From IMG/VR virus record IMGVR_UViG_3300045988_182734, positions 1 to 64,000 of that record: DNA of 64,000 nucleotides. The stretch is one strand, 5' to 3'. This DNA is from a virus. The position numbers were made by a program, and so were the translations under genes. Positions 1 through 64,000 of the stretch are shown here, one piece after another. The notes under the pieces were generated by a model, which worked only from the letters and a program-made list of their open reading frames with translations, ran no database searches and was not told where the DNA came from. The number at the start of each line of letters is the position of its first letter. Position 1 is the stretch's first letter.

Positions 1-2
1 CG

Positions 3-638
3 ATAAAACGATTGAAGCGCAAGCACGGTCAAAAGCAAAAGCGCGACTGGAAGTATAGCAAACACTACTATCGTCTGCGTGCAAAATTGCGGGACCTGAA
101 CCGCCGGTTGGCTGATATCCGTAAGATGGAGCACAATGCCCTTGCCAATGAATTACTGCAACACGGTAATGAGTTTATCGTTGAAGACATGGACTACAAG
201 GCTTTGCAGAAACGCAGCAAGAAAACGAAAATTAACGCTAAAACCGACAGGGCACATACGAAAAAGCGTTTCGGTAAATCTTTAAGTCGCTGTGCTCCCG
301 CAAAGTTTATCACGATTCTTACAAACAAAGCTGTCCGCAACGGCGGCAATGTCATCAAGGTAGATACTTTTGAGACGAAAGCCTCTCAGTTTGACCATAC
401 GGATGAAAGCTACACAAAGAAAAAATTGTCCGAACGGATGGCACATCTCAGCAGCGGAGAAGTGGTTCAGCGTGACCTGTATTCCGCTTTCCTGCTTGAA
501 CATATAGATACAGAAACCCTGAAATACGATATCGAAGCTCTTAAAGCTGCTTTTCCTGCATTTTTGAAGATGCATAAAAATACAAAAAAGCGCCTGCAGG
601 AAGCTGAAAGCTATCTTCCTGCAAGCGTTGGATTCTAA
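3..638 (+). CDS. tnpB: TnpB-like RNA-guided endonuclease, C-terminal part (5' end cut by window edge; no zinc finger)
   Basis: Frame is open to the window start (no upstream stop). RuvC-II-like FIVEDMDYKAL and RuvC-III-like VVQRDLYSAFLL motifs. No CxxC, so a ZnF-less variant. Confidence 0.5.
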   Translation: MKRLKRKHGQKQKRDWKYSKHYYRLRAKLRDLNRRLADIRKMEHNALANELLQHGNEFIVEDMDYKALQKRSKKTKINAKTDRAHTKKRFGKSLSRCAPAKFITILTNKAVRNGGNVIKVDTFETKASQFDHTDESYTKKKLSERMAHLSSGEVVQRDLYSAFLLEHIDTETLKYDIEALKAAFPAFLKMHKNTKKRLQEAESYLPASVGF

Positions 639-905
639 AAATAATAGTTTTCCGGGGGTCTCGACACGTCCCTCGTATGAGAGCTGCCCCGTAAGGGGTG
701 AAACTTCACAGGAGGATGCACTCAAAAAGCTGGGAACGCAGACAAGTGTGTTGGTCAACCTGCAAAGGCTGGATACTCATAGAAAGTTACACCTGTGGCT
801 TTTTGTGGGAAACCGCATAACTCGCTGCCTGGCATGCTGCATGGTGATGAGCCTTGCAGCTGCCGCCCAGGAATCCCACGATTTCAATCGTGGGAGGTGT
901 CAAGG
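639..905 (+). ncRNA. Candidate right-end / omega-RNA scaffold of the upstream TnpB element, ending in a perfect hairpin TCCCACGATT-tc-AATCGTGGGA (876-897)
   Basis: Non-coding stretch directly 3' of the TnpB stop. The same hairpin plus GTGTCAA recurs at 23016-23045. Confidence 0.3.
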
Positions 906-983
906 TATATCCGAGCGAGGACTGGACGGCGGATAAGCTGGTTGATGAGACTTTCACCATTACCCCTCAGTGACGGAAATGAA

Positions 984-1706
984 ATGGAAATGAAAAAGAT
1001 TCTTTCGTTGCTCCTTGCAGCAACACTCGCGTTTTCTCTTGCTGCGTGCTCTTCAGGAAACACTTCTTCAAGCAGTGCAGCTGCATCCGATTCCGCATCT
1101 TCTGAGGAGAGCACCAGCGATTCCTCTTTGGAAGTCGAGAAGAAGCTGTTGACTGTCGAAATCACGCTTCCCGCATCCATGTTCGATTCGGATTCTGAGG
1201 TGGCTGAGTCTGGGGAGAAAACGGCATCGGATGACGTTGAGATTCATGAGACTCCAGAAGAGTATTGCAATCGAATTGTGAAAGAAGACGGCTACCTGAG
1301 TGCGGTTCCTAACACGGACGGCTCGGTCACGCTCACGATGACAAAGGCCAAGCACAGTGAGATGATGGCCGAAATGAAGCAGTCTATCGACGATAACATT
1401 CAGAAATCGATAGGCGATGATGGCTTCCAGTCCATCAAGGAAGTCACCTATAATGACGATGTCACAGAATTCACGGTAAAGGTTGACCGCGAGGCGTTTG
1501 AGGGAAGCTGGGACGGCTTATCTGCCCTCACATACGCTTTTTGCGGCGCAGCATATCAGTATTACAGCGGTATGTCGGACCCGCGTGTTGTGGTCAACTA
1601 TATCGATGCCGATACCGGAGAAGCCATCAGCAGCTCCACCTATCCCGATGACTACCAGGACTTGCTAGGGGATAATGTGGGAGAAGAGGAAGCAAGCAGC
1701 GACTAA
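984..1706 (+). CDS. Lipoprotein, function unknown
   Basis: MEMKKILSLLLAATLAFSLAAC lipobox signal peptide followed by a Ser-rich linker. Start chosen at the internal ATG of the 795..1706 ORF. Confidence 0.65.
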   Translation: MEMKKILSLLLAATLAFSLAACSSGNTSSSSAAASDSASSEESTSDSSLEVEKKLLTVEITLPASMFDSDSEVAESGEKTASDDVEIHETPEEYCNRIVKEDGYLSAVPNTDGSVTLTMTKAKHSEMMAEMKQSIDDNIQKSIGDDGFQSIKEVTYNDDVTEFTVKVDREAFEGSWDGLSALTYAFCGAAYQYYSGMSDPRVVVNYIDADTGEAISSSTYPDDYQDLLGDNVGEEEASSD

Positions 1707-1760
1707 TCCAGAATAGTGTTGCCTTAAAAAACAGCACCTGTTGTTAGGAGAGATAAAACA

Positions 1761-2855
1761 ATGAGAAAACTCGTTTCGATTGCAGTATCCGCTGCACTCA
1801 TGCTGTCTTTGGCTGCCTGTGGCAAGGCAGACAGTTCTGCTGCAGCCTCAAGTGAATCCAAGTCAAGTGCTTCGTCGTCAAGTGCTTCGTCAAATAGCAC
1901 TTCCAATAGCACGCAAGATTACAGCCCTGACGGGATTAAAGTAGGAGAGACATATACTACAGAAGACGGCAAAACATATGAAAGGGTGTGGAACGGCACA
2001 GGCAGCGATTTACCTACGCCGTCCCCCGAACCCAAAATTACATACGATAATGATTTCCAGGCACAAACACTTGTTGATAATGAAGAATGCACCATTATCT
2101 TGCAGAGCGTAGGCTACGATGATGATTACGGCTATTATTGGAAGCTTTACTTCAAGAATAAGACATCAGATAAAAAACTCGGTTACTCGTTTGGCGACTG
2201 CACATTGAATGGCGTGGGTGCGAGCCTTTGGCTTACGAGTGTTGAACCTGGTCAAGAGGAAACGGAGATTCATCATTGGGAAAGTTCCGGGCTTAAAATT
2301 TATAACATCAATCCGCAGGATATCAATACGGTAAGTTTTTATCTCGATGTCTATAACGAATTAGATTATGATGTTATCCCACGGCATGACTTTGTTGATG
2401 ACGATTTCGTGGTTTATCCAAAAGGGGAAGAAAACGCAACCGAGCCAAAGCATGAAACCCAACCCACAGACCTCGTACTGGCCGACAATGACGCTTGCAC
2501 TCTGATGATTTGTGGATTTGACCCCGATGGCCTGGACGGTTACACGGCTAAAGCTTACATCGAAAACAAAACAGATAAAGAAATCATGCTTGCCTTTAGA
2601 AGTGGAGGTTCCATAAATGGCTTTGAGTGCTTCCCTGAAACAGATACAATGGGAATTGATGCGCACACTAATGCCTATGTAGACATCTACTATTACGATT
2701 ATTTAGATACTTATGAGGCCAACGGTAAAGACCCCACCTCTATCACCGAAATGGTGATGCCAATCGTTATAAACAATTTCAATACTCGGGACATCTATGT
2801 AGATGAGACTTTCACTATTAACCCTCAGACAAATTCCGTGACAACATCGAAATAA
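1761..2855 (+). CDS. Lipoprotein, paralog A (~35% identical to the next gene)
   Basis: Signal MRKLVSIAVSAALMLSLAAC. Shares YDDDYGYYWK, VYPKGEENATEPKHE, INGFEC blocks with 3000..4022. Confidence 0.8.
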   Translation: MRKLVSIAVSAALMLSLAACGKADSSAAASSESKSSASSSSASSNSTSNSTQDYSPDGIKVGETYTTEDGKTYERVWNGTGSDLPTPSPEPKITYDNDFQAQTLVDNEECTIILQSVGYDDDYGYYWKLYFKNKTSDKKLGYSFGDCTLNGVGASLWLTSVEPGQEETEIHHWESSGLKIYNINPQDINTVSFYLDVYNELDYDVIPRHDFVDDDFVVYPKGEENATEPKHETQPTDLVLADNDACTLMICGFDPDGLDGYTAKAYIENKTDKEIMLAFRSGGSINGFECFPETDTMGIDAHTNAYVDIYYYDYLDTYEANGKDPTSITEMVMPIVINNFNTRDIYVDETFTINPQTNSVTTSK

Positions 2856-2999
2856 TTTGACGCCCTCCTGCGATTAAAATTATTAACTTTCCCGGGCTTC
2901 GTTTGCAACTTTGTAAGTAAAGGTTTCGTTCTGGAAAAGTAAAATGCCGAAGCGCTTTTGATGTATAATAGCCTTATACAAAGAAAAAAGGAGAAAATC

Positions 3000-4022
3000 A
3001 TGAAAAAGGTTGTATCATTAGCACTTTCGGCTTTGCTTGTACTTTCCCTGGCCGCCTGTAGCAGCTCTAACACTACCAGTACTGCTGCCAGCAGTGCAGC
3101 TACATCTGATGCTGCATCCTCCGAGGAAAGCACCAGCGACTCTTCAACGAGTACTGCAAGTAGTGCTGCCGATAGTACAACGGCTGAACCCGACATCCAG
3201 TTCGATGAGAGCTTCCAGCCACAGACGATTGCCGACAACGATACCTGTACCATCATCTTGCAGAACGTGGGTTATGATGACAGCTATGGCTACTACTGGA
3301 CCGTTGATTTCCAAAATAAAACGGATGACAAAACTCTTTGCGCTATCACAAGCAGCTCGTCCTTGAATGGAATCCCGGCAGATACCAGTTGGTTCCCGGA
3401 AATTGGACCAGGAGTGAAAACCACCGAGGTCGTTTCGTGGGATAAAGCAGGACTGGAAATCTATGGAGTGAAACCGCAAGACATCGATACCGTCAAGCTT
3501 CACATCGATGTCTATGATGAAGCAGAATGGGATGTGTCGAATCGTGATGACCCTGTCGATGATGACTTTGTGATTTATCCGAAAGGTGAAGAGAACGCGA
3601 CAGAACCAAAACATGAGATTCAGCCCACGGATATTGTGCTGTTCGACAATGATGCCTGCACCATGGTCATTTGCGGATTTTATTCGGATAGTTTCATGGG
3701 CTACACGGCAAAAGCCTACTATCAGAACAAGACGGATGACCGTATCGATGTCATTCTGGATAAAGGCTCCATCAATGGCTTTGAGTGTACCCCGGGAGGA
3801 ACGACATTGCTGGAACCACATTCTAATGCCTGTGTCGATATTCGTTGGCAGGAATATGCCGAAACCTACGCAGAAAATGGCAATGACCTGACATCTATCA
3901 TAGAAATTGTGATGCCAGTTTTTGCGAGAAAAGACACAGGGAGCAATACGGTATACATTGACGCCACTTATTCCATTGACCCGCAGGCAAGAACTGCAAC
4001 GCCGATAGTGAACCCCCAATGA
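3000..4022 (+). CDS. Lipoprotein, paralog B
   Basis: RBS AAGGAGAAAATCATG. Signal MKKVVSLALSALLVLSLAAC. Paralog of 1761..2855. Confidence 0.8.
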   Translation: MKKVVSLALSALLVLSLAACSSSNTTSTAASSAATSDAASSEESTSDSSTSTASSAADSTTAEPDIQFDESFQPQTIADNDTCTIILQNVGYDDSYGYYWTVDFQNKTDDKTLCAITSSSSLNGIPADTSWFPEIGPGVKTTEVVSWDKAGLEIYGVKPQDIDTVKLHIDVYDEAEWDVSNRDDPVDDDFVIYPKGEENATEPKHEIQPTDIVLFDNDACTMVICGFYSDSFMGYTAKAYYQNKTDDRIDVILDKGSINGFECTPGGTTLLEPHSNACVDIRWQEYAETYAENGNDLTSIIEIVMPVFARKDTGSNTVYIDATYSIDPQARTATPIVNPQ

Positions 4023-4157
4023 TAGTCGCATAATTTTCCGAAACCAAAAACTACTGGAATAGCAGCAAAACTTTTCTGAGTTCAGAAAACTTTTGGTACT
4101 TTGGAGAAAAGTTTTCTGGAATGGGAAAACTCTCCGACTTTTTGGAATGAAAAAATA

Positions 4158-4193
4158 AAAGCGCTCACCATTTTTCGGTGGGCGCTTTTCTTT
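4158..4193. terminator. Bidirectional intrinsic terminator
   Basis: AAAAGCGCTCACCATTTTTCGGTGGGCGCTTTTC: GC stem with flanking A/T runs, between convergent genes. Confidence 0.6.
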
Positions 4194-5721
4194 ATTCTTC
4201 GGTTTTCTTTTTCAGCCACTGCCTTCTAACGAACGGCGTTACATAGGTTTCATCACTCTTCAGCTCATAGCCATAGCTTTCAGCTATCAGGATGACACGT
4301 TCGCTTGCTTTCTGTCCGGCAGGCAGGTGGCGAATGAAACCATTGATGTTCTTGGACGAAGCATCATATTTGGACTTGTCGAACACCCGCAGCGGCTCAT
4401 CGTCATCATTGCCTTTCTTGCGATAATCGCGGGGCTTCCCGCCAATCATCAGGCAGCGAATATCGAGAGGGACGTCCGCGTGGGTAACAAACGAAGCCCG
4501 GAATGACGCATCAGTGGGCAGGACATCCGGCAAATCACAGACAAGGGACGTGTACAGCCAGAGAATTAGGTTCGTGACGCTATCGACCAGCTCTGGGAAT
4601 TGAGCTTTGTCCATCAAGGTATAAAACCATTCAGTGCTTGTATTATAGTATCCGGCCAGGTCACCGAACTTTGTCTTGACTTTGTACAGACACACAATCT
4701 CGTTGTCGCGGCAAGTCTCTTTCAGTTTGATTTCCTGAATCATCTGACAGTCGTCAAACTGGAACAAAGCACCGTTGGCGGGAAGAGTTCTGCGGCGATG
4801 ATGCAGCGTATCTTTCAGAAACTCTGTCGTATATTTGGGTGAGATGGGCTTTGGCCACCAGGACCACATGTTCGGAGTGTTCTCAATCAGCGGCTTGTCC
4901 GGCAGCATATCCACGGTATACTCGTTCACATAGGTAGCCATCGAAAGGACTGTGTTCGTATACAGATGTGAGAGCAAAGCGAGGTTGTTGATGCTGTCGA
5001 AATCTGCAACATTCTCATAACCATAACGCTTGTAGTACGAAAAGACCATATCCAGACGTCTATCTTCAGAAATCTGAGAATCGCATTTGTCGTATGGTCG
5101 ATTGTTGAAAAGAGCATCACTATAATAGACAGGAACGTCGGCGAGGGGATAGGGGTCCCGGATGATGATTGGCTCGTTCTCAGTTGAGATACCGACAATG
5201 TTGTTCACAATATCGAATTCCTGAGGCTTGAGGTATTCACTCCCCTGCATCAGCATATCGATTACCGCGTACAGGACAGAATCATTACGTTCCACAATTC
5301 CGTCAATGGTCAAACCTAAATGAACACATTCCTGCGCATAAGCAATAGCCTTGAAATACAGAGCATAGTCCTTATTCTTCTTGATGGGCTTTGTGAGCTC
5401 CTGCAAAAACTGATGATAGCCTTTAATGAACTTGTCGGGGTTTGCCATGGCGAGCTCTATCTGAGAGTTAACGGCCTCAATAAGAGGTTTGCACTCCTCA
5501 GCTCCACGGGCCAGGTGAAAGAGGAAAGTAGATGCTTTCCCAAAATCCATGTCATGCAATGTCGTCGCAACCTGGCAAGCGCTGGACAAGGTTCTTCTCT
5601 GAAATACCCAGATAGACTCGCCTTTGCTCCGATACTTCTTATCCCATACCGGTGCGTATTTATCGACTAAGGCATTACCGAAATCTTCCTGCGCTGCCAA
5701 AACACCATTTTCGTTCTGCAC
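4192..5721 (-). CDS. Hypothetical 509-aa protein, translationally coupled to the upstream HD-domain gene
   Basis: GTG start 6 nt after RBS GGAGG. Long ORF with no motif I recognise. Confidence 0.7.
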   Translation of the reverse strand: MQNENGVLAAQEDFGNALVDKYAPVWDKKYRSKGESIWVFQRRTLSSACQVATTLHDMDFGKASTFLFHLARGAEECKPLIEAVNSQIELAMANPDKFIKGYHQFLQELTKPIKKNKDYALYFKAIAYAQECVHLGLTIDGIVERNDSVLYAVIDMLMQGSEYLKPQEFDIVNNIVGISTENEPIIIRDPYPLADVPVYYSDALFNNRPYDKCDSQISEDRRLDMVFSYYKRYGYENVADFDSINNLALLSHLYTNTVLSMATYVNEYTVDMLPDKPLIENTPNMWSWWPKPISPKYTTEFLKDTLHHRRRTLPANGALFQFDDCQMIQEIKLKETCRDNEIVCLYKVKTKFGDLAGYYNTSTEWFYTLMDKAQFPELVDSVTNLILWLYTSLVCDLPDVLPTDASFRASFVTHADVPLDIRCLMIGGKPRDYRKKGNDDDEPLRVFDKSKYDASSKNINGFIRHLPAGQKASERVILIAESYGYELKSDETYVTPFVRRQWLKKKTEE

Positions 5722-5731
5722 AGTATCCTCC

Positions 5732-7129
5732 TCATAGTTTCAGCTGCCCTACACAGCTCTGCGCAGTGGGCAGTAGTTTGTGGGTTATCTCGTTGCGGAA
5801 ATACTTAGGGTCCACGGCCCGCATCCCGAACCGCACACGGTCAAGGGCATCTGCGTCTTTCAGAATCGTATATAGCAGCCACACCCGTTCTTTGTTTCGA
5901 ATATTGGATGCTTTGAGGTCTGCAAGAGCTTTGCGGTCGTCTAAGCAATGATATTCGATGAGGAAAGCAGTTGCCGGATTGCAGTCGGAGGCTGTGTCAT
6001 AATAAATGTCCCTAGACTTTGCTCCGTGACTGTCATCGACATCATCATTCGTCCGCCCAATATCATGATAAAGAATCGCATCACATAGCTGGTGGGATTC
6101 TTTTTTTGTTAAGGCAATGCCCTGAACCTGAACCAAAAGCAGCGCATCAAAGAGAACTCGCAGCGTATGCTCGGCGTCGTGCTCCTCATCATTAGCCCGG
6201 CCATAAGCATCATACAGAGTGGAAATGCGGCTCCGGTAGCGCTGGTAGAGAGGGTAGAGCGCCTGGATTTCGTCTGTCAGAGCGTTGATACCGAGAAGCA
6301 CATCGGCCTTTACATCTTTTACGGCAACCGGTGGGACAAGGACCTCTTTTTCCTCATCGTCCGGAAAATACTCGATAATATCACTTTTGTTGATATGGGC
6401 AGTGATGATTCTGCTGTTCTCGAGACTCGGGATGCGGCAGGCGAAGAAACAGGCTGCCTTGTAGCTTGTGGTCCAGGAGAAAGATTTCTCGTATGGAGTT
6501 GACTTACTCCCTTCCCCGCGATAGATGGTCACAACATCCGGCAGGCTGGACAGCTTCTTTTCAGTATCTTGCTTTTGCTTTTGAGATTTTCCAGCAAAGA
6601 CCTTTTGCAGGCCATTCTCACTGAGGGAAGAAAAGCCAAAATCACTGGTGCAATACAGGTCGAGAAAGAGAACATATAAGTCCTCACCAGGATTGGACAA
6701 CTCAATGTATTTAGAAAGAACCGATACACGCAGGCTGTCTTCCAGGGAAAAGAGGTAGCTGCGGATAAAGGAAACGTTCCCCGATGAGATTATCTCAGCC
6801 ATATCCAGAACTCTCTGCTGGAATTTCTCGTCCGATTCGCCGTTCACAGCCAGACACTTGTCGCCGTAAATGTTCAGAGAGAGAACAATGGGAATGGCCG
6901 GATTATCGAGTTCGCAGTAATAGAGCGGGGCCAACATATTGCGAGCGGCATAAATCCTGCTGATGGGCAGTCTCGGATACTTCTTAGCAAATTCGTTAGC
7001 CGTTATGCCGACACTATAGCCTTTTTTGTAGTACCGTTCAATATCCGCGCTCGTCTGCACTGCAGTAAGGGGAAGCATCGTATCAAGACTTGCTTGGTTG
7101 ATGCTTACAAGAATATCCCCGACCGTCAT
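5732..7129 (-). CDS. HD-domain (metal-dependent phosphohydrolase) protein with ~300-aa unknown N-terminal region
   Basis: C-terminal H..H / HDIGR / H / D pattern (HDAEHTLR, ILYHDIGRTND, LKDADALDRV). RBS GGGAGGAG before the ATG. Confidence 0.7.
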   Translation of the reverse strand: MTVGDILVSINQASLDTMLPLTAVQTSADIERYYKKGYSVGITANEFAKKYPRLPISRIYAARNMLAPLYYCELDNPAIPIVLSLNIYGDKCLAVNGESDEKFQQRVLDMAEIISSGNVSFIRSYLFSLEDSLRVSVLSKYIELSNPGEDLYVLFLDLYCTSDFGFSSLSENGLQKVFAGKSQKQKQDTEKKLSSLPDVVTIYRGEGSKSTPYEKSFSWTTSYKAACFFACRIPSLENSRIITAHINKSDIIEYFPDDEEKEVLVPPVAVKDVKADVLLGINALTDEIQALYPLYQRYRSRISTLYDAYGRANDEEHDAEHTLRVLFDALLLVQVQGIALTKKESHQLCDAILYHDIGRTNDDVDDSHGAKSRDIYYDTASDCNPATAFLIEYHCLDDRKALADLKASNIRNKERVWLLYTILKDADALDRVRFGMRAVDPKYFRNEITHKLLPTAQSCVGQLKL

Positions 7130-7587
7130 TGTTTTTCTCCTCCCACAATTCTTTCTAACATAATTATATCATATTTTACAGATGGACGGGCCAAAATCGC
7201 AACTTTGTTCATGAATACTTAACCTTTATGCACGAGATTTATTGTTGCCCTAATATATAAAACTAGAGCCCCGTCATCTTGGATGGGGCTCTTGAGTTGT
7301 AGCTGGAGGTGTATCTCATTTTGTGCCAGGGGTATTGTATGGTAGTTTTCGAAAATGAGTGCAAAAAAACAAACACCAGAAGTCAAACTCAAAAATATCT
7401 TAGTCTTGGCAAGTTTACCCTTGCGCCGCTGTGCGAACCTCATAAAATAGAAATTGTACAAGAGAAACGGCAAGTGACGTTCATCGCGATTGTAGTTGGT
7501 CGCCACGAATCGATGCCGTGTCTGCTTGCGCATAATTACCTCTTTTCGAAGCCCACAGGTCATTCTCTCACCTGTGGGTTTTGTTTA

Positions 7588-7615
7588 TTGCGGAATCGTG
7601 CGAATTGCAGACAAT
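7588..7615 (+). promoter_or_regulatory. Conserved-family promoter (TTGCGG-16-GACAAT, spacer contains CGTGCGAATTG)
   Basis: Member of the 16-copy promoter family seen across the window. Confidence 0.5.
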
Positions 7616-7685
7616 TAAAGACAGAGCGATTGTGAGATGGGGCGATACCGATGCAGTAGGAATGAGAATCTTAGCAGCTAAAAGA

Positions 7686-7990
7686 GTCAACAACCCCGCC
7701 TAAACCGGTTCGCCGGTTATAGACGGGGCTTGCGGGGCAACCTGTAAGCCCAGTTGATTAGCCTAAGCCCATTGCTCCGGCAGTGGGGAAAACTACGTTG
7801 TGTACTAATAATATAGGCACCTTATCCATGCTCCACAAGTGGTGAGCTCTGCAGGCGTTTCGTTAAACATCTCCGAGGGGAGGAGAAGTGCGAGCGTCAT
7901 GTCGAAAGGCTAAAACAGTGCATAACATTGGCGAAGTGGACCACAGGACGCAAGTCCTGACTTATAGTTTTATTACTATTTTACGAATGG
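7686..7990 (+). ncRNA. Conserved ~310-nt structured 5' leader element, copy 1 (upstream of flotillin)
   Basis: About 85% identical to 17060-17420. Nested hairpins CCCCGCCTA[AACCGGTTCGCCGGTT]ATAG(A/G)CGGGG. GNRA hairpin CAGGACGCAAGTCCTG covaries with copy 2. Confidence 0.45.
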
Positions 7991-8003
7991 AGAAACAAAA
8001 ATT

Positions 8004-9647
8004 ATGGTATATGTGATTGGAATTGTAGCAGCCCTGATTATTCTCTTTGGATTTCTCTGCTACAAGAAAGCTCCGCCCACGGAGGCTATCGTTGTAACTG
8101 GCTTTGGCCTGTCTAAGCCTAAAGTGGTTTGCGGAAAGGGTACATTTGTTCTGCCCGTTCTTCAACGGGCTGACCGACTGAATATGCGCCTTTTGAAAAT
8201 CGATGTCAAGACTCCTGAAACAGGTGTTAAGACGAAGAACGGCGTAAGTCTCTGGATTGACTCTGTTGTCACGATTCAAGTCTACAGCGAAAACTCTACT
8301 GTTCTGGATGAAGAAGTAAAAGCATCCGGTCTGAAAGACGCCAAGGCGTACATCATGTCCCGACAACAGGCAGCCATCTCGAACTTTCTGGGCATGAACG
8401 AGCAGGGCATCAATGAGAAAGTTAATGACGTTCTGCAGGGCAATTTGCGTGAGATTGTCTCTGACATGACCGTTGACCAAATTCTGACGAACCGCAAGCA
8501 GATGGCTGTGAGCGTTATCGAGAATGCTCGCCCCGACCTTGCTAAGATGGGACTTGAGGTCGTGACTTTTAATGTCCAGGACATCAGGGATGCAGTGGAT
8601 GTTCAAGGCCACAATCACGGCGTTATCGAAGCTATCGGCATCGAACAGGAAGAGCTCGTAAAGAAACAGGCTGAAATTGCCCGTGCTCAGGCTGCCCGTG
8701 ATGTAGCCTGCGCGAAGGCCGATGCTGAGATGGCTGCAAATGCCAAGGAAGTTGAAGCGCAGACTGCGATTGCAAAACGCAACAATGAATTGCAGCTCGC
8801 CAAGGCAAAGCTGAAAGCTGAAGCTGATAAAGCTGCGGCTGACGCAGATGCTGCCGGTCAGATTCAGATGAATCTCCGCGCCAAAGAAATCAAAGAAGCG
8901 GAAGCGGATGCTGAAATCGCCAAGCAGAAGAAAATGGTAGACCTTGCCGCACAGGAAGCCGAGGTCCAGCAACGCAAACTGGATGCGGAAGTCCGCAAAC
9001 AGGCAGATGCTGACCTGTACCGCCGCCAGAAAGAGGCAGAAGCCAAGAAATATGAGGCGGAACGTGCAGCTGAGGCACAGAAGTTCTCCAAGCAGCAGGA
9101 AGCAGAAGGCATTGAGCTTGTCGGTAAGGCAGAAGCTGAAGCCATTCGCCAGAAAGGCTTGGCTGAAGCGGAAGCCATGAAACAGAAAGCAGAGGCATAT
9201 AAGCAGTATAATGATGCGGCTGTGGCTGAAATGCTCATCAAGGTTCTTCCTGACATTGCCAAGAGCGTGGCTCAGCCTTTGTCCAGCATTGATAAGGTTT
9301 CTATCATTGGCGGTGATGCCTCCGGCGTATCCGGCGTTTCCGGGAATGTTCCTATCCTCATGGCTCAAACCATGCAGACGGTGAAAGAAGCGACCGGCAT
9401 TGACATGGGCGAAATTGCCCGTGCCAACAGCATCCAGGCAAAGACCGACCGCAACATCAACATTATGACACAAGGCAAACTGCCTGAGAATAGCCAAAAG
9501 GAAGGAGGTGACAAAGCAATGGAACGTGTAGAAGGCGGCTATCTAGTTCATGAGAAGACTCTCAACGGTGAGGAAATCACTCATTTTCGGCCGGATGTGA
9601 CCGAAGAGGAGAAAGCTATCATGAAAGACAAAAAGGCCAAAGATTAA
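8004..9647 (+). CDS. Flotillin / SPFH (band 7) family protein
   Basis: N-terminal TM segment, SPFH core, then a long Ala/Glu/Lys-rich coiled-coil repeat region. RBS GGAG. Confidence 0.85.
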   Translation: MVYVIGIVAALIILFGFLCYKKAPPTEAIVVTGFGLSKPKVVCGKGTFVLPVLQRADRLNMRLLKIDVKTPETGVKTKNGVSLWIDSVVTIQVYSENSTVLDEEVKASGLKDAKAYIMSRQQAAISNFLGMNEQGINEKVNDVLQGNLREIVSDMTVDQILTNRKQMAVSVIENARPDLAKMGLEVVTFNVQDIRDAVDVQGHNHGVIEAIGIEQEELVKKQAEIARAQAARDVACAKADAEMAANAKEVEAQTAIAKRNNELQLAKAKLKAEADKAAADADAAGQIQMNLRAKEIKEAEADAEIAKQKKMVDLAAQEAEVQQRKLDAEVRKQADADLYRRQKEAEAKKYEAERAAEAQKFSKQQEAEGIELVGKAEAEAIRQKGLAEAEAMKQKAEAYKQYNDAAVAEMLIKVLPDIAKSVAQPLSSIDKVSIIGGDASGVSGVSGNVPILMAQTMQTVKEATGIDMGEIARANSIQAKTDRNINIMTQGKLPENSQKEGGDKAMERVEGGYLVHEKTLNGEEITHFRPDVTEEEKAIMKDKKAKD

Positions 9648-9851
9648 AGACAACAAATGAAAAGAGGGTGACTCGAAAGAGCCATCCTTTTTTCTGTTGT
9701 GACGCAAACGAAAAGTTCATGGTAGCCATCCAATTAGGGTGACCGTCTTTTTTGCATGTTAAGGCTTTGTTGCTGAATTGTGCGAATTGAAGATAATTAA
9801 AAACAAAAGATGCTTTGTATCAAATCGATTGAAACCGAAGAGGTGAAGTTA

Positions 9852-10655
9852 ATGCTCGGCGTGAGTTTGATTATCATAGCAGCGGCTATAGTCTACATGG
9901 TCGAAACCTATATCAGCACCTATTACACTATCGAATACATGCACGGAACATCGCTGTTCCTTATCCTCCTTGCAAAATATGGCACTCTGGTTTTATTCCT
10001 GCTGCTCTGTGCCTACATTGTATATCGCAAAATACTCAAAAAGCAGAAAGCTGCTGCCCCTGCTGTACCAGAGCAGCCCACAAGCAAAGAAGAGCTGTAT
10101 ACCAACAAAATTCAAACGGCAGTAAAGACAAAAAGCGTCTTCTCAGAGCAGGCTGACCAAATGCTGTATCAGGTACGGCGCTTCGGGCAAAAAATGGCCG
10201 TTGCCTACAGCATGACCCAGGATAGCAAGACGTCCGGGGAACAAGCCAAGTGCCTGACGTTATTGGAATCCGCAGAACGTATCTTCTATGACCGACTGGA
10301 TGACGCGATTCGCTCGGCTTCAATGTTTGATGAAACGGAATACAAGGCTTTCTGTCAAGGCTCTATCTCGTTTGGAAACAAAGAAGAAGCGCAGAAAAAG
10401 AAAGAAATCTACAATGGTATCGTAAGTACCGTGGATAAGGTAGTTCATGACAATGAGCGCTTAATCCTCCGATTGGATTCTTTAGCATACGCTCTGAACC
10501 AACGTTCTACCCAGAATCCGTGGGATACAGAGGTTGTCCTCGCAATGTCAAAGCTCGATGCTGTCATTAACAAGACGACGCAGGATATTGAACAGGATGA
10601 AGATATCAGTCGTGAGGCTATGAAACGATATAACAACTTGAAAGGAGAAATTTAA
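9852..10655 (+). CDS. Membrane protein (2 TM) with cytoplasmic alpha-helical domain
   Basis: RBS GAGGTGA before ATG. Two hydrophobic helices, then a charged domain. Confidence 0.6.
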   Translation: MLGVSLIIIAAAIVYMVETYISTYYTIEYMHGTSLFLILLAKYGTLVLFLLLCAYIVYRKILKKQKAAAPAVPEQPTSKEELYTNKIQTAVKTKSVFSEQADQMLYQVRRFGQKMAVAYSMTQDSKTSGEQAKCLTLLESAERIFYDRLDDAIRSASMFDETEYKAFCQGSISFGNKEEAQKKKEIYNGIVSTVDKVVHDNERLILRLDSLAYALNQRSTQNPWDTEVVLAMSKLDAVINKTTQDIEQDEDISREAMKRYNNLKGEI

Positions 10656-10656
10656 C

Positions 10657-12351
10657 GTGACAAAAAAGAACATTTTCCCTGTAGTTGCAACCATTGCTGT
10701 GGTAGGCGTTGTTCTCGGAGTATTTTCGATGACCGTGATACGCGACTCTAATGTCAGCATTAGTACAATGACGTCCGAGCAGGCATATGCCAATTTGAGC
10801 AGCAAGATGAAGCGCATCGGCGTGCAGGAGGTCGAGGTCAATCCACAGCAACTGGCTGTCTCTGAATTCCTTGATGCAAAGGATGAACTGCCCGACATTG
10901 AATCCTCCTACCCATTCGTGGTCGTAGGAAACGGAGATGTGAACATCGAAATCTTTTCCTCTGGCGAGAAAGCGGCAGAATCCGGTTCCGATTCCTTCCT
11001 GACTGAAATGGCGAAGAAATTCAACAGCCAGCAAAACCGAACTTCAAATGACAAGATTATGAGTGTATCTCTGCGCTCAATTCCGTCTGGCACAGCGGCA
11101 GAATATATTTCGACGGGCAAATACCAGCCTGATTGCTATACACCTTCCAATACTCTTTTTGGTGAACTTGTGAAGAACGAAGGCGTGGACTTGACCGTAG
11201 AAACGCCGCGCCTTGCCGGTAACGTGGCCGGTATCCTTGTCTCAAAGAAAACTGCCGATATGCTTCGTTCCGATTATGGCGAAGCGTCCGTGAATACTGT
11301 GCTGACTGCTACTGTTGACGGCAAGTTAATGATGGGCTACTCCAACCCCTATACCAGCGCAACGGGCCTTAACTTCCTGCTTGCTGCATTGGCGAGCAGT
11401 GGAAGCGATAATATCGTGGATACCGCTGCGGTCGAGAATTTCCAGAAATTCCAGGCAAATGTTCCGCTGGTCTCTTTCACGACGCAGCAGATGGTTCAGT
11501 CGGCGGATAAGGGTGTAGTCGATGGGCTTGTGATGGAATATCAGTCCTACCAGAACGACCCGACGCTGCAGCGCAACTATGAATTTATTCCGTTTGGTGT
11601 GCGGCATGATAATCCGCTCTATTCTGTCGGCAACATCTCAGCAGAAAAGAAAGAAGTCATCGCGGCATTTATTGCCTTGTGTGAGCAAAATAAGAACATT
11701 GCCACGAAAGACGGCTTTAACGGGATGGATGACTATACTTATACCGGGAAAGAATACGACGGCAACATCATTGCCCAGGCACAAAGTATCTGGAAGGAAG
11801 AGAAGGATTCCGGCATCCCTATTGTTGCGGAATTTGTCGTGGATACTTCCGGGTCAATGCGCGGAGAGCCTCTCAATGCGCTAAAGACGGCAATGATTAA
11901 CACAATCCAGTACATCAACGACGACAACTATATTGGAATCATTGGCTTCGATTCGGATGTTCGTGAATATCTGCCCATCGACAAGTTTTCACTGAGCCAA
12001 AAGACGCTGTACAAGGGCGCTGTCAACTCTCTGGATGCAAACGGTAGTACTGCTATGTATGACGGCTTGTGTGTTGCAATGGACCGCATTTACAAAAAAT
12101 CACAAGAGCTTGGCGGCAATTGTACTCCCATCATCTTTGTCTTGACCGACGGCGAAAGCAATACGGGTAACGACTATCCGGGAACAAGGAACATCATCGC
12201 CGGAATGAGCATCCCAATTTATACGATTAGCTATAATTATGCAGCCGACAGCCTGTCGGAGCTTGCATCCATCAACGAAGCAGCTTCCATTGTCGGCAAC
12301 AGCGAGGACATCACCTATAAACTCCGCAATCTTTTCAACGCTGAAATGTGA
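10657..12351 (+). CDS. Membrane-anchored protein with C-terminal von Willebrand factor A (vWA) domain
   Basis: GTG start after RBS AAGGAG. MIDAS motif VVDTSGSMRGEP and TDGESNTG. N-terminal TM, middle solute-binding-like region. Confidence 0.8.
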   Translation: MTKKNIFPVVATIAVVGVVLGVFSMTVIRDSNVSISTMTSEQAYANLSSKMKRIGVQEVEVNPQQLAVSEFLDAKDELPDIESSYPFVVVGNGDVNIEIFSSGEKAAESGSDSFLTEMAKKFNSQQNRTSNDKIMSVSLRSIPSGTAAEYISTGKYQPDCYTPSNTLFGELVKNEGVDLTVETPRLAGNVAGILVSKKTADMLRSDYGEASVNTVLTATVDGKLMMGYSNPYTSATGLNFLLAALASSGSDNIVDTAAVENFQKFQANVPLVSFTTQQMVQSADKGVVDGLVMEYQSYQNDPTLQRNYEFIPFGVRHDNPLYSVGNISAEKKEVIAAFIALCEQNKNIATKDGFNGMDDYTYTGKEYDGNIIAQAQSIWKEEKDSGIPIVAEFVVDTSGSMRGEPLNALKTAMINTIQYINDDNYIGIIGFDSDVREYLPIDKFSLSQKTLYKGAVNSLDANGSTAMYDGLCVAMDRIYKKSQELGGNCTPIIFVLTDGESNTGNDYPGTRNIIAGMSIPIYTISYNYAADSLSELASINEAASIVGNSEDITYKLRNLFNAEM

Positions 12352-12364
12352 ATCTTCTTTAAGC

Positions 12365-12395
12365 TGTCCGCAATCACGCGGGCGGTTTTTTTGCT
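12365..12395 (+). terminator. Intrinsic terminator
   Basis: CCGC-aatcac-GCGGGCGG followed by TTTTTTT. Confidence 0.5.
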
Positions 12396-12398
12396 TTG

Positions 12399-12426
12399 TT
12401 GCAAAATTGTGCGAATTGCAGACAAT
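12399..12426 (+). promoter_or_regulatory. Conserved-family promoter (TTGCAA-16-GACAAT)
   Basis: Spacer AATTGTGCGAATTGCA. Confidence 0.5.
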
Positions 12427-12509
12427 CAGAGTTAGAAAACAGGGCAAAGGAGCTGAGTACCATCTCAAAGTTTGCAAGCAAAAAGCTGATTGAGCGAAAT
12501 CGCAATATC

Positions 12510-12977
12510 ATGAAAGACTACGGAAACGGCTATTCCATTGAGGAGCTTGCCGCAAAATACAGGTTGAGCGTCCGTACATGCTATCGAGCGTTAGACGACG
12601 CGAAACAGGAGGCCAGAATTCAGTTGGCGCAGGTAGAGGATGCCAGGAAAGCCGAAATCCTTGCCGCATACAAAAATAGTGTTCCTCTCAAGGAAATGAT
12701 TGCGAAATTTCATGTGACAGAAGGGTATTGCAGCATGGTTGCCGATAATGCCGGGCTCACTGAAAACCGTAGAAATGAGCGCATCAAAATTCGGCAGAAA
12801 CCCCGCAATGAGAATATCTTTCGAGAATATGAGAGCGGCGTGCCGGTGCAGAAGCTATCCGAAAAATATCAGCTCTCGGTTCCGGGCATTTACAAAGTGA
12901 TTCAAAGAGTCAGAAAGCAGAAGGAGGCGATGAGTCTTGCAATGGATTGTCAAACAAACCAAATCGAAGGGGTATGA
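12510..12977 (+). CDS. Tandem helix-turn-helix repeat protein (3 HTH units)
   Basis: Repeats of the form KDYGNGYSIEELAAKYRLSVRTCYRAL. Start is uncertain; the ORF opens at 12396. Confidence 0.55.
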   Translation: MKDYGNGYSIEELAAKYRLSVRTCYRALDDAKQEARIQLAQVEDARKAEILAAYKNSVPLKEMIAKFHVTEGYCSMVADNAGLTENRRNERIKIRQKPRNENIFREYESGVPVQKLSEKYQLSVPGIYKVIQRVRKQKEAMSLAMDCQTNQIEGV

Positions 12978-13575
12978 GTTTGCCTTCGATATTATGAAAG
13001 ACGATGCTGTTATCGGCCAGGCACACTATATCCCGAAAATGCTGCGGCAGGGTTATGGTATTCGACTGAATGATTCCAAGTTCCTGCTGCAATACATACC
13101 AGCTGCTGACGCAAGGGCATACATGCACGGAATCAACACGGAAAAGATTCTAAGACACCCTTTTGCCATCCGTGAGAACAACCGCACAGTGGGCGAAATT
13201 TCCGTTGTACACACAAAGACCGGATTTCTCCAAGGATACAACTCTATTGCGATGCAGCTGTATGGCAAGGAGTACCAGAGCTACAAAATCGGCTTTGGAA
13301 GAGAAGGCATATGCTGCCCCGTGTTTCTTGGCGGACAGCAATTTGCCCAAATCAACAAGAGTGCGGTAGTCAAGGATAATCTGGATGAATACCTGGTTAA
13401 CGCGGTCAATGAAATGGCTCTGCTGCCATCCGTTATGTTCGCCATTTACATCGACGGAATGTACTACGCAAATCGCGGCGTGTATGCGAAGGACGCGACA
13501 ACTATTAAGTGCGAGTACTGCCTGAATGAGGATGTCCTGTCTCATTATGACCCGAACTTCATCAAGGGGTTGTAA
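12937..13575 (+). CDS. Hypothetical protein
   Basis: 212-aa ORF, TTG start candidate. Overlaps the previous gene's end. Confidence 0.45.
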   Translation: MQWIVKQTKSKGYEFAFDIMKDDAVIGQAHYIPKMLRQGYGIRLNDSKFLLQYIPAADARAYMHGINTEKILRHPFAIRENNRTVGEISVVHTKTGFLQGYNSIAMQLYGKEYQSYKIGFGREGICCPVFLGGQQFAQINKSAVVKDNLDEYLVNAVNEMALLPSVMFAIYIDGMYYANRGVYAKDATTIKCEYCLNEDVLSHYDPNFIKGL

Positions 13576-13608
13576 TTCCAACGCCTGGCATTCACAGACA
13601 ATATCATG

Positions 13609-13636
13609 TTGCGGAACTGTGCGAATTGCAGACAAT
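13609..13636 (+). promoter_or_regulatory. Conserved-family promoter (TTGCGG-16-GACAAT)
   Basis: Spacer AACTGTGCGAATTGCA. Confidence 0.5.
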
Positions 13637-13675
13637 TAAAAGTGGATGAATTACAAAAGCTACAGAGGATAAACA

Positions 13676-14272
13676 ATGAGCTATGAACCCATTATCACAC
13701 CGGGCAGGAATTTCTTTCTTGTTTCAACGGAATATAAAGAGAGCTGCTCCGCCTGGTGTCGCAAGCAAATTGGCACGACACTGAGAACCTGTCAGGGACG
13801 AATTATCATCATCGATGCGACGGGCGAGTATGCGAACCTGGCGCTTGACCATGACAGACTAATTCGAGAAAAGATTCCGTCCATCATTTATCGGTATAAG
13901 TTGGTGGACGGGAAACCGTATATCGCTCACGTCATTGAGGTCGATACGGAAGCAAATGAAGCGCCGCGCCTGATTGTATACGATATCAGCCGAACCTTAA
14001 TCACCAGCTGGAAAGTCGGCGTGGAAGCCATCGATAAAATCCTGCAATCTTATGCCGTGATGCGGGACAATGAAATCGCATGGCTGTATGTTCCGTTGGA
14101 CCTATATACCAATGTCAAGCCCGAAAGCGAATCCTGGAACATTCTGGAACGAACCATCAAGGGCAATGAAGGAAAGCTCATGACAGTGCTAACGACCCGA
14201 AAATTCACCATCGGCATGGTTCAGCGCTGTTTGCATATGACAAAAAATAAACTTTTGGAGGATAGCAAATGA
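13676..14272 (+). CDS. Hypothetical protein
   Basis: RBS GAGGATAAACA before ATG. 198 aa. Confidence 0.65.
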   Translation: MSYEPIITPGRNFFLVSTEYKESCSAWCRKQIGTTLRTCQGRIIIIDATGEYANLALDHDRLIREKIPSIIYRYKLVDGKPYIAHVIEVDTEANEAPRLIVYDISRTLITSWKVGVEAIDKILQSYAVMRDNEIAWLYVPLDLYTNVKPESESWNILERTIKGNEGKLMTVLTTRKFTIGMVQRCLHMTKNKLLEDSK

Positions 14273-15156
14273 CCAATGAACAGCTGAGAATCGCATTAAC
14301 GGCAAATGCCGTTACCAAACAGACCCGTAACCATTTTGGGTTCAGTGACCCGTGTGGGAAGACTCTGGAAGAGTACAACAAATCTTCAATGCTTTGCTGC
14401 GTGACGGCAGCGCAAAAGATGAATACGCCGGGTTTCGAGCGTGTCCTTGCTGCACAGATTTTCCCCTGCTTCACCATCGGCTGCTGGAACCAGACGAAGA
14501 CAGTCTATGATTTTGACTACGAGTTCCAGAAAATTCTTATGGATACGGATGACATGGCGATTCATCAGGATATCCTGCAGCGGCTTCCGATTCATGATTT
14601 CTTTGTTCCGGTCTACGACAGCTACGACTACAACGGTATGTTCGTGCATGTGGAATTTGACGAGAAAGAGAAGACCACTGCTTTCGGCATCGTTCTTGTC
14701 GGCCCGGCCAAAGGCAGCCATGATGATTTCACGTTCCTGACTCTGCCTGCCTGGGCCAAAGAAAACCAGAGTTTGACGGAAGCAACTCGGAGCACGAAAG
14801 AATACCTGGAAAAGGCAGCCGGGCAGCGGCAGGTAAATGGTATCAGCGTACCGGCTGTGATGGAAGCAGTTCCTTCGGTCTTTGACGGCGGCACACCTTA
14901 TGTTCGCTTGGCAATCCTGTGTGCCTACTATCTCGCCAGTAAGAGCCCTGATGCCCGCCTGGAAACTTCCAAAAAGCGTGACCGCCCGGTATTCGTGTTT
15001 CAGGGAAAGGCACAGCGAATCAACGTCAAGACATATACCGTTGGTGAGAATGCGGCCAAAGAATACAAAAAGAATGGGGAAGGCAAAACTCCCCGCTGGC
15101 GGCATTACTGGTGCGGCAATGGCCGAGAACGTCGGGAATGCAAATTCATTTATTGA
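14269..15156 (+). CDS. Hypothetical protein, member of a paralog family (C-terminal WRHYWCGNGRERRE)
   Basis: RBS GGAGG. Paralogs at 52060..53136 and fragment 54098..54439 share YYLASK and (R)HW.HYW.G.GR.R blocks. Confidence 0.65.
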   Translation: MTNEQLRIALTANAVTKQTRNHFGFSDPCGKTLEEYNKSSMLCCVTAAQKMNTPGFERVLAAQIFPCFTIGCWNQTKTVYDFDYEFQKILMDTDDMAIHQDILQRLPIHDFFVPVYDSYDYNGMFVHVEFDEKEKTTAFGIVLVGPAKGSHDDFTFLTLPAWAKENQSLTEATRSTKEYLEKAAGQRQVNGISVPAVMEAVPSVFDGGTPYVRLAILCAYYLASKSPDARLETSKKRDRPVFVFQGKAQRINVKTYTVGENAAKEYKKNGEGKTPRWRHYWCGNGRERRECKFIY

Positions 15157-15173
15157 TAGCTTGAGGTAAAACT

Positions 15174-15881
15174 ATGGCTTCCCATACTTATCAGGACCCG
15201 ATTGGGTTCTATGAATGGTTCGATGACCTTCCTTATGCTATCCAGGATAGTATTCTAAAACACCTGCCGCATATCGAAGGCGAGGAATGGTTCATCGTCA
15301 TTATCTTTGCCGCTCTTATTCTAATGATTCTGGTTTCAGCGTATCTGGGCTTTGCAAGACATAATGTCAAAAAAACGAGTGAACGACTCAACGCTTTGAA
15401 AGAACTGAACAACACGACTGAATTCATGCCGGTCGAGGCGCAGTACCGCTACTATCTACGTTCTGATACGAAGCTGGAATACGAGGAGTTCTCGCTCCCG
15501 AAGTTCTTTCGCCGTGAAGTGAGGGAAAACTTCAAGCTGTACAATACCCTGCTTGGCAATGCTCGGGCAAACACGGTATTGTATGAAACATATGGCCGCG
15601 AAATCCAGGAACTCCCGGATTGGACAGAATCGGATGACGATTGCGGACGGCATATCCCGTTCTTTCTCTACCACAACATTGAGAAGGAGCTGTACGACGA
15701 AACTGTTCTGGACTGCCCTATAACGAGCCCTGAGTTTGTCTGTACGAAAAGCTATCTACCCAAAGATGCCAAAGAGCCGATTGAGACGGAAGAGACCTAT
15801 ACACTGGAGGAACTGGAAGAGTACATCCGGCGACTGAAGGTCGCGGCTGAGGTCAAGAAGAACAACCAGAGTGCAGGCTAA
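15174..15881 (+). CDS. Hypothetical membrane-anchored protein
   Basis: RBS GAGGT. One TM helix WFIVIIFAALILMILVSAYLGF. Confidence 0.65.
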   Translation: MASHTYQDPIGFYEWFDDLPYAIQDSILKHLPHIEGEEWFIVIIFAALILMILVSAYLGFARHNVKKTSERLNALKELNNTTEFMPVEAQYRYYLRSDTKLEYEEFSLPKFFRREVRENFKLYNTLLGNARANTVLYETYGREIQELPDWTESDDDCGRHIPFFLYHNIEKELYDETVLDCPITSPEFVCTKSYLPKDAKEPIETEETYTLEELEEYIRRLKVAAEVKKNNQSAG

Positions 15882-16086
15882 AAGGGTAGCGGCCAAAGGC
15901 AAGAGGCAAGACTCCGTGGCTGTCAGTTGCAGAACGTCTTTCCACCTGAATTTTACCAGCACTTTGATATTCTGCGGGTATTGACAAACAGCCAAAAAGG
16001 TGCTTGGGTCAAAAGTTCTTGCAAAAACGTACGATACCCGTACAATAAGCACAAATGAAATAACGAATGAATAGGAGATACATACC

Positions 16087-16695
16087 ATGAGTGAACAGAA
16101 TACCAATGCTCAGCTTGAAGCTTATCGGACTCTCGTTGCCGATTTCAAGCGCTTCGTCAGTTCTGAAATTCGGGCAGAGGAGAACAACTACCGTATCGTG
16201 GACATGACTTCCGAAGATGCCGAAATCGATGACCCGAGCGTTCCGGTGACTCAGCTGGAAGATGAAAAGGCGGAGAAGCTTGCCGGTATTTGCATGGACC
16301 TGTCCAACGCTACGCTGTGGCTCTACTACAACCGCGACAAGTTTGCGAACGTCGAGTTTATGCCTTTGAAAGAGGAGACTTTGAAAGAATACCAGAAGCA
16401 GGCTCAGAATGCTCTGAATGAACCGAAGAGCCCTCTGTATCTGAAATCCTGGTATCAGCTCATTGAAATGTTGAGTCAGGAATGTATCCCGCAGCGCTAT
16501 GAGGATGACGGTCAGCGATATACAGACGTCTATGTGAACGCCTATATGCTCATGTACCTGACCATGACCCGACTCAAGAATGGCGGCACCTTTACGCGCC
16601 TTGCAAACGGGCAGGGAAGCGATGCTGTGAAAATCACGACCATCGCAATGTACTACTTCTCCAGCCTTTTGACGGTTCTCTGCACTGAATATTAA
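16087..16695 (+). CDS. Hypothetical protein
   Basis: RBS AGGAG. 202 aa. Confidence 0.65.
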   Translation: MSEQNTNAQLEAYRTLVADFKRFVSSEIRAEENNYRIVDMTSEDAEIDDPSVPVTQLEDEKAEKLAGICMDLSNATLWLYYNRDKFANVEFMPLKEETLKEYQKQAQNALNEPKSPLYLKSWYQLIEMLSQECIPQRYEDDGQRYTDVYVNAYMLMYLTMTRLKNGGTFTRLANGQGSDAVKITTIAMYYFSSLLTVLCTEY

Positions 16696-16706
16696 AAAAT
16701 TTTTTC

Positions 16707-16745
16707 CCGTGTGAGCAGCGACACTCATGCGGGAATTTTTTTGTA
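16707..16745 (+). terminator. Intrinsic terminator
   Basis: CCCGTGTGAG-loop-CTCATGCGGG then TTTTTTT. Confidence 0.55.
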
Positions 16746-16754
16746 ATTTTCTAT

Positions 16755-16781
16755 TGTCAATCTGTGCGAATTGCGTACAAT
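16755..16781 (+). promoter_or_regulatory. Conserved-family promoter (TTGTCA-16-TACAAT)
   Basis: Spacer ATCTGTGCGAATTGCG. Confidence 0.5.
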
Positions 16782-16811
16782 GAAAAATATAAACTAAAAA
16801 TATATCTTATC

Positions 16812-16850
16812 GTTGTCCCGCATGAGTTGTTCGTGCGGGATTTTTTGTTT
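16812..16850 (+). terminator. Terminator-like hairpin ~35 nt downstream of the promoter (possible attenuator)
   Basis: TCCCGCA-tgagttgttcg-TGCGGGA then TTTTTTG. Related in inverted form to the 16707 hairpin. Confidence 0.4.
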
Positions 16851-16868
16851 GTGGAAAGGGAATGAATT

Positions 16869-17075
16869 ATGTACGGCTTATCAGAAGAAAGCTTAACGAT
16901 TGTTGGTGTTATTTTGATTGTGGTTGGTGTCGCTATGATTGGTTGGGAATTTGAATGGAATCAGGACATTACCAATGATAAACGGGTCGGAACTGTTGTC
17001 AGAGACATTGGCGTTATGGTTTTGGCAACCGGCATCATATTTGTGACACAGCGGGCAGTCAACAACCCCGCCTAA
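16869..17075 (+). CDS. Small membrane protein (2 TM, 68 aa)
   Basis: RBS GGAAAGGGAATGAATT. The 3' end runs into the conserved leader element. Confidence 0.5.
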   Translation: MYGLSEESLTIVGVILIVVGVAMIGWEFEWNQDITNDKRVGTVVRDIGVMVLATGIIFVTQRAVNNPA

Positions 17076-17420
17076 ACCGGTTCGCCGGTTATAGGCGGGG
17101 CTTGCGGGGCAACCCGTAAGCCCGGTTGATTAGCCTTGGTGAACGGCAACTTCGGTTGCTGCGAACTCCGTTATGCATTTGATGAGCAATCATCTTCATA
17201 ATATAGGCACCCCGATTATGCTCCACAAGTGTCGGGCTCTGCGGGCAGTGTATGTGTCAATGACGCAAACCGTTGATATGTATTACGTTAAAAATCTCTA
17301 AGGGTAGGAGATGTGCGGCTGCCATGCCGAAAGGCTAAAACAGTGCATAACATTGGCGAAGTGGACCACAGGGCGCAAGCCCTGACTTATAGTTTCATTA
17401 CTATTTAACGAAAGGAGTAT
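17060..17420 (+). ncRNA. Conserved ~310-nt structured leader element, copy 2
   Basis: Shared 5' and 3' conserved blocks with copy 1. CAGGGCGCAAGCCCTG compensates for CAGGACGCAAGTCCTG. Ends at RBS AAGGAG. Confidence 0.45.
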
Positions 17421-17425
17421 CTTGC

Positions 17426-17620
17426 ATGAGCACTTGCGTTTGTGTTCTTAGCAACAACGGTGAACGCTTAATGCGTCTCGAAGGTAAAACATACATTACA
17501 AGCGGGTGCCATAACAAAGGCACAAGACTTTTGATTCCTGCTAATGGGAAAAGTAAGTCCGTAGCAATTTCCAAAGTTCAAGTTGTTTGCCATGCGGGAG
17601 CATGGATACAAATCATCTAA
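17426..17620 (+). CDS. Small Cys-containing hypothetical protein (64 aa)
   Basis: RBS AAAGGAG before ATG. Immediately downstream of leader copy 2. Confidence 0.35.
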   Translation: MSTCVCVLSNNGERLMRLEGKTYITSGCHNKGTRLLIPANGKSKSVAISKVQVVCHAGAWIQII

Positions 17621-17873
17621 ATGTTGAAAGGAGGTAAGCAGGAAATGCTGTATCTTAGTCTTTTCTAAGAAACGCATTCCTCCCCACCTAAGCCTTACGG
17701 CTATAGATGGGGTGTCCTGCTCCATTATCATGAAACTTACAAGAGTGAGCAGGCAGCTCAGAATGCCCGAAAGCAGATTGCCCGGTGCGGTGAGACGGCA
17801 GTGTATGCCACAGTAGAGGAAGCCGAAGCGTGGGTCAAACAACAGAAGGCGGCAAGAACCAGGAGGTAATCAT

Positions 17874-18428
17874 ATGCGTACAGACAAGACGGCAAGCCAC
17901 GTTTGCTACGAGCTTGACCACGATGTGCAGGAATATGCGAAACGGCTTTTAGCCAAAAAAATTCTGCACGCGGTACGGCAGGACAATACTGCTTCATTGC
18001 CTGACGAAATGGCAAAAAAACTCTCCGAAACGGCAGTATTTCTGACCGAACGCCTCGCGCTTTTGTATGAGCTGAATTCTGGATTCCGAGGCATCCGATT
18101 CAGCACTTTCGGAGAACAACCTGCTGTTTACACTACCATGGTCCAGCACAATGCTCCGCTGTACGATGAGCTGATGCTTGGACGGGCCTATAACCTTGCC
18201 AACTACCTTGCTGCTGATAACGTGGATATCAAAGAATCTGCTTTGATGAAGCACAAGGTTTTGGCAGCAATTTATAGTGCCGCTGCACACATGAAAGGGC
18301 AGACTCCGGAGCGGAGAAAAATCTCGATTCAGAGCCAGATGTTTGTGTCTACGGCAGTTGAGTTGTTTGATAGCCTGTTGAGTGCAGCGACAGAGAAAAA
18401 GAACGGCAGCGATAAAAGTGCCGCCTGA
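17874..18428 (+). CDS. Hypothetical protein
   Basis: RBS AGGAGG. 184 aa. Confidence 0.65.
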   Translation: MRTDKTASHVCYELDHDVQEYAKRLLAKKILHAVRQDNTASLPDEMAKKLSETAVFLTERLALLYELNSGFRGIRFSTFGEQPAVYTTMVQHNAPLYDELMLGRAYNLANYLAADNVDIKESALMKHKVLAAIYSAAAHMKGQTPERRKISIQSQMFVSTAVELFDSLLSAATEKKNGSDKSAA

Positions 18429-18450
18429 GTTAGAAATTAGGAGAATTTGC

Positions 18451-18903
18451 ATGATTCGAATTAAGAAAGAGAACCACCGTAGTTGGTTCATGAGCAACTA
18501 TTACCCTTGCGAATTTGTGATGAATGGGATTCGCTACAAGAACGCCGAAGCAGCGTTTCAGAGCCACAAGGTCCCGCTGGAAGAGCGCAAGCAGTTTTCT
18601 GATATGCCACCGGCTTCCGCGAAGCATTTCGGCCGCCATGCGGCCCTTCCCGCTAACTGGGATGAAACCCGGGACGATGTAATGCGCCGCGTCGTAATGG
18701 CCAAATTCGAGCAGAATGAGGACCTTAAACAGCGGCTTCTCGAAACGGGTACGCAGCCTATTGAGGAAGACACGACCAGCTGGCATGACAATTACTGGGG
18801 CAACTGCCACTGCCAGAAATGCCGGAACATCCCGGGTCAGAATCGGCTCGGAATCATTCTCATGGAAACGAGAGATAAGCTGAAAAAGCAAGCGGGCAAA
18901 TAA
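18451..18903 (+). CDS. NADAR (YbiA/DUF1768) domain protein
   Basis: RBS AGGAG. Motif HRSWFMSNYYPCEF...RYKNAEAAFQSHK, typical of NADAR N-glycosidase / ADP-ribose-processing proteins. Confidence 0.7.
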   Translation: MIRIKKENHRSWFMSNYYPCEFVMNGIRYKNAEAAFQSHKVPLEERKQFSDMPPASAKHFGRHAALPANWDETRDDVMRRVVMAKFEQNEDLKQRLLETGTQPIEEDTTSWHDNYWGNCHCQKCRNIPGQNRLGIILMETRDKLKKQAGK

Positions 18904-19105
18904 TGCTTGCAATGCATTGCGGGTTCCATATAATTAAAACCGTAATCAAAAAGAACTATCTTTTGCGAGGACTCCGTTGCCGACGGTGTTCTCGTTTTCT
19001 TTTTTTTAAGACAAAAGGCTGCCGCCCAGTAATGGGTAGCAGCCTTATTTTTATGCTTGTGGCAGCCAATACGGCGGCAAATCACCTTACCGCGTTCAGA
19101 ACGAT

Positions 19106-20992
19106 TCACTGCACAATCTCGCCAAGGTCGTTTGCATATTTCGGGTCACACATCATGAAGTAGTTGACGGGGCCGTACTCCAGACCGAGCTCCTGCGCGT
19201 ATGCCTTGATAGCTTCCAGAACGTCCTCTTTCTTGAGGCCAAACTTGGAATGCAGACGGGCAAACTCTTTGTCAGAGACAGAAACGCAAGAGCAATTTTC
19301 TGCATCGGTTTCTTTGCTGCCCAGCATCCCGTCAAAGATGTCCTGCCCTGCACAGAGAATCGTCTCATTGTTCATCGCATAGGCGATAACGGAAGCCTTA
19401 CAGTCAAAGTCGCTGTTTTCCACAAGGAAATCCTCAGGGCGGCCGTGACGTTCAACAACGTTTTCATAGATGTCCCGGAGTTCGATAGGAGCAGAAGGAG
19501 CGGTCAGAGCTGCTTTATGAAGGCGCATGAATTCCACAAACTTTTCATTCGAGAGGGTATCGGTATAAAAGCCGATGCCGGAAACGCGAACCTTCACTTC
19601 GCTGGCAAAGTAATCGTCAATTTTGGAAACGATTTTCTGCTGGACCCGCTTGTATGCTTCCTGAACATTGGAAGCCGTGTAAAATACCGGGAACTTCATG
19701 ATGTCGATTCCCTCCGGCAGACTCGCGTCATAGGCCGCATCAATGCCGCCCCGCAGCGCCGGAACTGCGTCATGCAGCTCTTTCACAGAAGAAATGTATC
19801 CGGTAATGTACAGCTCATCGTTTTTGCTGTAATGCCCGATAAGTCCCACATAGAGGGTCTGCATCAGCATCCGCTTGAAGCTGAACCAACAAAGACGAAT
19901 AGGTAGAATGACATTAGCAGCCGTACCTTCCGCACGATAGGTGCCGGGGGCAGAGACCTTTTCCAGCAGAATCTGGTCATTCTTGTCGCCGTATTTTTCC
20001 TTGAAAAGAGCTTGAAGAATTTCAGTGGACGAAAGAGGAGTGGACATTGGAATCGTTTCATTCAGAAAAGAGAGGAATGCATCCACATTGTCTTTCTGCC
20101 ATGCGTCATCAGACATGCTTGCACGCTGCATAGAGAGCTTGTCTTTCCCGTCGTCAGGCAAGGGCTCATACCCGCAGGCGATACGAAGCTCGTTCTCCGT
20201 GACAGCATCCGTTGCGCTTGCAATTTTCTTGATGGTATTTTCGGTCGGCTGAGCTTTTGCGTTGCCATTCACGAGGCTGCTGATATACCCACGAGTCAGT
20301 CCTGCCTGAAACGCAAACTTACCCTGTGTTCGGGTTCCGATGGCTTTTTTGACCAGCGATGCCAGCCTTTGAAAGTCGGGCTCTTTGGGAAAGGTGGCCT
20401 CCGTATCCTTATTGCTGTTCTTTTCAAGTACCGACTTGTCCCAACCGGTGACAAGAGAATACCCAATATCCTTCAAGGATTGATAGGCAACCCCGTTCTG
20501 GTCAAGAGCCGGGGAGTATGTACCGCTGTTATCTTCCAGCTGCTCTACTGCGTCACGCACCATCCTTGCTTCGTTCATCAGGATGACGTCCGGGGCTTCA
20601 AGCCGGGCAAGACTCTTGTACCGATTATTGAGGCGCTCGACTCGTGCGGCCAATGCAGTGATGTTGGCAACTTGGTCTTCCGTTGCATGGGCAGAGATAT
20701 CTGCACCAAGTTCAAAATGGTTCAGTGCAGGAATATCCACGCCTTTGCTCTTGGCGAATTCCACAATGGCTTCCGCGCCATAGAAACGCTTCTCATGGGC
20801 TGCGACAACTTTCGTTATCGTGTCGGCCGAGTTGTCCAGCTCAAGCACTTCACCTTTTCCGGCATCCTCGACATAACACCTGGCGTTGGTGAGAAAGCCT
20901 TTCAAAAAATCAGCATCCACATCCAGCTTCTTAGCGATGCCGGGCAGCTGCTTATAGAAAATCACGGGCGTGGCGAGGTTAACAGAAATCAT
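19106..20992 (-). CDS. Large (628-aa) protein with central XRE-family HTH domain, divergently oriented
   Basis: RBS AAAGGAG. Cro/C1-type HTH IGTRTQGKFAFQAGLTRGYISSLVNGNAKAQPTENTIKKIASA. Flanking domains unknown. Confidence 0.7.
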   Translation of the reverse strand: MISVNLATPVIFYKQLPGIAKKLDVDADFLKGFLTNARCYVEDAGKGEVLELDNSADTITKVVAAHEKRFYGAEAIVEFAKSKGVDIPALNHFELGADISAHATEDQVANITALAARVERLNNRYKSLARLEAPDVILMNEARMVRDAVEQLEDNSGTYSPALDQNGVAYQSLKDIGYSLVTGWDKSVLEKNSNKDTEATFPKEPDFQRLASLVKKAIGTRTQGKFAFQAGLTRGYISSLVNGNAKAQPTENTIKKIASATDAVTENELRIACGYEPLPDDGKDKLSMQRASMSDDAWQKDNVDAFLSFLNETIPMSTPLSSTEILQALFKEKYGDKNDQILLEKVSAPGTYRAEGTAANVILPIRLCWFSFKRMLMQTLYVGLIGHYSKNDELYITGYISSVKELHDAVPALRGGIDAAYDASLPEGIDIMKFPVFYTASNVQEAYKRVQQKIVSKIDDYFASEVKVRVSGIGFYTDTLSNEKFVEFMRLHKAALTAPSAPIELRDIYENVVERHGRPEDFLVENSDFDCKASVIAYAMNNETILCAGQDIFDGMLGSKETDAENCSCVSVSDKEFARLHSKFGLKKEDVLEAIKAYAQELGLEYGPVNYFMMCDPKYANDLGEIVQ

Positions 20993-21283
20993 GGTGTACT
21001 CCTTTCAGATGTGTCATTTGCTGTATAATAATGTCATCTTCTGTAATTATAATAGCACATCTCACGCCAAAAAGCAAGCATGAATTTACAATAAATGACA
21101 ATAAAACACACAAGATGACATATTTGAGCAAAGCAATTGATTCTTGAGCTTTCCGGCTTGGTGACGGAACAAGCTCTATGCGCCTTGTCTTTACCACAGT
21201 TTTGCCTTGTGCATCCGTGCAAATTAAATACAATTAAAGATGTCGAAAGATAAAGCACAACACACAAAAAAGGAAATTTCACT

Positions 21284-21604
21284 ATGAACACCAGTATTTT
21301 GAAACTCAAAGCCACTGTAATCCGCCCCAAAGACGATGATGAACTTGACGGCCTTGCCGCATCCATCAGCTTTCCCGTCGAATGCGATGATGAAGCAATT
21401 GGCGAGGCTCTGGGCGACCATGACCTGACGGCCTATGTTGTCGGAGAGCTACACGACCTCGTTGTCCGAATGCGTCCCGAATGGCTGGATAATGAGGATA
21501 CTAGCCTGACCATCAAGGCATTCCTGGACGAAGCTGAGTACCAGACGTTCAAGGGCCTTGTCGCGATGAAAGAAGACAGCTACACCTTTGTTATTGAGGG
21601 CTAA
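21284..21604 (+). CDS. Hypothetical acidic protein
   Basis: RBS AAAAGGAAA. 106 aa. Confidence 0.55.
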   Translation: MNTSILKLKATVIRPKDDDELDGLAASISFPVECDDEAIGEALGDHDLTAYVVGELHDLVVRMRPEWLDNEDTSLTIKAFLDEAEYQTFKGLVAMKEDSYTFVIEG

Positions 21605-21834
21605 ACACCACAGAGCAAAAAGCAAACCCAGCCTGCAGTAAAATGCGGGTAGGACTTATTTGTTTGCGTAGCTGCATCCTTTTGTCCGCAGAAACCGTAG
21701 GTGCCAGGATGCGTAGCAGCCAACATGATTTGACTTGCCGTGCGAGTCCCATACAATCAAATCTGTACGAAAGATACTATGCACACAATAGAATTCACAC
21801 TAAGCTGCTCAGTGGCCATATGGCTATTGGGTAG

Positions 21835-21863
21835 CTTTTTCTTTTGTGCGAACTGCGTACAAT
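21835..21863 (+). promoter_or_regulatory. Conserved-family promoter (weak -35, spacer TTGTGCGAACTGCG, TACAAT)
   Basis: Family member. Confidence 0.4.
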
Positions 21864-21886
21864 AAAAATCAGACGGAGGAATAACT

Positions 21887-22294
21887 ATGAAAAAATTTAT
21901 TGGAACTGCTTTGGTGCTGTGCTGCCTGGCTCTACCTTTGGCTGGCTGTGAGGACGCAATCAGCACTGTGACAAGTACCACAATGTCTGAACTCGAAGAT
22001 ATTCCGGGTCAGATATTGTCTACACCGGAAAGCGCTGAAACGGAACCGGAATACAATTACATCCATTTTCGTTACGACAACATCTGGACTGTATCTGCCC
22101 TCGTGAACTACGAAATCGTGGACAACGGCCAAAACATAAAATTTGAAATCAACGATAGTCGTTATCGAGACAAGGTTTTTTATACCAGCATGTCGAATGT
22201 AGAGCTCGTATACCGAGACGATAGCGTTGATTATGGCACGGACTACACCATTTATCCAGGGGATGCCTCGAAGTTTGGAAAAGGTGGTAAGTGA
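21887..22294 (+). CDS. Lipoprotein, function unknown
   Basis: RBS GGAGG. MKKFIGTALVLCCLALPLAGC lipobox. Confidence 0.7.
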   Translation: MKKFIGTALVLCCLALPLAGCEDAISTVTSTTMSELEDIPGQILSTPESAETEPEYNYIHFRYDNIWTVSALVNYEIVDNGQNIKFEINDSRYRDKVFYTSMSNVELVYRDDSVDYGTDYTIYPGDASKFGKGGK

Positions 22295-22295
22295 G

Positions 22296-22769
22296 ATGAG
22301 CGTAAATTTTGTCGATGGCAATATTTTTTCACGACTGTCAACGAACAAGACGACATATATCTGCCAACAAGTGAATTGTAAAGGTGTAATGGGAGCTGGA
22401 CTTGCCATGCAAATTTGCATCCAATGGCCGGTGGTATATCAGCGCTATCTGGAGTTTTGCTATGGAAACGACGGCAACAAGCTCGGTACTTATCAGGAGG
22501 TTCTGGTAGAACCGAAGCTATATGTCGTGAATCTGTTCGGGCAGAATGGTTATAGCCGAGGTGAAAGGCAGACGAATTATGCTGCACTGGCGGCTGCGCT
22601 GTTCTCGTTTTTTAGAGACTGCGCTCAAAAGTATCAGGACGTAACTATCCGGTTGCCATATGGTTTAGGCTGCGGACTTGCCGGAGGCGACTGGGACACG
22701 GTTCTGGACATCATCAGCGATGCAGCAAAAGCCTGGAATCTGAATGTTGAGATTTGGAAGATGCAATAG
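22296..22769 (+). CDS. Macro domain (ADP-ribose binding / processing) protein
   Basis: RBS AAAAGGTGG. Motif NFVDGNIF....YICQQVNCKGVMGAGLA matches the macro-domain N-x(6)-GGGV-like signature. Confidence 0.6.
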   Translation: MSVNFVDGNIFSRLSTNKTTYICQQVNCKGVMGAGLAMQICIQWPVVYQRYLEFCYGNDGNKLGTYQEVLVEPKLYVVNLFGQNGYSRGERQTNYAALAAALFSFFRDCAQKYQDVTIRLPYGLGCGLAGGDWDTVLDIISDAAKAWNLNVEIWKMQ

Positions 22770-22894
22770 CAAAAAGCTCTTACCGAAAATCGGTAGGGAC
22801 CTTTCTTTTTTATAAAGGACGCAAATATGTACAATTTGTAAGCAAATAGCACCCACTGTTGCTGGAAAAGCGCGATAGCGGGATAATATTATTA

Positions 22895-23045
22895 TAAAAA
22901 CAAGCCGGGAAAACCCACGACTTTAGTCGTGGAATGAAATACTCTCACGGATGGGGCACCATGCCATTACCGAGAGGCGTAAGACTGGGTCAGCCAGCGG
23001 CCTCGTTGAAGTAGAATCCCACGATTTTAATCGTGGGAGTGTGTC
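22895..23045 (+). mobile_element. Miniature IS200/IS605-like derivative (LE-like hairpin CCACGACT-tta-AGTCGTGG plus RE-like hairpin TCCCACGATT-tt-AATCGTGGGA), no transposase
   Basis: 5' part ~80% identical to the 47686-47725 region upstream of tnpB. 3' hairpin identical to 876-897. Confidence 0.4.
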
Positions 23046-23091
23046 AAAGAAACAACGACAAAAATCAGCAATAAAGCGGGTGAAAAGTCTT

Positions 23092-24099
23092 ATGACGAAT
23101 ACAGAACTGAAAGCAATCCTCCAGCGTGAGGAATACGACTTTTTGCGAACAAACAAACATTTGGGAAGCAACATTTTATTCCTAACGGTTGGCGGCAGCC
23201 ATGCCTACGGGACCAATATTGAGGGTTCTGACATCGACATCCGTGGCGTGGCAGGTTCACCTGAAATCTTGGGGTTTAATCATTTCGAACAGACAATCAA
23301 CAATCAGACAGATACCGTCATCTATGCCGTCAACAAATTTGTCAGCTTGCTTGCACAAGGCAACCCAAACATCATCGAACTCCTCGGCAATGACCCAGAG
23401 CTATATGTGGACATGACGCCGGAAGGTCAAATGCTGCTTGATAATAGGAACCTGTTCTTGACGCGGCACATTGCCTACAGCTACGGCGGTTTTGCGAATG
23501 ACCAGCTCAGACGCTTGCAGATGGGGCTCCTTCGCAACGGAGTCTCGCCGGAGGCACTCAAGAATAAATTCGAGAAGAGGAGCCTGGAACGGTCAATTGC
23601 CGGATGGGGCAAGGATGATATTTTCGAAATCTCCATCAGTGAGGATACAGATGAAGAAGGCAAACATCCGCTCCTGATTTCTGGCAGCTTGAACGATTAT
23701 CCAGTCACCTCTCTAAAGTCGCTGCTAAAGAGTCTGACTACGACCATCGACCAGTATGAGCAGCCGCAGCATCCGAAAGCACAAAAAGATGCTGCCCACA
23801 TCAACAAACACGCGATGCACATTGTGCGGTTGTACTACACGGCGTTCGATATTCTGGAAAAAGGCGAGATTATCACTCACCGAGACAAGGAACGCGAGGA
23901 ACTGTTGGCGATTCGCAACGGCAAGTACCTGCGTGAAGACGGGTCGTACGCACCCGAATTCTTTGAGTTTGTTGATGCGCTCGAAAAGAGATTTCAGTAT
24001 GATGTGAAGAAGACTGCGCTTCCTGCAAAGCCAGACTGTGGGAAGATTGAAGAACTGTTGGTAGAAATCAATAAGTCGTATCTGCGACGCGTTTTTTGA
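23092..24099 (+). CDS. Pol-beta-superfamily nucleotidyltransferase domain protein
   Basis: Motif LFLTVGGSHAYGTNIEGSDIDI (hG[GS]...[DE]hD). The upstream part of the 22951 ORF is repeat DNA. Confidence 0.65.
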   Translation: MTNTELKAILQREEYDFLRTNKHLGSNILFLTVGGSHAYGTNIEGSDIDIRGVAGSPEILGFNHFEQTINNQTDTVIYAVNKFVSLLAQGNPNIIELLGNDPELYVDMTPEGQMLLDNRNLFLTRHIAYSYGGFANDQLRRLQMGLLRNGVSPEALKNKFEKRSLERSIAGWGKDDIFEISISEDTDEEGKHPLLISGSLNDYPVTSLKSLLKSLTTTIDQYEQPQHPKAQKDAAHINKHAMHIVRLYYTAFDILEKGEIITHRDKEREELLAIRNGKYLREDGSYAPEFFEFVDALEKRFQYDVKKTALPAKPDCGKIEELLVEINKSYLRRVF

Positions 24100-24156
24100 C
24101 GCACTCCCACCCCTTACGGAGTGGGCTTTCCCGGCGCGGGGACTGTAAAATAAAGC

Positions 24157-24184
24157 TTGCACATCTGTGCGAATCAGATATAAT
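24157..24184 (+). promoter_or_regulatory. Conserved-family promoter (TTGCAC-16-TATAAT)
   Basis: Spacer ATCTGTGCGAATCAGA. Confidence 0.5.
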
Positions 24185-24270
24185 AACCCTAATAAGATAA
24201 AAATTGTGCCCTGACGGCATCTGAATTGGATGCTGCCGGGGCATTTTTGTTTGTTAAGGAGAATTTGGCT

Positions 24271-26991
24271 ATGACACTGAACGACTTGTCAAGCGAACAG
24301 CAGGAATTCGTACATTTGGCATTGTCGGGCAAAAACGTATTGTGTGACGCCTGCATCGGCAGCGGAAAAACATCGACTATCAACGTACTCTGCGATGCAT
24401 ATCCACCAGAACGGCGTATTTTGTACTTGACCTACAACCGATTACTCAAACTTGATGCCAAAGACAAAATCAAGAATGGCAATGTCTTGGTTCAGAACTA
24501 TCACGGATTTGCAAGCCTGCTGCTGAACAAAAAGGGAATCCGGAATTGCGGACAGGGCGAACAGCTTGCCATGGTATTGGAAAAGAAAATTCCGATTCCG
24601 CCAATTGATACTCTTATCATTGACGAGTATCAGGATATCAATGACGAGATTGCAGAACTGCTCAAATATATCCGTTCTCAGAATCCGGGCCTTCAAATCG
24701 TCGCAGTGGGCGATATGAAGCAGAAAATCTACGATGATACAGCGCTGGATGTCTGGGAGTTCATGCAGGATTTTCTCGGCCGCCATGAACAGGTAGTTTT
24801 CACGAAATGCTTCCGTATTTCTCATGACTTGGCAAAACGACTCGGCAATATCTGGGGCAAGACCATCAACGGCGTAAATGGTTCCTGCATCGTGGAACAG
24901 ATGTCGGTCGATGAGGTGACGGAGTTTCTGGATAAACAGAATCCGAAAAATGTTCTGTGCCTGGGTGCTCGACTCGGAGCTATGACAAAGGCGCTCAATG
25001 ACCTGGAGAACCGGCCTGGGAACCTCTATGATAAACATCATGTCTATGCAAGTATAGCGGACAATGACGGAGACAAGGCGGTAGCACCCTCCTCGGATGT
25101 CGGTATCTTCACAACTTTTGATGGCAGCAAAGGTATGGAGCGACCTATCTGCGTGGTGTTTGATTTCACGGAAGAATACTGGACATCTCGGACAACCAAA
25201 CCGATGGCTCGATATGAGATTCTTCGAAACTTGTTCTGTGTAGCGGCAAGCCGAGGAAAGCAGCGAATCATTTTCGTAAACTCTGACCATCCGCTGAGCG
25301 ATGAATCACTGATGACCCCGACAGAAACTCATCGTGGATTCCCGCATCCATTTGCGTTCTCTGAAATGTTCGACCACAAATTCATCGAAGATGTGGATGC
25401 TTGCTATAAGCTGCTGGAAGTCACACCGATTGAGCACAACGACAATACGACCATCGATGTGCAGGCAGCGGATGCCATGATTGACTTGTCTCCCTGCATC
25501 AGCATCTACATGCAGGCAGGATTCTTTAATTCCTACGATATAGATGACGCACTTGCGTATTACATGGACCTGCATAAAGACATGCAGTATTTGAAAATCA
25601 AGAAGGGCGCAACGGTCGAGGATAAGGTTCTACTGCTCACAGCACTCGAAACGAATCAGTGCAGGTATGTAAAACAGGTCAAGCCTCCTTTTGTGAACGC
25701 AAAAGCCAAAATGTCGCTCAGTATGCGGCTTGGAACCGTGTTCACTCCCGATGAATATGTTCAGGCACGCGGCGATATCGACATTCATACTAAGGACCAT
25801 AAAGTGATTTATACCTCGGGCCTTGCGGATGTCGTAAAGAATAATACCGTCTACTACATCAAGTTCATCAGCAGCCTGGCACATAAGCATTTTCTGCAGT
25901 GTGCGTGTTCCATGATGGCATTGGGGTTGCCGTATGGCGTTGTCTGGAACGTCAAAAGTAACCTGATGTACAGCGTAAAAATCAAGGATATAGACGCTCT
26001 GATTGACGCAATTACCAAGTGCATTACGAAACGGGTTTATGATAGCGCAGATGACTACACCTGCAGGAAAGGCTTTGTACAGGATACGGCGTCGATTATC
26101 GACCGATGGACTGACGACGGATATGCGGAAGAGCCCACCACTATCACTTCCGGCGACGGTATTGCCATCATCAAGCAAGGAAGCCGCTATTTTGTGATGG
26201 ACGGAGCACGTCGAAACACCCTGAACGATAATTTCGGGATGGGCTTTGCCGATGTAAAAGATGCTTGCCTTGCTTATGCAAAGAGTTGTGAACTCCAGAA
26301 AATCGTGGACCATGATTCTCCTTATTCCGAAGTCGAATTCTGGCTCGACCAGAACAAGGCGTTTGAGGAATACATGACGCAAGTAAGCCATGAAATCGAA
26401 CAGCACAAGGAAGGACCGTATGCAAAGTATAAGTCTTTTGCTGCTCCCGCTGTCCGAAAGATGCTGGCCGAAAAGGGACTGACCATCATGTTCCCGGAAA
26501 AGGTCCTCATCAAGGTCTGGAAGATGCGCCGTGTCGAAGATGCCATGTATCAGAAAATTGAAGAAGCAAAGAAGCAGAACAGCTCCAATGTACCGCTTGA
26601 TGAGGCGTTCTTTGACTCTGAACTGGTGGATTCCGTTGAGGGAAGCATCGAAAGCGCCAAGGCAAAACCCAAGCCCAAAAAGGAATCCGCATTACCGTTT
26701 TCCAAGTACTGCGCAGATGAGAAGAAGAGCTATCGTGTCGTGAAAAGCGATGAACTCTCAAAGCCCAACCAGCCCCGTTATGTTGTGGTCGAGACCGCTA
26801 CTGATAAGGTCCTGGACAATGCTAACGGATATGGCTACCTTTCCTATCAGGCTGCCTGGAAAGGCTATTCGTACAAGAGCAAGCATCATCTGGACGGCAC
26901 GAAGAAACCGATAAGTAAGAGTGCAAAAGAGCAGGCAAAGAAAAAGGCGGCTTTCTTTTCAACTGACTCGGAGCAGCTCAGCTTTGGCTGA
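24271..26991 (+). CDS. UvrD/PcrA-like SF1 helicase with ~450-aa unknown C-terminal extension
   Basis: RBS AAGGAG. Walker A CIGSGKTST, motif II IIDEYQDIN. C-terminal half unrecognised. Confidence 0.8.
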   Translation: MTLNDLSSEQQEFVHLALSGKNVLCDACIGSGKTSTINVLCDAYPPERRILYLTYNRLLKLDAKDKIKNGNVLVQNYHGFASLLLNKKGIRNCGQGEQLAMVLEKKIPIPPIDTLIIDEYQDINDEIAELLKYIRSQNPGLQIVAVGDMKQKIYDDTALDVWEFMQDFLGRHEQVVFTKCFRISHDLAKRLGNIWGKTINGVNGSCIVEQMSVDEVTEFLDKQNPKNVLCLGARLGAMTKALNDLENRPGNLYDKHHVYASIADNDGDKAVAPSSDVGIFTTFDGSKGMERPICVVFDFTEEYWTSRTTKPMARYEILRNLFCVAASRGKQRIIFVNSDHPLSDESLMTPTETHRGFPHPFAFSEMFDHKFIEDVDACYKLLEVTPIEHNDNTTIDVQAADAMIDLSPCISIYMQAGFFNSYDIDDALAYYMDLHKDMQYLKIKKGATVEDKVLLLTALETNQCRYVKQVKPPFVNAKAKMSLSMRLGTVFTPDEYVQARGDIDIHTKDHKVIYTSGLADVVKNNTVYYIKFISSLAHKHFLQCACSMMALGLPYGVVWNVKSNLMYSVKIKDIDALIDAITKCITKRVYDSADDYTCRKGFVQDTASIIDRWTDDGYAEEPTTITSGDGIAIIKQGSRYFVMDGARRNTLNDNFGMGFADVKDACLAYAKSCELQKIVDHDSPYSEVEFWLDQNKAFEEYMTQVSHEIEQHKEGPYAKYKSFAAPAVRKMLAEKGLTIMFPEKVLIKVWKMRRVEDAMYQKIEEAKKQNSSNVPLDEAFFDSELVDSVEGSIESAKAKPKPKKESALPFSKYCADEKKSYRVVKSDELSKPNQPRYVVVETATDKVLDNANGYGYLSYQAAWKGYSYKSKHHLDGTKKPISKSAKEQAKKKAAFFSTDSEQLSFG

Positions 26992-27038
26992 TTCAGAAAA
27001 TCAACAACAGATTTCACAATTAAAAGGAGGAGGAAATC

Positions 27039-27812
27039 ATGGCAGCCAAAAAGGATAAGATGATTCCGTCTGAGAAAGAACGGAAAAGAGCACTGAAATA
27101 TGCGACCCCGGCAGGTACGGGTCGGATGTGGGTAACAATGGGAATCGCCTTTATAATTTTCGGCATTATCTTGCTGCTGATTCCAATTGGCCTTGTTATC
27201 TCGGAGGCATCAGCGCAGAGATACGACCCCGAAAGCATCCATACAGCAACACTTGTATTCTATCTGCTTGGTGCATTTTTTGGTTTCTGCGGATGTTTAT
27301 GCGTTATCTTTGGTAAGCTTGCCGTCAAAGCATTTGCGCAAATACTGTGCAAGGGTGAAATTAACTATCCGGTAGCGGAATACAAAACACCTAAGAAACT
27401 GCTGCTTCAAGAGGCAGCAGCTATCAACCAGAGTCCTAATGCTCCATTGACAGCTTCCACATTCGGGAACTGGATTGATTTTGAAGCCGATTGGCAAAAC
27501 TGCCTTTCCATTCATAATGGCATCTTGCAGAGTCATCAGATTTTCAAAAAACTGATTCTTGTACAAGACAATTTTACTTACAAAGAGCTGGACTACGAGA
27601 ATAACTCGGAACTCGGCGTCGGAGTCAAAACATTCGCCGCAGGAAGCACAACGACCATCGGCAAAATGAAAGGCCACAAGCTCATTTATAATATCGGCAT
27701 GAATCTTTCCAATGGCAAACTGGGAGTTAACAGCTATTCCATCGATACATTGGACGTCACGAATGAAGTACATAAATGGTTAGCTGACCACGGATACACC
27801 CGCACAGACTAA
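27039..27812 (+). CDS. Membrane protein (2 TM) with C-terminal soluble domain
   Basis: RBS AAGGAGGAGG. 257 aa. Confidence 0.65.
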   Translation: MAAKKDKMIPSEKERKRALKYATPAGTGRMWVTMGIAFIIFGIILLLIPIGLVISEASAQRYDPESIHTATLVFYLLGAFFGFCGCLCVIFGKLAVKAFAQILCKGEINYPVAEYKTPKKLLLQEAAAINQSPNAPLTASTFGNWIDFEADWQNCLSIHNGILQSHQIFKKLILVQDNFTYKELDYENNSELGVGVKTFAAGSTTTIGKMKGHKLIYNIGMNLSNGKLGVNSYSIDTLDVTNEVHKWLADHGYTRTD

Positions 27813-27823
27813 GAAATAGCTTT

Positions 27824-27960
27824 GTTCGTTGTCGATACTTCCGGTTCAATGCGCGGAGAACCTATCAATGCACTGAAAACGGCCATGATTAACACCATCC
27901 AGTATATCAATGACGACAACTATATCGGCATCCTCGATGGGTTGCTGGCGATTCTGAACG
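27824..27960 (+). pseudogene. Remnant fragment of a vWA-domain gene (homologous to 11821-11950)
   Basis: About 85% nucleotide identity to the MIDAS-encoding part of 10657..12351. Out of context and flanked by stops. Confidence 0.6.
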
Positions 27961-28027
27961 ATAAATAATTGATTTTGAGACCTCCGATGTTACGGCATCG
28001 GGGGCTTTGTTTTTGGAGGATAGGAAG

Positions 28028-29152
28028 ATGGCAAAGAACGATAACCTGCATAAGGCAAAGGACGCCAAGAACGACGAGTTCTATACCAGAATCGAGGATG
28101 TCGCTGAAGAACTACGGCACTACAAAAAGCATTTCGCGGGCAAGGTCGTACTCTGCAACTGCGACGACCCCACTTGGTCTGCTTTCTGGCGGTACTTCCA
28201 CCTGAACTTCGCCGAACTCGGCTTAAAGAAGTTGATTTCCACGCACTACGACCGCACCGAGCCTACCTACAAGATGGAGTACGAGGGCGGGGATGACAAC
28301 AATGTAGAGGTCGGAGTCAAGACCCCGTTGGAAGGAAATGGAGATTTCCGAAACAAGGAATGTCTCGACTTGCTGGATGAGAGCGATATTGTGGTAACGA
28401 ATCCGCCCTTTAGCTTGTTCAGAGAATATGTTGCTGTGTTAATGAAACATCAGAAGAAGTTTCTGATTTTAGGCAACATGAATGCCCTAACATACAAAGA
28501 AATTTTCCCCCTTGTTAGAGATAATCAATTGTGGTATGGAGCAAGTATTCATTCGGGCGACAGAAAATTCTATGTGCCTAACGATTATCCATTGAAAGCA
28601 TCCGGCTGTGGTGTTGATAACAATGGTCAAAAGTTTATTCGTGTCAAAGGTGTCCGTTGGTACACAAACCTTGATTACAAAGCAAGACATGAAAAGTTGG
28701 TTCTTTGGAAGAACTATACACCAGAAGAATATCCAAAGTACGATAATTATGATGCAATCAATGTGAATAAGTATTCTGAAATTCCGTGTGACTATGATGG
28801 CGTTATGGGTGTGCCAATTACATTCATTGATTATTACTGTCCTGAGCAGTTTGAAATCGTAGCTTTTCGTAAAGGCAATGACGGCAAAGATTTAGTATTC
28901 ACGAGAGAGAGAGAGTTCAACCGTACTTTCGTATCCTTGTACGACGTCGATAGCTGGAATGATAAAAAATGCAGAAGGCAAAATCAATGGGAAACCTACT
29001 TACGCGAGAATAACAATCAGGCGGAAATAGAACCAGTTGATTACTTTTATCCACCAAGTATAAAGAGCCGTGCAGCGGGAACAATGAGCGGTTTGATAAA
29101 TGGAAAAGAAACATATAGACGGATTTTAATTTGTAAGAAAGCGAGTATATAA
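28028..29152 (+). CDS. DNA N6-adenine methyltransferase (EcoRI-methylase-like family)
   Basis: RBS GGAGG. N-terminal KNDEFYTRIEDV and catalytic VTNPPFS (NPPF/DPPY motif IV). AT-rich relative to surroundings. Confidence 0.75.
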   Translation: MAKNDNLHKAKDAKNDEFYTRIEDVAEELRHYKKHFAGKVVLCNCDDPTWSAFWRYFHLNFAELGLKKLISTHYDRTEPTYKMEYEGGDDNNVEVGVKTPLEGNGDFRNKECLDLLDESDIVVTNPPFSLFREYVAVLMKHQKKFLILGNMNALTYKEIFPLVRDNQLWYGASIHSGDRKFYVPNDYPLKASGCGVDNNGQKFIRVKGVRWYTNLDYKARHEKLVLWKNYTPEEYPKYDNYDAINVNKYSEIPCDYDGVMGVPITFIDYYCPEQFEIVAFRKGNDGKDLVFTREREFNRTFVSLYDVDSWNDKKCRRQNQWETYLRENNNQAEIEPVDYFYPPSIKSRAAGTMSGLINGKETYRRILICKKASI

Positions 29153-30168
29153 TGAGCAAGCGGGAGGAACGGCAGGTTTTTGACATGGCAAAACAAGATA
29201 TTCCGTTCTTAAAAGACCTTGAACTTGTTAAGCATGATGACCGTCCTGATTTTGTCTTAAAAGATAAAAATGGACGCATAATAGGATTGGAACACTTCAG
29301 AGCAGATGTTTATCGAGTGGTGGATGAAAGCAATTTCCACGTCAGCGGAGGTCATACCGTTTTAGATAAATCTAAAAATGAAGTATTTCAAAAATATCAT
29401 TCTTTTTCCGTCGATAATACATGGACCGACCAATTATTAGAAAATGCAACAAATGATGTTCTTGAAATTGCCAATGATTCATTGAATATGCAAAGAAATT
29501 ATAAATACGAAGACTTTCTTGACAATTTGCGTGTAGGTATTCATGGAAGACTGCCCAAAGTAAAAGGACATATTCAGAAGAGTCAAAACTATCCGAACAG
29601 AGCAAATTATGATTTAATGGGCTTTTTGATAGAAGTACCAATACCATCTTTTCAATATTACTTTGAAACAACCAGTTCACAAAAGATTTCGCGGGCGAAA
29701 TCGTTGGTTTGTAGATATCCATTAGCTACCGATATTCCAAATCTTCGTGAAATCCTAAGACAATATAATAATGGGTATTCTTATCAGAGAATTGCCGGGC
29801 TTCCAATAACGAATGAGATTTGGAGAGAATTAGACATATTTGATGATATTGATTTTGTCATCATTGAAACTTACAATTTGAAAAATACCTCAAAAAAATT
29901 AGCAGAACATCATGGACAGTATTTTGATAAAAGCACTCCAAAACCGAAGATATATCCCGCTTTTTCTTTTGGACTTACCAACATAACTTCTATGGATACT
30001 TATGCAGAACATAGAGAAGGCAAAATCAATATATTGTTTAATATGCAAGCAAATCAGTCTAAATATGATGTTTCAGCAACGAAAACAATGCTAAAGAATG
30101 AAAGGCGAAAGCTAGACAGAGAAGAAAGAAAACATTTTGATAAAGTTACGAAGGATTTTTGCAAATAA
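29152..30168 (+). CDS. Hypothetical protein linked to the methyltransferase (possible restriction/nuclease partner)
   Basis: Overlapping TAATG junction with the MTase gene. AT-rich. No firm motif. Confidence 0.55.
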   Translation: MSKREERQVFDMAKQDIPFLKDLELVKHDDRPDFVLKDKNGRIIGLEHFRADVYRVVDESNFHVSGGHTVLDKSKNEVFQKYHSFSVDNTWTDQLLENATNDVLEIANDSLNMQRNYKYEDFLDNLRVGIHGRLPKVKGHIQKSQNYPNRANYDLMGFLIEVPIPSFQYYFETTSSQKISRAKSLVCRYPLATDIPNLREILRQYNNGYSYQRIAGLPITNEIWRELDIFDDIDFVIIETYNLKNTSKKLAEHHGQYFDKSTPKPKIYPAFSFGLTNITSMDTYAEHREGKINILFNMQANQSKYDVSATKTMLKNERRKLDREERKHFDKVTKDFCK

Positions 30169-30197
30169 TAAAGATTAACAGAAAGGACTTAATCTAT

Positions 30198-30410
30198 ATG
30201 AAAATTACAGAAACAAAAATCAAGGTATCTGACCTTGTTGAGAACTACAAGGACAATGGCGATGGTGGTGTCTTTGGCTACAATGACCGTCTTACGATTC
30301 GCCCGTCCTTCCAGCGCGAGTTCATTTACGGGGAGAAGCAGCGTGCAGCCGTCATTGATTCCGTAATGAACGGATTCCCGCTGAACGTCATTGGGATATA
30401 TCGAACGTAA
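30198..30410 (+). pseudogene. N-terminal fragment of a DUF262 (ParB-like, GmrSD-type) protein, truncated at 70 aa
   Basis: RPSFQREFIYGEKQRAAVIDSVMNGFPLNVI matches the DUF262 core. Full proteins are more than 300 aa. Confidence 0.45.
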
Positions 30411-30601
30411 CAGACCGATATCTTATGTTCTATAATACACCATGTGAAGATGTTTTTGCATCCGCAGCATAAAGGAGGACTAAATGAAAAGGCTTTTGAA
30501 AATCATCATTTTCGCTATCCTGGCCGGACTTGGTATTTTCTGGTATGCAGAAACTCGAAAGCACCGGACCATGATTCCGCTCGAATTTCGAGGCGAGTGA
30601 G

Positions 30602-30814
30602 ATGCGAAAAGACATCAAAATTGTGCTGGAAACCATCTGGTATCTAATTCTGCCGGTATTTATTTTTGTACTTAACATCAGATACTGGCATGGGTATCTT
30701 GCAAATCCCGGCTGGTCCTTAACTCACCCGTCGTATATCGTTCTCGGATTTGCCTTGAGCGCTGCGTTGTGCCTTGAGATTGTATATATCGACATCAAGT
30801 TCGGGGAAAAATAG
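30602..30814 (+). CDS. Small membrane protein (70 aa)
   Basis: Two hydrophobic helices. AT-rich island. Confidence 0.4.
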   Translation: MRKDIKIVLETIWYLILPVFIFVLNIRYWHGYLANPGWSLTHPSYIVLGFALSAALCLEIVYIDIKFGEK

Positions 30815-30955
30815 CGCTTGCTATATTATTCGAATTCGGTAAAATATAAAATGTAAACAGATACTAAGAACCAGTAGGATTCACAATCTGTATGTTAAGC
30901 GGACTTATCCCATAGCGGGGTAGGTCCGCTTTTTTTTGTTGAAAGGAGAAAAAAC

Positions 30956-32116
30956 ATGAAATTCAAACACAATCCATTTCGGAGCACGGCGGCAATCATC
31001 GCTGCGCTCTTTGCACTCAGCTTCACCGGCTGCGGTCAGAGTCCGATAATCTCGGAATGTCCATCCAGTATCGGGGTTGTCTCGGAAAGCGCTGCAAGCA
31101 GCGAGCAGACAACTGGCGGTTCGGTGGACGGCAGCTTTACGATTCACTTTATAGACGTAGGGCAGGCGGATTCCGCCCTTATCACCTGCGACGGCCACAC
31201 AATGCTTATTGATGGCGGCAATGTCGATGATTCTAACCTCTTATACTCTGTTATGCAGCGAGAAACCGATGGACACCTGGATTATGTCGTTGGGACTCAC
31301 GCGCACGAAGACCACATCGGCGGCTTGTCTGGTGCTTTTGAAGCCGTTACTGCGGACATGACTCTATGCCCTGTGACAGAATACGACAGCAAGGCTTTTC
31401 GGAACTTTGCAAGCCACGCGGAACAAAAAGGCGGAGGCATCACGATACCGGATGTGGGTGAAACCTACACTCTGGGGGAAGCGGAATTCACGATAGTTGG
31501 TGTTAATTCTGTTCCCGATGATACGAACAATGCATCGATTGTTCTGCGCATCGTTTATGGGGATACTTCGTTCCTCTTTACTGGTGATGCTGAACAGGAA
31601 GCCGAAGGTGTGATACTTGCATCGGGACAAGACATTCAGTCAACAGTTCTGAAAGTAGGTCATCACGGCTCAAGCACATCTACCTCAGAGGCTTTTCTGG
31701 ACGCAGTGAATCCGACCTATGCTGTGATTTCCTGTGGGGCAGGGAACAACTATGGCCACCCGCATCAGGAAACACTCGACAAGCTGCAAAACAAGGGTGT
31801 TGAGGTTTATCGCACAGACCTGTTGGGCGATATCTATTGTACCTCGGATGGCAAAGAGGTAAGTTTCACTACCGGAGAATATCATGATGAGAATCGGATT
31901 GAAGCGGGTTCTGCTGCAAATTCCGAGGATGAACAGGACAATGCCTCGCTTGTCATAGAAGAAACATACGTTTTGAACACAAGTACCATGAAGTTTCACA
32001 AACCCGATTGCTCTGTAGTCGAGTCCATGAGTCAAAAGAATAGAATCGACTATATGGGGCCCCGCGATGAGCTCATCCAGGAAGGGTATTCGGCGTGCGG
32101 GATTTGCAAACCATAA
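30956..32116 (+). CDS. Lipoprotein with metallo-beta-lactamase fold (ComEC-C-like) and C-terminal Cys-containing domain
   Basis: RBS AAAGGAG. Lipobox FALSFTGC. Motif VVGTHAHEDHIGGL. C-terminal HKPDC...CGIC. Confidence 0.75.
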   Translation: MKFKHNPFRSTAAIIAALFALSFTGCGQSPIISECPSSIGVVSESAASSEQTTGGSVDGSFTIHFIDVGQADSALITCDGHTMLIDGGNVDDSNLLYSVMQRETDGHLDYVVGTHAHEDHIGGLSGAFEAVTADMTLCPVTEYDSKAFRNFASHAEQKGGGITIPDVGETYTLGEAEFTIVGVNSVPDDTNNASIVLRIVYGDTSFLFTGDAEQEAEGVILASGQDIQSTVLKVGHHGSSTSTSEAFLDAVNPTYAVISCGAGNNYGHPHQETLDKLQNKGVEVYRTDLLGDIYCTSDGKEVSFTTGEYHDENRIEAGSAANSEDEQDNASLVIEETYVLNTSTMKFHKPDCSVVESMSQKNRIDYMGPRDELIQEGYSACGICKP

Positions 32117-32134
32117 AAATTGCACCTGATTTAC

Positions 32135-32274
32135 TCGACAAGCTGTGCGAACTGACTACAATAAAAAATGTACGATAGATAACAAACATCGAAAAAGGCA
32201 TTCTGCCTTTCGTACAATTCACAGTTCTGCAGACATAAGGCAGACTCACCGTCTTGGTGGGCCTGCCTTTTTTG
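32135..32274 (+). promoter_or_regulatory. Promoter + ~100-nt conserved leader + intrinsic terminator, module A
   Basis: TACAAT, then GTACGATAGATAACA, hairpin AAAGGCA/TGCCTTT, CGTACAATTCA, and terminator AGGCAGAC..GGGCCTGCCTTTTTT. Confidence 0.5.
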
Positions 32275-32306
32275 TTTGCGCAACTATAAAAAAGGAGTAT
32301 AACGCA

Positions 32307-33047
32307 ATGTTCAAAATTCACAATGACGAAGTCTATTTCGTCGCCGAAACCCCCGATATCAACAAAGTTATCGAAATCTTCCTACCCAAGGATGACCATG
32401 GCACCATTATGGATTCACACGAAATCCGTGTGGACCTGTGCCGTGCCGTCATTCACATGGAGAAGAAGGGTATCCGTGTCTTGAAGGTCCGCAATATTGA
32501 GGATACCAACAAGGCAAACATCGACGTCTGGCACATGCCGGAATATCAGGAGGCTGCAGAGTCTCCCGCGAGCGATGTGGTCGATGCCTGCATCGAGTCC
32601 AACTTTGATTCCGGCGCAACGTTCAACCTGCCCTGCAAAGCAAACCGCAAGACTCGCGAAGTCTTCGCCATTGAGTGCGGCGCTTGCCCTGACGACGATG
32701 ACACGTTCAGCTATGCAGAGGTTGAAGTTGATGGATGGCACTATCCGGTCAACAACATCACCGACATTATGGAGGAAAACGATGGTGACAGTGCGTTGGA
32801 CGAGCTCTACCGCATCCAGCAGACCGGCGAGTATTGGGAAGCATACGAGGGCAAATCGCTCACGGACGCTATCCATGAATGCCGCTGGGCTATCCTGAAG
32901 GATGCCATCCAGAAGCGCGGACATGAGGCTGTTGCTGATTTTGTCGGGACCGACATTTCCAGTGATGCTTATGACCGCGTGATGGACGAAACCGAAACCC
33001 AGATGCCGGACGAAGAGTTCGAGCGCTTCTGGGAAAAGTACATCTGA
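32307..33047 (+). CDS. Hypothetical acidic protein
   Basis: RBS AAAAGGAG. 246 aa. Confidence 0.65.
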   Translation: MFKIHNDEVYFVAETPDINKVIEIFLPKDDHGTIMDSHEIRVDLCRAVIHMEKKGIRVLKVRNIEDTNKANIDVWHMPEYQEAAESPASDVVDACIESNFDSGATFNLPCKANRKTREVFAIECGACPDDDDTFSYAEVEVDGWHYPVNNITDIMEENDGDSALDELYRIQQTGEYWEAYEGKSLTDAIHECRWAILKDAIQKRGHEAVADFVGTDISSDAYDRVMDETETQMPDEEFERFWEKYI

Positions 33048-33086
33048 CAAAAAACATCTCATACAACAGAAAGGAAGTATACCGCT

Positions 33087-33413
33087 ATGGCTATCAACAA
33101 TGTTAACGAATTTCTCCGCAAGACCTTTTCCAAAACCATCTTCGGCACCCCTGCGCTTCGGCCGATTGCAGTCTGTGCAGACGGCTTCAACCTGTCGATT
33201 CAGGCAAGCAGCATGCACTACTGCAGACCGAGTAAGGACCTGCAGGACGGCGATTACTCCAAGGTCGAGCTCGGCAATCTGTCTGAGACGGTCGAGGAGT
33301 TTCTGCCGTATGCCGAGAACGAAGCCCGTCCGCTATTTACCGTCTATGGGTATGTCCCCGTTGAGACGGTGGATGCAGTGCTTGCCAAGCACGGCGGTAT
33401 CGTCAACGCGTGA
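33087..33413 (+). CDS. Hypothetical protein
   Basis: RBS AAAGGAAG. 108 aa. Confidence 0.6.
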   Translation: MAINNVNEFLRKTFSKTIFGTPALRPIAVCADGFNLSIQASSMHYCRPSKDLQDGDYSKVELGNLSETVEEFLPYAENEARPLFTVYGYVPVETVDAVLAKHGGIVNA

Positions 33414-33430
33414 GGGGAGGGAACTTACGA

Positions 33431-33756
33431 TGGAAGTATTCACTATCGTCGCCAATGAGGTCATTGGCTTATCCGCAACGGAATGCACACTGATTCAGTT
33501 TGGCTACAATCCGAAGCAAATCCGTGACCCCGAAACGGTCCTGCGCAGTGCTGTCAAGGACTATCTCAAGACGGATGAAGGCAAACGACAGCTGGAAATC
33601 AACTGTGGTTGCTGGAACTGGGGCGATGTCGATGACATTCCCGGCTCGTTCTTCTTGAACTATGGTCTGACTAAAATCGCTCCGCCCGATGTGAATGTTG
33701 TCGTTGACCGCAACGAGAGTTTCACGGATGACTACGAGGATTGCGCGGAAGAATAA
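33431..33756 (+). CDS. Hypothetical protein
   Basis: RBS GAGGGGAGGG. 108 aa. Confidence 0.55.
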
Positions 33757-33775
33757 CAGAAAGGGCATGAAATAA

Positions 33776-34516
33776 ATGCGTATTTATGGCGCAAACAACG
33801 TATTCATAGAAGTTACGCGCCGGTGCAATATGTGCTGTGCGCACTGCCTGCGCGGAGATGCCGAAAGCATCGATATTCAGGAGAAGTACATCGATGCTTT
33901 TCTCGACAACTTTGAGAAGGAAGCTTATATCAGCTCTCTTACCTTTACCGGTGGGGAAATCTCTCTGAATATACCGGCAATTCGATACACCTTGAAAGCT
34001 GTCAAAGAGCGCGGTATCGCCGTTGGAAGCTTTTACATGGTCACTAACGGAAAAGCTGTCGATAAGATGGCTGACCTTGCTATGGCGAGTCTGGAGTGGT
34101 GGGCCTACTGCGATGAAAAAGATGACTATATGTGCGGTCTTTGCATCAGCAGTGATAACTTCCACGAAGCAATCCCATATGAAAGTAAAAGTATCCTTAG
34201 TGGCTTGAAATATAACCGTAACGATAAGGTAACGGACTTCCATCTGGCTTATTTACTAAACGAAGGGCGTGCTAAGAATCTCGATTCGAATATCTATAAG
34301 AAGCGTGAACCTCATGTAGACAAGCTCGAATACGAATTCAACAAAACCGGCGATATCTACTTTTACAGCGGCGAGCTGTACTTGAACGCCATCGGTGATG
34401 TCGTTTCCGGCTGCGATTGGTCCTACAAGTCGCAGAAGAAATATCGTTTTGGTAATGTAATGAACAAAAACTGGCTGGAAAACATTTCCAACAGCGAGTT
34501 GTACATAGCAAGCTAA
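33776..34516 (+). CDS. Radical SAM enzyme
   Basis: CNMCCAHC (CX3CX2C cluster motif) near the N-terminus and a TGGE SAM-binding motif. 246 aa. Confidence 0.7.
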   Translation: MRIYGANNVFIEVTRRCNMCCAHCLRGDAESIDIQEKYIDAFLDNFEKEAYISSLTFTGGEISLNIPAIRYTLKAVKERGIAVGSFYMVTNGKAVDKMADLAMASLEWWAYCDEKDDYMCGLCISSDNFHEAIPYESKSILSGLKYNRNDKVTDFHLAYLLNEGRAKNLDSNIYKKREPHVDKLEYEFNKTGDIYFYSGELYLNAIGDVVSGCDWSYKSQKKYRFGNVMNKNWLENISNSELYIAS

Positions 34517-34586
34517 ACCATATCACTTATACATTGCCACCGTTTTCCTACAGAAACGGTGGCTCTTTTAGAAAAGGAGACCACAA

Positions 34587-36020
34587 ATGACTGAAATCAA
34601 AGACATGATTGCACAAATAGGTGCAATGCTGACTAAAAAGGAAGATAAACCGTTTTCCTATGAAGAACTTGCCACAATGTTGAAAACCAGCCCTGATGCC
34701 CTCAAAACCTTTGATGAGGTCTATAAGACGCAGGTTCTTGAAAGCGGAGAGCTGCATGAGAACATGCTCCAGTGGGATACGGCTACAGTCAAAGCAATTC
34801 TCGATAAGAAGGTCTACTTCCCACCGAAACTCAATTCGCTTATTGACCGCATCGTCACCGAACTGGTGCCTGAAACGCGTCTGTACATCTACAATGCGAA
34901 ACGCGGCGGCTATTATGTGACATACTCTGCCAACCGCGATTTTGTGACGGATGTGACGAACAAAGAGCTCAATCGCTACCCGGAGAAACTCCGTCCGCAG
35001 CTTACCGGAAAGTTGATGAAGGTCGATGTTTCGGAACCGTCGTACAAGTCACTGCTTCAGAATTACGCTGAATACAAGAACGCCAAAAACGACCGCATGA
35101 AAATGCTCTACTACAACCTCTTCCGACAGGGCCTTGATATTCTTGACCTTGATGACTTCACTTATCAGATGTTGGAGATGAACCCAATTTCTATGGGTTT
35201 CTGGCTCCCGCCTCTGGTAGAAGGGCTGTACGGTAACAAGTTCTTCAAAGTGCCGGATACGAAGATTCTTCACGTTCCCATCACAATGCTGCAGCTTACC
35301 CGTCTTGGCTTTGAGACTCTGAATCCCGTGACGAAAGAAATCGTGAACCGCTACTGCAAGAAGGTTTTTCATTTGGATGAGCACGGCAACTATTTCATCA
35401 AGACGGGCACATACTCCTCCAAATACGAATTCCGAAACGCTCATATCCACGAGCCTAAGGAAGTCGATGAGATGGGCGAGTATTTCCTGCTCCTAAATCA
35501 TCTGACTTGCTCTATGGCAGCTCCCATGAATAACCGCAGTTTCTACGGCGCAAACACCACCAATGAGTGGGTCGTCAGAGAATATATCAAGGATAAGGAA
35601 AGTAACCCTACTATCTACAACGGTTTGCCACTTCATACCGAATACCGCGTGTTTGTGGACTTTGACACGAAGGAAATCCTTGGCGTGAGTCCCTATTGGC
35701 GCAGCGACGTCATGAAGAATAAGTTCAAGGAAGTAAGCAGTCCTCAGGAGCGTCACGACTATGTCGTCTACCTGATGCACGAAGACGTTTTGAACAAGCG
35801 CTACAATGAGAGCGTTCAGACCGTTCTGAATGAGTTGAAGAAGGTCATCCCGCACGTAGAGCTTTCCGGACAGTGGAGCGTCGATGTGATGCGCAATGGT
35901 GATGACTATTACATCATCGACATGGCTCTTGCTGAACACTCCGCTCTGAACGACTGCGTGCCAAAGAACCTGCTTCGAGCTTATCCGCAGCAGTGGCTGC
36001 CGGGGGAATCGAACAACTAA
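34587..36020 (+). CDS. Putative ATP-grasp-like enzyme (477 aa)
   Basis: RBS AAAAGGAG. C-terminal EYRVFVDF...W and WSVDVMRNGDDYYIIDMA resemble ATP-grasp nucleotide-binding strands. Weak call. Confidence 0.5.
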   Translation: MTEIKDMIAQIGAMLTKKEDKPFSYEELATMLKTSPDALKTFDEVYKTQVLESGELHENMLQWDTATVKAILDKKVYFPPKLNSLIDRIVTELVPETRLYIYNAKRGGYYVTYSANRDFVTDVTNKELNRYPEKLRPQLTGKLMKVDVSEPSYKSLLQNYAEYKNAKNDRMKMLYYNLFRQGLDILDLDDFTYQMLEMNPISMGFWLPPLVEGLYGNKFFKVPDTKILHVPITMLQLTRLGFETLNPVTKEIVNRYCKKVFHLDEHGNYFIKTGTYSSKYEFRNAHIHEPKEVDEMGEYFLLLNHLTCSMAAPMNNRSFYGANTTNEWVVREYIKDKESNPTIYNGLPLHTEYRVFVDFDTKEILGVSPYWRSDVMKNKFKEVSSPQERHDYVVYLMHEDVLNKRYNESVQTVLNELKKVIPHVELSGQWSVDVMRNGDDYYIIDMALAEHSALNDCVPKNLLRAYPQQWLPGESNN

Positions 36021-36141
36021 TACTCCTAGAACGAAACTTTGATTCGGGTTCTTTCAGCAAAAAGCGTAGGAACCAAAATCATACGAAATGATTGTGTTGA
36101 CACATAAAAACAAGTATAATATATGCAAGGAAGTGATAATA

Positions 36142-36594
36142 ATGGTTCTGTATCATGGCAGCGATGTAATAGTCCGCAACCCTGAGGTCAGAAAAACAAG
36201 GTACGCCAAAGATTTTTCATGGGGATTCTATTGCACTAGCAACTACGAACAAGCCGCTCGCTGGTCAAAAAAAGGCAGGTCTCGTGGTATTGTCAACGTG
36301 TTTGAATATACAGAATCTCCCATGCTAAATATTAAGAAATTCCCCGAAATGAGTGATGAGTGGCTTGATTTTATTGCTATATGTCGCTCGGGCAAACATC
36401 ATGACTATGATATTGTGGAAGGACCCATGGCGGATGACACCATTTGGAACTACGTCAACGACTTTCTAAGCGGTGATATTAGCCGTGAAGCTTTTTGGGC
36501 GTTGGCAAAATTCAAGCATCCCACGCATCAAATCAGCTTTCACACGGAAGTCGCTTTGAAATGTCTCTCTTTTAAGGAGGCGATTGAAGTATGA
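36142..36594 (+). CDS. DUF3990 family protein
   Basis: MVLYHGS N-terminus. RBS AGGAAG. Confidence 0.6.
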   Translation: MVLYHGSDVIVRNPEVRKTRYAKDFSWGFYCTSNYEQAARWSKKGRSRGIVNVFEYTESPMLNIKKFPEMSDEWLDFIAICRSGKHHDYDIVEGPMADDTIWNYVNDFLSGDISREAFWALAKFKHPTHQISFHTEVALKCLSFKEAIEV

Positions 36595-37040
36595 CTGAAA
36601 CTGCAACCTACAGCAAAAACGATGTCTTTTATACCTGCAGCCTGATTGAATATATCGGCCGCGTTACGAAGAATCATCGCAAGGATGTGGTTTCTGCTCT
36701 TGGCACAAACGGAGTCAAGGCAATTCTCGACTCAGCGGATGTGTTTCACTGCCAGAGCTTTGAGCAATCTGCCGATGAAATTTGTGAGCTTTTTCCTGTG
36801 CCGGAAGGAACGTATGATACGGTGTCTAACTGCCACTACAAGGTTCCATCTTATACAGATATCGGAAAAGTGTACCAGCGCATCATCTTTGACTGTACTA
36901 GCACTCCTGGTGTCCAGGATGTAATTGATGTATTTTCCTCGTTCATTAGCGATGACATCTCAGATTTTAATACTGCAACTTACTATTGTAATCCGAGCTA
37001 TTTGTACCACTCATACAAGGCCGGAAAACTACTGGATTGA
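36591..37040 (+). CDS. DUF3791 family protein (usual partner of DUF3990)
   Basis: ATGA overlap with the upstream gene. Conserved DUF3990-DUF3791 gene pair. Confidence 0.55.
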   Translation: MTETATYSKNDVFYTCSLIEYIGRVTKNHRKDVVSALGTNGVKAILDSADVFHCQSFEQSADEICELFPVPEGTYDTVSNCHYKVPSYTDIGKVYQRIIFDCTSTPGVQDVIDVFSSFISDDISDFNTATYYCNPSYLYHSYKAGKLLD

Positions 37041-37137
37041 TTTTCAAAAGCAATAGCAATCGAGACCACTGCCCCGAAAAGGGTAGTGGTCTTGTTTTTT
37101 GCACAATACTTACCATAAATTACCAGAAAGAAAAACA

Positions 37138-37165
37138 TTGTGTATCTGTGCGAATTGCATATAAT
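37138..37165 (+). promoter_or_regulatory. Conserved-family promoter (TTGTGT-16-TATAAT)
   Basis: Spacer ATCTGTGCGAATTGCA. Confidence 0.5.
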
Positions 37166-37277
37166 ACAAAATATAGAACGAAAGGCATCAAAAAACATCG
37201 TTGGTCGGGCAAAATCCGACCGAAAGGCTAGGGCGGGCTCAGTTTTGAACCTGCTCTTTCTTTTTATCGGAGGCTTT

Positions 37278-37805
37278 ATGTCAAACAAAGAAGAACGCAT
37301 GAACCGCAATAAAAGCATCATCGAAGATTACAAAAATGGAAAGTCGATTTTGGAAATCGCGAGGGAATACAATCTTTCAGAAACAATGTGCTACAAGATT
37401 CTAAAAGGCACGCAGGAGCCGCCTCGTTGTTTTGAAAAAAAGAGGAAGAGACTTACCACTCGAAATGAGCAAATTGTTAAACAGTATAAAGGCGGTATGA
37501 CGGCCAGAGAATTGGGCAAGATGTACGGCATTTCCATGCAGCGTATTTATGCAATCTTGCATTCGAGCGGAGAGTACGAAAGCCAAAAATACAATCATAT
37601 TGAAACGGCTCTCAAAAAAGAGAAAAAGATGCGGAACCAAACTTTTCTTGATGCTTACAAGAAAAATCCTCAAAAATCGATTATCGAGTTGAGCAGGGAG
37701 GTAAATATCAGCCCTTCACTAGGTTACCTTATCCTTCATCAAAATGGGATTTACCAGTATAACGTAAAAGCCAGAGCTAAGGAGAATAGCGAAAATGCCG
37801 ATTAA
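37278..37805 (+). CDS. Tandem-HTH-repeat protein (3 units)
   Basis: RBS GGAGG. Repeats IEDYKNGKSILEIAREYNLSETMCYKIL. Upstream part of the ORF overlaps the promoter. Confidence 0.65.
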   Translation: MSNKEERMNRNKSIIEDYKNGKSILEIAREYNLSETMCYKILKGTQEPPRCFEKKRKRLTTRNEQIVKQYKGGMTARELGKMYGISMQRIYAILHSSGEYESQKYNHIETALKKEKKMRNQTFLDAYKKNPQKSIIELSREVNISPSLGYLILHQNGIYQYNVKARAKENSENAD

Positions 37806-38313
37806 CAAGATTACCCACGTGTGTCTAACTCATGACAAAGTCAGAGCACGAAATGAAAAGATGCTGGAGGATGCCAAGAACGGTATGTCCCAGGAACAGC
37901 TGGCTGAAAAGTATCAAATCTGTGTTTCTACTGTCCGATATAGTCTGAAGGACTTTTACGAAGAACGGGCCCGGCAGAGGAAAGCAAAAAAGGAAGTCTG
38001 GCAAACCCAGATGATTCACGAATATGAGATGGGCGCGAAATCTCCGGAGCTTCAGGAAAAATACGGCATCAGTGGAACGCTCTTTTATCGGATTCTTCAT
38101 GCGCACGGAAAGAATGGCCGACAAATCCACAGCCAAAACCGTATCGAGACTGGCAAGAAAAGAAACGCCGAGATGGTCAGGAAATACAAAAACGGCGTTT
38201 CTGTCAAAGAGCTTGCGGAAGAATACGGGCTCAAAAAGGGAAGCGTATATCGCGCCATGAAGCGGTATAGTCCAGGCCCAGGGAAAAGTAAAAGTTGTCA
38301 AAGTGAGGAATAA
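37795..38313 (+). CDS. Tandem-HTH-repeat protein (3 units)
   Basis: RBS AGGAG. Overlaps the previous stop. Repeats EDAKNGMSQEQLAEKYQICVSTVRYSL. Confidence 0.65.
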   Translation: MPINKITHVCLTHDKVRARNEKMLEDAKNGMSQEQLAEKYQICVSTVRYSLKDFYEERARQRKAKKEVWQTQMIHEYEMGAKSPELQEKYGISGTLFYRILHAHGKNGRQIHSQNRIETGKKRNAEMVRKYKNGVSVKELAEEYGLKKGSVYRAMKRYSPGPGKSKSCQSEE

Positions 38314-38317
38314 TTGC

Positions 38318-39271
38318 ATGGCTGCATCAAAGAAAGATGTTGCGAAGCAGCAGGTCAAAGAAGACCGCGAAAAGGTTCGGGAAATGTATCTTTCTGGCAA
38401 AACTGTCAAGGAAATCGCCAAGGAAACGTATTTTTCAAGCTCTTATTGCTATGCCATGGTGAGAGACCTAGCAAAAGAAAAGAATCTTGCAAAGAAAGCA
38501 AAAAGAGCACCTCTCGACGAAGCTATGATTCAAGATGCGAAAGCCGAGATGACGGTTGCTGAAATCGCAAAGAAGCATGGCGTGACCTATCAGCAGTGCT
38601 ACTATACTGTTTCTGAATACGCTCAAGCTACGATTAAGAAGAACAAGAAAAAGCAGTCTGCTGCCACGAAAGTTCGCAATGCGGCTATGTTGGAAGATGC
38701 GAAAGCCGGAATGACAGATAAGGAAATCGCCAAAAAATACTTTTTGTCTCGAAGCAGTGTCCGTACCGTCCTTGCAGGGCATCTACATACAAATTCCAAA
38801 AAGTTGGATGAAAGGCGCAAGGCGATTCTTGCGGATTATGAGGCAGGAACGTCCTCAAAAGACATCTGTGAGAAATACGGTATTTCAAAATCCACTCTAT
38901 ACAAGGACATGCGCCAAATTGGAAAAACCTGTCAGGAATACTATCACAAGGCGCTGAAAGACAAGACCAATCAAAGGAATTCCGATATTCGAAGCAAAAT
39001 CGAAAGAGGGGTCTCGGTCAGCACTATTGCCAAGGAATACGGAATCTCTAAAACGGCGATTTATGAAACCTTTCATCAGGAAAATGTCAGAGCTGGAATT
39101 TTACAGAAACGCGGCCGTCCGCGAAAAAACACGGAACGTAATGCACTGATTGCTAAACGCCACAGGGAAGGCGAGGCAATACAGGCACTTGCTACCGAAT
39201 ATAATCTCTCTGTTTCGACGGTAAACACTATTTGCAGTAGAAACAAAAATCAGAATATAGCATCATATTAA
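38318..39271 (+). CDS. Tandem-HTH-repeat protein (6 units)
   Basis: RBS GTGAGGAATAATTGC. Six ~45-aa repeats of G.(S/T)..EIAK.Y..S...(Y/V). Confidence 0.65.
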   Translation: MAASKKDVAKQQVKEDREKVREMYLSGKTVKEIAKETYFSSSYCYAMVRDLAKEKNLAKKAKRAPLDEAMIQDAKAEMTVAEIAKKHGVTYQQCYYTVSEYAQATIKKNKKKQSAATKVRNAAMLEDAKAGMTDKEIAKKYFLSRSSVRTVLAGHLHTNSKKLDERRKAILADYEAGTSSKDICEKYGISKSTLYKDMRQIGKTCQEYYHKALKDKTNQRNSDIRSKIERGVSVSTIAKEYGISKTAIYETFHQENVRAGILQKRGRPRKNTERNALIAKRHREGEAIQALATEYNLSVSTVNTICSRNKNQNIASY

Positions 39272-39316
39272 CAGGCTGCCATTTGGCGGCCTATTTCTTT
39301 TTTAGGAGGAAATGAA

Positions 39317-40231
39317 ATGACAGACGACGTACGAAATTTGATTCGATTTGTGGTGGATGGCGATATCCGAAATGCACAGACTCAGTGCCGAATCATGCTT
39401 GAGAAAAACGTTCCCGAAAAGGATGCCAGATTCAAGGAAAATGAGCTTCGAAAACTGAACCTTCTGAAACCGGAACTCATTCAGCTGCCTGCCAACCTGG
39501 AAAACCTTTTGATTGCGGAGGACGCTACAAATTTCCCGGAAAGCCGGTTCCTGCTCCGTGAGGAAGAAGAGGCGGTTATCAACAAGCTCCTGGCTACCAG
39601 AAAAGCAGCTCTTGCCATCAAGGAATTGGGCATTCACTATACCTGCTCTTTGCTTTTGACGGGGCTTCCTGGCGTCGGCAAGACCGAATTGGCCCGTTAC
39701 ATTGCACACAAGGCAAATTTGCCGTTTGTTTTCCTGAAATTCTCTGGCTTGGTTGATTCTGCTCTTGGTCGTACACAGCAGAATATCGGCAGAGTATTTG
39801 ACTACGCAAAACGCACGCCCTGCGTTCTCTGCGTTGACGAAATTGATGCCATCGGAATGTGCCGTGGCGGCCGCGATGATGTTGCTGAAATGAGCCGTGT
39901 CACCATTGCTTTGATGCAGGAATTGGACCGGCTCCCAAACGATGTTATTCTCATCGGCACCACTAACCGCGTCGATAATTTGGACGAAGCCCTGATTCGC
40001 CGGTTTACTTTCAAACACCGGGTCAAGCCTCTGGGTGATGACGACATGAAAGAACTGTGCAAGAAGTTCCTTGCTTCGGCAGACTACCCCTTCACGGAAT
40101 CTGAACTTGACGAGCTCTGTCATTTGCTCCGTGAGCAGCGGACTGCCAGCGCTGTGGTCAATGCTTGTACAGAACGTATCGTTGCACATATCGTATCGCG
40201 GCTGCCTGAAAGCTCGGCAGATACCCTGTAA
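39317..40231 (+). CDS. AAA+ ATPase (classical FtsH/CDC48-type AAA module)
   Basis: RBS GGAGG. Walker A GLPGVGKT, Walker B VLCVDEIDA, sensor GTTNRVDNLDEALIRRF. Confidence 0.8.
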   Translation: MTDDVRNLIRFVVDGDIRNAQTQCRIMLEKNVPEKDARFKENELRKLNLLKPELIQLPANLENLLIAEDATNFPESRFLLREEEEAVINKLLATRKAALAIKELGIHYTCSLLLTGLPGVGKTELARYIAHKANLPFVFLKFSGLVDSALGRTQQNIGRVFDYAKRTPCVLCVDEIDAIGMCRGGRDDVAEMSRVTIALMQELDRLPNDVILIGTTNRVDNLDEALIRRFTFKHRVKPLGDDDMKELCKKFLASADYPFTESELDELCHLLREQRTASAVVNACTERIVAHIVSRLPESSADTL

Positions 40232-40236
40232 GACTA

Positions 40237-40934
40237 TGGTAGCCTGGGAAGAAGGCCCTCGTCAGTTCAAAATGTCCAAGCAGCTGGATGAGGGGAAGTT
40301 TGGAGAAGACTTGGCTCGCAAATTCCTCAATGACCCGATTATCAAAGTAAATCATGGCATTAGCCATTACGATGACGTGACTCAGGACAGAACGTACCAG
40401 GACAAAGATACGGATTTCATTGTCTGGAAAAATAACGGCAAAACCTTTGGTTTGGAAGCAAAAGTAGACAGTCACAATACCGGAAATCTCTACTTAGAGA
40501 CCTCAGTGGACTACTTCACCATGGTGCCGGACGCTCTGAACGAACAACGGGTAGCGCGGCAGTTTCGGGATGGCATCGACCCTTTATGGCACACCCCCGG
40601 CTGGGTATACCGGAGTGGTGCAGACCAGATTTTTTATTATTTCAAGCCTACGCAGCTGCTTTACATCTTTTCCCGCGTGGATGTCTGGTTCTACGCTGAA
40701 AAGCTTATGCGCGGTGGAATCCATCTCGACCCAGAAATCAGAAAACCGAAGATGTATTCGGCCGAAAACACCAGCGAACGTGATAGCTCAACGCTCTTCT
40801 TTGCTAACGGCTTATGCGTGAATGCCGAGCAGACATACAAGGCTTTAGGAGCTCAAAAAAGAGTCATCAAATACCAGGTTGACAACCCCGATTCAGACGT
40901 TCCAACGTTCAGCTTTTGCCCTTTCAAATTATGA
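40237..40934 (+). CDS. Putative PD-(D/E)xK-fold nuclease-like protein
   Basis: Starts 5 nt after the AAA gene stop. DKDTDFIVWK...GLEAKVD resembles a D-x(n)-E-x-K catalytic core. Weak call. Confidence 0.45.
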
Positions 40935-41018
40935 ATTTTTCGCTAACAATCGTCAAAAAATCGCACTTCAGTCTGACGGAAGAGTATAATTAAAGTATGG
41001 AAAGAGAGGACAAAAATC

Positions 41019-41447
41019 ATGAACCAAATCAACGTTGTGACGATTGGAAAACTCATTGAAGCACATCGAGACGGTGACGAGCAGAAGTTCAAAGCATACG
41101 TCGATTTTATTGTCAAAGCCTACGAAGAGCAGGAGAATGACCGTGCCGCACGAATCATTAGAAGCAGCTATACGGGTGATTATGGCGAGCAGGGGAAGGT
41201 CGTTCTGGATGAAGCAACAGAACAGACTACATACTACGAGACAGGCTGGTACGAGCCTGAAATCTTAGGCTCTGGTGGTTCCTATCGCGGAGTTACAAAA
41301 GCAAGCTCAGAAGAAGAAGCGTTGCAGCGGCTGCAAAAACACGCCGCAAACTATGCACAGCGAATCACTGTATATAAGAAAGACGGCAAAACCATAAAGC
41401 GGGAAATTGCCGAGTATGACCAATTAGAAAAGAAGTGGAGGACATGA
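41019..41447 (+). CDS. Hypothetical protein A1 (142 aa)
   Basis: RBS GAGAGGA. C-terminal 88 aa identical to A2. Confidence 0.65.
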   Translation: MNQINVVTIGKLIEAHRDGDEQKFKAYVDFIVKAYEEQENDRAARIIRSSYTGDYGEQGKVVLDEATEQTTYYETGWYEPEILGSGGSYRGVTKASSEEEALQRLQKHAANYAQRITVYKKDGKTIKREIAEYDQLEKKWRT

Positions 41448-41451
41448 TGAG

Positions 41452-41622
41452 ATGAAGTGGAATGTATTTTCTCTCGAAGCCGTCAAAACGGCATTGGAAC
41501 CAAAGTTTGTGCTGGAGAAAGTCCGTTATGTGACGGACCACGAAGAGTACGGTGCAGGCGAGTCTACACGCCTTGTTTTCCGCAACGTGGAAGAAAAGCT
41601 GTTTCAGGGGGTGATTTCGTGA
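41452..41622 (+). pseudogene. Truncated 5' copy of gene B created by tandem duplication (57 codons)
   Basis: The first ~45 codons match the start of 42052..42732, then the sequence diverges and stops. Confidence 0.5.
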
Positions 41623-42047
41623 ATAATGTAAGCGCTGTGGCTATCGGAATGCTCATCGCCGCGCATCGTGAAGGCTACGAGGAAAAATTCAAGGCTTATG
41701 TCGAGCTCATTGCCGAAACCTATGAGCAGCAGGGAAATGACCATGCCGCTAACATCATCCGCAGCTACTATACGGGTGATTATGGCGAGCAGGGGAAGGT
41801 CGTTCTGGATGAAGCAACAGAACAGACTACATACTACGAGACAGGCTGGTACGAGCCTGAAATCTTAGGCTCTGGTGGTTCCTATCGCGGAGTTACAAAA
41901 GCAAGCTCAGAAGAAGAAGCGTTGCAGCGGCTGCAAAAACACGCCGCAAACTATGCACAGCGAATCACTGTATATAAGAAAGACGGCAAAACCATAAAGC
42001 GGGAAATTGCCGAGTATGACCAATTAGAAAAGAAGTGGAGGACATGA
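41619..42047 (+). CDS. Hypothetical protein A2 (paralog of A1, GTG start)
   Basis: RBS GGGGGTGA before GTG. N-terminal 55 aa ~60% identical to A1, remainder identical. Confidence 0.6.
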   Translation: MNNVSAVAIGMLIAAHREGYEEKFKAYVELIAETYEQQGNDHAANIIRSYYTGDYGEQGKVVLDEATEQTTYYETGWYEPEILGSGGSYRGVTKASSEEEALQRLQKHAANYAQRITVYKKDGKTIKREIAEYDQLEKKWRT

Positions 42048-42051
42048 TGAG

Positions 42052-42732
42052 ATGAAGTGGAATGTATTTTCTCTCGAAGCCGTCAAAACGGCATTGGAAC
42101 CAAAGTTTGTGCTGGAGAAAGTCCGTTATGTGACGGACGACGAAGAGTACGGTGAAAGTGAGTCTACACGCCTTGTTTTCCGCAATGTGGAAGAGATGCC
42201 GGAAATCGACCACATCGAACGGACCATCTCCACATTCATTCATGACACCTATGTTCACTTCAAAGAAAAAAACATCAAACCGATACGCCTTTGGCAGGAT
42301 AACCTCAACGAAAGTGAAGACCATATCCGCTATTCCACAAACCATCTTGTTTCACCACCGCTGGGGCTCATTGGCAAAACATACATCTCCGATGAGCGCG
42401 ACTTCCACAAGTGGCTGGTAGCCCAAGGAGGGACCGAAGTTCTTGCGAGAGCGTCCGTCACCATTGATGTTGATGTGATTTACGCCTATGACAATGTCGA
42501 TAAGGTTGAGAAAAGTTCCGAAGACGGCGAGGTACATGGCGTTCTCATCAACAGTACGATGTATCTGCGCGAATCGGAAATCAAACAGGTTGCTCAGCTT
42601 ATTAAAGATGAAAAGCTCCGTAACCGCGTATTGACGCTGATGCGCTCTCATCGCCGTATTGTATCGGCTCCCGAAAAAGAAAATCGCAATATTCGGGAAA
42701 TCGCATCCGCACAGATGCTGGGTCAGGGGTGA
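42052..42732 (+). CDS. Hypothetical protein B (226 aa)
   Basis: RBS GGAGGA. Full-length copy. Confidence 0.65.
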   Translation: MKWNVFSLEAVKTALEPKFVLEKVRYVTDDEEYGESESTRLVFRNVEEMPEIDHIERTISTFIHDTYVHFKEKNIKPIRLWQDNLNESEDHIRYSTNHLVSPPLGLIGKTYISDERDFHKWLVAQGGTEVLARASVTIDVDVIYAYDNVDKVEKSSEDGEVHGVLINSTMYLRESEIKQVAQLIKDEKLRNRVLTLMRSHRRIVSAPEKENRNIREIASAQMLGQG

Positions 42733-42736
42733 AATT

Positions 42737-43222
42737 GTGAAACACAAAATCTCAGAAATCGGCGCTCAAATGCTCGAGTACCAAGAACAGCTTGCCCACG
42801 AATATCGGTACAAGCCCATCCCACGTACCTTTTTTAAGGATGTGCGGGCAGAATTTGAAGAAACTTTGCCGGAATGGTGCAATATATCCGGCGATACGAC
42901 CAAACTCGAAACCAGAAGCGGCACGGTCATTGCCAGCGGGTATAACCGAATCGTGATTGGCGACTACGGCGCATTCGTTGAGTTTTCGCGTGCCCAAGCA
43001 AATGCACGTCATTTGAAAATCAAAGAGGGGCAGAGCTATCGCATCGAAGACCCTCGCTATGCTGAGCACGTCAAGTATCTTTGGCTCACGGCGGACGATG
43101 ACTCAGACGTGAAAGTATACGACCAAAAACGCTTGGTTGAGTACGCTGACTACAAGCCGGGGATGCTGTATGTCAGCGTGTACGAGGTGTTTCCAGCGGA
43201 AACTGATGCCGGATTGTTATGA
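42737..43222 (+). CDS. Hypothetical protein
   Basis: GTG start after RBS GGGGTGA. 161 aa. Confidence 0.5.
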   Translation: MKHKISEIGAQMLEYQEQLAHEYRYKPIPRTFFKDVRAEFEETLPEWCNISGDTTKLETRSGTVIASGYNRIVIGDYGAFVEFSRAQANARHLKIKEGQSYRIEDPRYAEHVKYLWLTADDDSDVKVYDQKRLVEYADYKPGMLYVSVYEVFPAETDAGLL

Positions 43223-43497
43223 TGAGCACTGTGCTTTCGACAGCAAGCCAATCAAGCGTACACAGTGGGTGCGTTTTCTTGGGAAGGACTAACCACAGGG
43301 GCAGGAAGATTCCATTGCCGACCTGTACGCGAAAAGTGGCGCTGTGGTTTCCATGGTAGGTTCGGCTAAAGATTTGCTGACTTTCCTGCAATCTGCCGGA
43401 ACCACAAGGCATTTTTGATGCGCTTGCCCCAACCACTAGATATAGTGGCATCTTAATGTTTGTTTACAATTTAGACACTATATATTGTGTCTTTTCA

Positions 43498-43526
43498 TTG
43501 ACCGGATACCACATATATGGTATAAT
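43498..43526 (+). promoter_or_regulatory. Consensus sigma-70-type promoter TTGACC-17-TATAAT (different from the conserved family)
   Basis: Perfect hexamers. Drives a ~265-nt leader into the tRNA array. Confidence 0.6.
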
Positions 43527-43791
43527 ACAATTGTTCTCAGGAAGAGAAACGGCTCCTGAGACATCAAGGTTTTCCTTTCCCCAATCTTGGTCGCATGGCT
43601 TCATTTGAGCTGACACAGGTGAAGCGTGAAAATCATCCGTTTCATAGTAATATCCTTCCTTTCATACCTCTTTATTTCCCATTTGGCGCGGGTAACTCCG
43701 CGCCAGCCGTCCAAGCAAACAGCCTCCACGTGGTGGACGGTGGGCAACAGATGTTTCCGTGTTCCGGGCATCTGGCTAATGTTTGTATTTG

Positions 43792-43867
43792 CTGGTTTAG
43801 CTCAGCTGGTAGAGCAACTGATTTGTAATCAGTCGGTCATCGGTTCAAGTCCGATTTCCAGCTCCAG
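43792..43867 (+). tRNA. tRNA-Thr (anticodon TGT)
   Basis: Cloverleaf with D-arm TAGCTCAGCTGGTAGAGCA, anticodon loop TTTGTAA, T-loop TTCAAGT, CCA encoded. Two U-U mismatches at the base of the acceptor stem. Confidence 0.65.
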
Positions 43868-44340
43868 ACGCTATCCGTTGGATGTATCGAAATCACATGA
43901 TACGATGCTATACACAACATCTGGCGGACAGCATGCCACCCATTAAGGCGGCCTCCTCGTGGCGGGTGGCGGACAGCGGCTCTTGCGGCTGCTGACGAAT
44001 GTCTTAGAAGCATGCAAACGTACGAGCATCCCCGTCAAGTCGGGGCGCATCCAGACGCGACACAGCCGTAAAGGCGAGATTGCTGCACGGCAACTGGTAA
44101 GTTTCGCCGCAGTCTCACACACAGCCCAACGACAACCGTTAACCCGATTTGACAGGGAATCAACGACAGGGCTCAAAATTTGAAGTTGACCAACACCCAA
44201 GCGCTTTCTTGGATTCTCGCGTATCGTCAACGATGAGGTTCGCAAGATTGTCAGATGGTGTGAAGATGACATCCGGGGATGACGACCTACTAAACGGATG
44301 TCATGGCGGGGCTAAGTGAGGGTTCACCCGCAATCTTATG

Positions 44341-44415
44341 CAGGTATCGTATAACGGCTAATACTCCGCCCCTCCAAGGCGGAGACGCGGGTTCGACCCC
44401 CGCTACTTGCTCCAC
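44341..44415 (+). tRNA. tRNA-Gly (anticodon TCC) with non-canonical C33
   Basis: Very similar overall to E. coli tRNA-Gly(UCC). 7-bp anticodon stem with loop CCTCCAA (C at position 33 instead of U). Confidence 0.6.
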
Positions 44416-44690
44416 ACGTCGCAGTCACCGTACGCCACGACGTTAAACTTGGTGAGCATGGTCCACTTGTGGTCCGCTGTCGAATTGCTAATGGACAGCC
44501 TCAAAACGAATAGGCAAACAGGTGCTGTGCCTGAAAGTATTCGAAAGTCCCGGTGTTAGTCGCGAATAAGACCGGAAAACGGTGAAGAGGGTACAATACA
44601 GAATCTATCGGCGTGGCTACCGAATGGTGCTGGACGCGGGGTTGGCTTCCTCGCTGAAGGGGTGATAACCAGCATAAAACACCCTGCCGT

Positions 44691-44766
44691 GCTAGTGTAG
44701 CTCAGTTGGTAGAGCAGCTGATTCGTAATCAGCAGGCCGTCAGTTCAAATCTGACTATTAGCCCCA
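44691..44766 (+). tRNA. tRNA-Thr (anticodon CGT)
   Basis: Anticodon stem GCTGA/TCAGC, loop TTCGTAA, T-loop TTCAAAT, CCA encoded. Confidence 0.75.
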
Positions 44767-44796
44767 TTACCCGATGAAACAATAAATAGAAAGGAG

Positions 44797-45189
44797 ATGA
44801 AACTTATGGAACAGGCAATTATCAATGTTGAAGGTACGACTACCATAGAAACCGCTGCAGCGGCAAAAAAGCTGATTGAAATGTTTGGCAACCGGAACAT
44901 CCGCGCCATCGCTGTCAACCGTGTAAACGACAAGAGCGACGAGGTCATTGTTGAACTCGATTTCGTTCCCGGTTTGGCACCGCATCTGCACGGCTTCACG
45001 CTTCAGGTTAATGGCTTGACCTGTGGTTATGCTGGTACTGGTCCTTCCAATCTGTATGAAGTCCTGCAGGCGGCTGGCGTGAGTGAAGCTCAGGTAGCAC
45101 GCGAGGACATCACTCAGAAGAGCACAAAATCCATTCCCCTGCGCCTGGAACGCGCCGTGACTCAGTACGGTGACTTCCAGTTTGCGTAA
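44797..45189 (+). CDS. Hypothetical protein (130 aa)
   Basis: RBS AAAGGAG. Followed by hairpin GGCGGGCTTGACCCGCC. Confidence 0.6.
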   Translation: MKLMEQAIINVEGTTTIETAAAAKKLIEMFGNRNIRAIAVNRVNDKSDEVIVELDFVPGLAPHLHGFTLQVNGLTCGYAGTGPSNLYEVLQAAGVSEAQVAREDITQKSTKSIPLRLERAVTQYGDFQFA

Positions 45190-45219
45190 CGCTATTTGGC
45201 GGGCTTGACCCGCCATCAT

Positions 45220-45295
45220 GGAGGGATAGCTTAGCTGGATAAAGCACCTGCCGCAAAGCAGGGTATCGATGGTTCGAGGCCATCTCCCTTCTCCA
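45220..45295 (+). tRNA. tRNA-like gene with aberrant anticodon loop (6-nt CGCAAA or 8-nt CCGCAAAG); isotype unassigned
   Basis: Good acceptor (GGAGGGA/TCCCTTC), D-arm (GCTT AGCTGGATA AAGC), T-arm (GATGG TTCGAGG CCATC) and CCA, but the anticodon arm cannot form a 5+7+5 structure. Confidence 0.4.
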
Positions 45296-45654
45296 TCCAG
45301 ACACCCTTTCGCTTCCTTTCGCCAAAGGTATCTGGGGTATTGTACTGCATTACGTGTAGTACGGCCAATCAGGCGCGGAACTCCGAAACCATACCACGAA
45401 GAATTTTATCCTCTCCGCGCAGCATGGACATGCGATTTTACGGGGATGAATTCAAACCGAAATTGTGTCGAGTGGCGAAGACGGTTGCGGCACTGGCGAA
45501 GCACATATCTGCTTCGTCAACCATCCATGAGAAAGCCTCCACGTGGCAGATGGTGGGCAACGCAGCAATGCTGCGGCTGATTTCTTTCAAACCGGTATCT
45601 GAATAAATGCAGATAAATAGACGAAAAAATCAAAAAAGCAAAGGAGTACACAGC

Positions 45655-46773
45655 ATGAGTAATCAGAAAATCATCAAAGCAATCGCAGGGATTGCAGCAG
45701 CCGGTATGATGGCAACTTGTCTGCCTGTCGCAGCATTCGCAGCCACCGGCGACACCTATCATTTCTCTTTCAGCAACGGTTCTTCCCAGGACCTGGCTCC
45801 GGGCGGCTCTATGACGTTCCCGGCAAGCCAGTATGACTACGGTTACTGGATTACCCTGCAGGGCCACGGCGGCTACACCTACAACTACTATCCCGGCGAC
45901 ACTCTGCCGTACGATGCAGTTGACCAGTGGTTCACCGCTGACGGCATCACTTCCTGCTATGCGGCCGAAGGTAATCCGCGTTCCATCACCATCAACTATC
46001 AGATTGACGGTAACACTGTGCTGACCGAAACTGACACCGCCACTTTCCCCGGCAGCGTTGATGGTCAGAGCGTTGAAGCCTGGACCACCGATTCCGGCGA
46101 TACTTACACCGCGTCCAGCAAGAGCCTGAACCATGACCGCCTGTTCTACTACCTGGGCGATGACATTCACGACAATGTCCTGACCCTGAAAGCCACTACT
46201 GCATCCACTCCCGATGACGGCAAGGATGACAACAAGGGCGATGACAAGGGCGATGTCACCAACCCTGACGATAAGGGCGACAATACCGGCGACAGCGGCA
46301 CCACCACTCCCGATGACAAGGGCGACGTAGTGGCCCCCGATAAGGACAACACCGGTAAGGATAACACTTCTACCGGCTCCAACAAGGGCAACGGTACTAC
46401 CACTACTCCGACCGCTCCTCGCAAAAACGTTGAAGTCTCTGAGCACGGTGAAATTGCCGCCGCCATTGCCAATGGCACCTGGGGCAATGAGTACACCGTC
46501 TGCACCAGCTGTGGCTATCACAACTGGACCCGCAAGGGTAACGTTTACGTCTGTGACCATTGTGGTCACGAAGTCCTGACTGTCAAGGGCGCTGATGGCG
46601 TCAAGGGTTATGCTGGCACTCTGGCTGGCAATGAACCCCAGTACGCTTCTACCTCTGAAGCTCAGGCTGCTGCCGAAAAGCGTGAAGCTGCTTATGCCGC
46701 TTCTATCGCTGCTCTGCAGGCACAGGTTGCCGCTCGTGAAGCTGCTTATGCCGCTTCCCTGGGCATCCACTAA
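45655..46773 (+). CDS. Secreted protein with Asp/Gly/Lys-rich linker and C-terminal Cys4 ribbon-like motif
   Basis: RBS AAAGGAG. Signal peptide ending AAFAATG. CTSCGYHNW...CDHCGHE. Confidence 0.7.
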   Translation: MSNQKIIKAIAGIAAAGMMATCLPVAAFAATGDTYHFSFSNGSSQDLAPGGSMTFPASQYDYGYWITLQGHGGYTYNYYPGDTLPYDAVDQWFTADGITSCYAAEGNPRSITINYQIDGNTVLTETDTATFPGSVDGQSVEAWTTDSGDTYTASSKSLNHDRLFYYLGDDIHDNVLTLKATTASTPDDGKDDNKGDDKGDVTNPDDKGDNTGDSGTTTPDDKGDVVAPDKDNTGKDNTSTGSNKGNGTTTTPTAPRKNVEVSEHGEIAAAIANGTWGNEYTVCTSCGYHNWTRKGNVYVCDHCGHEVLTVKGADGVKGYAGTLAGNEPQYASTSEAQAAAEKREAAYAASIAALQAQVAAREAAYAASLGIH

Positions 46774-46814
46774 TTTGCCATCCTCTGACGATATCCGATA
46801 ATTTTCTCCTTGCT

Positions 46815-46848
46815 GTGGGGCGGGGCTTCGGCTCCGCCCCATCCTTTT
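46815..46848 (+). terminator. Intrinsic terminator
   Basis: GGGGCGGGGC-ttcg-GCTCCGCCCC then ATCCTTTTTT. Confidence 0.65.
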
Positions 46849-46850
46849 TT

Positions 46851-46939
46851 GGTCAGGTGTCCGAGCGGTTTAAGGAACTGGTCTTGAAAACCAGCGACGC
46901 CAAAAACGTCCGTGGGTTCGAATCCCACTCTGACCGCCA
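46851..46939 (+). tRNA. tRNA-Ser (anticodon TGA)
   Basis: Type II tRNA with long variable arm, anticodon loop CTTGAAA, G73, CCA encoded. Confidence 0.8.
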
Positions 46940-46941
46940 TG

Positions 46942-46975
46942 TTTGCCGGGGCTTCCCGGCTTTTTGTTTTTTTGT
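46942..46975 (+). terminator. Intrinsic terminator
   Basis: GCCGGGGC-ttc-CCGGC then TTTTTGTTTTTTT. Confidence 0.6.
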
Positions 46976-47007
46976 AAGTGACACAAGGAAACAGATTGCT
47001 GTATTGA

Positions 47008-47664
47008 ATGAGGCAATGTATACTAAAGAAAAAGGATAAGGCAGGAAAGGACTATTTCCGAGCACACGTTGCGGCTGTAGCGGAAGGTGTAAAAGGGGAC
47101 CCTGTTGCTGAAACTGTGGCATTTCTGCATGATACTGTCGAAGATACGTCCATCACAATAGAAGACATCAGAACGGGGTTTCCAAAAGAAGTTGCTGACG
47201 CTGTAAGTGCGTTGACCCATAGCAAGGGTATATCGTACGCTGAATATCTTTGGTATATTCAGCAAAATTCTATTGCTGTCAAAGTAAAGCTCTCGGACCT
47301 GCGCAGCAATATGGACTTAACCAGGCTCCCTCACGCTCCAACCAAAAAAGACGCGGAAAGAACCAGAAAATACAAGCGGACATATACGATTCTATCGTCG
47401 GCGAATGGTGTAAACGCTATCAATCCGTATGCGCTGTACGACTACTTGCTGGCAAGAAACTGGAGTGTTGATAGGATAAGCACAAGGACACCCGTTCTGG
47501 AAGCACCAGGCGGCTATGCTGAAATCATGGTGCCCTTCGACCTGGCTTTGGCTGACTACGAGCCCAAGGTGGCTAACGCTTTAGGCGCGTTGTGCTCGTA
47601 TGAGGGCATACCGCTCTCGGATGCGATAGCACGGATTGCGGCTTGGAAACCAGACATGCACTGA
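47008..47664 (+). CDS. HD-domain protein, RelA/SpoT-type (p)ppGpp hydrolase-like (small alarmone hydrolase candidate)
   Basis: AFLHDTVEDT matches the SpoT/Mesh1 HD signature LHDxVEDT. Start uncertain. Confidence 0.5.
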   Translation: MRQCILKKKDKAGKDYFRAHVAAVAEGVKGDPVAETVAFLHDTVEDTSITIEDIRTGFPKEVADAVSALTHSKGISYAEYLWYIQQNSIAVKVKLSDLRSNMDLTRLPHAPTKKDAERTRKYKRTYTILSSANGVNAINPYALYDYLLARNWSVDRISTRTPVLEAPGGYAEIMVPFDLALADYEPKVANALGALCSYEGIPLSDAIARIAAWKPDMH

Positions 47665-47752
47665 GTACAAACCTGATATTGTAAACGTCAGCCGGGAAAA
47701 CCCACGACTAAAGCCGTTGGATGAAAGGCATTCAAGTAAAATAAAAAAAGTT

Positions 47753-47783
47753 GCTGTCTATCTTCGGATAGGCAGCTTTTTTG
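47753..47783 (+). terminator. Intrinsic terminator
   Basis: GCTGTCTATC-ttcg-GATAGGCAGC then TTTTTT. Confidence 0.6.
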
Positions 47784-47784
47784 G

Positions 47785-47812
47785 TTGCGTTAATGTGCGA
47801 AATGGATAAATT
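47785..47812 (+). promoter_or_regulatory. Conserved-family promoter (TTGCGT-16-TAAATT)
   Basis: Spacer TAATGTGCGAAATGGA. Upstream of tnpB. Confidence 0.45.
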
Positions 47813-47837
47813 AAATAATAGAAGGTGGTGATAAGCA

Positions 47838-48983
47838 ATGCCTATGCAAAAACTAAATAGAGCAATAAAATATCGTGCATATCCTACACCTGAGCAGCAG
47901 GTGTTGCTTTCTAAAACCTTCGGCTGCGTTCGCTTTGTCTGGAATCATATGCTGACGGACGCGCGGCAATTTTTGAATGAAGCAGGGACGTTTTTTATTC
48001 CAACTCCTGCTAAATACAAAAAAGAGTTTCCGTTTCTGAAAGAAGTGGATAGCCTTGCACTCGCTAATGCACAGCTTGATTTGAAAGAAGCACGTAAGAA
48101 GCATCGAGAGAACCCTAAAAGCTGTGGCGCTCCCAAACTCAAGAGTAAGCGCAAAAGTAAAATGTCTTATACAACAAACACTCATTCATACAAAACGAAT
48201 GATGGCCATGTTGTACATACAATCGCGCTTGGATATGACTCCATCAGGTTACCAAAAATTGGATGGGTAAAAATCAACAAGCATCGTGAGCCGGAAGCCA
48301 ACTGGGTGCTGAAAAGTGCTACCGTAAGCTGTACCCGCAGCGGCAAATACTTTATTTCGCTGCTGTACGAGTTTGAGAAAGACATTCAGTCCATTAAGCC
48401 TACAAAAGAGACTTCTCTTGGGTTGGATTACTCTTCTCACGACTTCTATGTTGACAGCAACGGCAATGTGGCCAACTATCCAAGATTCTACCGTCAGAGT
48501 GAAGCAAAACTTGCAAGGGCACAGCGTAGGCTATCGCGTATGCAGTTTGGCTCCCATCACTATGACAAACAGCTTTATAGAGCTCGAGTCCTTCAGGAAC
48601 ATGTTGTCAACCAGCGCAAGAACTTCTGCCATACGGTAAGTACTGCGATAGCCAAACAGTATGATGCCGTATTTGTAGAAGATATCAATTTGCGCGGTTT
48701 GGCTGGTTCTCTGAAATTAGGGAAATCCACTAACGACAATGGCTTCGGTATGTTTCGCACGATGTTGGAGTATAAGCTTGCATCGCAGGGAAAGACCTTT
48801 GCCAAAATCGATAAGTGGTATCCTTCCAGCAAAACTTGCAGCGTGTGCGGCTTTATAAAAGATGACCTCACACTTGCTGACCGCAGCTGGACATGCAGTG
48901 CTTGTGGAACCACACACAACCGTGACCACAATGCTGCCATTAACATTCGCACTGTAGGATTATTATGGCTCTATCCCGCGTAG
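47838..48983 (+). CDS. tnpB: TnpB (IS200/IS605-family OrfB, RuvC-like RNA-guided nuclease)
   Basis: YRAYPTPEQQVLLSKTFGCVRFVWN N-terminus, zinc finger CSVCG...CSACG, RuvC-III HNRDHNAAINI. Confidence 0.9.
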   Translation: MPMQKLNRAIKYRAYPTPEQQVLLSKTFGCVRFVWNHMLTDARQFLNEAGTFFIPTPAKYKKEFPFLKEVDSLALANAQLDLKEARKKHRENPKSCGAPKLKSKRKSKMSYTTNTHSYKTNDGHVVHTIALGYDSIRLPKIGWVKINKHREPEANWVLKSATVSCTRSGKYFISLLYEFEKDIQSIKPTKETSLGLDYSSHDFYVDSNGNVANYPRFYRQSEAKLARAQRRLSRMQFGSHHYDKQLYRARVLQEHVVNQRKNFCHTVSTAIAKQYDAVFVEDINLRGLAGSLKLGKSTNDNGFGMFRTMLEYKLASQGKTFAKIDKWYPSSKTCSVCGFIKDDLTLADRSWTCSACGTTHNRDHNAAINIRTVGLLWLYPA

Positions 48984-49200
48984 TCCATTCCACCCCCGCT
49001 ATGCCGCTTGCAACGGCGGTGAAAGCATACTGTACTCGGTCGCACGGACGGAAACCGTGCCTAACAGTCCGTCGAGTATGAATTTATGGAGTCCTGCGGG
49101 ACTTCAAGCCCCCACGTTAAGGTGGGGGTAGTTGACTCCGTTTGTCGCAGGTTCAAATCCTGTACAACCCGCCATATGCTCCAGTGGCGAAACTGGCAAA
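48984..49200 (+). ncRNA. Candidate omega-RNA / right-end structured RNA of the TnpB element, with tRNA-like T-arm and CCA-like 3' end
   Basis: Long-range stem GGAGTC..GACTCC enclosing perfect hairpin CCCCCAC-gttaag-GTGGGGG, followed by GCAGGTTCAAATCCTGTACAACCCGCCA. Confidence 0.3.
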
Positions 49201-49239
49201 CGCGACGGTTTTAAGTCCCCCGGCCGGAGCATTTATCAT

Positions 49240-49315
49240 AGGGGTATAGCTCAAGTGGTAGAGCAGCGGTCTCCAAAACCGCTTGTTGCATGTTCGAGTC
49301 GTGTTACCCCTGCCA
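49240..49315 (+). tRNA. tRNA-Trp (anticodon CCA)
   Basis: Acceptor AGGGGTA/TACCCCT, anticodon loop CTCCAAA, T-loop TTCGAGT, G73, CCA encoded. Confidence 0.8.
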
Positions 49316-49320
49316 CAATA

Positions 49321-49352
49321 AGAAAAGCCGTCCTCACATAAGAGGCGGCTTT
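49321..49352 (+). terminator. Intrinsic terminator
   Basis: AAGCCGTCCTC-acataa-GAGGCGGCTT then TTTGTTTTG. Confidence 0.5.
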
Positions 49353-49684
49353 TTGTTTTGAAGAGTATACAGACCAAAAAACTAAACCACAAGTTGATTG
49401 CGAACTTGCGAAAACATGGTATAATAATATCAGAACGAAACGAAAGGAGATACCCCAAAATGCTGTGCAACACTGTTAATGTCATGTCGTATGAGTATAG
49501 TTACGAATATTCTGAGTTCATGTCCTTTGAACGCAGTTTTATTTCTCATACTCCTCGACAGGCAAAAACAGACCATGTACAGATGCGGTGCGTCTTCTAA
49601 GCGATAACTGCATGTCATAGCTGCTTGTCGAGATTTCGGCAGGCAGCTTTTTTGTTGCCTGCAATACAGAAAGGCAGCAAGAAA

Positions 49685-49906
49685 ATGAACGTTCCTACTA
49701 TCGATATTCAGAAAACTGGTGCCAACATTAAGACGCTGCGAAAAGCAGCAGGTATCAAGGTGAAAGATGTGGCGGATACACTCGGCGTATCCACGCAGGC
49801 AGTTGCCAAATGGCAAGCTGGAACCGCGCTTCCAACCATTGATAACCTTGTGATATTGGCAGCGATGCTGGATACCAAGATAGATGACATCTTAGTCATC
49901 GCATAA
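49685..49906 (+). CDS. XRE-family HTH transcriptional regulator (73 aa)
   Basis: LRKAAGIKVKDVADTLGVSTQAVAKWQAG Cro/C1-type HTH. Start at internal ATG of the 49625 ORF. Confidence 0.7.
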   Translation: MNVPTIDIQKTGANIKTLRKAAGIKVKDVADTLGVSTQAVAKWQAGTALPTIDNLVILAAMLDTKIDDILVIA

Positions 49907-49933
49907 TCCCCGCCGCATGATGCGGCATCATAT

Positions 49934-50010
49934 GGCCTGCTCGACGAATAGGGTAAGTCATCAGTTTCTCAGACTGAAGGTTGTGGGTTCGACTCCCACG
50001 CAGGTCACCA
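49934..50010 (+). tRNA. tRNA-Glu (anticodon CTC)
   Basis: Acceptor GGCCTGC/GCAGGTC, anticodon stem TCAGT/ACTGA, loop TTCTCAG, T-loop TTCGACT, CCA encoded. Confidence 0.65.
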
Positions 50011-50013
50011 TAT

Positions 50014-50089
50014 GCTTCTGTAGCTCAGTTGGTAGAGCAGTGGTCTGAAGAACCGCGTGCAGTTGGTTCAATTCCAACCGGAAGCACCA
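50014..50089 (+). tRNA. tRNA-Phe (anticodon GAA)
   Basis: Acceptor GCTTCTG/CGGAAGC, anticodon loop CTGAAGA, T-loop TTCAATT, CCA encoded. Confidence 0.8.
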
Positions 50090-50092
50090 TAT

Positions 50093-50177
50093 GCGTCGGT
50101 ATGCAAGTGGATAAAGCAGGCAGTCTGTAAAACTGTTCCGTTACGGTTCGCTGGTTCGAATCCAGTCCGACACACCA
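50093..50177 (+). tRNA. tRNA-Tyr (anticodon GTA)
   Basis: Type II with long variable arm. Anticodon stem GCAGT/ACTGT, loop CTGTAAA. One C-A mismatch at acceptor pair 2-71. Confidence 0.75.
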
Positions 50178-50181
50178 ATAT

Positions 50182-50255
50182 GGCCCCTTCGACAAATTGG
50201 TCCAAGTCACCACGCTTTCACCGTGGAGTTAGCAGTTCGAGTCTGCTAGGGGTCA
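50182..50255 (+). tRNA. tRNA-Glu (anticodon TTC), CCA not encoded
   Basis: GGCCCCTTCG... start as in bacterial tRNA-Glu. Anticodon stem CCACG/CGTGG, loop CTTTCAC, T-loop TTCGAGT. Confidence 0.7.
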
Positions 50256-50287
50256 CTACGTCGCACCTACGTTAAAAGGTGCATTAT

Positions 50288-50377
50288 GCAGAGGTCGCCT
50301 AACGGTAGGGCAGCAGCTTGCTAAGCTGCCGTCGCGGAAATCGCGGCATGTGAGTTCGAATCTCACCCTCTGCGCCA
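50288..50377 (+). tRNA. tRNA-Ser (anticodon GCT)
   Basis: Type II. Acceptor GCAGAGG/CCTCTGC, anticodon stem GCAGC/GCTGC, loop TTGCTAA, G73, CCA encoded. Confidence 0.8.
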
Positions 50378-50380
50378 TCT

Positions 50381-50468
50381 GCTTGCTTGTTCGAGTGGTT
50401 GATGAAATCGGTCCAGAAAACCGACGATGGGAGACTGTCCGAAGGTTCGAATCCTTCAGCAAGCGCCA
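50381..50468 (+). tRNA. tRNA-Ser-like (type II, G73) with non-canonical anticodon loop CCAGAAA (C33; nominal anticodon AGA)
   Basis: Acceptor GCTTGCT/AGCAAGC, Ser-type D-arm GATGAAATCGG, stem TCGGT/ACCGA, long variable arm, T-loop TTCGAAT, CCA encoded. Confidence 0.55.
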
Positions 50469-50470
50469 CT

Positions 50471-50512
50471 GCCCTCATTCTGTGCGGTATCCGTGCAGGT
50501 GAGGGCTTTTTC
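50471..50512 (+). terminator. Intrinsic terminator closing the tRNA array
   Basis: GCCCTCAT-tctgtgcggtatccgtgcag-GTGAGGGC then TTTTTC. Confidence 0.55.
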
Positions 50513-50566
50513 TTTTGCTTTTCGCTTCGAATTTCGGACTCGAATGGCGTTAATGGTCGGATATTC

Positions 50567-50827
50567 TTAATTATACATGCCTTTAGAGTACGGCAAATAG
50601 CTCCAAACAGTATTGGTTTTTACACCCAATTCTTCTGCAATTTCAGGAACTGACATACCGTTCGCACGCAGCTTCCCGATTTTTTCTGATGTTTCATCTG
50701 ACCAGGCCCCGGCCGTAATCAGTATTTTGCGCACTTTCTGCAATGAGATGCCTGCACGTTTGGCAATGGTTCTTCTAGGTATACCTTGCTCATGGAGCCG
50801 GAGAACCGTCTGTATTGTCGCGTCCAT
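50567..50827 (-). CDS. Small tandem-HTH protein (2 units), same repeat type as the 37278-39271 family
   Basis: GIPRRTIAKRAGISLQKVRKIL and GMSVPEIAEELGVKTNTVWSYL. RBS GAGGT. Confidence 0.6.
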   Translation of the reverse strand: MDATIQTVLRLHEQGIPRRTIAKRAGISLQKVRKILITAGAWSDETSEKIGKLRANGMSVPEIAEELGVKTNTVWSYLPYSKGMYN

Positions 50828-51082
50828 CTTGTCAGTACCTCGCCGTTATCGATTTTTGTATTGCCCTAATTGTTGTACTTTAATCATACAGCAAAGCAAC
50901 AAAATTGTCCAGGAAGCAAAAGTGCCTTCATTTGCCACTGATTCATCTATTCGGAACAATATCGAAAATACCTTGATATTGTTCCGCTGTAATGTTCCGA
51001 CTGGCTGACTTTGTTCCATAAAGGGTAGCTTTTTTATTTGCAAAAGAATGTGTATAAACTGTTACCATTTAGCGCTTTCCGT

Positions 51083-51110
51083 TGTGAGAAATTGCGAATC
51101 GCGGTATAAT
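51083..51110 (+). promoter_or_regulatory. Conserved-family promoter (TTGTGA-17-TATAAT)
   Basis: Spacer GAAATTGCGAATCGCGG. Confidence 0.5.
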
Positions 51111-51143
51111 GAAAGGGTAAAAAGTGAAAGGATTTTTTGCCGT

Positions 51144-51815
51144 ATGTACATTGATTTCACGAGCAAGCAGTACTTCTTCATTCTGCACGCTCTTGCTGTT
51201 ATGATAACGTTTTACAACAACGATTTTTCCTCTATCTGCAAGGAAGTTGGAGAAGCCTATGGTGCAAGCGAGGAAGACATTGCAAGTGCTTGTACTACTT
51301 TGACGGCTATCAATGTAACGGCTCCTGTTAAAGGCTCATCCGACAAGTGCAGCGAAATACTGGAAGATATGCTGCATCACGCACGGGAGCTGCCGGAAAA
51401 GGATGCTCCGTATAAGTACAGCATTGGCTTGGATACTCTTTCCTGGAAAGTAGTTGCTGATGCACTGGATACATACTCACGTATTTTGATGGGGCAATTT
51501 GGCGTCATTTATGAAGCCCTCGATATTTCTGGTAACGATGAGCAGCACCTTCAGGCGTACCATGATGCCCGCTGGAATGGGGTGGGGGTCCTCGAAGCCC
51601 GTGACCTTCTGATTCCACAGCTCAAAAAGATGAGGATTGGTTGGAATGGGAACTTTGGTATTTCAAATTCAGGACTTGCCTACAACAGCAAACTGGCATA
51701 CGAGATTCTTAAAACCATTCGATATGCGACAGAGAAACGAGATAGCTCCGTTCTGAAAGTGACAAACGAGCCGCTGCCGCATGTCGAGGGTTCTTTCCAA
51801 ATCAAAGCACTGTGA
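51144..51815 (+). CDS. Hypothetical protein (223 aa)
   Basis: Start placed downstream of the promoter. RBS AAAGGATTTT. Confidence 0.6.
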   Translation: MYIDFTSKQYFFILHALAVMITFYNNDFSSICKEVGEAYGASEEDIASACTTLTAINVTAPVKGSSDKCSEILEDMLHHARELPEKDAPYKYSIGLDTLSWKVVADALDTYSRILMGQFGVIYEALDISGNDEQHLQAYHDARWNGVGVLEARDLLIPQLKKMRIGWNGNFGISNSGLAYNSKLAYEILKTIRYATEKRDSSVLKVTNEPLPHVEGSFQIKAL

Positions 51816-51837
51816 ACAAGATTGGAGGCTTTCCAGG

Positions 51838-52050
51838 GTGGGCGACCACATTATTTCTTTTCTCGACATCTGCGCCATGCGCGGTCAGCTGGTTTTGGCA
51901 AAAGCACCGTCCATCCCGGCTATCAATAACAAAACTGTGTATTGTACCGGCGCTCACAAGCGCGGAGCGGACCGCTGCATTGTCCTTGACGGCGAGGAGT
52001 ACAGCCAGATTCTTTTTGTTGACGGAACAATAAGACTGTATTGGCAGTGA
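51838..52050 (+). CDS. Small hypothetical protein (GTG start, 70 aa)
   Basis: RBS GGAGG 8 nt upstream of GTG. Confidence 0.4.
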   Translation: MGDHIISFLDICAMRGQLVLAKAPSIPAINNKTVYCTGAHKRGADRCIVLDGEEYSQILFVDGTIRLYWQ

Positions 52051-52059
52051 GGTGGCATT

Positions 52060-53136
52060 GTGGATAATATCATTGTGAACAGTGCTCTCTGGTATGCCGA
52101 GCAGAGCAGTCAGTTTCTTGTGAATTCTGGGGCCAACAAACTGCTGGACAAGGGCTACGACTATTATGTGAAGGAATTTATCCCACTTGGGCACCGCCTT
52201 ATCCAAAATGGTCAGATTGCCGCCGATGCAATGGATGGAGAGCTTGCCGCACAATTTTCGATGGCATACGTCGCAAACTATTGGCGTGCAGCAAAAACCG
52301 TATATAATTTCGCTCCAGAATTTCTCAGAACCTTGTCTGAGACTGAGGATGCACCCATTTATTCTGACATTATGATGCGGCTGCCATACAGAGATTTTGT
52401 CATGAATCTTCCTGCTGGTTTCCATCATGATGCGATGTTCGTACACATCGAGTTCGATGCTTCCCATGGCCCAAACGATGTGGATACGCTCTTCCTGATT
52501 GTTCCTTTTAAGGCGAACCCGAATGTCGATAACATCGAACTTTGCCAGTGCATGCAGTGGTGTCTCAACGGCAAGAAGCTGATTGAGTCCTATCGGCGCA
52601 ACAATGATGCTCGCGAGCAGGCATTTCAGAACGGAACTGATTCCGCCACTGTCAATGACGCCACGATTTCAAATGTACCCGGTGCCGTTCTCAGTGAAGA
52701 AGAGCTGGAAAAGCAGCGGGAATTCAACGCCGGCGTTGAGCCTTATCTTCGTGTTGCGGTTTCTGCAGCTTATTACCTTGCATCCAAGAATGCTGAAATC
52801 AAAGAGGTAAAAATCCCGAAAGAGAAGCGGCCCATCCTTGTTTCCAAATCTGGCGCGACTCCTAAAAAAGTCAACGTCAAGACCTATAATGTAGGCTTTG
52901 TCATCGGAAAGAGCTTTGAAAAGCAGCTGGCTTCCGGTGGGGAATATCAGAAATCCGCAGCAACTGGCACGGGCCGTACGGTTAGACCTCATGTACGCCG
53001 CGCCCATTGGCATCATTATTGGGTCGGAGAAGGCCGGACACGCCTGGAAGTCCGCTGGATAGAGCCGACTTTTGTACTGCCAGAAGGGAAACGTGAGGTT
53101 CCGGTTGCTACCGTTAGACGGGTTTTAGGCGCTTAA
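52060..53136 (+). CDS. Hypothetical protein, paralog family member (C-terminal RRAHWHHYWVGEGRTRLEVRWIEPT)
   Basis: GTG start after RBS GAGGTGG. Paralogous to 14269..15156 and 54098..54439. Confidence 0.65.
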   Translation: MDNIIVNSALWYAEQSSQFLVNSGANKLLDKGYDYYVKEFIPLGHRLIQNGQIAADAMDGELAAQFSMAYVANYWRAAKTVYNFAPEFLRTLSETEDAPIYSDIMMRLPYRDFVMNLPAGFHHDAMFVHIEFDASHGPNDVDTLFLIVPFKANPNVDNIELCQCMQWCLNGKKLIESYRRNNDAREQAFQNGTDSATVNDATISNVPGAVLSEEELEKQREFNAGVEPYLRVAVSAAYYLASKNAEIKEVKIPKEKRPILVSKSGATPKKVNVKTYNVGFVIGKSFEKQLASGGEYQKSAATGTGRTVRPHVRRAHWHHYWVGEGRTRLEVRWIEPTFVLPEGKREVPVATVRRVLGA

Positions 53137-53147
53137 AGGAGTTTCAC

Positions 53148-53684
53148 ATGAAAGCAAACTACAAAATTGTCGCAAACAAGCAGAAAATTCTTGAAAAAGA
53201 AATTGAAAATTTCGAGCCAACATCAACAATGTCAGTGCTTCTGATGCGCTACAGCATCATACAAGGGCTACTCCAGGTTAAACTGAACGAAAAAGACGCG
53301 AATGGTAGCCCTAACATCAGCCCTTCCGATATGGCATACGATATGACTACATTTTTTAGCGATGCCGTCAATACTGCGGCCGATGATTTCACAGATGATG
53401 ATGACGACAGCACAATAAAATTTGATGGCACCGTTGATGAATTTCGGCAAGAACTTGCCAATCGCGTCTTAATAACACTCAGTTTGGCGTTTGAACATGA
53501 ATTCATAAATTTTACAGAGCAAACCGGGATTTCCCGCGCACAGTATGAAATTCTTGCGGCTGAATATATTGCTCATGCGGAAGACGACGGCAGTAAAGTA
53601 TGCGAAATGTTCAAAGGCGACAGCTCTGAAAAGCACAAGTCTAAGGGTTGGAACAGTGCTTCTCCCAAAAACAAACGAAGCTGA
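53148..53684 (+). CDS. Hypothetical acidic protein (178 aa)
   Basis: RBS AAAGGAG. Confidence 0.6.
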   Translation: MKANYKIVANKQKILEKEIENFEPTSTMSVLLMRYSIIQGLLQVKLNEKDANGSPNISPSDMAYDMTTFFSDAVNTAADDFTDDDDDSTIKFDGTVDEFRQELANRVLITLSLAFEHEFINFTEQTGISRAQYEILAAEYIAHAEDDGSKVCEMFKGDSSEKHKSKGWNSASPKNKRS

Positions 53685-53693
53685 AAAAGCCAC

Positions 53694-53822
53694 TTGCATA
53701 AATGTGCGAACCGCCTAAAATAATAATTGCATAACAGATACCATCACTTACCTCCTAACTGAACATTAACAATCTGTCATGCTTGTAAGCAGACTCTCTT
53801 TTGAGGGCCTGCTTATTTTTTA
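53694..53822 (+). promoter_or_regulatory. Promoter + short leader + intrinsic terminator, module E
   Basis: TTGCAT-16-TAAAAT, ~70-nt leader, terminator AAGCAGAC..GAGGGCCTGCTTATTTTTT (same family as 55017). Confidence 0.45.
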
Positions 53823-53852
53823 TGTATTGATTAGAAAAATATTTTAGAAAGG

Positions 53853-54104
53853 ATGAAGATTATGACCACAAATACCAAAAACAGCTTTACCAGGTTCGCA
53901 GCTGCAGCAAAAGATTGCTTCTATGTGAATTCTTTTCGCGCAGACTTAGTTCAGTGCGACAGAGCCTTGAAAATGGACGGCGAAATGCGCGTCGAAGCGG
54001 AATGCTGGATGAACATTTTGGATGCCCTGGACGATAACGATATCAAGATGTATGTCGATAACGAATACCGCCCCGGACTTTTGAACCCGTTCCATAAATG
54101 GTGA
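53853..54104 (+). CDS. Hypothetical protein (83 aa)
   Basis: RBS AAAGGATGAAG. Confidence 0.5.
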   Translation: MKIMTTNTKNSFTRFAAAAKDCFYVNSFRADLVQCDRALKMDGEMRVEAECWMNILDALDDNDIKMYVDNEYRPGLLNPFHKW

Positions 54105-54439
54105 CGTCCCAAAAAACAAATGAATTACAACCCATTACAAATGCGGTAGGGCGGCATTGCTGTTCTGCCGCTATTTTTGTTTTTGATGTCGGTTACGTTA
54201 TCGGGAAAAGCTTCGAGCAGCAAATGCGTCCTGCTAATGCAACCTGTGCCGAAAGCTTTTCCCATTGTGGCAGCAGTCACAGCGTTCGCTCTCATGTGCG
54301 CCGCGCTCACTGGCATCATTACTGGGTCGGGGAAGGCCGCACAAGACTCGAAGTCCGTTGGATTGAACCGACCTTGGTTCTTGCCAACAGCAAAAACGAA
54401 GCCGATGTGGCTATCGTACGAAATGTGAAAGGAGCATGA
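54098..54439 (+). pseudogene. C-terminal fragment of the 52060-type paralog (last ~100 codons only)
   Basis: VGYVIGKSFEQQ...VRRAHWHHYWVGEGRTRLEVRWIEPT aligns to the C-terminus of 52060..53136 only. Confidence 0.45.
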
Positions 54440-54924
54440 CAATGCTTAATCCAAATATCAATAATGCTCTCGAAACCAATTCAAGCAAAGCGGTGCTTCT
54501 CAGCATCAAAAAGCAATGGCTTGAAAAGATTCTGAGCGGAGAAAAGACCATTGAGGTCCGAAAAACCATGCCGTGGGAAATCAGCTATCCTTTTGTGGTG
54601 TTTTGCTATGAAACAAAAGCTGATGGTGGTGCTGGTAAAGTGACTGCCGCGTTTGTTTGCCGTGACATCAATACACTCGATTGTCTGCGCGAACTCCCGG
54701 CATATGCTATTGGCACAGAAGTCACCGAAAAGACCGCTCAATTCGTGAAGGACAGCTGCCTTAATGCAAACGAGCTGATTGCATATGGCAATAAGTCTGG
54801 CACTCTCTACGGCTGGAACGTTTCTGATGTCCAATCCTTGGATATGTCACTGCGAAAACTCGGCATTAAGCGGGCACCACAGTCCTGGATGTATCTGCAA
54901 GTTCCCAACGACAAGACGTTCTGA
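54436..54924 (+). CDS. ASCH (PUA-like) domain protein
   Basis: KAVLLSIKKQWLEKILSGEKTIEVRK matches the ASCH core. RBS AAAGGAG. Confidence 0.6.
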   Translation: MTMLNPNINNALETNSSKAVLLSIKKQWLEKILSGEKTIEVRKTMPWEISYPFVVFCYETKADGGAGKVTAAFVCRDINTLDCLRELPAYAIGTEVTEKTAQFVKDSCLNANELIAYGNKSGTLYGWNVSDVQSLDMSLRKLGIKRAPQSWMYLQVPNDKTF

Positions 54925-54934
54925 ACGATGCCTG

Positions 54935-55052
54935 TTGGGGCTGCATGTGCAAACTCAGCAAAATATCAACCGCACGATAGGAGCAAGTTCGAACGAACAA
55001 TTCATCGTGCAAACAAAGCAGACTCTCGATTCTTGAGGGCCTGCTATTTTTT
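54935..55052 (+). promoter_or_regulatory. Promoter + conserved leader + intrinsic terminator, module D
   Basis: Leader CGCACGATAGGAGCAAGTTCGAACGAACAATTCA, terminator AAGCAGACTCTCGATTCTTGAGGGCCTGCTATTTTTT. Confidence 0.45.
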
Positions 55053-55071
55053 ATTTCAGGAGGAAACATCA

Positions 55072-55611
55072 ATGATTCTTTATCATATCATGGCGGACAC
55101 CGGATACTTGCCGGACGATGTTGTTCCGCAGATACCAACGAATCGGATGAAAGGGGAGGACCAGGAAATTCCAAGGATTTGTCTTGGGCATACCCTCGAC
55201 GACTGCCTGACTAGCATCGGTATTGCGCATTTCGTCTCGAAGTTCCTGCTCGCTGAACTGCGTCAGAACAAAAAATACTCCAAGGACATGCCGTTACCGT
55301 TCATTGTCCGAATGTACAACATCAAGGACGAAGACCCGAATCTCTTGACCGAGGAAGAAACACAGAAATATGTGGCGGATTCTGTCGTGACCAGTGAATG
55401 CTGGCTCACAAGATACGAGAAGCCCGTCAAAATCCAGAAACTTTGGCTTGTGGGCGGCGAAGTGGTGCTTTGGCCCTATATCGTTGACGGCGTTGTATAC
55501 AATTACCCAATCGTCCGTAACTCAATTTGGGCAGATAGCAAAACCTTGCCGGACCCGGAATTTCAGAATCAAATCATGGATATCACTCAGAAATGGCTTA
55601 ACGAAGCCTGA
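55072..55611 (+). CDS. Hypothetical protein (179 aa)
   Basis: RBS AGGAGG. Confidence 0.65.
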   Translation: MILYHIMADTGYLPDDVVPQIPTNRMKGEDQEIPRICLGHTLDDCLTSIGIAHFVSKFLLAELRQNKKYSKDMPLPFIVRMYNIKDEDPNLLTEEETQKYVADSVVTSECWLTRYEKPVKIQKLWLVGGEVVLWPYIVDGVVYNYPIVRNSIWADSKTLPDPEFQNQIMDITQKWLNEA

Positions 55612-55633
55612 AAAAGAAGCACATCAAAAGCTC

Positions 55634-55768
55634 TTGCACATCCTTGCGAATTCCATAGTATTAAAGTTGTACGACAGATAACATCTACTTGGCACGCCGC
55701 GTGCTCGTACAATTCATAATTCTGTTCTCATTCAAGGCAGACCCATCTTCATGATGGGCCTGCCTTTT
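55634..55768 (+). promoter_or_regulatory. Promoter + conserved leader + intrinsic terminator, module B
   Basis: TTGCAC-16-TAGTAT, then GTACGACAGATAACA, hairpin GCACG/CGTGC, CGTACAATTCA, terminator AGGCAGACCCATC-ttca-GATGGGCCTGCCTTTTTTT. Confidence 0.5.
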
Positions 55769-55863
55769 TTTGTTTACAGAAAAAGGAGGAATTCAAAACA
55801 AACCACAAATCTCAAATCACAATCTTCCGCTACAAGGAAAAGACACAAAAAAGGAGTCACAAA

Positions 55864-56691
55864 ATGAAAGTCGAAAAGAATAATAACAGCATTTTTCGGA
55901 ACAAGCATGTCCTGGTTGTCGTCGCGGTGATGTGTATTTTTACCATCATCGCCTGCATGGGTTTTATGCTTTCTGTTCCTGCACACGCAGAGGAAAACAT
56001 AGCTCCCAAAACCGAACCTATCGCTTTTTCCACTCCCATTGAAACGGTGAATGAGCTCGATAAAGCGTTCCCGATAACGGAAACTTCCGAAGAAGCACAG
56101 GAGGAGATTACAACTGCTGAGGTCGAATCTTCCGATGCTGCAGAACCGGAACCACGGATTGAGACCGCAGAAGCAGCCATCGAAGAAGCCAAACCGAAAC
56201 CCGAAACAATCCCAGATAATCTCAACGACAATGAGCTTGAAATCTACACAGCTCTGCGGTCCGCTGGTCTTTCCAAGGCCGGTACTGCCGCAGTGATGGG
56301 CTGCATGTCGATGGAAAGCGGTCTTAAAGCCTCGGCCGAAAACCCTTCGGATGGCGGCTATGGACTCCTGCAATGGACTTATAGCCGAAAGACAGACCTT
56401 TTCAACTGGTGTTATGGCAATGGCTATGACCCCAACACCGTTACGGGACAGGTGATGTTCTTCGTGTATGAGCTCAATAGCACATACAGCAAGGCCGCCA
56501 AATACTCGTATCCAGTGTACGAAACTCTTACTACAAGCGACAGCCTGGAAGATTGCCTTTCGATGTTCTTCTCCCATATGGAAGCAGGAACCAACGTGAT
56601 AATCTCTTCCCGCAAAATCTATGCAGGAGGGCTGACCACGTTAGACCTATACCGCAAACGCTTAACTGCCGCTTACAAATACTTCATTTGA
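55864..56691 (+). CDS. Membrane-anchored phage-tail-type lysozyme (Phage_lysozyme2-like) domain protein
   Basis: RBS AAAGGAG. N-terminal TM. GCMSMESGLKASAENPSDGGYGLLQWTYSRKTDLFNW matches the tail lysozyme family core. Confidence 0.65.
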   Translation: MKVEKNNNSIFRNKHVLVVVAVMCIFTIIACMGFMLSVPAHAEENIAPKTEPIAFSTPIETVNELDKAFPITETSEEAQEEITTAEVESSDAAEPEPRIETAEAAIEEAKPKPETIPDNLNDNELEIYTALRSAGLSKAGTAAVMGCMSMESGLKASAENPSDGGYGLLQWTYSRKTDLFNWCYGNGYDPNTVTGQVMFFVYELNSTYSKAAKYSYPVYETLTTSDSLEDCLSMFFSHMEAGTNVIISSRKIYAGGLTTLDLYRKRLTAAYKYFI

Positions 56692-56708
56692 ATTAGGAGG
56701 AAATCACA

Positions 56709-57044
56709 ATGAAAGCAACCGTTTATCTGTCCCGAAAACTCTTGAACCAGTTAAAGGTAAAAGAAACCGAAAGCAAAGACCTTATGCTAACCCATAACCT
56801 ACACAACATCATCATCAACGGTAAGCGTGTTGGCTGCTCTGGCCACATTCAGAACGTTCTCAACAATAAGTGCGTTTACGTCAGCACCGAAAAGAGTTGC
56901 TATCAGCCCTTGTCTGACAAGAACCTGGTTCGCTATGCCGCCAGTATGAAAGATTACTCCTCTGTATCGCTCGGTGCAAAAGGACGTAATCAGTTCGTGA
57001 CCAATGATGAGTTGGTTGGAAAAATCATTGATATGCTCCGATAA
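56709..57044 (+). CDS. Hypothetical protein (111 aa)
   Basis: RBS AGGAGG. Confidence 0.6.
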   Translation: MKATVYLSRKLLNQLKVKETESKDLMLTHNLHNIIINGKRVGCSGHIQNVLNNKCVYVSTEKSCYQPLSDKNLVRYAASMKDYSSVSLGAKGRNQFVTNDELVGKIIDMLR

Positions 57045-57071
57045 GGACATAAACAGAAAGAGAAAAAGCTC

Positions 57072-57242
57072 ATGAAAACCGGCATCAAGAATCAGATAGT
57101 AATAGTATCTGCTGTGGCAGCTGTTCTGCTCATTGTTATGAGCGTCTGTGCAATTGCGGAGAGCATTACCTTTGAGAAGGTTGCTGTTCTCGCTACAAGC
57201 GTACTTGCCTTGAACAAATGCTGCGGCATCCTGTTAAATTAA
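57072..57242 (+). CDS. Small membrane peptide (56 aa)
   Basis: Single TM segment IVIVSAVAAVLLIVMSVCAI. Weak RBS. Confidence 0.35.
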   Translation: MKTGIKNQIVIVSAVAAVLLIVMSVCAIAESITFEKVAVLATSVLALNKCCGILLN

Positions 57243-57254
57243 GGAGAAAAAACC

Positions 57255-57839
57255 ATGAAGAATAAATACAAAGTTGTTGCCTTGGTTCCTTTGGAGTTCT
57301 CTGTTGAGGGAAGCTCCGATTCCAAAGAGGCAATCGAATCCGTCAAAAACATTTTCGAAGCGTGTCGGGATGATAAAGACTACGCGGACATCGTTTTTGA
57401 TGGTATCGAAGAGTCACTTCGTCACGACAGTATCGAGTACAAAGTTGAAGCCGTCCAGCATGAACCTGAGGTGAAAGCAAATTCCGATATCCGTTCTGTT
57501 GCCTCCGATATCTGCGATATCTTCGAGAACTATCTCGACGAAAACGGTATTTGCATCGTTTGCGATGATGCAGATGAGGAGCGGGAACGGAAAGACAATG
57601 AAAGCGGCGCGATGCTGTACGGCATGGAATATTGGCATCTCGTTGAGGATGTCGAGTTCTGGCTGAGTCACATGAGTGCGCAGAGAAAGCCGGTCATTAC
57701 TTCTAAAATTTTGAAGGCGTTCAACGAACTTCTCGTATCCAAAAACCTCGGTAACTCCGTGCCAAGCGGCGATAATCGCTATCAACTGCACTCAAAGATT
57801 CTGAGTTGCTTGCGTTCTCGTGAGGAGGGGTTGGAATGA
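57255..57839 (+). CDS. Hypothetical acidic protein (194 aa)
   Basis: RBS AAGGAG. Confidence 0.65.
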   Translation: MKNKYKVVALVPLEFSVEGSSDSKEAIESVKNIFEACRDDKDYADIVFDGIEESLRHDSIEYKVEAVQHEPEVKANSDIRSVASDICDIFENYLDENGICIVCDDADEERERKDNESGAMLYGMEYWHLVEDVEFWLSHMSAQRKPVITSKILKAFNELLVSKNLGNSVPSGDNRYQLHSKILSCLRSREEGLE

Positions 57840-58366
57840 GCACGAAAGGCTGGAACAGTCTGAAACCTATTACGACCCCTGACCAGACGACCGCGCCGAT
57901 TCATTGGAACCCAATGAACGAGGATTGGAAAATGCGGCTTACCAAAAGCCAGATTTACAACACCTCTTCTGGTTTCGATACTCAAACGCTCGATGCTATG
58001 AAGAAGCTGCATGACAAAATCCTCACATTTGGCGGGGATGAAGTCTGCATGACGGAATTTGACGAAGACGCCCCAAAAATCCTCAAACGCGGCCGGTTCT
58101 TTTATGGCAGCAGCTATATGAGGAAAGGCCAGGATTGCCAGTGCCATTACAATTCTGCACGGCTTTGGTATAAAAACAAAGACCGGTGCTTTATTGCAAC
58201 GGGCTATGCTCTTTCCGAAGACGGGCTCTGGCGCTGTCATTCCTGGGTCGTTCAGCCAATGGCACGCACCGTTCGCGTGTGGGAAACCACCGTCAAGCGT
58301 GTTGCCTATTTCGGCGTAGTTTTGACCAGCGAGGAATGCGAAGACTTTGTCGAGAACAACACATAA
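57836..58366 (+). CDS. Hypothetical protein (176 aa)
   Basis: ATGA overlap. RBS GAGGAGGGG. Confidence 0.65.
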   Translation: MSTKGWNSLKPITTPDQTTAPIHWNPMNEDWKMRLTKSQIYNTSSGFDTQTLDAMKKLHDKILTFGGDEVCMTEFDEDAPKILKRGRFFYGSSYMRKGQDCQCHYNSARLWYKNKDRCFIATGYALSEDGLWRCHSWVVQPMARTVRVWETTVKRVAYFGVVLTSEECEDFVENNT

Positions 58367-58387
58367 CAATTGGGGAGGTTACCCAAC

Positions 58388-59389
58388 ATGGGTGAACAAC
58401 TACATTTCAGTATGGATGGTGAGTTCCTCACCGCCATTGCACGTGACTGGTTCTGGAATATGGACAAGCCGTATAAAAAGTGTGAGGAGCTGCTGCTCTC
58501 CTGCATGATGGGTGGCAACGAGGAAGAAAAAAGGCATGTTTGCCAGGACATTATCGAAGGCCGGAAAAAACTTGTTGGTGTCAATGAGTTTGAACTTGTC
58601 GATGACAATGTTCATGTTCGTTCCCTCGGGCAGAAGGTTGAGGAGCTTCAACACAAGATGCTGGTCAATCAAATTCGTGAGGATATGATTGCACATCCTC
58701 TCAACTATGTTGACCGTTTTGCTATGACCGATAGCTATGATACGCTCTGCGACAACGCAAAACGCCATTGTATCGATTGCAGCTATGACGGTATCAAGTG
58801 CTTCCTCTATGGGAAAACGGGTTATTCTGATGCATTCAACAACGGTGCATGGCTTTTTACCCACCCAGACCTTGTTGCAGAATTCAATGGTGAACCGCTT
58901 CCTGAGCAGGAATCCAACCCGGAATTCTACAAAACCGATTTTTGGACCAAGCTTGCCTCTTGGATTGAAGCAAACATGAAAGGCACATCCGTTGAACGCC
59001 GTCAGCGACTGTACAACAGCTATATCAGTGATAGACCCATTCAGCATCAGCTGACCGAATATGGTCTGATTGCTCCCGATGGCACCTGGTATGCCTGCGA
59101 GTTTGGCGAGCACGCTGCCCTGGCTGGCCGCATCATCATGCGCAATCGAGAAACGTTTGGTCTTTCTGACCATGAAGTTCTCAATATGGCGTATGACTGG
59201 AGCGGCAAGGGTCTCGATTTCCTATATAAACGCGGTTGGATTGCCATTCGTAATCCTTCGATGGGCAATACATTCCTCGATATGGATGAGACCAAAACCG
59301 CAACAAAAGCTCAAGTAAATACCATTTTTGACTATATTTCTAAATTCAACCGCTATGACATGAATATTTCTAAAGTTATGGTTGACTAA
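58388..59389 (+). CDS. Hypothetical protein (~333 aa)
   Basis: RBS GGGGAGG before ATG. Confidence 0.65.
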   Translation: MGEQLHFSMDGEFLTAIARDWFWNMDKPYKKCEELLLSCMMGGNEEEKRHVCQDIIEGRKKLVGVNEFELVDDNVHVRSLGQKVEELQHKMLVNQIREDMIAHPLNYVDRFAMTDSYDTLCDNAKRHCIDCSYDGIKCFLYGKTGYSDAFNNGAWLFTHPDLVAEFNGEPLPEQESNPEFYKTDFWTKLASWIEANMKGTSVERRQRLYNSYISDRPIQHQLTEYGLIAPDGTWYACEFGEHAALAGRIIMRNRETFGLSDHEVLNMAYDWSGKGLDFLYKRGWIAIRNPSMGNTFLDMDETKTATKAQVNTIFDYISKFNRYDMNISKVMVD

Positions 59390-59404
59390 AAAGGAGATTT
59401 TATT

Positions 59405-59980
59405 ATGACTTCCAATATGACTATGACCGCTATTTCCATCTGTAATTTTCTGAAACTCATCGTGAAAAGCACGGTTGAGCATTACACCGAGGATTTCAAG
59501 CTGGACATAAAGATTTTTAAGCGCTATGCAAAAGAAGCGCAGGAAACTGGAAAGCCCGTATCGATGCTCTGGTTCTGCCGCTCTTGTGGAACGTATCTCT
59601 GCCCTGAGGAAGATGCGTACAAGAAAGATACTCCCATGTTCATCACGTTCAAATACTATGATGAGCAGGAAGAGGAAGAAGCCCGGACCATTAAGGCTTT
59701 TCTGGTCACTGTGACAGGGATGGAAGGACAAAAGCCAGTTGGCTATATCACTCCCATCAACTATGCGGATGAATGTGACCGCATTCGCCGTTACGCAGTA
59801 CCTGCCGAAAAGGTCGAGCTTGTCTATGATAAAGGTTCCCTTGTCCAGAACAATGGCAACTATACGATTCTGAAGCATCCCAAGCTTGGTACACTTCAGA
59901 AAACGAAATTCTTGGCCGATGACCCTGACGCGCTTGATTATGCGCTGCATATGGCTCGCAATGAGAGAAAGGCAGGGTGA
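59405..59980 (+). CDS. Hypothetical protein (191 aa)
   Basis: RBS AAAGGAG. Confidence 0.65.
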   Translation: MTSNMTMTAISICNFLKLIVKSTVEHYTEDFKLDIKIFKRYAKEAQETGKPVSMLWFCRSCGTYLCPEEDAYKKDTPMFITFKYYDEQEEEEARTIKAFLVTVTGMEGQKPVGYITPINYADECDRIRRYAVPAEKVELVYDKGSLVQNNGNYTILKHPKLGTLQKTKFLADDPDALDYALHMARNERKAG

Positions 59981-59985
59981 CAGCC

Positions 59986-60261
59986 ATGAAAACGATGGTT
60001 ACATTGACTCACGAAGAAGCCCAAAGCTATTTGGCGTACGCTCTGATTTGCGAAACGATGGAAGGAGCCTTTTGGAATTCCGGACGCCGTCGCAGACTAT
60101 ACAGCAAGACGTTCACTGAAACTGAACAACGGCAGATTCCCCGCATCAAAGCTGCTGCCCATAAATGGTGTCTCGTCACTGGCGTTCCTGAAAAGGTACG
60201 CATGAAAACTAGCACCTATTTGCTGTGGCAAAAGCTCGCGATGTTCTGCGCTGAAATCTAA
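59986..60261 (+). CDS. Hypothetical protein (~91 aa)
   Basis: RBS AGGGTGA. Overlaps the previous gene's end. Confidence 0.5.
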   Translation: MKTMVTLTHEEAQSYLAYALICETMEGAFWNSGRRRRLYSKTFTETEQRQIPRIKAAAHKWCLVTGVPEKVRMKTSTYLLWQKLAMFCAEI

Positions 60262-60299
60262 TTTTTCATTACCGCTGCCCATTTGGGTGGCGGTTTTTG

Positions 60300-60430
60300 T
60301 TGCGGATTTATGCGAACGGGTTAAGATATAAATTGTACGATAGATAACAGATATCGAAAAGGCATCCTGCCCTTCGCACACTTAACAATGCGCTTTAGGC
60401 GAACTTCCCATTTGGGCGGTTCGCCTTTTT
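60300..60430 (+). promoter_or_regulatory. Promoter + conserved leader + intrinsic terminator, module C
   Basis: TTGCGG-16-TAAGAT, then GTACGATAGATAACA, hairpin AAAGGCA/TGCCCTT, terminator AGGCGAAC-ttcccatttgggcg-GTTCGCCTTTTTG. Confidence 0.5.
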
Positions 60431-60462
60431 GCGTATAATATAAAAGAAAGGACGTAATCCAA

Positions 60463-60702
60463 ATGAATGAGTACGAAGCAACAATACAAATCAACCCAAC
60501 CGACGACATCAAGTTCATGCTTGAGGAGTCCGGCTGCTATGAGTCTGAAATTGAAATGATGAAGGCCGGTGGCACCTATGATGCGTTTGTCAAGCGTGTC
60601 CATGATGCCATCGACTGGTCTCATCTGTTTGAGCGTATGGCTCAGATGGAAAACGAAACCATCACAGCGACTATCGACAAATTGTCTGATAGCATGATTT
60701 AA
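60463..60702 (+). CDS. Hypothetical small acidic protein (79 aa)
   Basis: RBS AAAGGA. Confidence 0.55.
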   Translation: MNEYEATIQINPTDDIKFMLEESGCYESEIEMMKAGGTYDAFVKRVHDAIDWSHLFERMAQMENETITATIDKLSDSMI

Positions 60703-60721
60703 TTATCAGGAGGTAAATACT

Positions 60722-61294
60722 ATGTTCATTCTTATCAAAAATCAGGAAGGCGAAAGCATGAACTTGCTTTCCCAGAATACCGATTTCAACGCTCTACTGG
60801 CAGCCATGAAAACTGACATTGAGGCAGAGTACGAAAAGGCAACAGGTTATGCGATTGACCTTGACGAGGATTCCGGCAGCGATTATGAAGTCGGTATCAA
60901 CGTTGAGGACAGTGCAGCAGACGGTTTCTGCCTTGCGTCCGGGTATATGTACGGCGCAGACAGCAACTTTGACTGGGGCATTTTCAAAGTAAAGTCTCAG
61001 AAAAACAATGTTGCAGCGAAACCCTACATTGGCTTGGATATGAACGAGTTCTTTCGGCAGAAAATGCTGCTGATTGACTTGTCGGCAAAAGTGAAGGACC
61101 TTGGCTATGACCTTCTGGCCGATGAACTTTGGGGCACAATCGGTGTCTTCGACGCTGTACAGAATTCAGCTGAAGGAGACGGTGTTTTCACTGCTCCGGA
61201 AGCGGATGAAGAAACCGGTCTGTTCCTTGACGATTTTTATAACGACGTTCTGGAAAAGATTCTGAACGCCGACAAGAAAAAGGAGGAAAAGTAA
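60722..61294 (+). CDS. Hypothetical acidic protein (190 aa)
   Basis: RBS AGGAGG. Confidence 0.65.
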   Translation: MFILIKNQEGESMNLLSQNTDFNALLAAMKTDIEAEYEKATGYAIDLDEDSGSDYEVGINVEDSAADGFCLASGYMYGADSNFDWGIFKVKSQKNNVAAKPYIGLDMNEFFRQKMLLIDLSAKVKDLGYDLLADELWGTIGVFDAVQNSAEGDGVFTAPEADEETGLFLDDFYNDVLEKILNADKKKEEK

Positions 61295-61297
61295 GCC

Positions 61298-61783
61298 ATG
61301 AAACTCTACATCCAAGGCGAACACGGTAAGCCCTTAACTTTCACCCCGGAAGAAATCAAGGAGAAGCTCGGTATTCCATTCGATATCGCTGCTCTTGGCA
61401 TCGAGGTAGATGATGGCGACACCACCATCAGGGCTCAGTCATACCCCAAATGGGATTATCAGAACGGGAACCCGCCCATCGACCTCTGCGTCAATGAAAT
61501 GCAGGTTGGCTCACTGGCTATGCCGACGTCCGACATTCCGGCTCCCGTCATTTATCTCTATGATGAACAGGGGCAGGATGAATCGGATTGGTTTGCATGT
61601 ACCAGCTTTGCGCCTCGTGCTTCTGGTGACGAAAGTTCTCACGTCGTCTTCTGTGACATGAGTTTTGGCAATGCGTTTGCGACCACAGACGCTTTTGTGA
61701 ATCCGCGCAAGGAAGCTTCTTTCGTGCAGTGTTCCACTGAGAATCAACTTTCTGATTTCAGGAAAGCTGATTCCCACGAATAA
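61298..61783 (+). CDS. Hypothetical protein (161 aa)
   Basis: RBS AAGGAGGAAAAG. Confidence 0.65.
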   Translation: MKLYIQGEHGKPLTFTPEEIKEKLGIPFDIAALGIEVDDGDTTIRAQSYPKWDYQNGNPPIDLCVNEMQVGSLAMPTSDIPAPVIYLYDEQGQDESDWFACTSFAPRASGDESSHVVFCDMSFGNAFATTDAFVNPRKEASFVQCSTENQLSDFRKADSHE

Positions 61784-61802
61784 CATCTGACTCATATCTT
61801 TG

Positions 61803-61833
61803 CGGTCGTTCCTTCGGGAGCGGCCGCTTTTTT
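61803..61833 (+). terminator. Intrinsic terminator
   Basis: GCGGTCGTTCC-ttcg-GGAGCGGCCGC then TTTTTTG. Confidence 0.5.
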
Positions 61834-61846
61834 GTTTTCAGTTTCC

Positions 61847-61874
61847 TTGCGCAAATGTGCGAGTCTCATAAAAT
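61847..61874 (+). promoter_or_regulatory. Conserved-family promoter (TTGCGC-16-TAAAAT)
   Basis: Spacer AAATGTGCGAGTCTCA. Confidence 0.5.
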
Positions 61875-61895
61875 GAAAATTAGGGAGGTGCTGTT

Positions 61896-62192
61896 TTGAA
61901 AATTCAGAGAATCATGCCTGCAACTACTCATTCCATGAAAGACGCGTTACCGCTTGGGACTATCCTGACGGTGAAAAATGTTGCAGACCAGAAATATATT
62001 GTGGTCGGCTATGACACAAGTTCTGTTCCGCACAACTACTATGCGGTTCCCTGGCCGCAAGGGTACATGGGTGAAGAAAATATGTACTTGGTAGGATTTG
62101 ATGATATTGCGAAAGTTCTGTGTCGCGGCGGAATCAATGAGGAATCCAGAGTTTTCTTGCAGGCACTGGATGATGTGTTGAACGGGAGGTGA
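61896..62192 (+). CDS. Hypothetical protein (TTG start, 98 aa)
   Basis: RBS GGGAGG 6 nt before TTG. Confidence 0.5.
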   Translation: MKIQRIMPATTHSMKDALPLGTILTVKNVADQKYIVVGYDTSSVPHNYYAVPWPQGYMGEENMYLVGFDDIAKVLCRGGINEESRVFLQALDDVLNGR

Positions 62193-62196
62193 CACG

Positions 62197-62412
62197 GTGA
62201 CGGTAAAAGAGCTGAAGCATATGCTTGAGAACGCGGACGACAATGCTATCGTCGTTGTGCAAAATAACTGGGCTCCGGCGGAATTCCTGAACACCTCTGC
62301 TCGGAAGATGGTGCTTGTGAAAGCAAGCGGAAAGCTCATGACGCCGAAATGGGCCGAGGCGAGCGGGTATATCTGCGAAGGCCCTGCTATGTCGGCAATT
62401 TTATTCTATTGA
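62197..62412 (+). CDS. Hypothetical small protein (GTG start, 71 aa)
   Basis: RBS GGGAGGTGA. Confidence 0.5.
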   Translation: MTVKELKHMLENADDNAIVVVQNNWAPAEFLNTSARKMVLVKASGKLMTPKWAEASGYICEGPAMSAILFY

Positions 62413-62413
62413 G

Positions 62414-62755
62414 GTGAGAAAAATCATGCCCGATAAAAAAGTGGCCACGCAGGCATCTGACGGCCCCTGGGAACGCGAAACCATCATCACATTCAATGAT
62501 GCGGAGAAGAAAGCGTCCTACTACACCTGCAACAAAGCTCGTATGGAACAGCTGAAAGAGCTTGCGAAAGAGTACCCTGATGCTGTTAAAATCACGCGGG
62601 ATGAGGACTGGTGTATGGAGGCAGATATGCCCAAGAAATGGGTCAAAATCAAGCCGCCTCGCAAGTTGACTGAAGAGCAATATGCGGAACTGGTCAGACG
62701 CGGCAAAGAACTTGCAGAGCGGCAGCGACAGGCAAAGAACTTAGTGAAGGAATAA
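62414..62755 (+). CDS. Hypothetical protein (113 aa)
   Basis: RBS GAGGTGAG. Confidence 0.6.
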   Translation: MRKIMPDKKVATQASDGPWERETIITFNDAEKKASYYTCNKARMEQLKELAKEYPDAVKITRDEDWCMEADMPKKWVKIKPPRKLTEEQYAELVRRGKELAERQRQAKNLVKE

Positions 62756-62789
62756 TCCGGCTTCATATGCCGAAAGAGGAGGATATAAA

Positions 62790-63407
62790 ATGTATAATTC
62801 TTACAGCGCTCTTAATCTATTGGGCGGAATGCTCTACACGGTGATTCTTTTGGTAGTGGCGTATTTTGTACTCAAAATTGTTGCAAACTGGAAGATTTTC
62901 GAGAAAGCCGGGCAGCCTGGCTGGGCATCCATCGTCCCGTTCTACAGCAATTACATTGAGTTCAATCTCTACTGGGGCAACGGCTGGCTGTTTCTGATTC
63001 CGGTCGTGCTGAGCCTTTTGTCCGGTATCCCGCTGCTCGGCAATCTGTTCCTGGTCGTTGCTCTCATCATCGGTGCTATCACCAACTACAAGAAAGCTGT
63101 TGCGTTCGGTGAAGGTATTGGTTTCACGATTGGTCTTTGCCTTCTGAATCCGGTGTTCAACATAATTCTTGCTTTCGGCCATTATGAGTATCACGGTATC
63201 CCGCAGGATGGCTATTCCTATTCTCAGCTCAAGACCAAATATGAGGAAAAGAAAGCCGAACAGCAGAACAACCCCAGTACTGTTCAGTACCAGGCCCCCG
63301 AAACTCCAAAAGAGCCGAGCCAGAATGTTCAGTATCAGACTCCGAATGCTCCTGCTGAAGTCAAGACCGCGCCGACTCAGCAGAATCAAAATCAGGACAA
63401 TGGCTGA
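62790..63407 (+). CDS. Integral membrane protein with Gln/Pro-rich C-terminal tail
   Basis: RBS AGAGGAGG. Three to four TM helices. Confidence 0.65.
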   Translation: MYNSYSALNLLGGMLYTVILLVVAYFVLKIVANWKIFEKAGQPGWASIVPFYSNYIEFNLYWGNGWLFLIPVVLSLLSGIPLLGNLFLVVALIIGAITNYKKAVAFGEGIGFTIGLCLLNPVFNIILAFGHYEYHGIPQDGYSYSQLKTKYEEKKAEQQNNPSTVQYQAPETPKEPSQNVQYQTPNAPAEVKTAPTQQNQNQDNG

Positions 63408-63600
63408 TATTATTTGGGTCGTTGTGTTTCTCTGCGTTCTCATCGCGTCCTGCTTTGGAATGTACTATTTCCAGGGTGAGAACAAACAAAAATTTGTGTT
63501 TTGCTTTTTGCTGGTAGCATTATCTTTTGGAGTTCTTGCGTTTCGGCTCCTGGATATTGCCTACACAATGATAAACGCAGCTGTTAAAGCCGCACAATGA
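63403..63600 (+). CDS. Small membrane protein (65 aa)
   Basis: ATGGCTGA overlap with the previous stop. Two TM helices. Confidence 0.45.
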   Translation, partial: ADIIWVVVFLCVLIASCFGMYYFQGENKQKFVFCFLLVALSFGVLAFRLLDIAYTMINAAVKAAQ

Positions 63601-63683
63601 CCTTTTTGCAATTCTCAAACTGTTTTTTGGCAGACCTTCCAACCGAGGGCCTGCCTTTTTTATTGTTGCCAGGAGGAAAATCT

Positions 63684-64000
63684 ATGAAAATCCGATTCTA
63701 TACAAACAACAAAGAAGCTATTGTATTCGACCTTGAGGATATTTTGAAGCAGCTCAACATTGAAGAGCAGGTAGCCACTGTCGGCCTTGTCATTGAAAAA
63801 GACGAGGCCGAGGTTGAGGCAATCGCTCAGACAATACAAGACGATTATCCGAACATGTACCTTCAGGCAAAAGAATACGGGCGAAATCTGACCTTGGCTT
63901 GTGCGGAGCTTCCGAACCCTACTAACCCGGATATTGTAACCTACCTCTATGCGGGCGATGATGCTACGGAAACTGATAGTTGGATTGCGAAAGTGAACAA
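63684..64000 (+). CDS. Hypothetical protein (3' end beyond window)
   Basis: RBS AGGAGG. ORF is open to the window end. Confidence 0.55.
   Translation, partial: MKIRFYTNNKEAIVFDLEDILKQLNIEEQVATVGLVIEKDEAEVEAIAQTIQDDYPNMYLQAKEYGRNLTLACAELPNPTNPDIVTYLYAGDDATETDSWIAKVN

Follow-up and report, generated by a model that had tools for sequence, protein, structure and literature searches.

The window analysed here, a stretch of 64,000 nucleotides (64 kb), is part of a large uncultivated phage and raises the question of why the spacers of its promoters, and not only their hexamers, are conserved, and what reads them. An earlier note had described a family of at least 16 near-identical promoters with an invariant spacer core and had taken such a core to imply a dedicated reader. 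The family is real, and 14 of the 16 listed coordinates are strong members, scoring 26-47 bits with a 36-nt position weight matrix (PWM) for which the membership threshold was at least 15 bits. Six further members had been overlooked, with -35 starts at 7421, 16019, 18907, 21207, 21730 and 30818. In total, the window contains 21 discrete promoter-like sites and one degenerate copy, all on the + strand, with none on the minus strand and about none in shuffled sequences.

The sites share the layout TTG(C/A)nn, 3 nt, TGTGCGAA, 5 nt and TAnAAT, in which the spacer is a rigid 16 bp and the hexamers are of sigma-A type (-35 TTGC or TTGA, -10 TAnAAT). The word "invariant" was too strong for the 8-mer in the spacer (the box), as exact TGTGCGAA is present in 11 of the 22 sites and its TGCGAA core in 15. 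Nevertheless, TGTGCGAA occurs 12 times in the window against 3.04 expected, a count reached by none of 100 shuffles. All of its 11 + strand copies are followed, after 5 nt, by a TAnAAT hexamer, and 10 of them are preceded, at 3 nt, by a TTG-type -35; the copy at 21845 lacks a TTG-type -35, and the site at 32144 has TCGACA. GTGCGAA on the + strand is in the promoter register in 12 of 12 cases and occurs nowhere else. PWM matches of at least 15 bits number 21 and are exclusively on the + strand (0-1 in shuffles), the top minus-strand match reaches 8.2 bits, and the range between 8.2 and 15 bits is empty. TGCGAA is an asymmetric word located at about -23 to -18, and its conservation exceeds that of either hexamer. 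Among 67 non-redundant sites, the TGCGA core holds 1.6-2.0 bits per position whereas positions of the -10 hexamer hold at most 1.6 bits, so that the spacer must have a reader that recognises specific bases, as the earlier note had argued.

Our main new result is that these promoters form two classes, class A with a short 5' UTR and class B fused to a leader RNA. Class A promoters lead straight into genes. Together with the weaker members they are located as follows (PWM scores in brackets):

7421-7448, + strand: promoter TTGCGC-CGC-TGTGCGAA-CCTCA-TAAAAT (32 bits); the + strand downstream folds into a degenerate leader with a terminator that ends near 7588; the unit has no ORF and is a candidate for a small RNA
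7588-7615, + strand: class A promoter, drives a HEARO RNA and a flotillin-like gene (42 bits)
9770-9797, + strand: class A promoter (44 bits)
12399-12426, + strand: class A promoter directly after the terminator 12361-12388, with an HTH-array paralog as first gene (42 bits)
13609-13636, + strand: class A promoter (47 bits)
16019-16046, + strand: weaker member, box CGTACGAT (24 bits)
16754-16781, + strand: class A promoter after the terminator 16704-16735, followed by a terminator at 16815-16841 and a HEARO-like RNA (41 bits)
18907-18934, + strand: weaker member, box ATTGCGGG, directed at a minus-strand gene (21 bits)
21207-21234, + strand: weaker member, box CGTGCAAA, downstream box degenerate (27 bits)
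21836-21863, + strand: class A promoter, box and -10 only, no recognisable -35 (31 bits)
24157-24184, + strand: class A promoter of the helicase operon; box kept in the orthologous promoter of group 2, a related contig group (26 bits)
37138-37165, + strand: class A promoter of the HTH-array / AAA+ ATPase operon (34 bits)
47785-47812, + strand: class A promoter driving TnpB, a phrog_506 match (32.5 bits)
51082-51110, + strand: member with a 17-bp spacer, TTGTGA-GAA-ATTGCGAA-TCGCGG-TATAAT (15 bits, shifted register)
61847-61874, + strand: class A promoter, box TGTGCGAG (37 bits)

The site listed in the earlier note at 51083 is thus a member, with a spacer of 17 bp and not 16.

About a third of the box promoters are joined to a leader RNA and a terminator. 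In class B, a conserved leader of ~105 nt lies at a fixed distance from the promoter, with an intrinsic terminator at its end, just ahead of the ribosome-binding site. The class B promoters and the leaders, the latter scored with a covariance model (CM), are the following:

21730-21757, + strand: class B promoter, box CGTGCGAG, heads a short leader (PWM 18 bits)
21761-21838, + strand: short leader-like RNA with the terminator 21802-21837 at its end, no ORF before the next promoter (CM 18.3 bits, E 0.32)
30818-30845, + strand: class B promoter, box TATTCGAA (PWM 23 bits)
30833-30935, + strand: degenerate leader and terminator ahead of an MBL-fold hydrolase gene, also seen by folding; the model alignment begins within the promoter, the leader proper near 30849 (CM 34.4 bits, E 3.5e-4)
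32135-32162, + strand: class B promoter (PWM 33 bits)
32166-32272, + strand: leader RNA in which a three-way junction, from the transcription start on, is joined by a linker to an intrinsic terminator; the start codon follows at 32307 (CM 96.2 bits; fold z = -3.7)
53694-53721, + strand: class B promoter (PWM 38 bits)
53725-53818, + strand: degenerate leader and terminator (CM 32.8 bits, E 6.7e-4)
54937-54964, + strand: degenerate promoter (TGTGCAAA; poor -35 and -10), retained because a leader follows (PWM <8 bits)
54968-55050, + strand: leader-like RNA and terminator, P1 kept in the fold by the compensatory change GCACGA / UCGUGC (CM 31.9 bits, E 1e-3)
55634-55661, + strand: class B promoter, box CTTGCGAA (PWM 31 bits)
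55665-55769, + strand: leader RNA and terminator ahead of a tail-lysozyme-domain gene (CM 82.5 bits)
60300-60327, + strand: class B promoter, box TATGCGAA (PWM 29 bits)
60331-60430, + strand: leader RNA and terminator (CM 86.4 bits)
63559-63660, + strand: leader-like RNA and terminator, no recognisable box promoter upstream (CM 30.9 bits, E 1.5e-3)

The coordinate 54935 of the earlier note therefore does not mark a strong promoter, but with its leader it is probably a decayed family member.

The class B leader is present at the fixed offset in 111 of 117 sites, and the box was recovered at the fixed offset in 25 of 32 sites found via the leader alone. The first strand of the three-way junction in the 5' domain starts at the predicted transcription start, and of 12 examples folded, 10 gave z = -2.2 to -4.6 for this domain. 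Compensatory changes are present in the leader terminator, and paired cells in the model-based alignment amount to 95.5% as compared to 41-50% in slid controls, with none of 500 shuffles reaching the observed values. No Rfam family matches the class B leader in our search, and this leader RNA with its terminator is previously undescribed. Structured RNAs near the 5' end of operons and upstream of terminators are conserved in lambda nut, HK022 put, Bacillus EAR and LoaP leaders, which the class B leader resembles as a structured 5' RNA ahead of a terminator. In contrast to these, it has no sequence or Rfam match, begins exactly at the predicted start with a three-way junction and an invariant closing helix, is directly followed by its own terminator and is present in many copies per genome. 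The "early promoter set" of the earlier note is thus a phage promoter set, but that description is incomplete, because fusion to a structured leader and an intrinsic terminator at about a third of the promoters implies control after initiation.

Nearly all rightward operons of this abundant, uncultivated gut phage family begin with a box promoter. The promoters extend beyond the right end of the window and are also present in locus L010, placed about 8-19 kb upstream of its left end. Viral contigs of 27-389 kb that fall into three related groups also carry them; ATPase identity to the window ranges from 57 to 98% in these groups, and the helicase of group 2 is 53% identical. Slightly more distant relatives, with an ATPase identity of 52-56%, lack the promoters, and one of these contigs is 189 kb long. 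Likewise, groups 1-3 have 35 copies of the leader, and the relatives lacking the box have none. Among 185,579 species genomes the strict pattern has 120 matches, and the full promoter is present at only one of them, which lies on what is probably a binned phage contig; no bacterial genome represented there has multiple copies. The possibility raised in the earlier note, that the motif is equally common at host genes, is thus not borne out. Presence in the three groups, absence from the slightly more distant relatives and near-absence from the species genomes indicate that the promoter belongs to this phage family alone and does not represent the housekeeping consensus of the host. The source of the family is gut samples, and the host is probably a species of Bacillota (Clostridia), as the MAG label of L221 points to Clostridia. 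In the SPO1 host-takeover module and the early promoters of T5 and T7, the conserved parts are essentially host consensus elements. Our window resembles them in its many tandem promoter-terminator units on one strand of a large phage; however, its best-conserved part is a non-consensus spacer word.

The earlier note had proposed looking outside the window for a sigma or anti-sigma gene or a matching DNA-binding protein. In the window, its flanks and 2.5 Mb of related loci we detected no gene for a sigma factor, an anti-sigma factor or RNA polymerase; for sigma-70, this covers tblastn in the related loci with an approximate query sequence and Pfam and PHROGs searches of the window and flanks. 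Candidate DNA readers, and only candidates, are the following:

37278-39271, + strand: three consecutive genes with arrays of 3, 3 and 6 HTH modules (visible repeats; Pfam matches to HTH_23, HTH_28, Mor and Sigma70_r4)
12432-12977, + strand: fourth HTH-array paralog with 3 modules, start codon uncertain (translation, tblastn)

The HTH-array genes lie downstream of class A promoters and adjoin the ATPase gene in every group that has the box; in the relatives without the box they were not found there. However, identity of the arrays between groups is only 28-37%, and the recognition helices vary from repeat to repeat, which fits poorly with the reading of an invariant word.

Tentatively (probability about 0.4), we propose that the box promoters are the standard promoters of one family of large phages, in which TGCGAA would be the docking site, at fixed geometry, for a phage-encoded helix-turn-helix factor acting on RNA polymerase. 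Host sigma-A RNA polymerase would initiate at all of them. At class B promoters the factor would bind the word between -35 and -10 in the manner of lambdoid Q or Pseudomonas AlpA, engage polymerase paused at a -10-like hexamer and allow it to read through the leader terminator, so that class B operons would be delayed until the factor is made from a class A operon. The site bound by Q (the Q-binding element) is between -35 and -10, the initially transcribed region has a -10-like element, and a terminator follows downstream; 21Q uses its HTH to recognise 6-bp words near -21 and -13 (PMC6606751), and AlpA uses its own for one 6-bp word between -35 and -10 (PMC9371919). In both systems the loaded polymerase bypasses the downstream intrinsic terminator (PMC6606751, PMC9371919). 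Class B has each of the three cis elements of the lambdoid Q sites (qut, PR') and the P. aeruginosa AlpA site (PalpB), arranged in the order found there: the box, a -10-like hexamer in the initially transcribed region (TACGAT at about +3), present in 96% of class B sites against 59% expected, and the terminator. Class A, which makes up more than half of the sites and has the best-conserved boxes, carries neither an enriched pause element (36% against 43% expected) nor a leader terminator, and hence the Q/AlpA scheme explains class B only. At class A promoters, docking may instead determine how specific or strong the promoter is, or let polymerase pass distant terminators at operon ends. Other differences are the dozens of sites per genome instead of one, the probably Gram-positive hosts, and the conserved fold between start and terminator, which argues against the scheme because neither Q nor AlpA depends on RNA structure. 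No member of the Q or AlpA families was detected; the sole match, to PF06530 (E = 0.007), lies within a generic HTH.

A further likeness is to the T4 middle promoters, a large set marked by a word upstream of a normal -10, the MotA box, which is centred near -30, replaces the -35 and works with AsiA/MotA sigma appropriation, so that a phage factor acts on host polymerase there. In our promoters a phage-specific word likewise precedes a normal -10 throughout a large set, but the -35 is retained, the word is centred near -21, and no MotA or AsiA homologs were seen.

It is also conceivable, although on balance unlikely, that the box is the asymmetric operator of a global phage repressor or shut-off factor which occludes polymerase at every early and middle promoter, either maintaining a prophage or plasmid-prophage state or switching operons off late in infection. 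P1 C1 operators and mycobacteriophage L5 gp71 sites are asymmetric, multicopy, dispersed, in one orientation and overlap promoters, and the box has the same properties. Its centre near -21, about one helical turn from the -35, would lie on the polymerase-occupied face, where by geometry a separate protein should clash, and the promoters look self-sufficient (-35 TTGCCA or TTGACA, -10 TAnAAT). No capsid, portal or terminase gene was seen behind a box promoter, the only structural-type matches being Ig-domain and tail-lysozyme-domain proteins. One related contig has a match to a PHROG "partition protein", a hint of a plasmid-prophage lifestyle, but solved structures do not support this match. 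P1 C1 operators vary in position, whereas the box is never free-standing and holds a rigid register to both hexamers (3 nt and 5 nt at essentially all sites), which a repressor would not need. Moreover, no repressor or integrase was identified, and the only Xre-type gene of the window (19106-20992) has no homolog in the fetched related loci.

The same rigid register, together with hexamers of sigma-70 family type, would fit a reading of the whole 28-bp unit by sigma, either a phage sigma-A-like factor with an extra DNA-reading surface or host sigma-A polymerase with an unusual spacer preference exploited by the phage. The box and leader are invariant across groups whose core genes are 53-64% identical, and this could reflect a conserved host partner instead of a phage factor; a slowly evolving host protein as reader would leave such a box. 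We nevertheless consider reading by sigma improbable. The searches above gave neither a sigma-70 homolog nor a bacterial genome with multiple copies of the pattern, and to our knowledge reading of about 6 bp at -23 to -18 is unprecedented for sigma-70-family factors. In addition, the accessory island of the same phage, at the left of the window, has no box, and its minus-strand operon has a plain sigma-70-like candidate promoter, TTGCGA-18-TAAAAT.

If the conserved partner were a host transcription factor, all phage promoters would be coupled to host physiology. phi29 places Spo0A sites at its early promoters and stalls in sporulating cells; the likely hosts here are Clostridia, and TGTGCGAA resembles the Spo0A 0A box (consensus TGNCGAA). 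However, the word has one extra base, which breaks the 0A-box register, and it stands at every promoter in a strict register with the hexamers that such a sensor would not need, making this reading a slim prospect. LexA, TnrA/GlnR, CRP/FNR, PurR and sigma-54 sites, compared by eye with the box, do not fit, and we know of no Bacillota regulator site that matches it. Least probable is that one promoter cassette was spread by duplication or recombination with its spacer carried along without function: several class A copies in the window are near-identical over about 34 nt, but the substitution pattern already disfavours this, since variable and invariant positions are interleaved within the unit, the flanks are unrelated, and orthologous promoters of groups with 53% identical helicases keep the box while the -35 and parts of the -10 differ. 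Taken as a set, the promoters and leaders point to a phage-specific transcription programme with a protein reader.

Analysis of the window reveals sigma-70-family −35 and −10 elements held in rigid register with a base-specifically constrained spacer word containing TGCGAA (the box). The arrangement is specific to one phage family and occurs in two classes, one of which continues into a structured leader RNA and a terminator. The sequence TGTGCGAA is present in 12 copies in the window against 3.0 expected, a number reached in none of 100 shuffles. Eleven of these copies are on the + strand; a TAnAAT hexamer follows 5 nt downstream in 11/11, and a TTG-type −35 ends 3 nt upstream of the box in 10/11, which gives a 16-bp spacer. 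Exceptions to the TTG-type −35 are found at 21845, where no −35 is present, and at 32144, which carries TCGACA. All 12 + strand copies of GTGCGAA stand in promoter register and none in the window is free-standing. Scores of a position weight matrix (PWM) derived from the family sites themselves are bimodal: 21 window matches reach at least 15 bits, all on the + strand, the range from 8.2 to 15 bits is empty, the top minus-strand score is 8.2 bits and shuffles yield 0–1 matches. Only one of 21 window sites departs from the 16-bp spacer, having 17 bp instead. A scan of 20 kb with the generic sigma-70 consensus found 30 sites against 25 expected, that is, no enrichment, and it is therefore the extra word that defines this promoter class.

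The earlier note had described at least 16 near-identical promoters with an invariant spacer core. Copy excess, fixed register, bimodal PWM scores and restriction to the + strand establish that the family is real. Fourteen of the 16 positions are strong members, 51083 is the variant with the 17-bp spacer and 54935 is degenerate, with a leader-like RNA following it; six further members had been overlooked (−35 starts at 7421, 16019, 18907, 21207, 21730 and 30818). The spacer core is conserved, but to call it invariant is too strong, with the exact 8-mer in 11 of 22 window sites and the core TGCGAA in 15 of 22. The family extends past the right end of the window. Class A promoters have short 5′ UTRs of ~30–45 nt with no terminator inside, whereas class B promoters are fused to a leader RNA of ~105 nt and its terminator.

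7588, 9770, 12399, 13609, 16754, 21836, 24157, 37138, 47785 and 61847 (+ strand): class A promoters (examples)
32166–32272, 55665–55769 and 60331–60430: strong leaders by covariance model; five weaker ones are also present
7421–7588 and 21730–21838: promoter, leader and terminator without an ORF, each before the next promoter
16815–16841: strong terminator ~50 nt after promoter 16754 (unit 16754–16841), with a stem resembling the complement of terminator 16704–16735 just upstream of the same promoter
49399–49426: two tandem TGCGAA words 8 bp apart, then TGGTATAAT (extended −10), outside the family register and upstream of the second tRNA cluster

The window is part of a large uncultivated phage. 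From 7.4 kb on, nearly all genes are on the + strand; the window encodes 12 tRNAs, an HDV-like ribozyme, a HEARO RNA and phage-type genes (helicase, methyltransferase, TnpB, tail-lysozyme domain), together with many proteins without a family match. No close relative was found among GenBank phages (a 20-kb megablast was empty and protein searches gave remote relatives only), and an exact look-up of the helicase returned no match. Left of the first family promoter, an accessory island (window 1–7400) is devoid of the box and has a minus-strand operon with a plain TTGCGA-18-TAAAAT candidate promoter. The island is variable across the window and the loci L327 and L328, one variant having type I restriction-modification and another a Y-family polymerase, YpsA, a HipA-like gene and TnpB.

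The strict pattern TTGCNNAANTGTGCGAANTG occurs in at least 117 stretches of viral contigs, and the full promoter is present in ~80 loci among the matches listed, often in 2–6 copies on a single strand. The AAA+ ATPase of the window served as an independent handle, chosen without the motif, and it places the motif-bearing contigs in a single family. The ATPase is 95–98% identical to that of the window in group 1 (over 60 contigs, 27–222 kb), 57–59% identical in group 2 and 64% identical in group 3 (contigs up to 247, 268 and 389 kb). Both promoter and leader are absent from phages with an ATPase of 52–56% identity (box-less relatives), including a 189-kb contig which repeats a TTGACA-containing motif. 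A scan of bacteria and archaea with the strict pattern (one genome per species, 185,579 species) listed 120 matches in unrelated phyla against ~280 expected by chance. The full promoter occurs in 1 among the 120 matches listed, on a 224-kb contig, probably a binned phage, in a MAG labelled "Clostridiales bacterium". The earlier note had allowed that the motif might be just the host housekeeping consensus, equally frequent at host genes; among the matches listed in this strict-pattern scan of 185,579 species genomes, it is phage-specific.

Across 67 non-redundant sites conservation is highest at T-G-C-G-A of the box (1.6–2.0 bits each), followed by the −35 TTG (1.6–1.9 bits per position), A(−11) and T(−7) of the −10, and then G at −15; no conservation is seen upstream of −35. 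The −10 consensus is TAcAAT (A14, 1.5 bits; T18, 1.6 bits), and TTG(A/C) is found at −35 in 66 of 76 class A and 26 of 28 class B non-redundant sites. The TTGACA-like −35, TAnnnT-type −10 and 16–18 bp spacer are those of sigma-70/sigma-A promoters. Since the 67 sites had been fetched with a box-containing pattern, conservation was recomputed on sites located via the downstream leader alone. The box is at a fixed offset in 25 of 32 such non-redundant sites, with the core shrinking to TGCGAA; most of the others are chance hits within coding sequence, and the rest comprise an atypical promoter in two copies and a single leader lacking a promoter. The conserved element is an asymmetric word of 6–8 bp at −25 to −18, with TGCGAA at −23 to −18.

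Several known promoter types do not account for this anatomy. The MotA box of T4 middle promoters is centred near −30 and takes the place of the −35, which is retained here, with the word centred near −21. Operators of MerR type have dyad symmetry in an over-long spacer (19–20 bp), while the spacer here is 16 bp and without a dyad. Sigma-54 promoters have GG and GC doublets exactly 10 nt apart (−24/−12); on inspection, the TGC words here are 10 and 7 nt apart start to start, which is the wrong spacing, and a sigma-70-type −10 is present. Compared by eye, the consensus sequences of sigma-54, sigma-H, sigma-E/K, LexA, TnrA/GlnR, CRP/FNR and PurR do not fit. A tandem direct repeat of −35 region and box was also rejected, as TTGCGAA stands at −35 in just 3 of 76 sites (the count of TTGCnnAA is biased by the pattern used for fetching loci). 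A literature search with the 8-mer and the 7-mer matched only unrelated primers and sequences.

In class B, TTGTACGATAGATAaCA, the first strand of the conserved leader, begins at a constant distance of 25 nt from the box (111 of 117 sites), at or beside the predicted start, an offset consistent with transcription starting at anchor +25. Helix P1 is formed by UUGUACGA and UCGUACAA ~40 nt downstream, P2 by a conserved UAGAU and a variable complement, and P3 is a hairpin whose sequence differs wholly between copies while its pairing is always kept. The leader also has a conserved linker, AUUCACAAUUUCGCUUAAA, and ends in a strong intrinsic terminator 20–35 nt before the RBS. This structure is well supported. 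Fold z-scores of the 5′ domains are −2.2 to −4.6 in 10 of 12 diverse examples, and the terminator has 8 pairs with compensatory changes. In a model-based alignment 95.5% of the cells are paired, against 41–50% with partners slid, and none of 500 shuffles matches the observed value. P1 is near-invariant on both strands, so that covariation says little about it; the degenerate copy at 54968 preserves P1 via a U-A to C-G change, and two leader copies have an A-C mismatch in P1.

The downstream box could have been a second DNA site of the same reader, but an RNA helix was preferred: the complementary strand keeps its sequence UCGUACAA while its distance varies, and a compensatory change is seen in one copy. 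A mini-ORF (M-Y-D-R) at the leader 5′ end was rejected, its stop codon being unconserved, and inspection found no alternative antiterminator pairing with the 5′ arm of the terminator. The leader matches no Rfam covariance model, even at E up to 1. The covariance model finds 35 copies across groups 1–3 and 0 in the box-less relatives, and seven class B units are packed into 11 kb of a locus that is placed just upstream of the window. The two units without an ORF are candidate stand-alone small RNAs. In one related locus (L253, near 18192) the leader box directly follows a terminator hairpin without a box promoter upstream, which suggests that read-through transcription may reach the leader too.

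Among documented architectures, the loading sites of lambdoid Q and Pseudomonas AlpA come closest. The HTH of 21Q reads two 6-bp words near −21 and −13 (PMC6606751), and that of AlpA reads one 6-bp word between −35 and −10 (PMC9371919). At these sites a −10-like hexamer in the initially transcribed region pauses the sigma-containing polymerase, and the loaded polymerase ignores a downstream intrinsic terminator (PMC6606751, PMC9371919). Judged from sequence, class B appears to share all three cis elements: TGCGAA at −23 to −18, TACGAT at ~+3 and the leader terminator. A −10-like hexamer is present in the initially transcribed region of 96% of class B sites against 59% expected (TACGAT at ~+3 in 24 of 28), and of 36% of class A sites against 43% expected. 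The apparent presence of all three elements in class B favours a polymerase-associated HTH factor which would dock on the word. Initiation at the family promoters would then be by the host sigma-A polymerase, the word would be read by a phage-encoded factor, and class B operons would be gated by antitermination and hence delayed relative to class A.

This reading has considerable weaknesses. Class A promoters have the best boxes, yet they are without pause element and leader terminator, which leaves part of the family outside the Q scheme. The conserved RNA fold of the leader has no role in the Q scheme, and, unlike in the Q and AlpA systems, no Q/AlpA-family protein was found in the window or its flanks (PF06530 gave E = 0.007, below cut-off, inside a generic HTH). 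In its fullest form, to which we give about one chance in five, the reading is of a two-part temporal programme with dozens of uses per genome, in which the word would act with a new RNA-polymerase-associated factor, possibly the sigma-region-4-like HTH arrays, and the start-anchored leader would gate its terminator.

These arrays are encoded by four genes with 3, 3, 6 and 3 modules of ~55 aa, which give weak Pfam matches to HTH_23, HTH_28, Mor and Sigma70_r4. All four genes sit behind predicted class A promoters and three adjoin the AAA+ ATPase, itself a generic Cdc48/FtsH-type protein. In groups 1–3 arrays are found beside the ATPase, and the surroundings of the ATPase gene in the box-less relatives have none; by this co-occurrence they are candidate readers of the box. 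They are only 28–37% identical between groups and their recognition helices vary from repeat to repeat, which makes them a poor fit for reading an invariant word. Comparison of the arrays with solved structures gave no informative relative.

The earlier note had read the conserved spacer as an overlapping operator or as the mark of an element-encoded sigma factor or appropriator, an interpretation that is partly supported here and incomplete. It is quite possible that the box is the operator of a global repressor or shut-off factor: the word is on the face turned towards the polymerase, the promoters seem sufficient by themselves, and one related contig carries what may be a partition gene. 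The operators of P1 C1 are likewise asymmetric, multi-copy words; no cognate repressor was found for the box. However, the strict register, which is atypical of operators of P1 C1 type, and the lack of free-standing copies of the box speak against a repressor. A host factor as reader is suggested by the invariance of the word and by a loose likeness to the Spo0A box. The latter is the 7-mer TGNCGAA, which neither TGTGCGAA nor the core TGCGAA gives in any register, and the word has one base too many for it.

Less likely is that a sigma factor, encoded by the phage or by its host, reads the word directly. Searches of the window, of 10 kb past each end and of 2.5 Mb of related loci, which together cover at most one third of a group-1 genome, found neither a sigma factor nor an RNA polymerase, and a tblastn query with the C-terminal part of E. 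coli sigma-70 had no match in the 2.5 Mb. Giant ORFs near box promoters were rejected as virion RNA polymerases, one being an antisense shadow and the other having no polymerase motif; the product is T/G/D/N-rich with glycine-rich and YDG domains and is fibre- or adhesin-like. Mere duplication of a promoter cassette is disfavoured by the substitution pattern: between orthologous promoters of groups 1 and 2 (helicase, HTH-array operon, 32307 gene) the −35 and parts of the −10 differ while the box is kept, a pattern that points to selection on the word and not to recent copying.

Other genes and RNAs were noted in the window.

7686–7946: HEARO RNA (91 bits, gathering score 83), behind a class A promoter and preceding a flotillin-like gene (8004–9647)
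17058–17371: second HEARO copy, sub-threshold (50.7 bits), behind a class A promoter
19106–20992 (minus strand): 628-aa protein with a central Xre-type HTH, against the general gene direction and faced by the weak family promoter 18907
28028–30168: EcoRI-type adenine methyltransferase (PF13651, E = 9e-132) in a low-GC (39%) island
33310–34516: radical-SAM gene and its neighbour
43706–43786: HDV-like ribozyme (RF02682, 49 bits), directly 5′ of tRNA-Thr (43791)
43935–44006 and 45520–45587: sub-threshold HDV-like copies in the same tRNA-rich region
43791–50468: the 12 tRNA genes, in two clusters
45220–45295: odd tRNA with a two-base anticodon per ARAGORN
47785–48983: TnpB (IS605 OrfB-type), with a family-type promoter 44 nt upstream

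Both HEARO copies end in CAGGrCGCAAGyCCTGACTTATAGTT, and no IscB-type ORF follows either. The position of the HDV-like ribozyme recalls the tRNA-associated ribozymes of gut phages. The arrangement at TnpB is repeated in two related loci (L079 and L047), and this transposon-derived gene appears to use the phage's own promoter code. The low-GC island around the methyltransferase suggests its recent acquisition. The radical-SAM pair, possibly linked to 7-deazaguanine synthesis, is 88–92% identical between groups whose helicase is just 53% identical, which suggests exchange between groups or very strong constraint. No homolog of the Xre-type protein was found in the related loci fetched. Related contigs also encode a giant protein of at least 2956 aa (L037:2-8872), T/G/D/N-rich with glycine-rich and YDG domains, and, at L019:12687-13658 and L017:2128-4350, a PHROG 'partition protein' match and an anaerobic ribonucleotide reductase.

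Neither phage-specific promoter classes nor Q-type sites are new as such. What is new is the TGCGAA word, which an abundant family of gut phages uses for almost all of its rightward operons, and the fact that many copies of the word are coupled to a start-anchored leader RNA not described before. The phage is very common in gut metagenomes: a single collection contains over 60 near-identical contigs, and one protein cluster numbers more than 2,000 sequences. The promoter and leader motifs may serve as markers for recognising the family and for orienting and annotating its contigs, and possibly as portable regulated parts for gut Bacillota. Very little is known of how uncultivated gut phages programme their transcription; the cis-regulatory code described here is clean and predicts operon boundaries, two regulatory classes and a new structured RNA. 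If the box is the docking site of a polymerase-associated factor, control of Q/AlpA type, so far a matter of single late promoters in Gram-negative systems, would have a genome-wide counterpart in phages that probably infect Clostridia. If the two-part programme is true, phages of Gram-positive gut bacteria would have a Q-like antitermination network that spans the genome.

What the first reader, a model, noticed from the sequence alone, without database searches (positions are those of the whole stretch)
32135..32274. Five promoter/short-leader/intrinsic-terminator modules with conserved 5' end and a covarying internal hairpin: candidate antitermination leaders or a phage sRNA family
At 32135-32274, 53694-53822, 54935-55052, 55634-55768 and 60300-60430, a conserved-family promoter is followed within about 70-110 nt by a strong intrinsic terminator, before the next gene's RBS. 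Three modules start with GTACGA(T/C)AGATAACA at the predicted +1 and contain CGTACAATTCA. The first hairpin is AAAGGCA/TGCCTTT in two modules and GCACG/CGTGC in the third, which looks like structural covariation. Four terminators share GGGCCTGC(C/T)T-T(n). A promoter that reads straight into a terminator implies either a regulated antitermination leader, as with lambda qut or HK022 put, or discrete ~100-nt sRNAs. I do not recognise this family.
Basis: seen in the sequence. Interest (0 to 1): 0.85.

Follow-up and report, generated by a model that had tools for sequence, protein, structure and literature searches.

The report
Repeated phage promoter–leader RNA–terminator cassettes
A large uncultivated phage carries many copies of a previously undescribed cassette – a promoter, a conserved folded ~55-nt RNA and a specialised terminator placed just before a gene – which most likely acts as an on/off gate for transcription of its accessory genes.

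Summary
The window holds three canonical modules (RNA starts 32170, 55669, 60335), four divergent ones (21765, 30853, 53729, 54972) and one promoter-less linker+terminator (63608). A covariance model finds 211 copies in 92 related sequences, up to 8 in 14 kb. No Rfam family, GenBank phage or held paper matches.

Each module has five parts:
- a fixed-geometry promoter (TTGC / TGCGAA / TAnAAT);
- an invariant GUACGAUAGAUA(A/C)CA at the predicted +1;
- a three-way junction whose variable hairpin covaries at 7 of 7 pairs;
- a conserved linker, AAUUCACAAUU(CUGC/UCGC);
- a strong terminator with a conserved GC(A/G)GAC arm, present in 121/145 module terminators and 0/69 ordinary operon-end terminators.

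The linker pentamer is complementary to that terminator arm (93.6% paired, C-G/U-A exchange). It is predicted to pair with it in nascent RNA, which makes it an antiterminator helix. In 145/148 contexts the downstream gene has no other recognisable promoter.

Best reading: a multi-copy cis-acting attenuator leader needing an unknown factor for read-through (about 0.5). Rivals are a put-like RNA acting on polymerase, stand-alone sRNAs, and leaky insulator/shuffling cassettes. It is a new variant of a known kind. Function is untested.

The parts
32135..32162 (+). M1 promoter: -35 TCGACA (32135-32140), spacer box TGCGAA (32146-32151), -10 TACAAT (32157-32162)
32170..32215 (+). M1 5' domain (three-way junction): invariant GTACGATAGATAACA; P3 AAAGGCA/TGCCTTT (32194-32200 / 32204-32210); P1 closes with TCGTAC (32210-32215)
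   Evidence: (96 bits)
32216..32230 (+). M1 linker AATTCACAGTTCTGC; TCTGC (32226-32230) is complementary to GCAGA of the terminator 5' arm (P4, putative antiterminator)
32239..32273 (+). M1 intrinsic terminator GGCAGACTCACC / GGTGGGCCTGCC plus T6; RBS at 32290, ATG at 32307
55634..55661 (+). M4 promoter TTGCAC / TGCGAA / TAGTAT
55669..55725 (+). M4 three-way junction (P3 GCACG/CGTGC, P1 GTACGA/TCGTAC) and linker AATTCATAATTCTGT
   Evidence: (83 bits)
55736..55771 (+). M4 terminator GGCAGACCCATC / GATGGGCCTGCC plus T7; next gene starts at 55864 (lysozyme-like)
60271..60299 (+). Ordinary operon-end terminator of the upstream gene, lying before the M5 promoter (no GCRGAC motif)
60300..60327 (+). 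M5 promoter TTGCGG / TGCGAA / TAAGAT
60335..60393 (+). M5 5' domain (P3 AAGGCA/TGCCCTT; P1 3' strand CGCAC with one A·C mismatch) and linker ACTTAACAATGCGC
   Evidence: (77 bits)
60398..60430 (+). M5 terminator GGCGAACTTCCC / GGGCGGTTCGCC plus T5; ATG at 60463
53694..53721 (+). M2 promoter TTGCAT / TGCGAA / TAAAAT
53729..53821 (+). M2 divergent member: AGATACCA core; long-range helix ACAGAT (53734-53739) / ATCTGT (53772-53777) that sequesters the P4 strand; ATTAACAAT linker; terminator 53787-53821; ATG at 53862
   Evidence: (32 bits)
54935..54964 (+). M3 promoter-like TTGGGG / TGCAAA / CAAAAT (degenerate)
54972..55052 (+). M3 divergent member: outer helix GCACGAT/ATCGTGC (compensatory relative to GTACGA/TCGTAC), ACAATTCA inside the helix, terminator 55018-55052; ATG at 55072
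   Evidence: (44 bits)
30818..30935 (+). Additional divergent member: promoter TTGCTA/TTCGAA/TAAAAT, RNA from 30853 (ACAGATACTA core, ACAGAT/ATCTGT helix, ATTCACAATCTGT), terminator AAGCGGAC.../...GTCCGCTT plus T8; ATG at 30956
   Evidence: (34.5 bits)
21730..21863 (+). Additional divergent member: promoter, RNA from 21765 (GTACGAAAGATACTA ... GAATTCACAC), terminator 21802-21841, then a SECOND family promoter (TGCGAA 21847, TACAAT 21858) before ATG 21887
63608..63661 (+). Promoter-less linker plus terminator unit (GCAATTCTCAAACTGT; GGCAGACC.../...GGGCCTGCC plus T6) directly after a stop codon; ATG at 63684
   Evidence: (34 bits)

Best explanation
The modules are a multi-copy family of cis-acting 5' leader attenuators.

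Proposed sequence of events:
1. A host-type (sigma-70/sigmaA-like) promoter with a phage-specific TGCGAA spacer box starts transcription at or 1 nt before the invariant GUACGAUAGAUA(A/C)CA.
2. The first ~55 nt fold into a three-way junction. P1 is GUACG/CGUAC. P2 is AGAU/AUCU with an A(A/C)CA loop. P3 is a free-sequence hairpin.
3. A conserved single-stranded linker, AAUUCACAAUU, follows. Its last five bases (UCUGC or UUCGC) can pair with the conserved GC(A/G)GA at the base of the terminator's 5' arm.
4. This short antiterminator hairpin (P4) forms first in the nascent RNA. By default it is displaced by the much stronger terminator, so the default product is a ~100-nt terminated RNA and the downstream gene stays off.
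5. Read-through requires a factor that holds P4. The factor could be a phage or host protein, or a small ligand, recognising the invariant junction/P2 loop and the linker.

Because the effect is local, every small operon of accessory genes carries its own copy, and one factor could switch the whole set on together.

Shown: the architecture, its conservation, covariation of P3 and the terminator, P4 complementarity, the distinct terminator class, and the absence of another recognisable promoter.
Inferred: the transcription start site, termination as the default state, the existence and identity of the factor, and the switch itself.
For: Family and architecture: the model finds 211 hits at E<1e-3 in 92 sources, up to 8 copies in 14 kb. 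Promoter geometry is fixed relative to G1 in 85 distinct contexts.

Structure: 92.5% of cells are paired against 79.5% in shuffles and 41-53% when partners are slid. P3 shows double changes at 7/7 pairs and the terminator at 10/11. The isolated 5' domain is closed by P1 in 67/79 minimum-free-energy folds.

Conserved unpaired residues: positions 1-12, 14 and 15, the linker TT/A/A, and GCRGAC are near-invariant. That is typical of a recognition surface.

Antiterminator P4:
- 93.6% paired against 23-64% when slid. One pair exchanges C-G (37), U-A (29) and U-G (10).
- In RNA truncated before the terminator's 3' arm, P4 has median pair probability 0.87 and exceeds 0.5 in 77% of 83 members.
- The base of the 5' arm is paired upstream in 90% of module terminators against 34% of operon-end terminators, p = 1.5e-9.

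The terminator is specialised: GC[AG]GAC is in 121/145 module terminators and 0/69 operon-end terminators, at similar stability (-20.3 vs -18.6 kcal/mol).

Dependence of the downstream genes: 148/148 contexts have an SD plus start codon on the same strand, at a median of 29 nt after the T-run. Only 3/148 have another family promoter in between.

Local rather than processive action: 69/148 modules follow a separate operon-end terminator, and modules recur every 1-2 kb.
Against: - No transcript data exist. The start site, termination efficiency and read-through are all inferred.
- P4 is only 5-7 bp. Its support rests mainly on one covarying pair, and shuffles already give 89.6% pairing.
- The alignment used was fitted to the model, and the sequences are related, so the counts lean towards the structure.
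- P1 and the 5' strand of P2 are almost invariant, so those helices cannot be tested by covariation.
- No candidate RNA-binding antiterminator was found among about 60 proteins scanned.
- The promoter family also drives other short leader+terminator units that lack the three-way junction (16765, 24168, 37149). This hints at a more general read-through mechanism.
- Three contexts, including 21765 in the window, have a second promoter after the terminator, as a stand-alone RNA gene would.
Confidence: 0.5

Rival explanations
1. A put-like, protein-independent RNA antiterminator. The folded 5' RNA binds the transcribing RNA polymerase that made it and makes it resistant to the following terminator, as HK022 putL, B. 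subtilis EAR and Tn916 canT do. Polymerases arriving from upstream without a freshly made element terminate.
For: - The position mimics putL: a ~55-70 nt multi-helix RNA beginning at the transcript's 5' end, right after an early-type promoter, followed by a terminator, in a phage.
- Invariant unpaired nucleotides suggest recognition by a conserved partner such as RNA polymerase.
- The leader has -10-like hexamers. TACGAT lies at +2..+7. TACAAT and CACAAT lie in the linker, with A2 and T6 conserved. A comparable hexamer in putL is proposed to cause a sigma-dependent pause that aids folding.
- No antiterminator protein was detected.
Against: - put, EAR and canT are processive over 10-30 kb. Here modules recur every 1-2 kb, and 47% follow a functional-looking operon-end terminator. 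That would be pointless if polymerase stayed terminator-resistant.
- This model does not explain the conserved terminator arm or the P4 complementarity.
- There is no sequence or structure match to any Rfam model.
- Transcripts reading in from upstream would also contain the element.
Confidence: 0.15
2. Constitutive composite regulatory/shuffling cassettes, analogous to T4-type PeSLs. The terminator is a partially leaky insulator that also ends upstream transcripts. The promoter re-initiates. The 5' junction and hairpins merely stabilise the mRNA ends. Sequence conservation is maintained by recombination between copies that shuffles ORFan cassettes.
For: - Repeated promoter+stem-loop cassettes flanking ORFans in hyperplastic regions are documented in T4-like phages.
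- Downstream genes here are mostly ORFans. Of 31 distinct proteins, only 5 have a Pfam hit.
- In 53% of contexts the module terminator is the first terminator after the upstream gene.
- The same P3 types occur with different terminator types, implying recombination between modules.
- Related contigs differ by gene insertions next to modules.
Against: - In PeSLs the stem-loop lies upstream of or overlapping the promoter, and there is no structured leader.
- Recombination alone does not explain free covariation of P3 alongside invariant junction bases, nor the terminator-arm/linker complementarity.
- The terminators look fully efficient: -20 kcal/mol with T5-T8 runs.
Confidence: 0.18
3. Stand-alone multi-copy ('sibling') small RNAs of about 100 nt. 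They would act in trans by base-pairing with host or phage mRNAs, or by titrating or decoying a host protein such as a defence or RNA-binding protein. The genes downstream would be transcribed by other means.
For: - Each unit has its own promoter and a strong terminator. The layout is sRNA-like: a structured 5' part, a conserved single-stranded A/U-rich stretch, then a terminator hairpin with a U-tail.
- Three contexts, including 21765-21863 in the window, have a separate promoter after the terminator.
- 5'UTR-derived sRNAs made by premature termination are reported in other large phages.
Against: - 145/148 downstream genes have no other recognisable promoter and start a median of 29 nt after the T-run.
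- No complementary target for the invariant 15-mer or the linker was found in the window beyond chance.
- Up to 8 copies in 14 kb, each in front of an operon, is not the pattern of known sibling sRNAs.
- This reading does not explain P4.
Confidence: 0.12
4. Lambda-Q-like, DNA-directed antitermination. A phage protein binds the TGCGAA box between the -35 and -10 elements. It loads onto polymerase held at a sigma-dependent pause caused by the -10-like TACGAT at +2..+7, and carries it through the terminator. The RNA fold would be incidental.
For: - A conserved box sits between -35 and -10, at -24..-19.
- A -10-like hexamer lies in the initial transcribed region, with a terminator about 100 nt downstream. 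This is the qut layout as summarised.
- Other family promoters followed by terminators also start with TAnnnT, 6 of 16.
- Three tandem multi-HTH, Mor-like DNA-binding proteins are encoded at 37278-39271.
Against: - The TGCGAA box is equally present at 45 distinct promoters that run straight into an RBS with no terminator.
- TAnnnT near +3 is not clearly enriched: 6/16 with a terminator against 5/29 without.
- The only Q-family signal is below threshold: PF06530, 16.8 bits against a cut-off of 26.
- Q action is processive, which raises the same problem as for put.
- This reading does not explain P3 covariation or P4.
Confidence: 0.05

Closest known systems
Factor-dependent transcription attenuators with a terminator/antiterminator switch (e.g. 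BglG/LicT-RAT, ANTAR, PyrR leaders; transcriptional riboswitches)
   Same: A 5' leader with a conserved structured sensor. A short antiterminator helix shares a strand with a strong intrinsic terminator placed just before the RBS. Many leaders in one genome could respond to one factor. The effect is local.
   Different: - No sequence or structure match to any curated family.
- No cognate binding protein or ligand was identified.
- The element starts at the transcript's 5' end and is fused at fixed spacing to a phage-specific promoter.
- The antiterminator strand does not overlap P1 of the junction, as it would in a classic riboswitch.
- It is phage-borne, in up to 8 copies per 14 kb.
HK022 put RNA (and the cis-acting RNA antiterminators EAR, Tn916 canT, pLS20 conAn2)
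   Same: A mobile-element-encoded, ~55-70 nt multi-helix RNA made immediately after an early promoter and followed by terminators. It contains a -10-like hexamer. No dedicated protein is evident.
   Different: - put is a two-stem V-shape with a triplex, whereas this is a three-way junction.
- put, EAR and canT act processively over 10-30 kb and occur once or twice per element. Here there are many copies, interleaved with apparently working terminators.
- The conserved terminator arm and P4 have no counterpart in put.
PeSLs (promoter-early stem-loop cassettes) of T4-type phages
   Same: Highly repeated, ~100-bp composite promoter+terminator cassettes in a large phage. They flank small ORFan genes, end in the SD of the next gene, and probably mediate modular shuffling.
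   Different: - In PeSLs the stem-loop is upstream of or overlapping the promoter, so transcripts from the promoter do not meet it. Here the terminator is downstream of the promoter.
- A covarying structured RNA sits in between.
Lambda pR'-qut-tR' (Q antitermination; 6S RNA)
   Same: A promoter, a short terminated RNA, then genes. There is a conserved element between -35 and -10, and a -10-like hexamer in the initial transcribed region.
   Different: - Lambda has one copy per genome and acts processively.
- The mechanism is DNA/protein-based and needs no RNA fold.
- No Q homologue reaches threshold here.
- The box is also present at promoters without terminators.
5'UTR-derived sRNAs from premature termination in giant phages (201phi2-1, phiKZ)
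   Same: A termination site immediately downstream of a start site, giving RNAs under 250 nt upstream of phage genes.
   Different: Those are single-locus observations from transcriptomics, without a shared multi-copy sequence family. Here the family is defined by sequence and structure, and no transcript data exist.

Membership tests
Any Rfam 15 family | Score at or above the family's gathering threshold | tested here: not met
   A whole-window gathering search found only HEARO, tRNAs and an HDV-like ribozyme. An E<=10 search of 53600-55900, which covers M2-M4, gave only chance-level hits of 16-19 bits against thresholds of 43-80.
Transcription attenuator / riboswitch-like leader | Intrinsic terminator between the promoter and the RBS of the regulated gene | tested here: met
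   Present in all canonical members. Median terminator energy is -20.3 kcal/mol, and the start codon lies a median of 29 nt after the T-run.
Transcription attenuator / riboswitch-like leader | Alternative (antiterminator) helix that shares a strand with the terminator | tested here: met
   P4 is 93.6% paired, with C-G/U-A exchange. It is predicted in nascent RNA in 77% of members. It is specific to module terminators: 90% against 34%. The support is computational only.
Transcription attenuator / riboswitch-like leader | Conserved structured sensor domain supported by covariation | tested here: met
   Three-way junction. P3 shows double changes at 7/7 pairs, and the junction and loop bases are invariant. 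P1 and P2 are too conserved to test.
Transcription attenuator / riboswitch-like leader | Identified effector (protein, tRNA, metabolite) and condition-dependent read-through | not testable with these tools
   No RNA-binding antiterminator domain was found in the proteins scanned. No transcriptomic data are available.
HK022 put-type cis-acting RNA antiterminator | RNA element transcribed just downstream of an early promoter and upstream of terminators | tested here: met
   Fixed spacing to the promoter, with the terminator 60-70 nt after the fold. putL position as described.
HK022 put-type cis-acting RNA antiterminator | Two-stem put fold and sequence similarity to putL/putR | tested here: inconclusive
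   The fold here is a three-way junction, whereas put is a two-stem V with a triplex.
HK022 put-type cis-acting RNA antiterminator | Processive read-through of distant terminators; acts on the RNA polymerase beta' zinc-binding domain without protein factors | not testable with these tools
   There is indirect evidence against processivity. Modules recur every 1-2 kb, and 69/148 sit behind an operon-end terminator.
Lambda Q / qut | Q-family antiterminator protein encoded by the element | tested here: not met
   The only signal is PF06530 at 16.8 bits (cut-off 26, E = 0.007), in the multi-HTH protein at 37278-37805. Only part of the ~138-kb genome was available.
Lambda Q / qut | Q-binding element specific to the terminator-controlled promoter, plus a sigma-dependent pause element at about +1..+10 | tested here: inconclusive
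   The TGCGAA box is present but not specific: 45 distinct direct-to-RBS promoters have it too. TAnnnT near +3 occurs in 6/16 promoters with a terminator against 5/29 without.
PeSL (T4-type promoter-early stem-loop cassette) | Repeated sigma-70-type promoter plus stem-loop cassette flanking ORFans and ending in the SD/start of the next gene | tested here: met
   definition.
PeSL (T4-type promoter-early stem-loop cassette) | Stem-loop upstream of or overlapping the promoter, so it terminates only upstream transcription | tested here: not met
   Here the specialised terminator is 65-100 nt downstream of the start site. PeSL layout as described.
Trans-acting sRNA gene | Independent transcription unit whose downstream gene has its own promoter | tested here: not met
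   Only 3/148 contexts have a recognisable promoter between the terminator and the next start codon. Promoters of an unrecognised type cannot be excluded.

The most novel reading that the evidence does not exclude
The three-way junction is a genuine sensor of a new class. One possibility is a phage riboswitch-like aptamer that reads an infection-state metabolite or signal. Another is a put-like RNA that acts directly but only locally on RNA polymerase. Either way, one RNA family would gate, operon by operon, the whole accessory/anti-defence gene set of a widespread clade of large uncultivated phages.
Probability: 0.25. Interest if true: 0.85.

Novelty: new variant of a known kind. Interest (0 to 1): 0.68.

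Why it matters
This appears to be an undescribed structured RNA family. It has more than 200 copies in the sequences fetched here, strong covariation, and no match in Rfam or in the held literature. It sits in a lineage of large phages with no cultured or GenBank relatives.

If it is a conditional terminator, it reveals how such phages time or gate dozens of ORFan and accessory genes with a single signal. That layout, many local attenuators rather than one processive antiterminator, differs from the lambda, HK022 and T4 paradigms.

It also gives three practical things:
- a compact, modular promoter/sensor/terminator part for engineering;
- a marker for recognising this phage clade and its hyperplastic regions;
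- a concrete RNA bait for finding the unknown factor.

Tried and rejected
- **Genome-contig scan.** None had the promoter or the linker.
- **GenBank phages.** Megablast of 25 kb and tblastn of the 908-aa helicase found no relatives. The lineage and host remain unknown.
- **RNAalifold on the plain MAFFT alignment.** It recovered only the terminator, because MAFFT mis-registers the variable hairpin. A model-based realignment was needed, which biases counts towards the model.
- **'Ordinary gene-end terminator fused to the next promoter'.** Rejected.
- **Leader-peptide attenuation.** Rejected by reading the sequences: the leaders have no SD or start codon.
- **Sigma-dependent pause element as the discriminator between promoters with and without terminators.** Not significant: 6/16 against 5/29.
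- **Trans targets complementary to the invariant 15-mer or the linker in the window.** Nothing beyond chance.
- **Candidate antiterminator proteins.** Pfam and PHROG scans of about 60 window proteins found no N, Q, NusG-like, ANTAR, CAT/PRD or PyrR domain. They found only tandem multi-HTH Mor-like proteins.
- **Resemblances considered from memory and not supported.** These were the Cas12a repeat (RNA anti-CRISPR idea), rrn/nut boxA (UUUAACAAU against UUCACAAU/UUAACAAU) and the CRP half-site. They remain untested leads.
- **A 5' ACAGAU:AUCUGU 'anti-antiterminator' helix.** It is predicted in M2 and in the 30853 member. It is not conserved in the canonical family, so I did not generalise it.
Full report
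**1. What is in the window**

All are on the + strand. Each lies between a stop codon and the next RBS.

They share a promoter with fixed geometry: TTGCnn, 5 nt, (tg)TGCGAA, 5 nt, TAnAAT. TGCGAA-N5-TAnnWT occurs 10 times in the window, all on the + strand, against 0.34 expected by chance.

M1, M4 and M5 begin 7-8 nt after the -10 element with GTACGA(T/C)AGATAACA. Each ends in a strong hairpin plus T-run. All five RNAs fold far better than shuffles, with z from -3.3 to -5.3.

- CGTACAATTCA is present in M1 and M4 only.
- M2 and M3 are divergent relatives.

A covariance model built from related sequences scores the modules as follows:

| Module | Bits |
|---|---|
| M1 | 96 |
| M4 | 83 |
| M5 | 77 |
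| M3 | 44 |
| M2 | 32 |

Three further units turned up:
- 30853-30935, found by the model at 34.5 bits;
- 63608-63661, a promoter-less linker+terminator unit, found by the model at 34 bits;
- 21765-21841, a divergent copy found by the promoter scan and a 3-mismatch pattern search.

**2. It is a large, undescribed family**

Most of them show the whole architecture.

Model R1 finds 211 matches at E<1e-3 in 92 sources totalling 861 kb. Some stretches hold 6-8 copies within 11-14 kb, one in front of each small operon.

Searches for a known identity found nothing:
- No Rfam family reaches threshold, and none comes close.
- GenBank phages contain no relative.
- No paper in the held library contains the motif strings.

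The window comes from a contig of about 138 kb. Its genes are mostly ORFans and accessory functions: methylase, helicase, NADAR, RlaP, radical SAM, AcrVA2-like, TnpB and lysozyme.

**3. Anatomy**

In 85 distinct contexts chosen from the RNA part alone, the promoter is at a fixed distance from G1:

| Element | Position relative to G1 |
|---|---|
| TTGC | -35..-32 |
| TGCGAA | -24..-19 |
| TAnAAT | -13..-8 |
| T (84 of 85) | -1 |

RNA positions 1-12, 14 and 15 are invariant. Minimum-free-energy folds of most members give a three-way junction:
- P1 is GUACG/CGUAC.
- P2 is AGAU/AUCU, or GAUA/UAUC, with an A(A/C)CA loop.
- P3 is a hairpin of free sequence.

On the model-fitted alignment of 83 distinct sequences, 92.5% of cells are paired. 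Shuffles give 79.5% and slid partners give 41-53%. P3 has double changes at 7/7 pairs and the terminator at 10/11. P1 and P2 are too conserved to test.

M3 adds a compensatory P1 variant, GCACGA/UCGUGC. Taken alone, the 5' domain is closed by P1 in 67/79 minimum-free-energy folds, with a mean z of -1.9.

After P1 comes a conserved single-stranded linker, AAUUCACAAUU. It reads as two tandem -10-like hexamers, TACAAT and CACAAT, with A2 and T6 conserved. A pentamer UCUGC/UUCGC follows, then 7-12 variable nucleotides, then the terminator. The base of the terminator is itself conserved: GC(A/G)GAC...G(Y)C(Y)GC.

**4. The terminator is specialised and has a built-in competitor**

GC[AG]GAC is present in 121/145 module terminators. 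It is present in 0/69 of the ordinary operon-end terminators that lie just upstream of modules in the same contigs. The two classes have similar stability (-20.3 against -18.6 kcal/mol).

The linker pentamer is complementary to GC(A/G)GA. This pairing, P4, is 93.6% paired against 23-64% for slid partners. Its central pair exchanges C-G (37), U-A (29) and U-G (10).

The margin over shuffles is small (89.6%), because G·U pairs tolerate most combinations. This helix therefore rests on modest covariation plus the folding evidence below.

- In RNA truncated before the terminator's 3' arm, P4 has a median pair probability of 0.87, and it exceeds 0.5 in 77% of members.
- The base of the 5' arm is paired with upstream sequence in 90% of module terminators against 34% of operon-end terminators, Mann-Whitney p = 1.5e-9. 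The samples are related.

This is the layout of a terminator/antiterminator switch.

**5. Relation to genes**

All 148 distinct contexts have an SD and start codon on the same strand, at a median of 29 nt after the T-run. Only 3/148 have another family promoter between the terminator and the start codon. 69/148 have their own operon-end terminator upstream of the module promoter. In the window this is seen at 60271-60294, before M5.

It follows that the module terminator is not simply the previous gene's terminator. It also follows that the downstream genes can be transcribed only by reading through it, unless there is a promoter type I cannot recognise.

The downstream genes are overwhelmingly ORFans.

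**6. Mechanism**

The best-supported model is a local, factor-dependent attenuator. By default the strong terminator displaces P4, releasing an RNA of about 100 nt. A factor that recognises the invariant junction/P2 loop and the linker would hold P4 and allow read-through. I put this at about 0.5.

Local action explains two features: every operon has its own copy, and operon-end terminators are retained.

The rivals, in brief:
- **put-like RNA acting on polymerase (0.15).** It fits the position, the fold size and the -10-like hexamers. But put, EAR and canT are processive over 10-30 kb, which fits poorly with modules every 1-2 kb.
- **Constitutive PeSL-like insulator/shuffling cassettes (0.18).** This fits the genomic pattern. 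But in PeSLs the stem-loop precedes the promoter, and recombination does not explain P3 covariation or P4.
- **Stand-alone sRNAs (0.12).** This fits the unit's shape, the three contexts with a second promoter (including 21765 in the window), and reports of 5'UTR-derived phage sRNAs. It does not fit the promoter-less downstream genes.
- **Q-like DNA-level loading (0.05).** It is weakened because the TGCGAA box is equally present at 45 distinct promoters without terminators. A start-proximal TAnnnT is not clearly enriched either (6/16 against 5/29). The only Q-family hit is below threshold.

**7. Caveats**

- There are no transcript data. The start site, termination efficiency and regulation are all inferred.
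- The alignment used for pair counts was fitted to the model, and many sequences are related.
- Other family promoters in the window (16765, 24168, 37149, 7432) are followed by unrelated short leaders with terminators. A more general read-through mechanism may therefore coexist.
- The host is unknown. The genome scan was swamped by chance matches.

**8. Verdict**

This is a real, widespread and apparently undescribed cis-regulatory RNA cassette. Its kind, a leader with a conditional terminator, is known. Three things are new: the family itself, its fusion to a dedicated promoter at the transcript's 5' end, and its deployment as dozens of local gates across phage accessory regions.

Noticed in passing
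window 7686-7946 (+): A full-length HEARO RNA (RF02033, 91 bits; the IscB-associated omega-RNA family). The next ORF (8004-9647) is an SPFH/flotillin-like protein, not an IscB/HNH nuclease. A family promoter and another TGCGAA box lie just upstream (7432, about 7638).
   Followed up: partly
window 43706-43786 (+): An HDV-like ribozyme (RF02682, 49 bits) lies immediately 5' of tRNA-Thr (43791). It heads a scattered set of 12 phage tRNA genes (43.8-50.5 kb), including an odd tRNA with an unassignable anticodon at 45220-45295. This layout may point to ribozyme-assisted tRNA maturation or recoding.
   Followed up: no
window 37278-39271 (+): Three consecutive proteins are built of tandem HTH (HTH_23/HTH_28/Mor-like) repeats, followed by an AAA ATPase (39317-40231). 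They are candidates for the factor that reads the TGTGCGAA promoter box. They sit behind a family promoter with its own different leader+terminator (37149).
   Followed up: partly
window 16765-16870, 24168-24265, 37149-37278, 7432-7640 (+): Other promoters of the same family are followed by unrelated short leaders that also end in a hairpin plus T-run before the RBS. 'Promoter reads into a terminator' is therefore a general habit of this genome, not only of the three-way-junction family.
   Followed up: partly
window -26..-19 and -1..+7 of each canonical module (e.g. 32144-32151 and 32169-32176): The promoter spacer box TGTGCGAA and the start-site sequence TGTACGAT agree at 6 of 8 positions. 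They lie about 24 bp apart in direct orientation, and TCGTACA (the P1 3' strand) is the exact inverted repeat of TGTACGA. This could be a DNA-level operator arrangement superimposed on the RNA helix, or it could be coincidence.
   Followed up: no
window 47796-48983 (+) and 52060-53136 (+): A TnpB/OrfB_IS605 gene is driven directly by a family promoter with no leader terminator. An AcrVA2-like protein is encoded nearby. The region looks like an anti-defence/accessory island.
   Followed up: no
L244 4391-6130 vs L241; L246 8185-8382: Near-identical contigs differ by whole-gene insertions. One is a 579-aa ORF in an intergenic gap that I did not check for modules. The other is a 65-aa ORF inserted directly after the M4 module. 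Both are consistent with cassette shuffling.
   Followed up: partly
window 1-7200: The left end differs in character: two lipoprotein-like genes on the + strand and two long genes on the - strand, with no family promoters. It may be a different module of the element or flanking DNA.
   Followed up: no

Follow-up and report, generated by a model that had tools for sequence, protein, structure and literature searches.

The segment from 37,278 to 40,934 of the phage DNA analysed here (the window: 64,000 nucleotides, positions 1 to 64,000 of IMG/VR record IMGVR_UViG_3300045988_182734) is, on the reading that we somewhat favor, a variable accessory island made up of two functionally separable gene sets: regulators built as arrays of helix-turn-helix (HTH) units, and an orphan IetA-like ATPase followed by a nuclease. 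The phage is a gut phage with a genome of 138 kb or more and probably with a host in the Clostridia, and the island is probably expressed early, judged only by promoter type and genome position. A conserved defense system made of the HTH trio, the ATPase, and the nuclease is only weakly supported because, outside one closely related phage group, each of the three parts was found without the others.

In the proposed scheme, a sigma-70-like promoter would drive three paralogous HTH genes with arrays of 3, 3, and 6 units of the Mor/HTH_23/HTH_7 (homeodomain-like) type. The third helix of each unit would enter one major groove, which would allow an array to recognize a long composite DNA site, and tandem linkage would replace the dimerization domain of the single-HTH relatives (Mor, CD3324 family). 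Beyond a terminator-like hairpin, the next gene would encode a truncated, orphan IetA-like classic AAA+ ATPase, predicted to be a protein remodeler rather than a DNA motor. The stand-alone PD-(D/E)xK nuclease would follow directly, and these last two proteins may co-operate. What the analysis shows directly is which domains are present, the fold, the conservation of catalytic residues, the promoter-like and terminator-like elements, the pattern of gene order, and naturally occurring differences in repeat number.

Table 1. Coordinates of the island genes, the unlinked HTH paralogues, and the associated promoter and terminator-like elements in the window
Feature	Position	Strand	Details
Terminator-like hairpin closing the upstream unit, after a 149-aa gene	37061..37094	+	14-bp stem, T-run; -28.4 kcal/mol, z = -6.5
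Sigma-70-like promoter of the HTH trio (predicted)	37138..37165	+	TTGTGT; spacer with conserved TGTGCGAATTGCA (37147-37159); TATAAT
HTH3a	37278..37805	+	175 aa, 3 tandem three-helix HTH units; Pfam HTH_28 1.8e-11, Mor 7e-10; unit HMM: 3
HTH3b	37795..38313	+	172 aa, 3 tandem HTH units; Pfam HTH_28 2.5e-14, HTH_23 3e-14; unit HMM: 3
HTH6	38318..39271	+	317 aa, 6 tandem HTH units; Pfam HTH_23 1.8e-25; unit HMM: 6
Terminator-like hairpin and T-run between HTH6 and the AAA gene	39273..39292	+	-15.2 kcal/mol, z = -4.6
AAA+ ATPase, classic, short, IetA-like, without protease partner	39317..40231	+	304 aa; PF00004 1.1e-28; phrog_3757 1e-59
PD-(D/E)xK-fold nuclease-like protein, stand-alone	40236..40934	+	232 aa
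HTH4, unlinked paralogue	12396..12977	+	3 HTH units; ORF 12363-12974 in unit-HMM search; Pfam Mor 1.1e-12
HTH5, unlinked paralogue	50567..50827	-	86 aa, 2 HTH units; adjoins tRNA cluster; ORF 50570-50845 in unit-HMM search

The five island genes are contiguous and co-oriented, as the original prediction stated, but they are not a simple uninterrupted operon because the second hairpin in Table 1 splits the HTH trio from the AAA gene. A sister clade of the phage has an equivalent hairpin immediately before its AAA gene (locus L072, 5953-5980, -21.9 kcal/mol). HTH3a and HTH3b overlap by 11 nt, and the nuclease gene begins 4 nt past the AAA stop codon. All five gene coordinates agree with the calls on a 138,207-bp ENA metagenome contig that carries an identical AAA protein, and blastn of positions 37000-41000 against GenBank phages gave no DNA match. 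Further family members had been placed at 12510 and 50567. Both are indeed paralogues, but the member at 50567 lies on the minus strand with just two units, and the ATG at 12510 is too late: a gene called from there loses helix 1 of its first unit, which starts upstream. The wider neighborhood holds accessory counter-defense-like genes (MBL/Apyc1-like, AcrVA2-like, and NADAR).

The promoter call for the HTH trio depends on direct reading of the sequence because the site was not listed by the promoter scanner. The 13-mer in its spacer occurs at eight plus-strand sites in the register TTGC-N5-motif-N-ACAAT; with two or fewer mismatches allowed, there were 12 matches compared with 3.0 expected, and none of 100 shuffles reached 12. 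The same promoter motif precedes HTH4 at 12408-12420, the promoter class is common to at least seven other transcription units, and the spacer motif is conserved in the sister clade.

Two lines of evidence, Pfam stretches and a unit HMM, agree with the initial description of five proteins built almost entirely of tandem HTH units, up to six per chain. In HTH6, Pfam matched HTH_23 over five stretches, HTH_28 over five (7.9e-24), and HTH_7 over four (2.6e-24). These multi-stretch matches are independent of the unit HMM, which was built from hand-delimited units and found 6+3+3+3+2 = 17 units in exactly five ORFs across all six frames of the window. The HMM is circular for its own 17 units and informative on the absence of a sixth family member in the window, where the next best ORF scored E = 0.14. 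The unit consensus, RN..I...Y..G.S..E[IL]A..YG[IL]S...[VC]Y..L, contains the motif noticed at the outset (G.S..EIA..Y..S...Y). What is unusual, as had been claimed, is the array arrangement, whereas the units themselves are of the ordinary Mor/HTH_23/HTH_7 type.

Pairwise identity between units averages 24% with a maximum of 46%, so the unit duplications are old. An AF2 model of HTH6 showed six helix-helix-helix units, several of them linked by long continuous helices (pLDDT 76, pTM 0.29). A Foldseek search of the PDB with this model returned nothing significant (best E = 0.13), which is expected because the model is beads-on-a-string with a pTM of 0.29. The family would evolve by whole-gene duplication combined with in-register loss, gain, and exchange of units. 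The layout is 3-3-6 in 56 of the 64 clade-1 loci and 3-3-5 in two; in the natural five-unit HTH6 variants, units 2 and 3 are fused precisely in register, and the databases hold one HTH3a::HTH6 chimera. A tblastn search with the six-unit HTH6 array found no match in 50,697 GenBank phage records, and a single-unit alignment searched against a large protein collection returned short fragments only.

The closest named relatives of the array proteins are regulators. Their Mor (PF08765) matches, at 5e-7 to 1.1e-12 and above the 24.9-bit cut-off, are confined to positions ~54-101 of 107; positions 1-53, the N-terminal dimerization part, are never matched. For the CD3324 family (NF040785, 82 positions), HTH6 reached 81 bits against a cut-off of 65 only as the sum of three stretches that each cover approximately positions 39-81, and the units match no more than the C-terminal HTH part (positions 39-82). 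The arrays share the C-terminal DNA-binding HTH with the Mor/C late-transcription activators and the CD3324 family (whole-protein E-values of 1e-7 to 1e-12), and their best PHROG matches are annotated "late transcriptional activator," but they lack the N-terminal dimerization part and instead string two to six HTH units together in a single chain. Each array protein also matches phrog_1303, a phage "DNA binding protein" of putative function, in two separate stretches. Terminase small subunits, an identity that would have undercut the original prediction, were considered and rejected: matches to the TerS families phrog_509, phrog_24579, and phrog_2538 were weak (1e-6 to 1e-10) and covered one HTH stretch only.

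The second-best NCBIfam family was Cbp1, at 47.6 bits against a cut-off of 140, far below the equivalog level; the resemblance to Cbp1 is one of working principle only. Cbp1 has three imperfect repeats and binds CRISPR DNA repeats (PMC3597662). Tandem three-helix HTH units that read adjacent DNA segments from one polypeptide are a feature of Cbp1/Cbp2, paired-domain, Tc3, AraC, and Myb repeats, and the HTH6 model gave weak, partial structural matches to Cbp2, AraC-type proteins, Tc3, and Pax5, none of them significant (Foldseek E > 0.1). Unlike these proteins, the arrays reach six units with five paralogues in a phage genome, and no repeated DNA target was found in the window. There were no tandem arrays of note in the window and no 11-mers repeated at least five times apart from the 13-bp promoter-spacer motif. 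This motif is itself a poor candidate for the HTH target because it is conserved in the sister clade, where the HTH recognition helices are only ~30% identical. Most likely, the HTH-array proteins are phage-specific transcription regulators or host-takeover DNA binders, for which we infer both DNA binding and a regulatory role. If long composite sites are what they bind, the arrays would offer a compact natural case of modular HTH DNA recognition in phages that evolves by unit shuffling, with a bearing on phage gene regulation, host takeover, and possibly DNA-binder design.

The fourth gene encodes a classical AAA ATPase, as first described. The PF00004 match covers residues 112-235 and exceeds the gathering score, and the Walker A (GxxGxGKT), Walker B (DE[IF]DA), sensor-1 (TN), and second-region-of-homology arginine finger (RRF) motifs are invariant in an alignment of orthologues. 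Among named families, the closest is that of IetA, an anti-phage/toxin-antitoxin ATPase. The PADLOC IetA model matched at 2.2e-55 but over profile positions 64-305 of 374 only; IetA was also the top NCBIfam match, at 168 bits compared with an equivalog cut-off of 510, so the family threshold is not reached. Identity to two canonical phage-borne IetA proteins is 25-26% over the whole alignment and 31-33% in local matches. About 60-70 C-terminal IetA profile positions are unmatched by the ATPase, and the two aligned canonical IetA proteins carry an HTH-like segment there. This segment scored ~4 bits against the unit HMM and is unusable as evidence because such similarity is generic. The ATPase also matches phrog_3757 over nearly its full length; this PHROG of phage AAA ATPases has no tested function. 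A further difference lies at a position that, by analogy to FtsH-type AAA proteins, would be the pore loop: the window protein and its sister-clade orthologue have SALG, compared with SYLG or SHLG in the orthologues. An aromatic residue in pore loop 1 (aromatic-hydrophobic-Gly) is needed for substrate threading.

Like the ATPase of IetAS (Gao_Iet), the island protein is a classic-clade AAA, and the alignment with IetA extends from the N-terminal helical region up to and including the AAA lid. In IetAS, which is both a toxin-antitoxin and a defense pair, the ATPase is the antitoxin, and module swapping is known in defense systems (PMC13069673). Unlike IetAS, the phage-borne ATPase is followed by a PD-(D/E)xK protein instead of an IetS subtilase, and a conserved partner is normally lacking in its subfamily. 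There is no IetS subtilisin-like (Peptidase_S8) protease partner, and no peptidase family is annotated on the source contig within ~10 kb in either direction. Canonical long IetA proteins with a Peptidase_S8 or "peptidase domain" partner occur in other phages, for example NatCom_11578 (Peptidase_S8), and these neighbors show what a true IetAS pair looks like.

Comparison of folds upheld the description of the fifth gene product as a small PD-(D/E)xK-like protein, with its catalytic motif intact. The restriction-endonuclease-like alpha/beta core is present; across 36 family members, which share 20-36% identity with the window protein, D60 and K76 never vary, and conservation of E24, D58, and E74 is 90% or higher. 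The 232-aa protein is a predicted nuclease. RecU and Hjc, both junction resolvases, are among its best structural matches, and the core fold and E..D..ExK constellation are common to RecU/Hjc resolvases, NERD, NOV_C, and small type II restriction and homing endonucleases. Its structural relatives also include small uncharacterized proteins of many phages. A search of PDB sequences with the family profile found nothing, and the fold comparison alone gave matches.

Gene order outside the phage group bears directly on the suggestion that the ATPase and nuclease are an anti-phage system. The AAA orthologues (36-56% identity) come from nine contigs of Clostridia MAGs and from one phage record. None of these ten loci has a member of the nuclease family or an HTH array within up to ~8 kb on each side, apart from one marginal single-unit HTH match (L007, E = 0.0036). 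The genes downstream of the AAA orthologues are mutually unrelated across the ten loci, and the orthologues are embedded in modules for replication and modification. Conversely, a classic AAA gene was absent beside distant nuclease homologues in all four informative contexts; overall, the AAA subfamily and the nuclease family were adjacent in 0 of 14 loci examined outside the phage group. The synteny search therefore failed beyond that group, and no PADLOC system model fitted the island, the IetS protease being absent. Of the anti-phage suggestion, what stands is IetA as the nearest family and a real nuclease fold. For adjacent phage ATPase and nuclease genes in general, a defense-system reading should not be made without a synteny test.

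The only other place with the order of trio, ATPase, and nuclease is one sister clade within the same phage group, where the cassette is 29-64% identical between flanks that are 84-94% identical. Its ATPase and nuclease have diverged to 64% and 34% identity, respectively; the six-unit protein is missing, with a lipoprotein-like ORF in its place, and a DUF4379 zinc-finger ORF lies between the AAA and nuclease genes. Retention of the order in two deeply diverged island alleles could mean functional coupling and counts against the reading of separable gene sets, as does the 4-nt gap from the AAA gene to the nuclease gene, a spacing typical of translationally coupled genes.

These last observations also leave some room, though we think it unlikely, for the ATPase and nuclease to be a phage-borne two-gene defense, superinfection-exclusion, or toxin-antitoxin module in which the nuclease would replace IetS and the ATPase would restrain or activate it. 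The IetA models as best AAA matches, the known exchange of modules, the antitoxin role of the IetAS ATPase, the intact catalytic motif, and a closely spaced pair kept in the sister clade despite its divergence are all consistent with such a module. It is opposed by the ten AAA loci without the nuclease and the four nuclease loci without the AAA gene, the zinc-finger ORF that separates the two genes in the sister clade, an NCBIfam score one-third of the IetA cut-off with the C-terminal segment missing, and the finding that no PADLOC model matches the nuclease.

The partnerless state of the ~300-aa AAA subfamily, which has no toxin partner in 10 of 10 other phage-like loci, is consistent with a different role that we consider quite unlikely for this protein: a counter-defense orphan antitoxin that mimics the IetAS ATPase against host IetS-type toxins or remodels some other host defense protein. 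The nuclease would then be an unrelated enzyme serving, for example, host-DNA degradation or the resolution of recombination or branched DNA, as its RecU and Hjc matches might suggest, and Apyc1-like, AcrVA2-like, and NADAR genes are also carried in the window. The low identity to canonical IetA proteins, the lost HTH-like segment, and the replaced aromatic pore-loop residue do not favor antitoxin mimicry, and the replication and modification modules around the orthologues would also fit a housekeeping phage role. As a subfamily spread across prophage-like loci of gut Clostridia, the orphan IetA-like ATPases offer a way into the IetAS mechanism, as candidate antitoxin mimics open to direct testing.

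A highly speculative extension concerns the arrays: by analogy to zinc-finger or TALE arrays, they may be modular phage DNA readers that recognize a few bp per unit, with unit exchange setting the targets of each lineage; the six-to-five-unit variants and the HTH3a::HTH6 chimera would be natural examples of such exchange. Arrays of this kind may retarget host or rival-element DNA, possibly with the ATPase and nuclease, as a new phage conflict module. Finally, that all five genes are one system, in which HTH arrays would stand in trans for the missing HTH-like segment of IetA and direct the ATPase and nuclease to DNA, is very improbable: the shared order in both alleles and the HTH-like ends of the canonical IetA proteins would fit it, but the hairpin before the AAA gene in both clades, the sister clade's loss of the six-unit protein, the two unlinked paralogues at ~12.4 kb and ~50.6 kb, and the array-free AAA loci speak against it.

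Database proteins that fuse the AAA ATPase to the nuclease (P0025 and P0036) or HTH6 to the ATPase (P0199 and P0201) were considered as evidence of functional linkage and rejected as internal deletions. P0025 and P0201 are joined at short runs of residues common to both parts, such as ...LREQR|VARRY..., and both AAA::nuclease deletions remove the catalytic core of the nuclease.

The genes called on the source contig agreed with the predicted extent of the cluster (37278–40934): three co-oriented genes for tandem-HTH proteins (HTH3a, HTH3b and HTH6, with three, three and six units; the trio), a gene for an IetA-like AAA ATPase, and a gene for a PD-(D/E)xK nuclease-like protein.

Features of the cassette, its transcription signals, and accessory genes of the same genome half
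Feature	Position	Strand	Remarks
Terminator hairpin 5′ of the trio	37061–37094	+	strong, −28.4 kcal/mol
HTH3a	37278–37805	+	175 aa
HTH3b	37795–38313	+	172 aa
HTH6	38318–39271	+	317 aa
Terminator-like hairpin and T-run, HTH6/AAA gap	39273–39292	+	−15.2 kcal/mol, z = −4.6
AAA ATPase	39317–40231	+	304 aa
Nuclease-like protein	40236–40934	+	232 aa
Accessory, counter-defence-like genes	30956–32116, 14269–15156, 18451–18903, 47008–47664		

HTH6 matched Pfam HTH_23 and HTH_28 over five stretches each (E = 1.8e-25 and 7.9e-24, respectively), and a unit HMM built from 17 units delimited by eye recovered 6, 3, 3, 3, and 2 units in five ORFs. Both results bear out the original prediction of five proteins built of HTH units with the motif G.S..EIA..Y..S...Y, which is contained in the unit consensus (RN..I...Y..G.S..E[IL]A..YG[IL]S...[VC]Y..L). 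No sixth array protein was found when the six-frame translation of the window was searched with the unit HMM; the next best ORF reached only E = 0.14. The unlinked member predicted at 50567 (HTH5) is indeed a tandem-HTH paralog, but it is a two-unit protein encoded on the minus strand. The member predicted at 12510 (HTH4) is a three-unit paralog as proposed, except that a protein begun at the called ATG would lack helix 1 of the first unit. The HTH4 start region (12396–12510) holds a strong Shine-Dalgarno sequence (AGGAG, 12448–12452), followed in frame only by the non-canonical codons CTG (12453) and ATC (12462), and HTH4 may have a non-ATG start or a shortened first unit. Identity between units averages only 24%, which marks them, judging by sequence, as old duplicates; in the three-unit proteins, the first, second, and third units tend to resemble units in the same position, a pattern consistent with whole-gene duplication. 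In its AF2 model, HTH6 consists of six helix-helix-helix units, several of them joined by one long continuous helix (pLDDT 76; pTM 0.29, as expected for domains whose relative placement is undefined).

In profile searches, the units fall among ordinary three-helix families (HTH_23, HTH_28, HTH_7 [resolvase], and sigma-70 region 4); matches to the C-terminal HTH of Mor (profile positions ~54–101 of 107) and, likewise, of the NCBIfam CD3324 family (positions 39–82 of 82) are the most specific. The best PHROG matches of the array proteins, phrog_836 and phrog_532, are both annotated "late transcriptional activator," and each array protein matches phrog_1303 ("DNA binding protein") with two separate stretches. 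The N-terminal dimerization half of Mor and CD3324 was never matched by any array protein in the profile searches; therefore, the arrays are not members of either family in architecture. Covalent tandem units would replace the dimerization used by Mor-type proteins. The second NCBIfam match of an array protein, well under its cut-off, was Cbp1, which is described as having three repeats and binding the DNA repeats of CRISPR (PMC3597662). Structural comparison of the HTH6 model gave no significant match, and the most probable partial ones were Cbp2, AraC-type double HTH, Tc3 transposase, and the Pax5 paired domain. What these proteins share with the arrays, in matches below cut-off or not significant, is HTH repeats in one chain; by analogy, we infer that each unit reads one major-groove stretch and that the array reads a long composite site. 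The arrays would be sequence-specific double-stranded-DNA binders, serving as phage regulators or host-takeover factors.

Upstream of the trio we called a sigma-70-like promoter (TTGTGT-N16-TATAAT) with the 13-mer TGTGCGAATTGCA inside its spacer; the call was made by direct sequence reading, and the pattern scanner did not list the site. The 13-mer occurs on the plus strand at 7597, 9779, 12408, 13618, 16763, 21845, and 37147, with a weaker copy at 47794. The register is constant (TTGC-N5-motif-N-ACAAT, the last element having the degenerate form (A/T)(C/T)AAT), and a terminator-like hairpin with a T-run precedes six of the eight sites. Allowing up to two mismatches, there were 12 matches compared with 3.0 expected, a number reached in none of 100 shuffles. 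We read these sites as one promoter class, probably early to judge by promoter type. It stands before both the trio and HTH4 (~12.4 kb), and the array proteins would be made from this shared class. Conservation of the spacer points to an operator or to a special element in promoter recognition. The motif is unlikely to be the target of the arrays because a sister clade of related phage contigs retains it despite divergence of its recognition helices. Its core is the sole 11-mer occurring five times in the window, and a DNA target of the arrays was not found, which counts against the overall picture favored here.

The trio is contiguous and co-oriented with the ATPase and nuclease genes, as predicted, with the correction that a terminator-like hairpin lies between the trio and the ATPase gene. 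It comes directly after the HTH6 stop codon, with the ATPase start codon 25 nt beyond, and a counterpart (−21.9 kcal/mol) stands immediately 5′ of the ATPase gene in the sister clade. Because the hairpin precedes the ATPase gene and no promoter fits in between, the ATPase and nuclease would be expressed by read-through, separately from the HTH genes in level or timing.

The 3-3-6 layout is found in 56 of the 64 viral contigs of clade 1, the clade of the window itself, and 3-3-5 in two; in a few, frameshifts or stop codons break up the ORFs. Among database homologs, alignment revealed 263–264-aa forms of HTH6 with units 2 and 3 fused precisely in register, one of which stands for 82 member sequences, whereas another is present in NCBI, JGI, and ENA. 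A 321-aa database protein is an in-register HTH3a/HTH6 chimera with HTH3b deleted. These forms indicate that recombination between units changes unit number and composition in nature.

The ATPase was predicted to be a stand-alone classical AAA protein, and this holds: it belongs to the classic clade (PF00004, 1.1e-28), with all ATPase motifs conserved, and to phrog_3757 (1e-59). Among named families, IetA is the nearest (PADLOC, 2.2e-55; top NCBIfam match), but the ATPase scores 168 bits against an NCBIfam cut-off of 510, and the match stops at profile position ~305 of 367–374. In IetAS, the protease IetS is the toxin and the ATPase IetA the antitoxin (PMC13069673). Two canonical phage-borne IetA proteins, from Paenibacillus phage Yyerffej and Acutalibacteraceae phage NatCom_11578, were aligned with the ATPase. 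Both carry an extra C-terminal HTH-like segment, and the next gene in each case encodes a "peptidase domain" or Peptidase_S8 protein, so that by gene content these are true IetAS pairs; the window ATPase has neither feature. It would belong to the IetA lineage and work, independently of a protease, as a protein-remodeling AAA hexamer. Such a truncated orphan IetA-like subfamily, recurring in phage-like loci of Clostridia genomes, is unusual. At the putative pore loop 1 (residues 148–151), the window ATPase and its sister-clade ortholog have SALG, whereas all more distant orthologs aligned have SYLG or SHLG (Tyr or His). The two SALG lineages are also the only ones with the ATPase adjoining the nuclease.

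No profile library (Pfam, PHROG, PADLOC, or NCBIfam) recognized the nuclease-like protein. An exhaustive phmmer search returned 79 cluster representatives; the strongest were mostly pieces of the protein itself, and ~50 were distant relatives of roughly 170–270 aa (29–47% identical over matched stretches). E24, D58, D60, E74, K76, N84, and E88 are invariant or nearly so in the family, and individual members weakly match NERD, PDDEXK_5, NOV_C, and SfsA. Conservation of the catalytic-type residues (E24/D58/D60/E74/K76), together with these weak matches, bears out the PD-(D/E)xK identity originally proposed, and the protein is predicted to be a stand-alone phage enzyme. One distant homolog, P0062, is encoded on phage-like contigs L175 and L176 (4001–8633), directly 5′ of an AAA_33 kinase-like gene; downstream are the type I-C genes cas7, cas5d, and csd1, and the locus looks like a phage-borne CRISPR-Cas module.

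Relative to the window, the sister-clade flanks are 84–94% identical (radical-SAM protein, 94%; 477-aa, 85%; 142-aa, 84%; and 226-aa protein, 89%), and divergence is far greater in the intervening cassette (HTH3a, 29%; HTH3b, ~35%; ATPase, 64%; nuclease, 34%), which marks the region as a variable island with two alleles in which the order HTH, HTH, hairpin, AAA, nuclease is kept. In the sister clade, other genes occupy the place of the DUF3990 and 149-aa genes, a 235-aa lipoprotein-like ORF takes the place of HTH6 (contig L072, 5216–5923), and a DUF4379 treble-clef zinc-finger ORF (L072, 6875–7432; two domain copies, Pfam 2e-21) lies between the ATPase and nuclease genes and overlaps both.

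The search for HTH-array/AAA/nuclease synteny elsewhere, as originally suggested, found it kept only in the sister clade. Neither a nuclease-family gene nor any HTH array occurred, across up to ~8 kb on each side, at the ten loci with ATPase orthologs at 36–56% identity (nine on MAG contigs, one in a GenBank phage record), the sole match being a marginal single HTH unit at L007 (E = 0.0036). The genes 3′ of these orthologs are mutually unrelated (methyltransferase, AAA_23 protein, metallophosphatase, and small uncharacterized ORFs). A classic AAA gene was likewise absent from all four informative contexts of distant nuclease homologs, each phage-like. Database proteins resembling AAA::nuclease and HTH6::AAA domain fusions are deletions: two junctions lie at visible microhomology, and the nuclease core is destroyed in the AAA::nuclease ones. 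With the order retained in the sister clade and the partners missing at the other loci, the association is, by gene content, lineage specific, which fits neighboring but separable modules; an AAA-nuclease partnership may have evolved locally.

Two points speak against separable modules: only 4 nt lie between the ATPase and nuclease genes, and the cassette order is maintained in two deeply diverged alleles. An IetAS-like toxin-antitoxin or defence pair would have such close spacing; given the ten ortholog loci lacking the nuclease, we regard this as unlikely. An orphan antitoxin with a counter-defence role, in keeping with the kinship to IetA and less so with the low-scoring, truncated match, has a slimmer chance. 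That all five genes form a single system is improbable, despite the maintained order. The combination of DNA-binding arrays, a protease-free IetA-lineage ATPase, and a stand-alone nuclease is the picture we favor, at slightly better than even confidence. The components are of known kinds (homeodomain-like HTH, classic AAA, and PD-(D/E)xK); what is unusual is to find five paralogs in a single phage, with as many as six units in tandem, natural repeat variants that stay in register, and no characterized homolog.

Coding in the window is almost all on the plus strand, G+C is ~47%, and 12 tRNA genes cluster at 43.8–50.5 kb (43791–50468); for the one at 45220–45295, the ARAGORN anticodon reading is incomplete ("ca" at position 35). 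Within IMG/VR, clade 1 comprises 64 near-identical viral contigs (ATPase 95–98% identical) and the sister clade 16 (64%). An identical ATPase is encoded by 23 public metagenome contigs examined, the longest being a 138,207-bp ENA contig, one end of which the window matches; blastn of the region's DNA against 50,697 GenBank phage records gave no match. More distant ATPase orthologs come from MAGs assigned to Oscillospiraceae, Faecousia, Ruminococcus, and Lachnospiraceae, which makes a gut member of the Clostridia the probable host.

The accessory genes tabulated encode a metallo-beta-lactamase protein that faintly matches Anti-Pycsar Apyc1, together with AcrVA2-like (PF26125), NADAR-domain, and HD_4 proteins. 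Band_7/flotillin and VWA genes lie within 8004–12351. A tandem duplication of ~600 bp spans 41019–42220: a 142-aa ORF (41019–41447) and the next ORF (41457–42047) have identical C-terminal halves, and a short ORF beginning MKWNVFSLEAVK follows each (41452 and 42052). An IS605-family TnpB gene is located at 47838–48983. In other strains, TnpB copies are inserted ~340 bp 3′ of the nuclease gene (L002–L004, 11957–13078) and an IS110 transposase between the DUF3990 and 149-aa genes (L002, 5730–6968); the edges of the island look like preferred sites of insertion.
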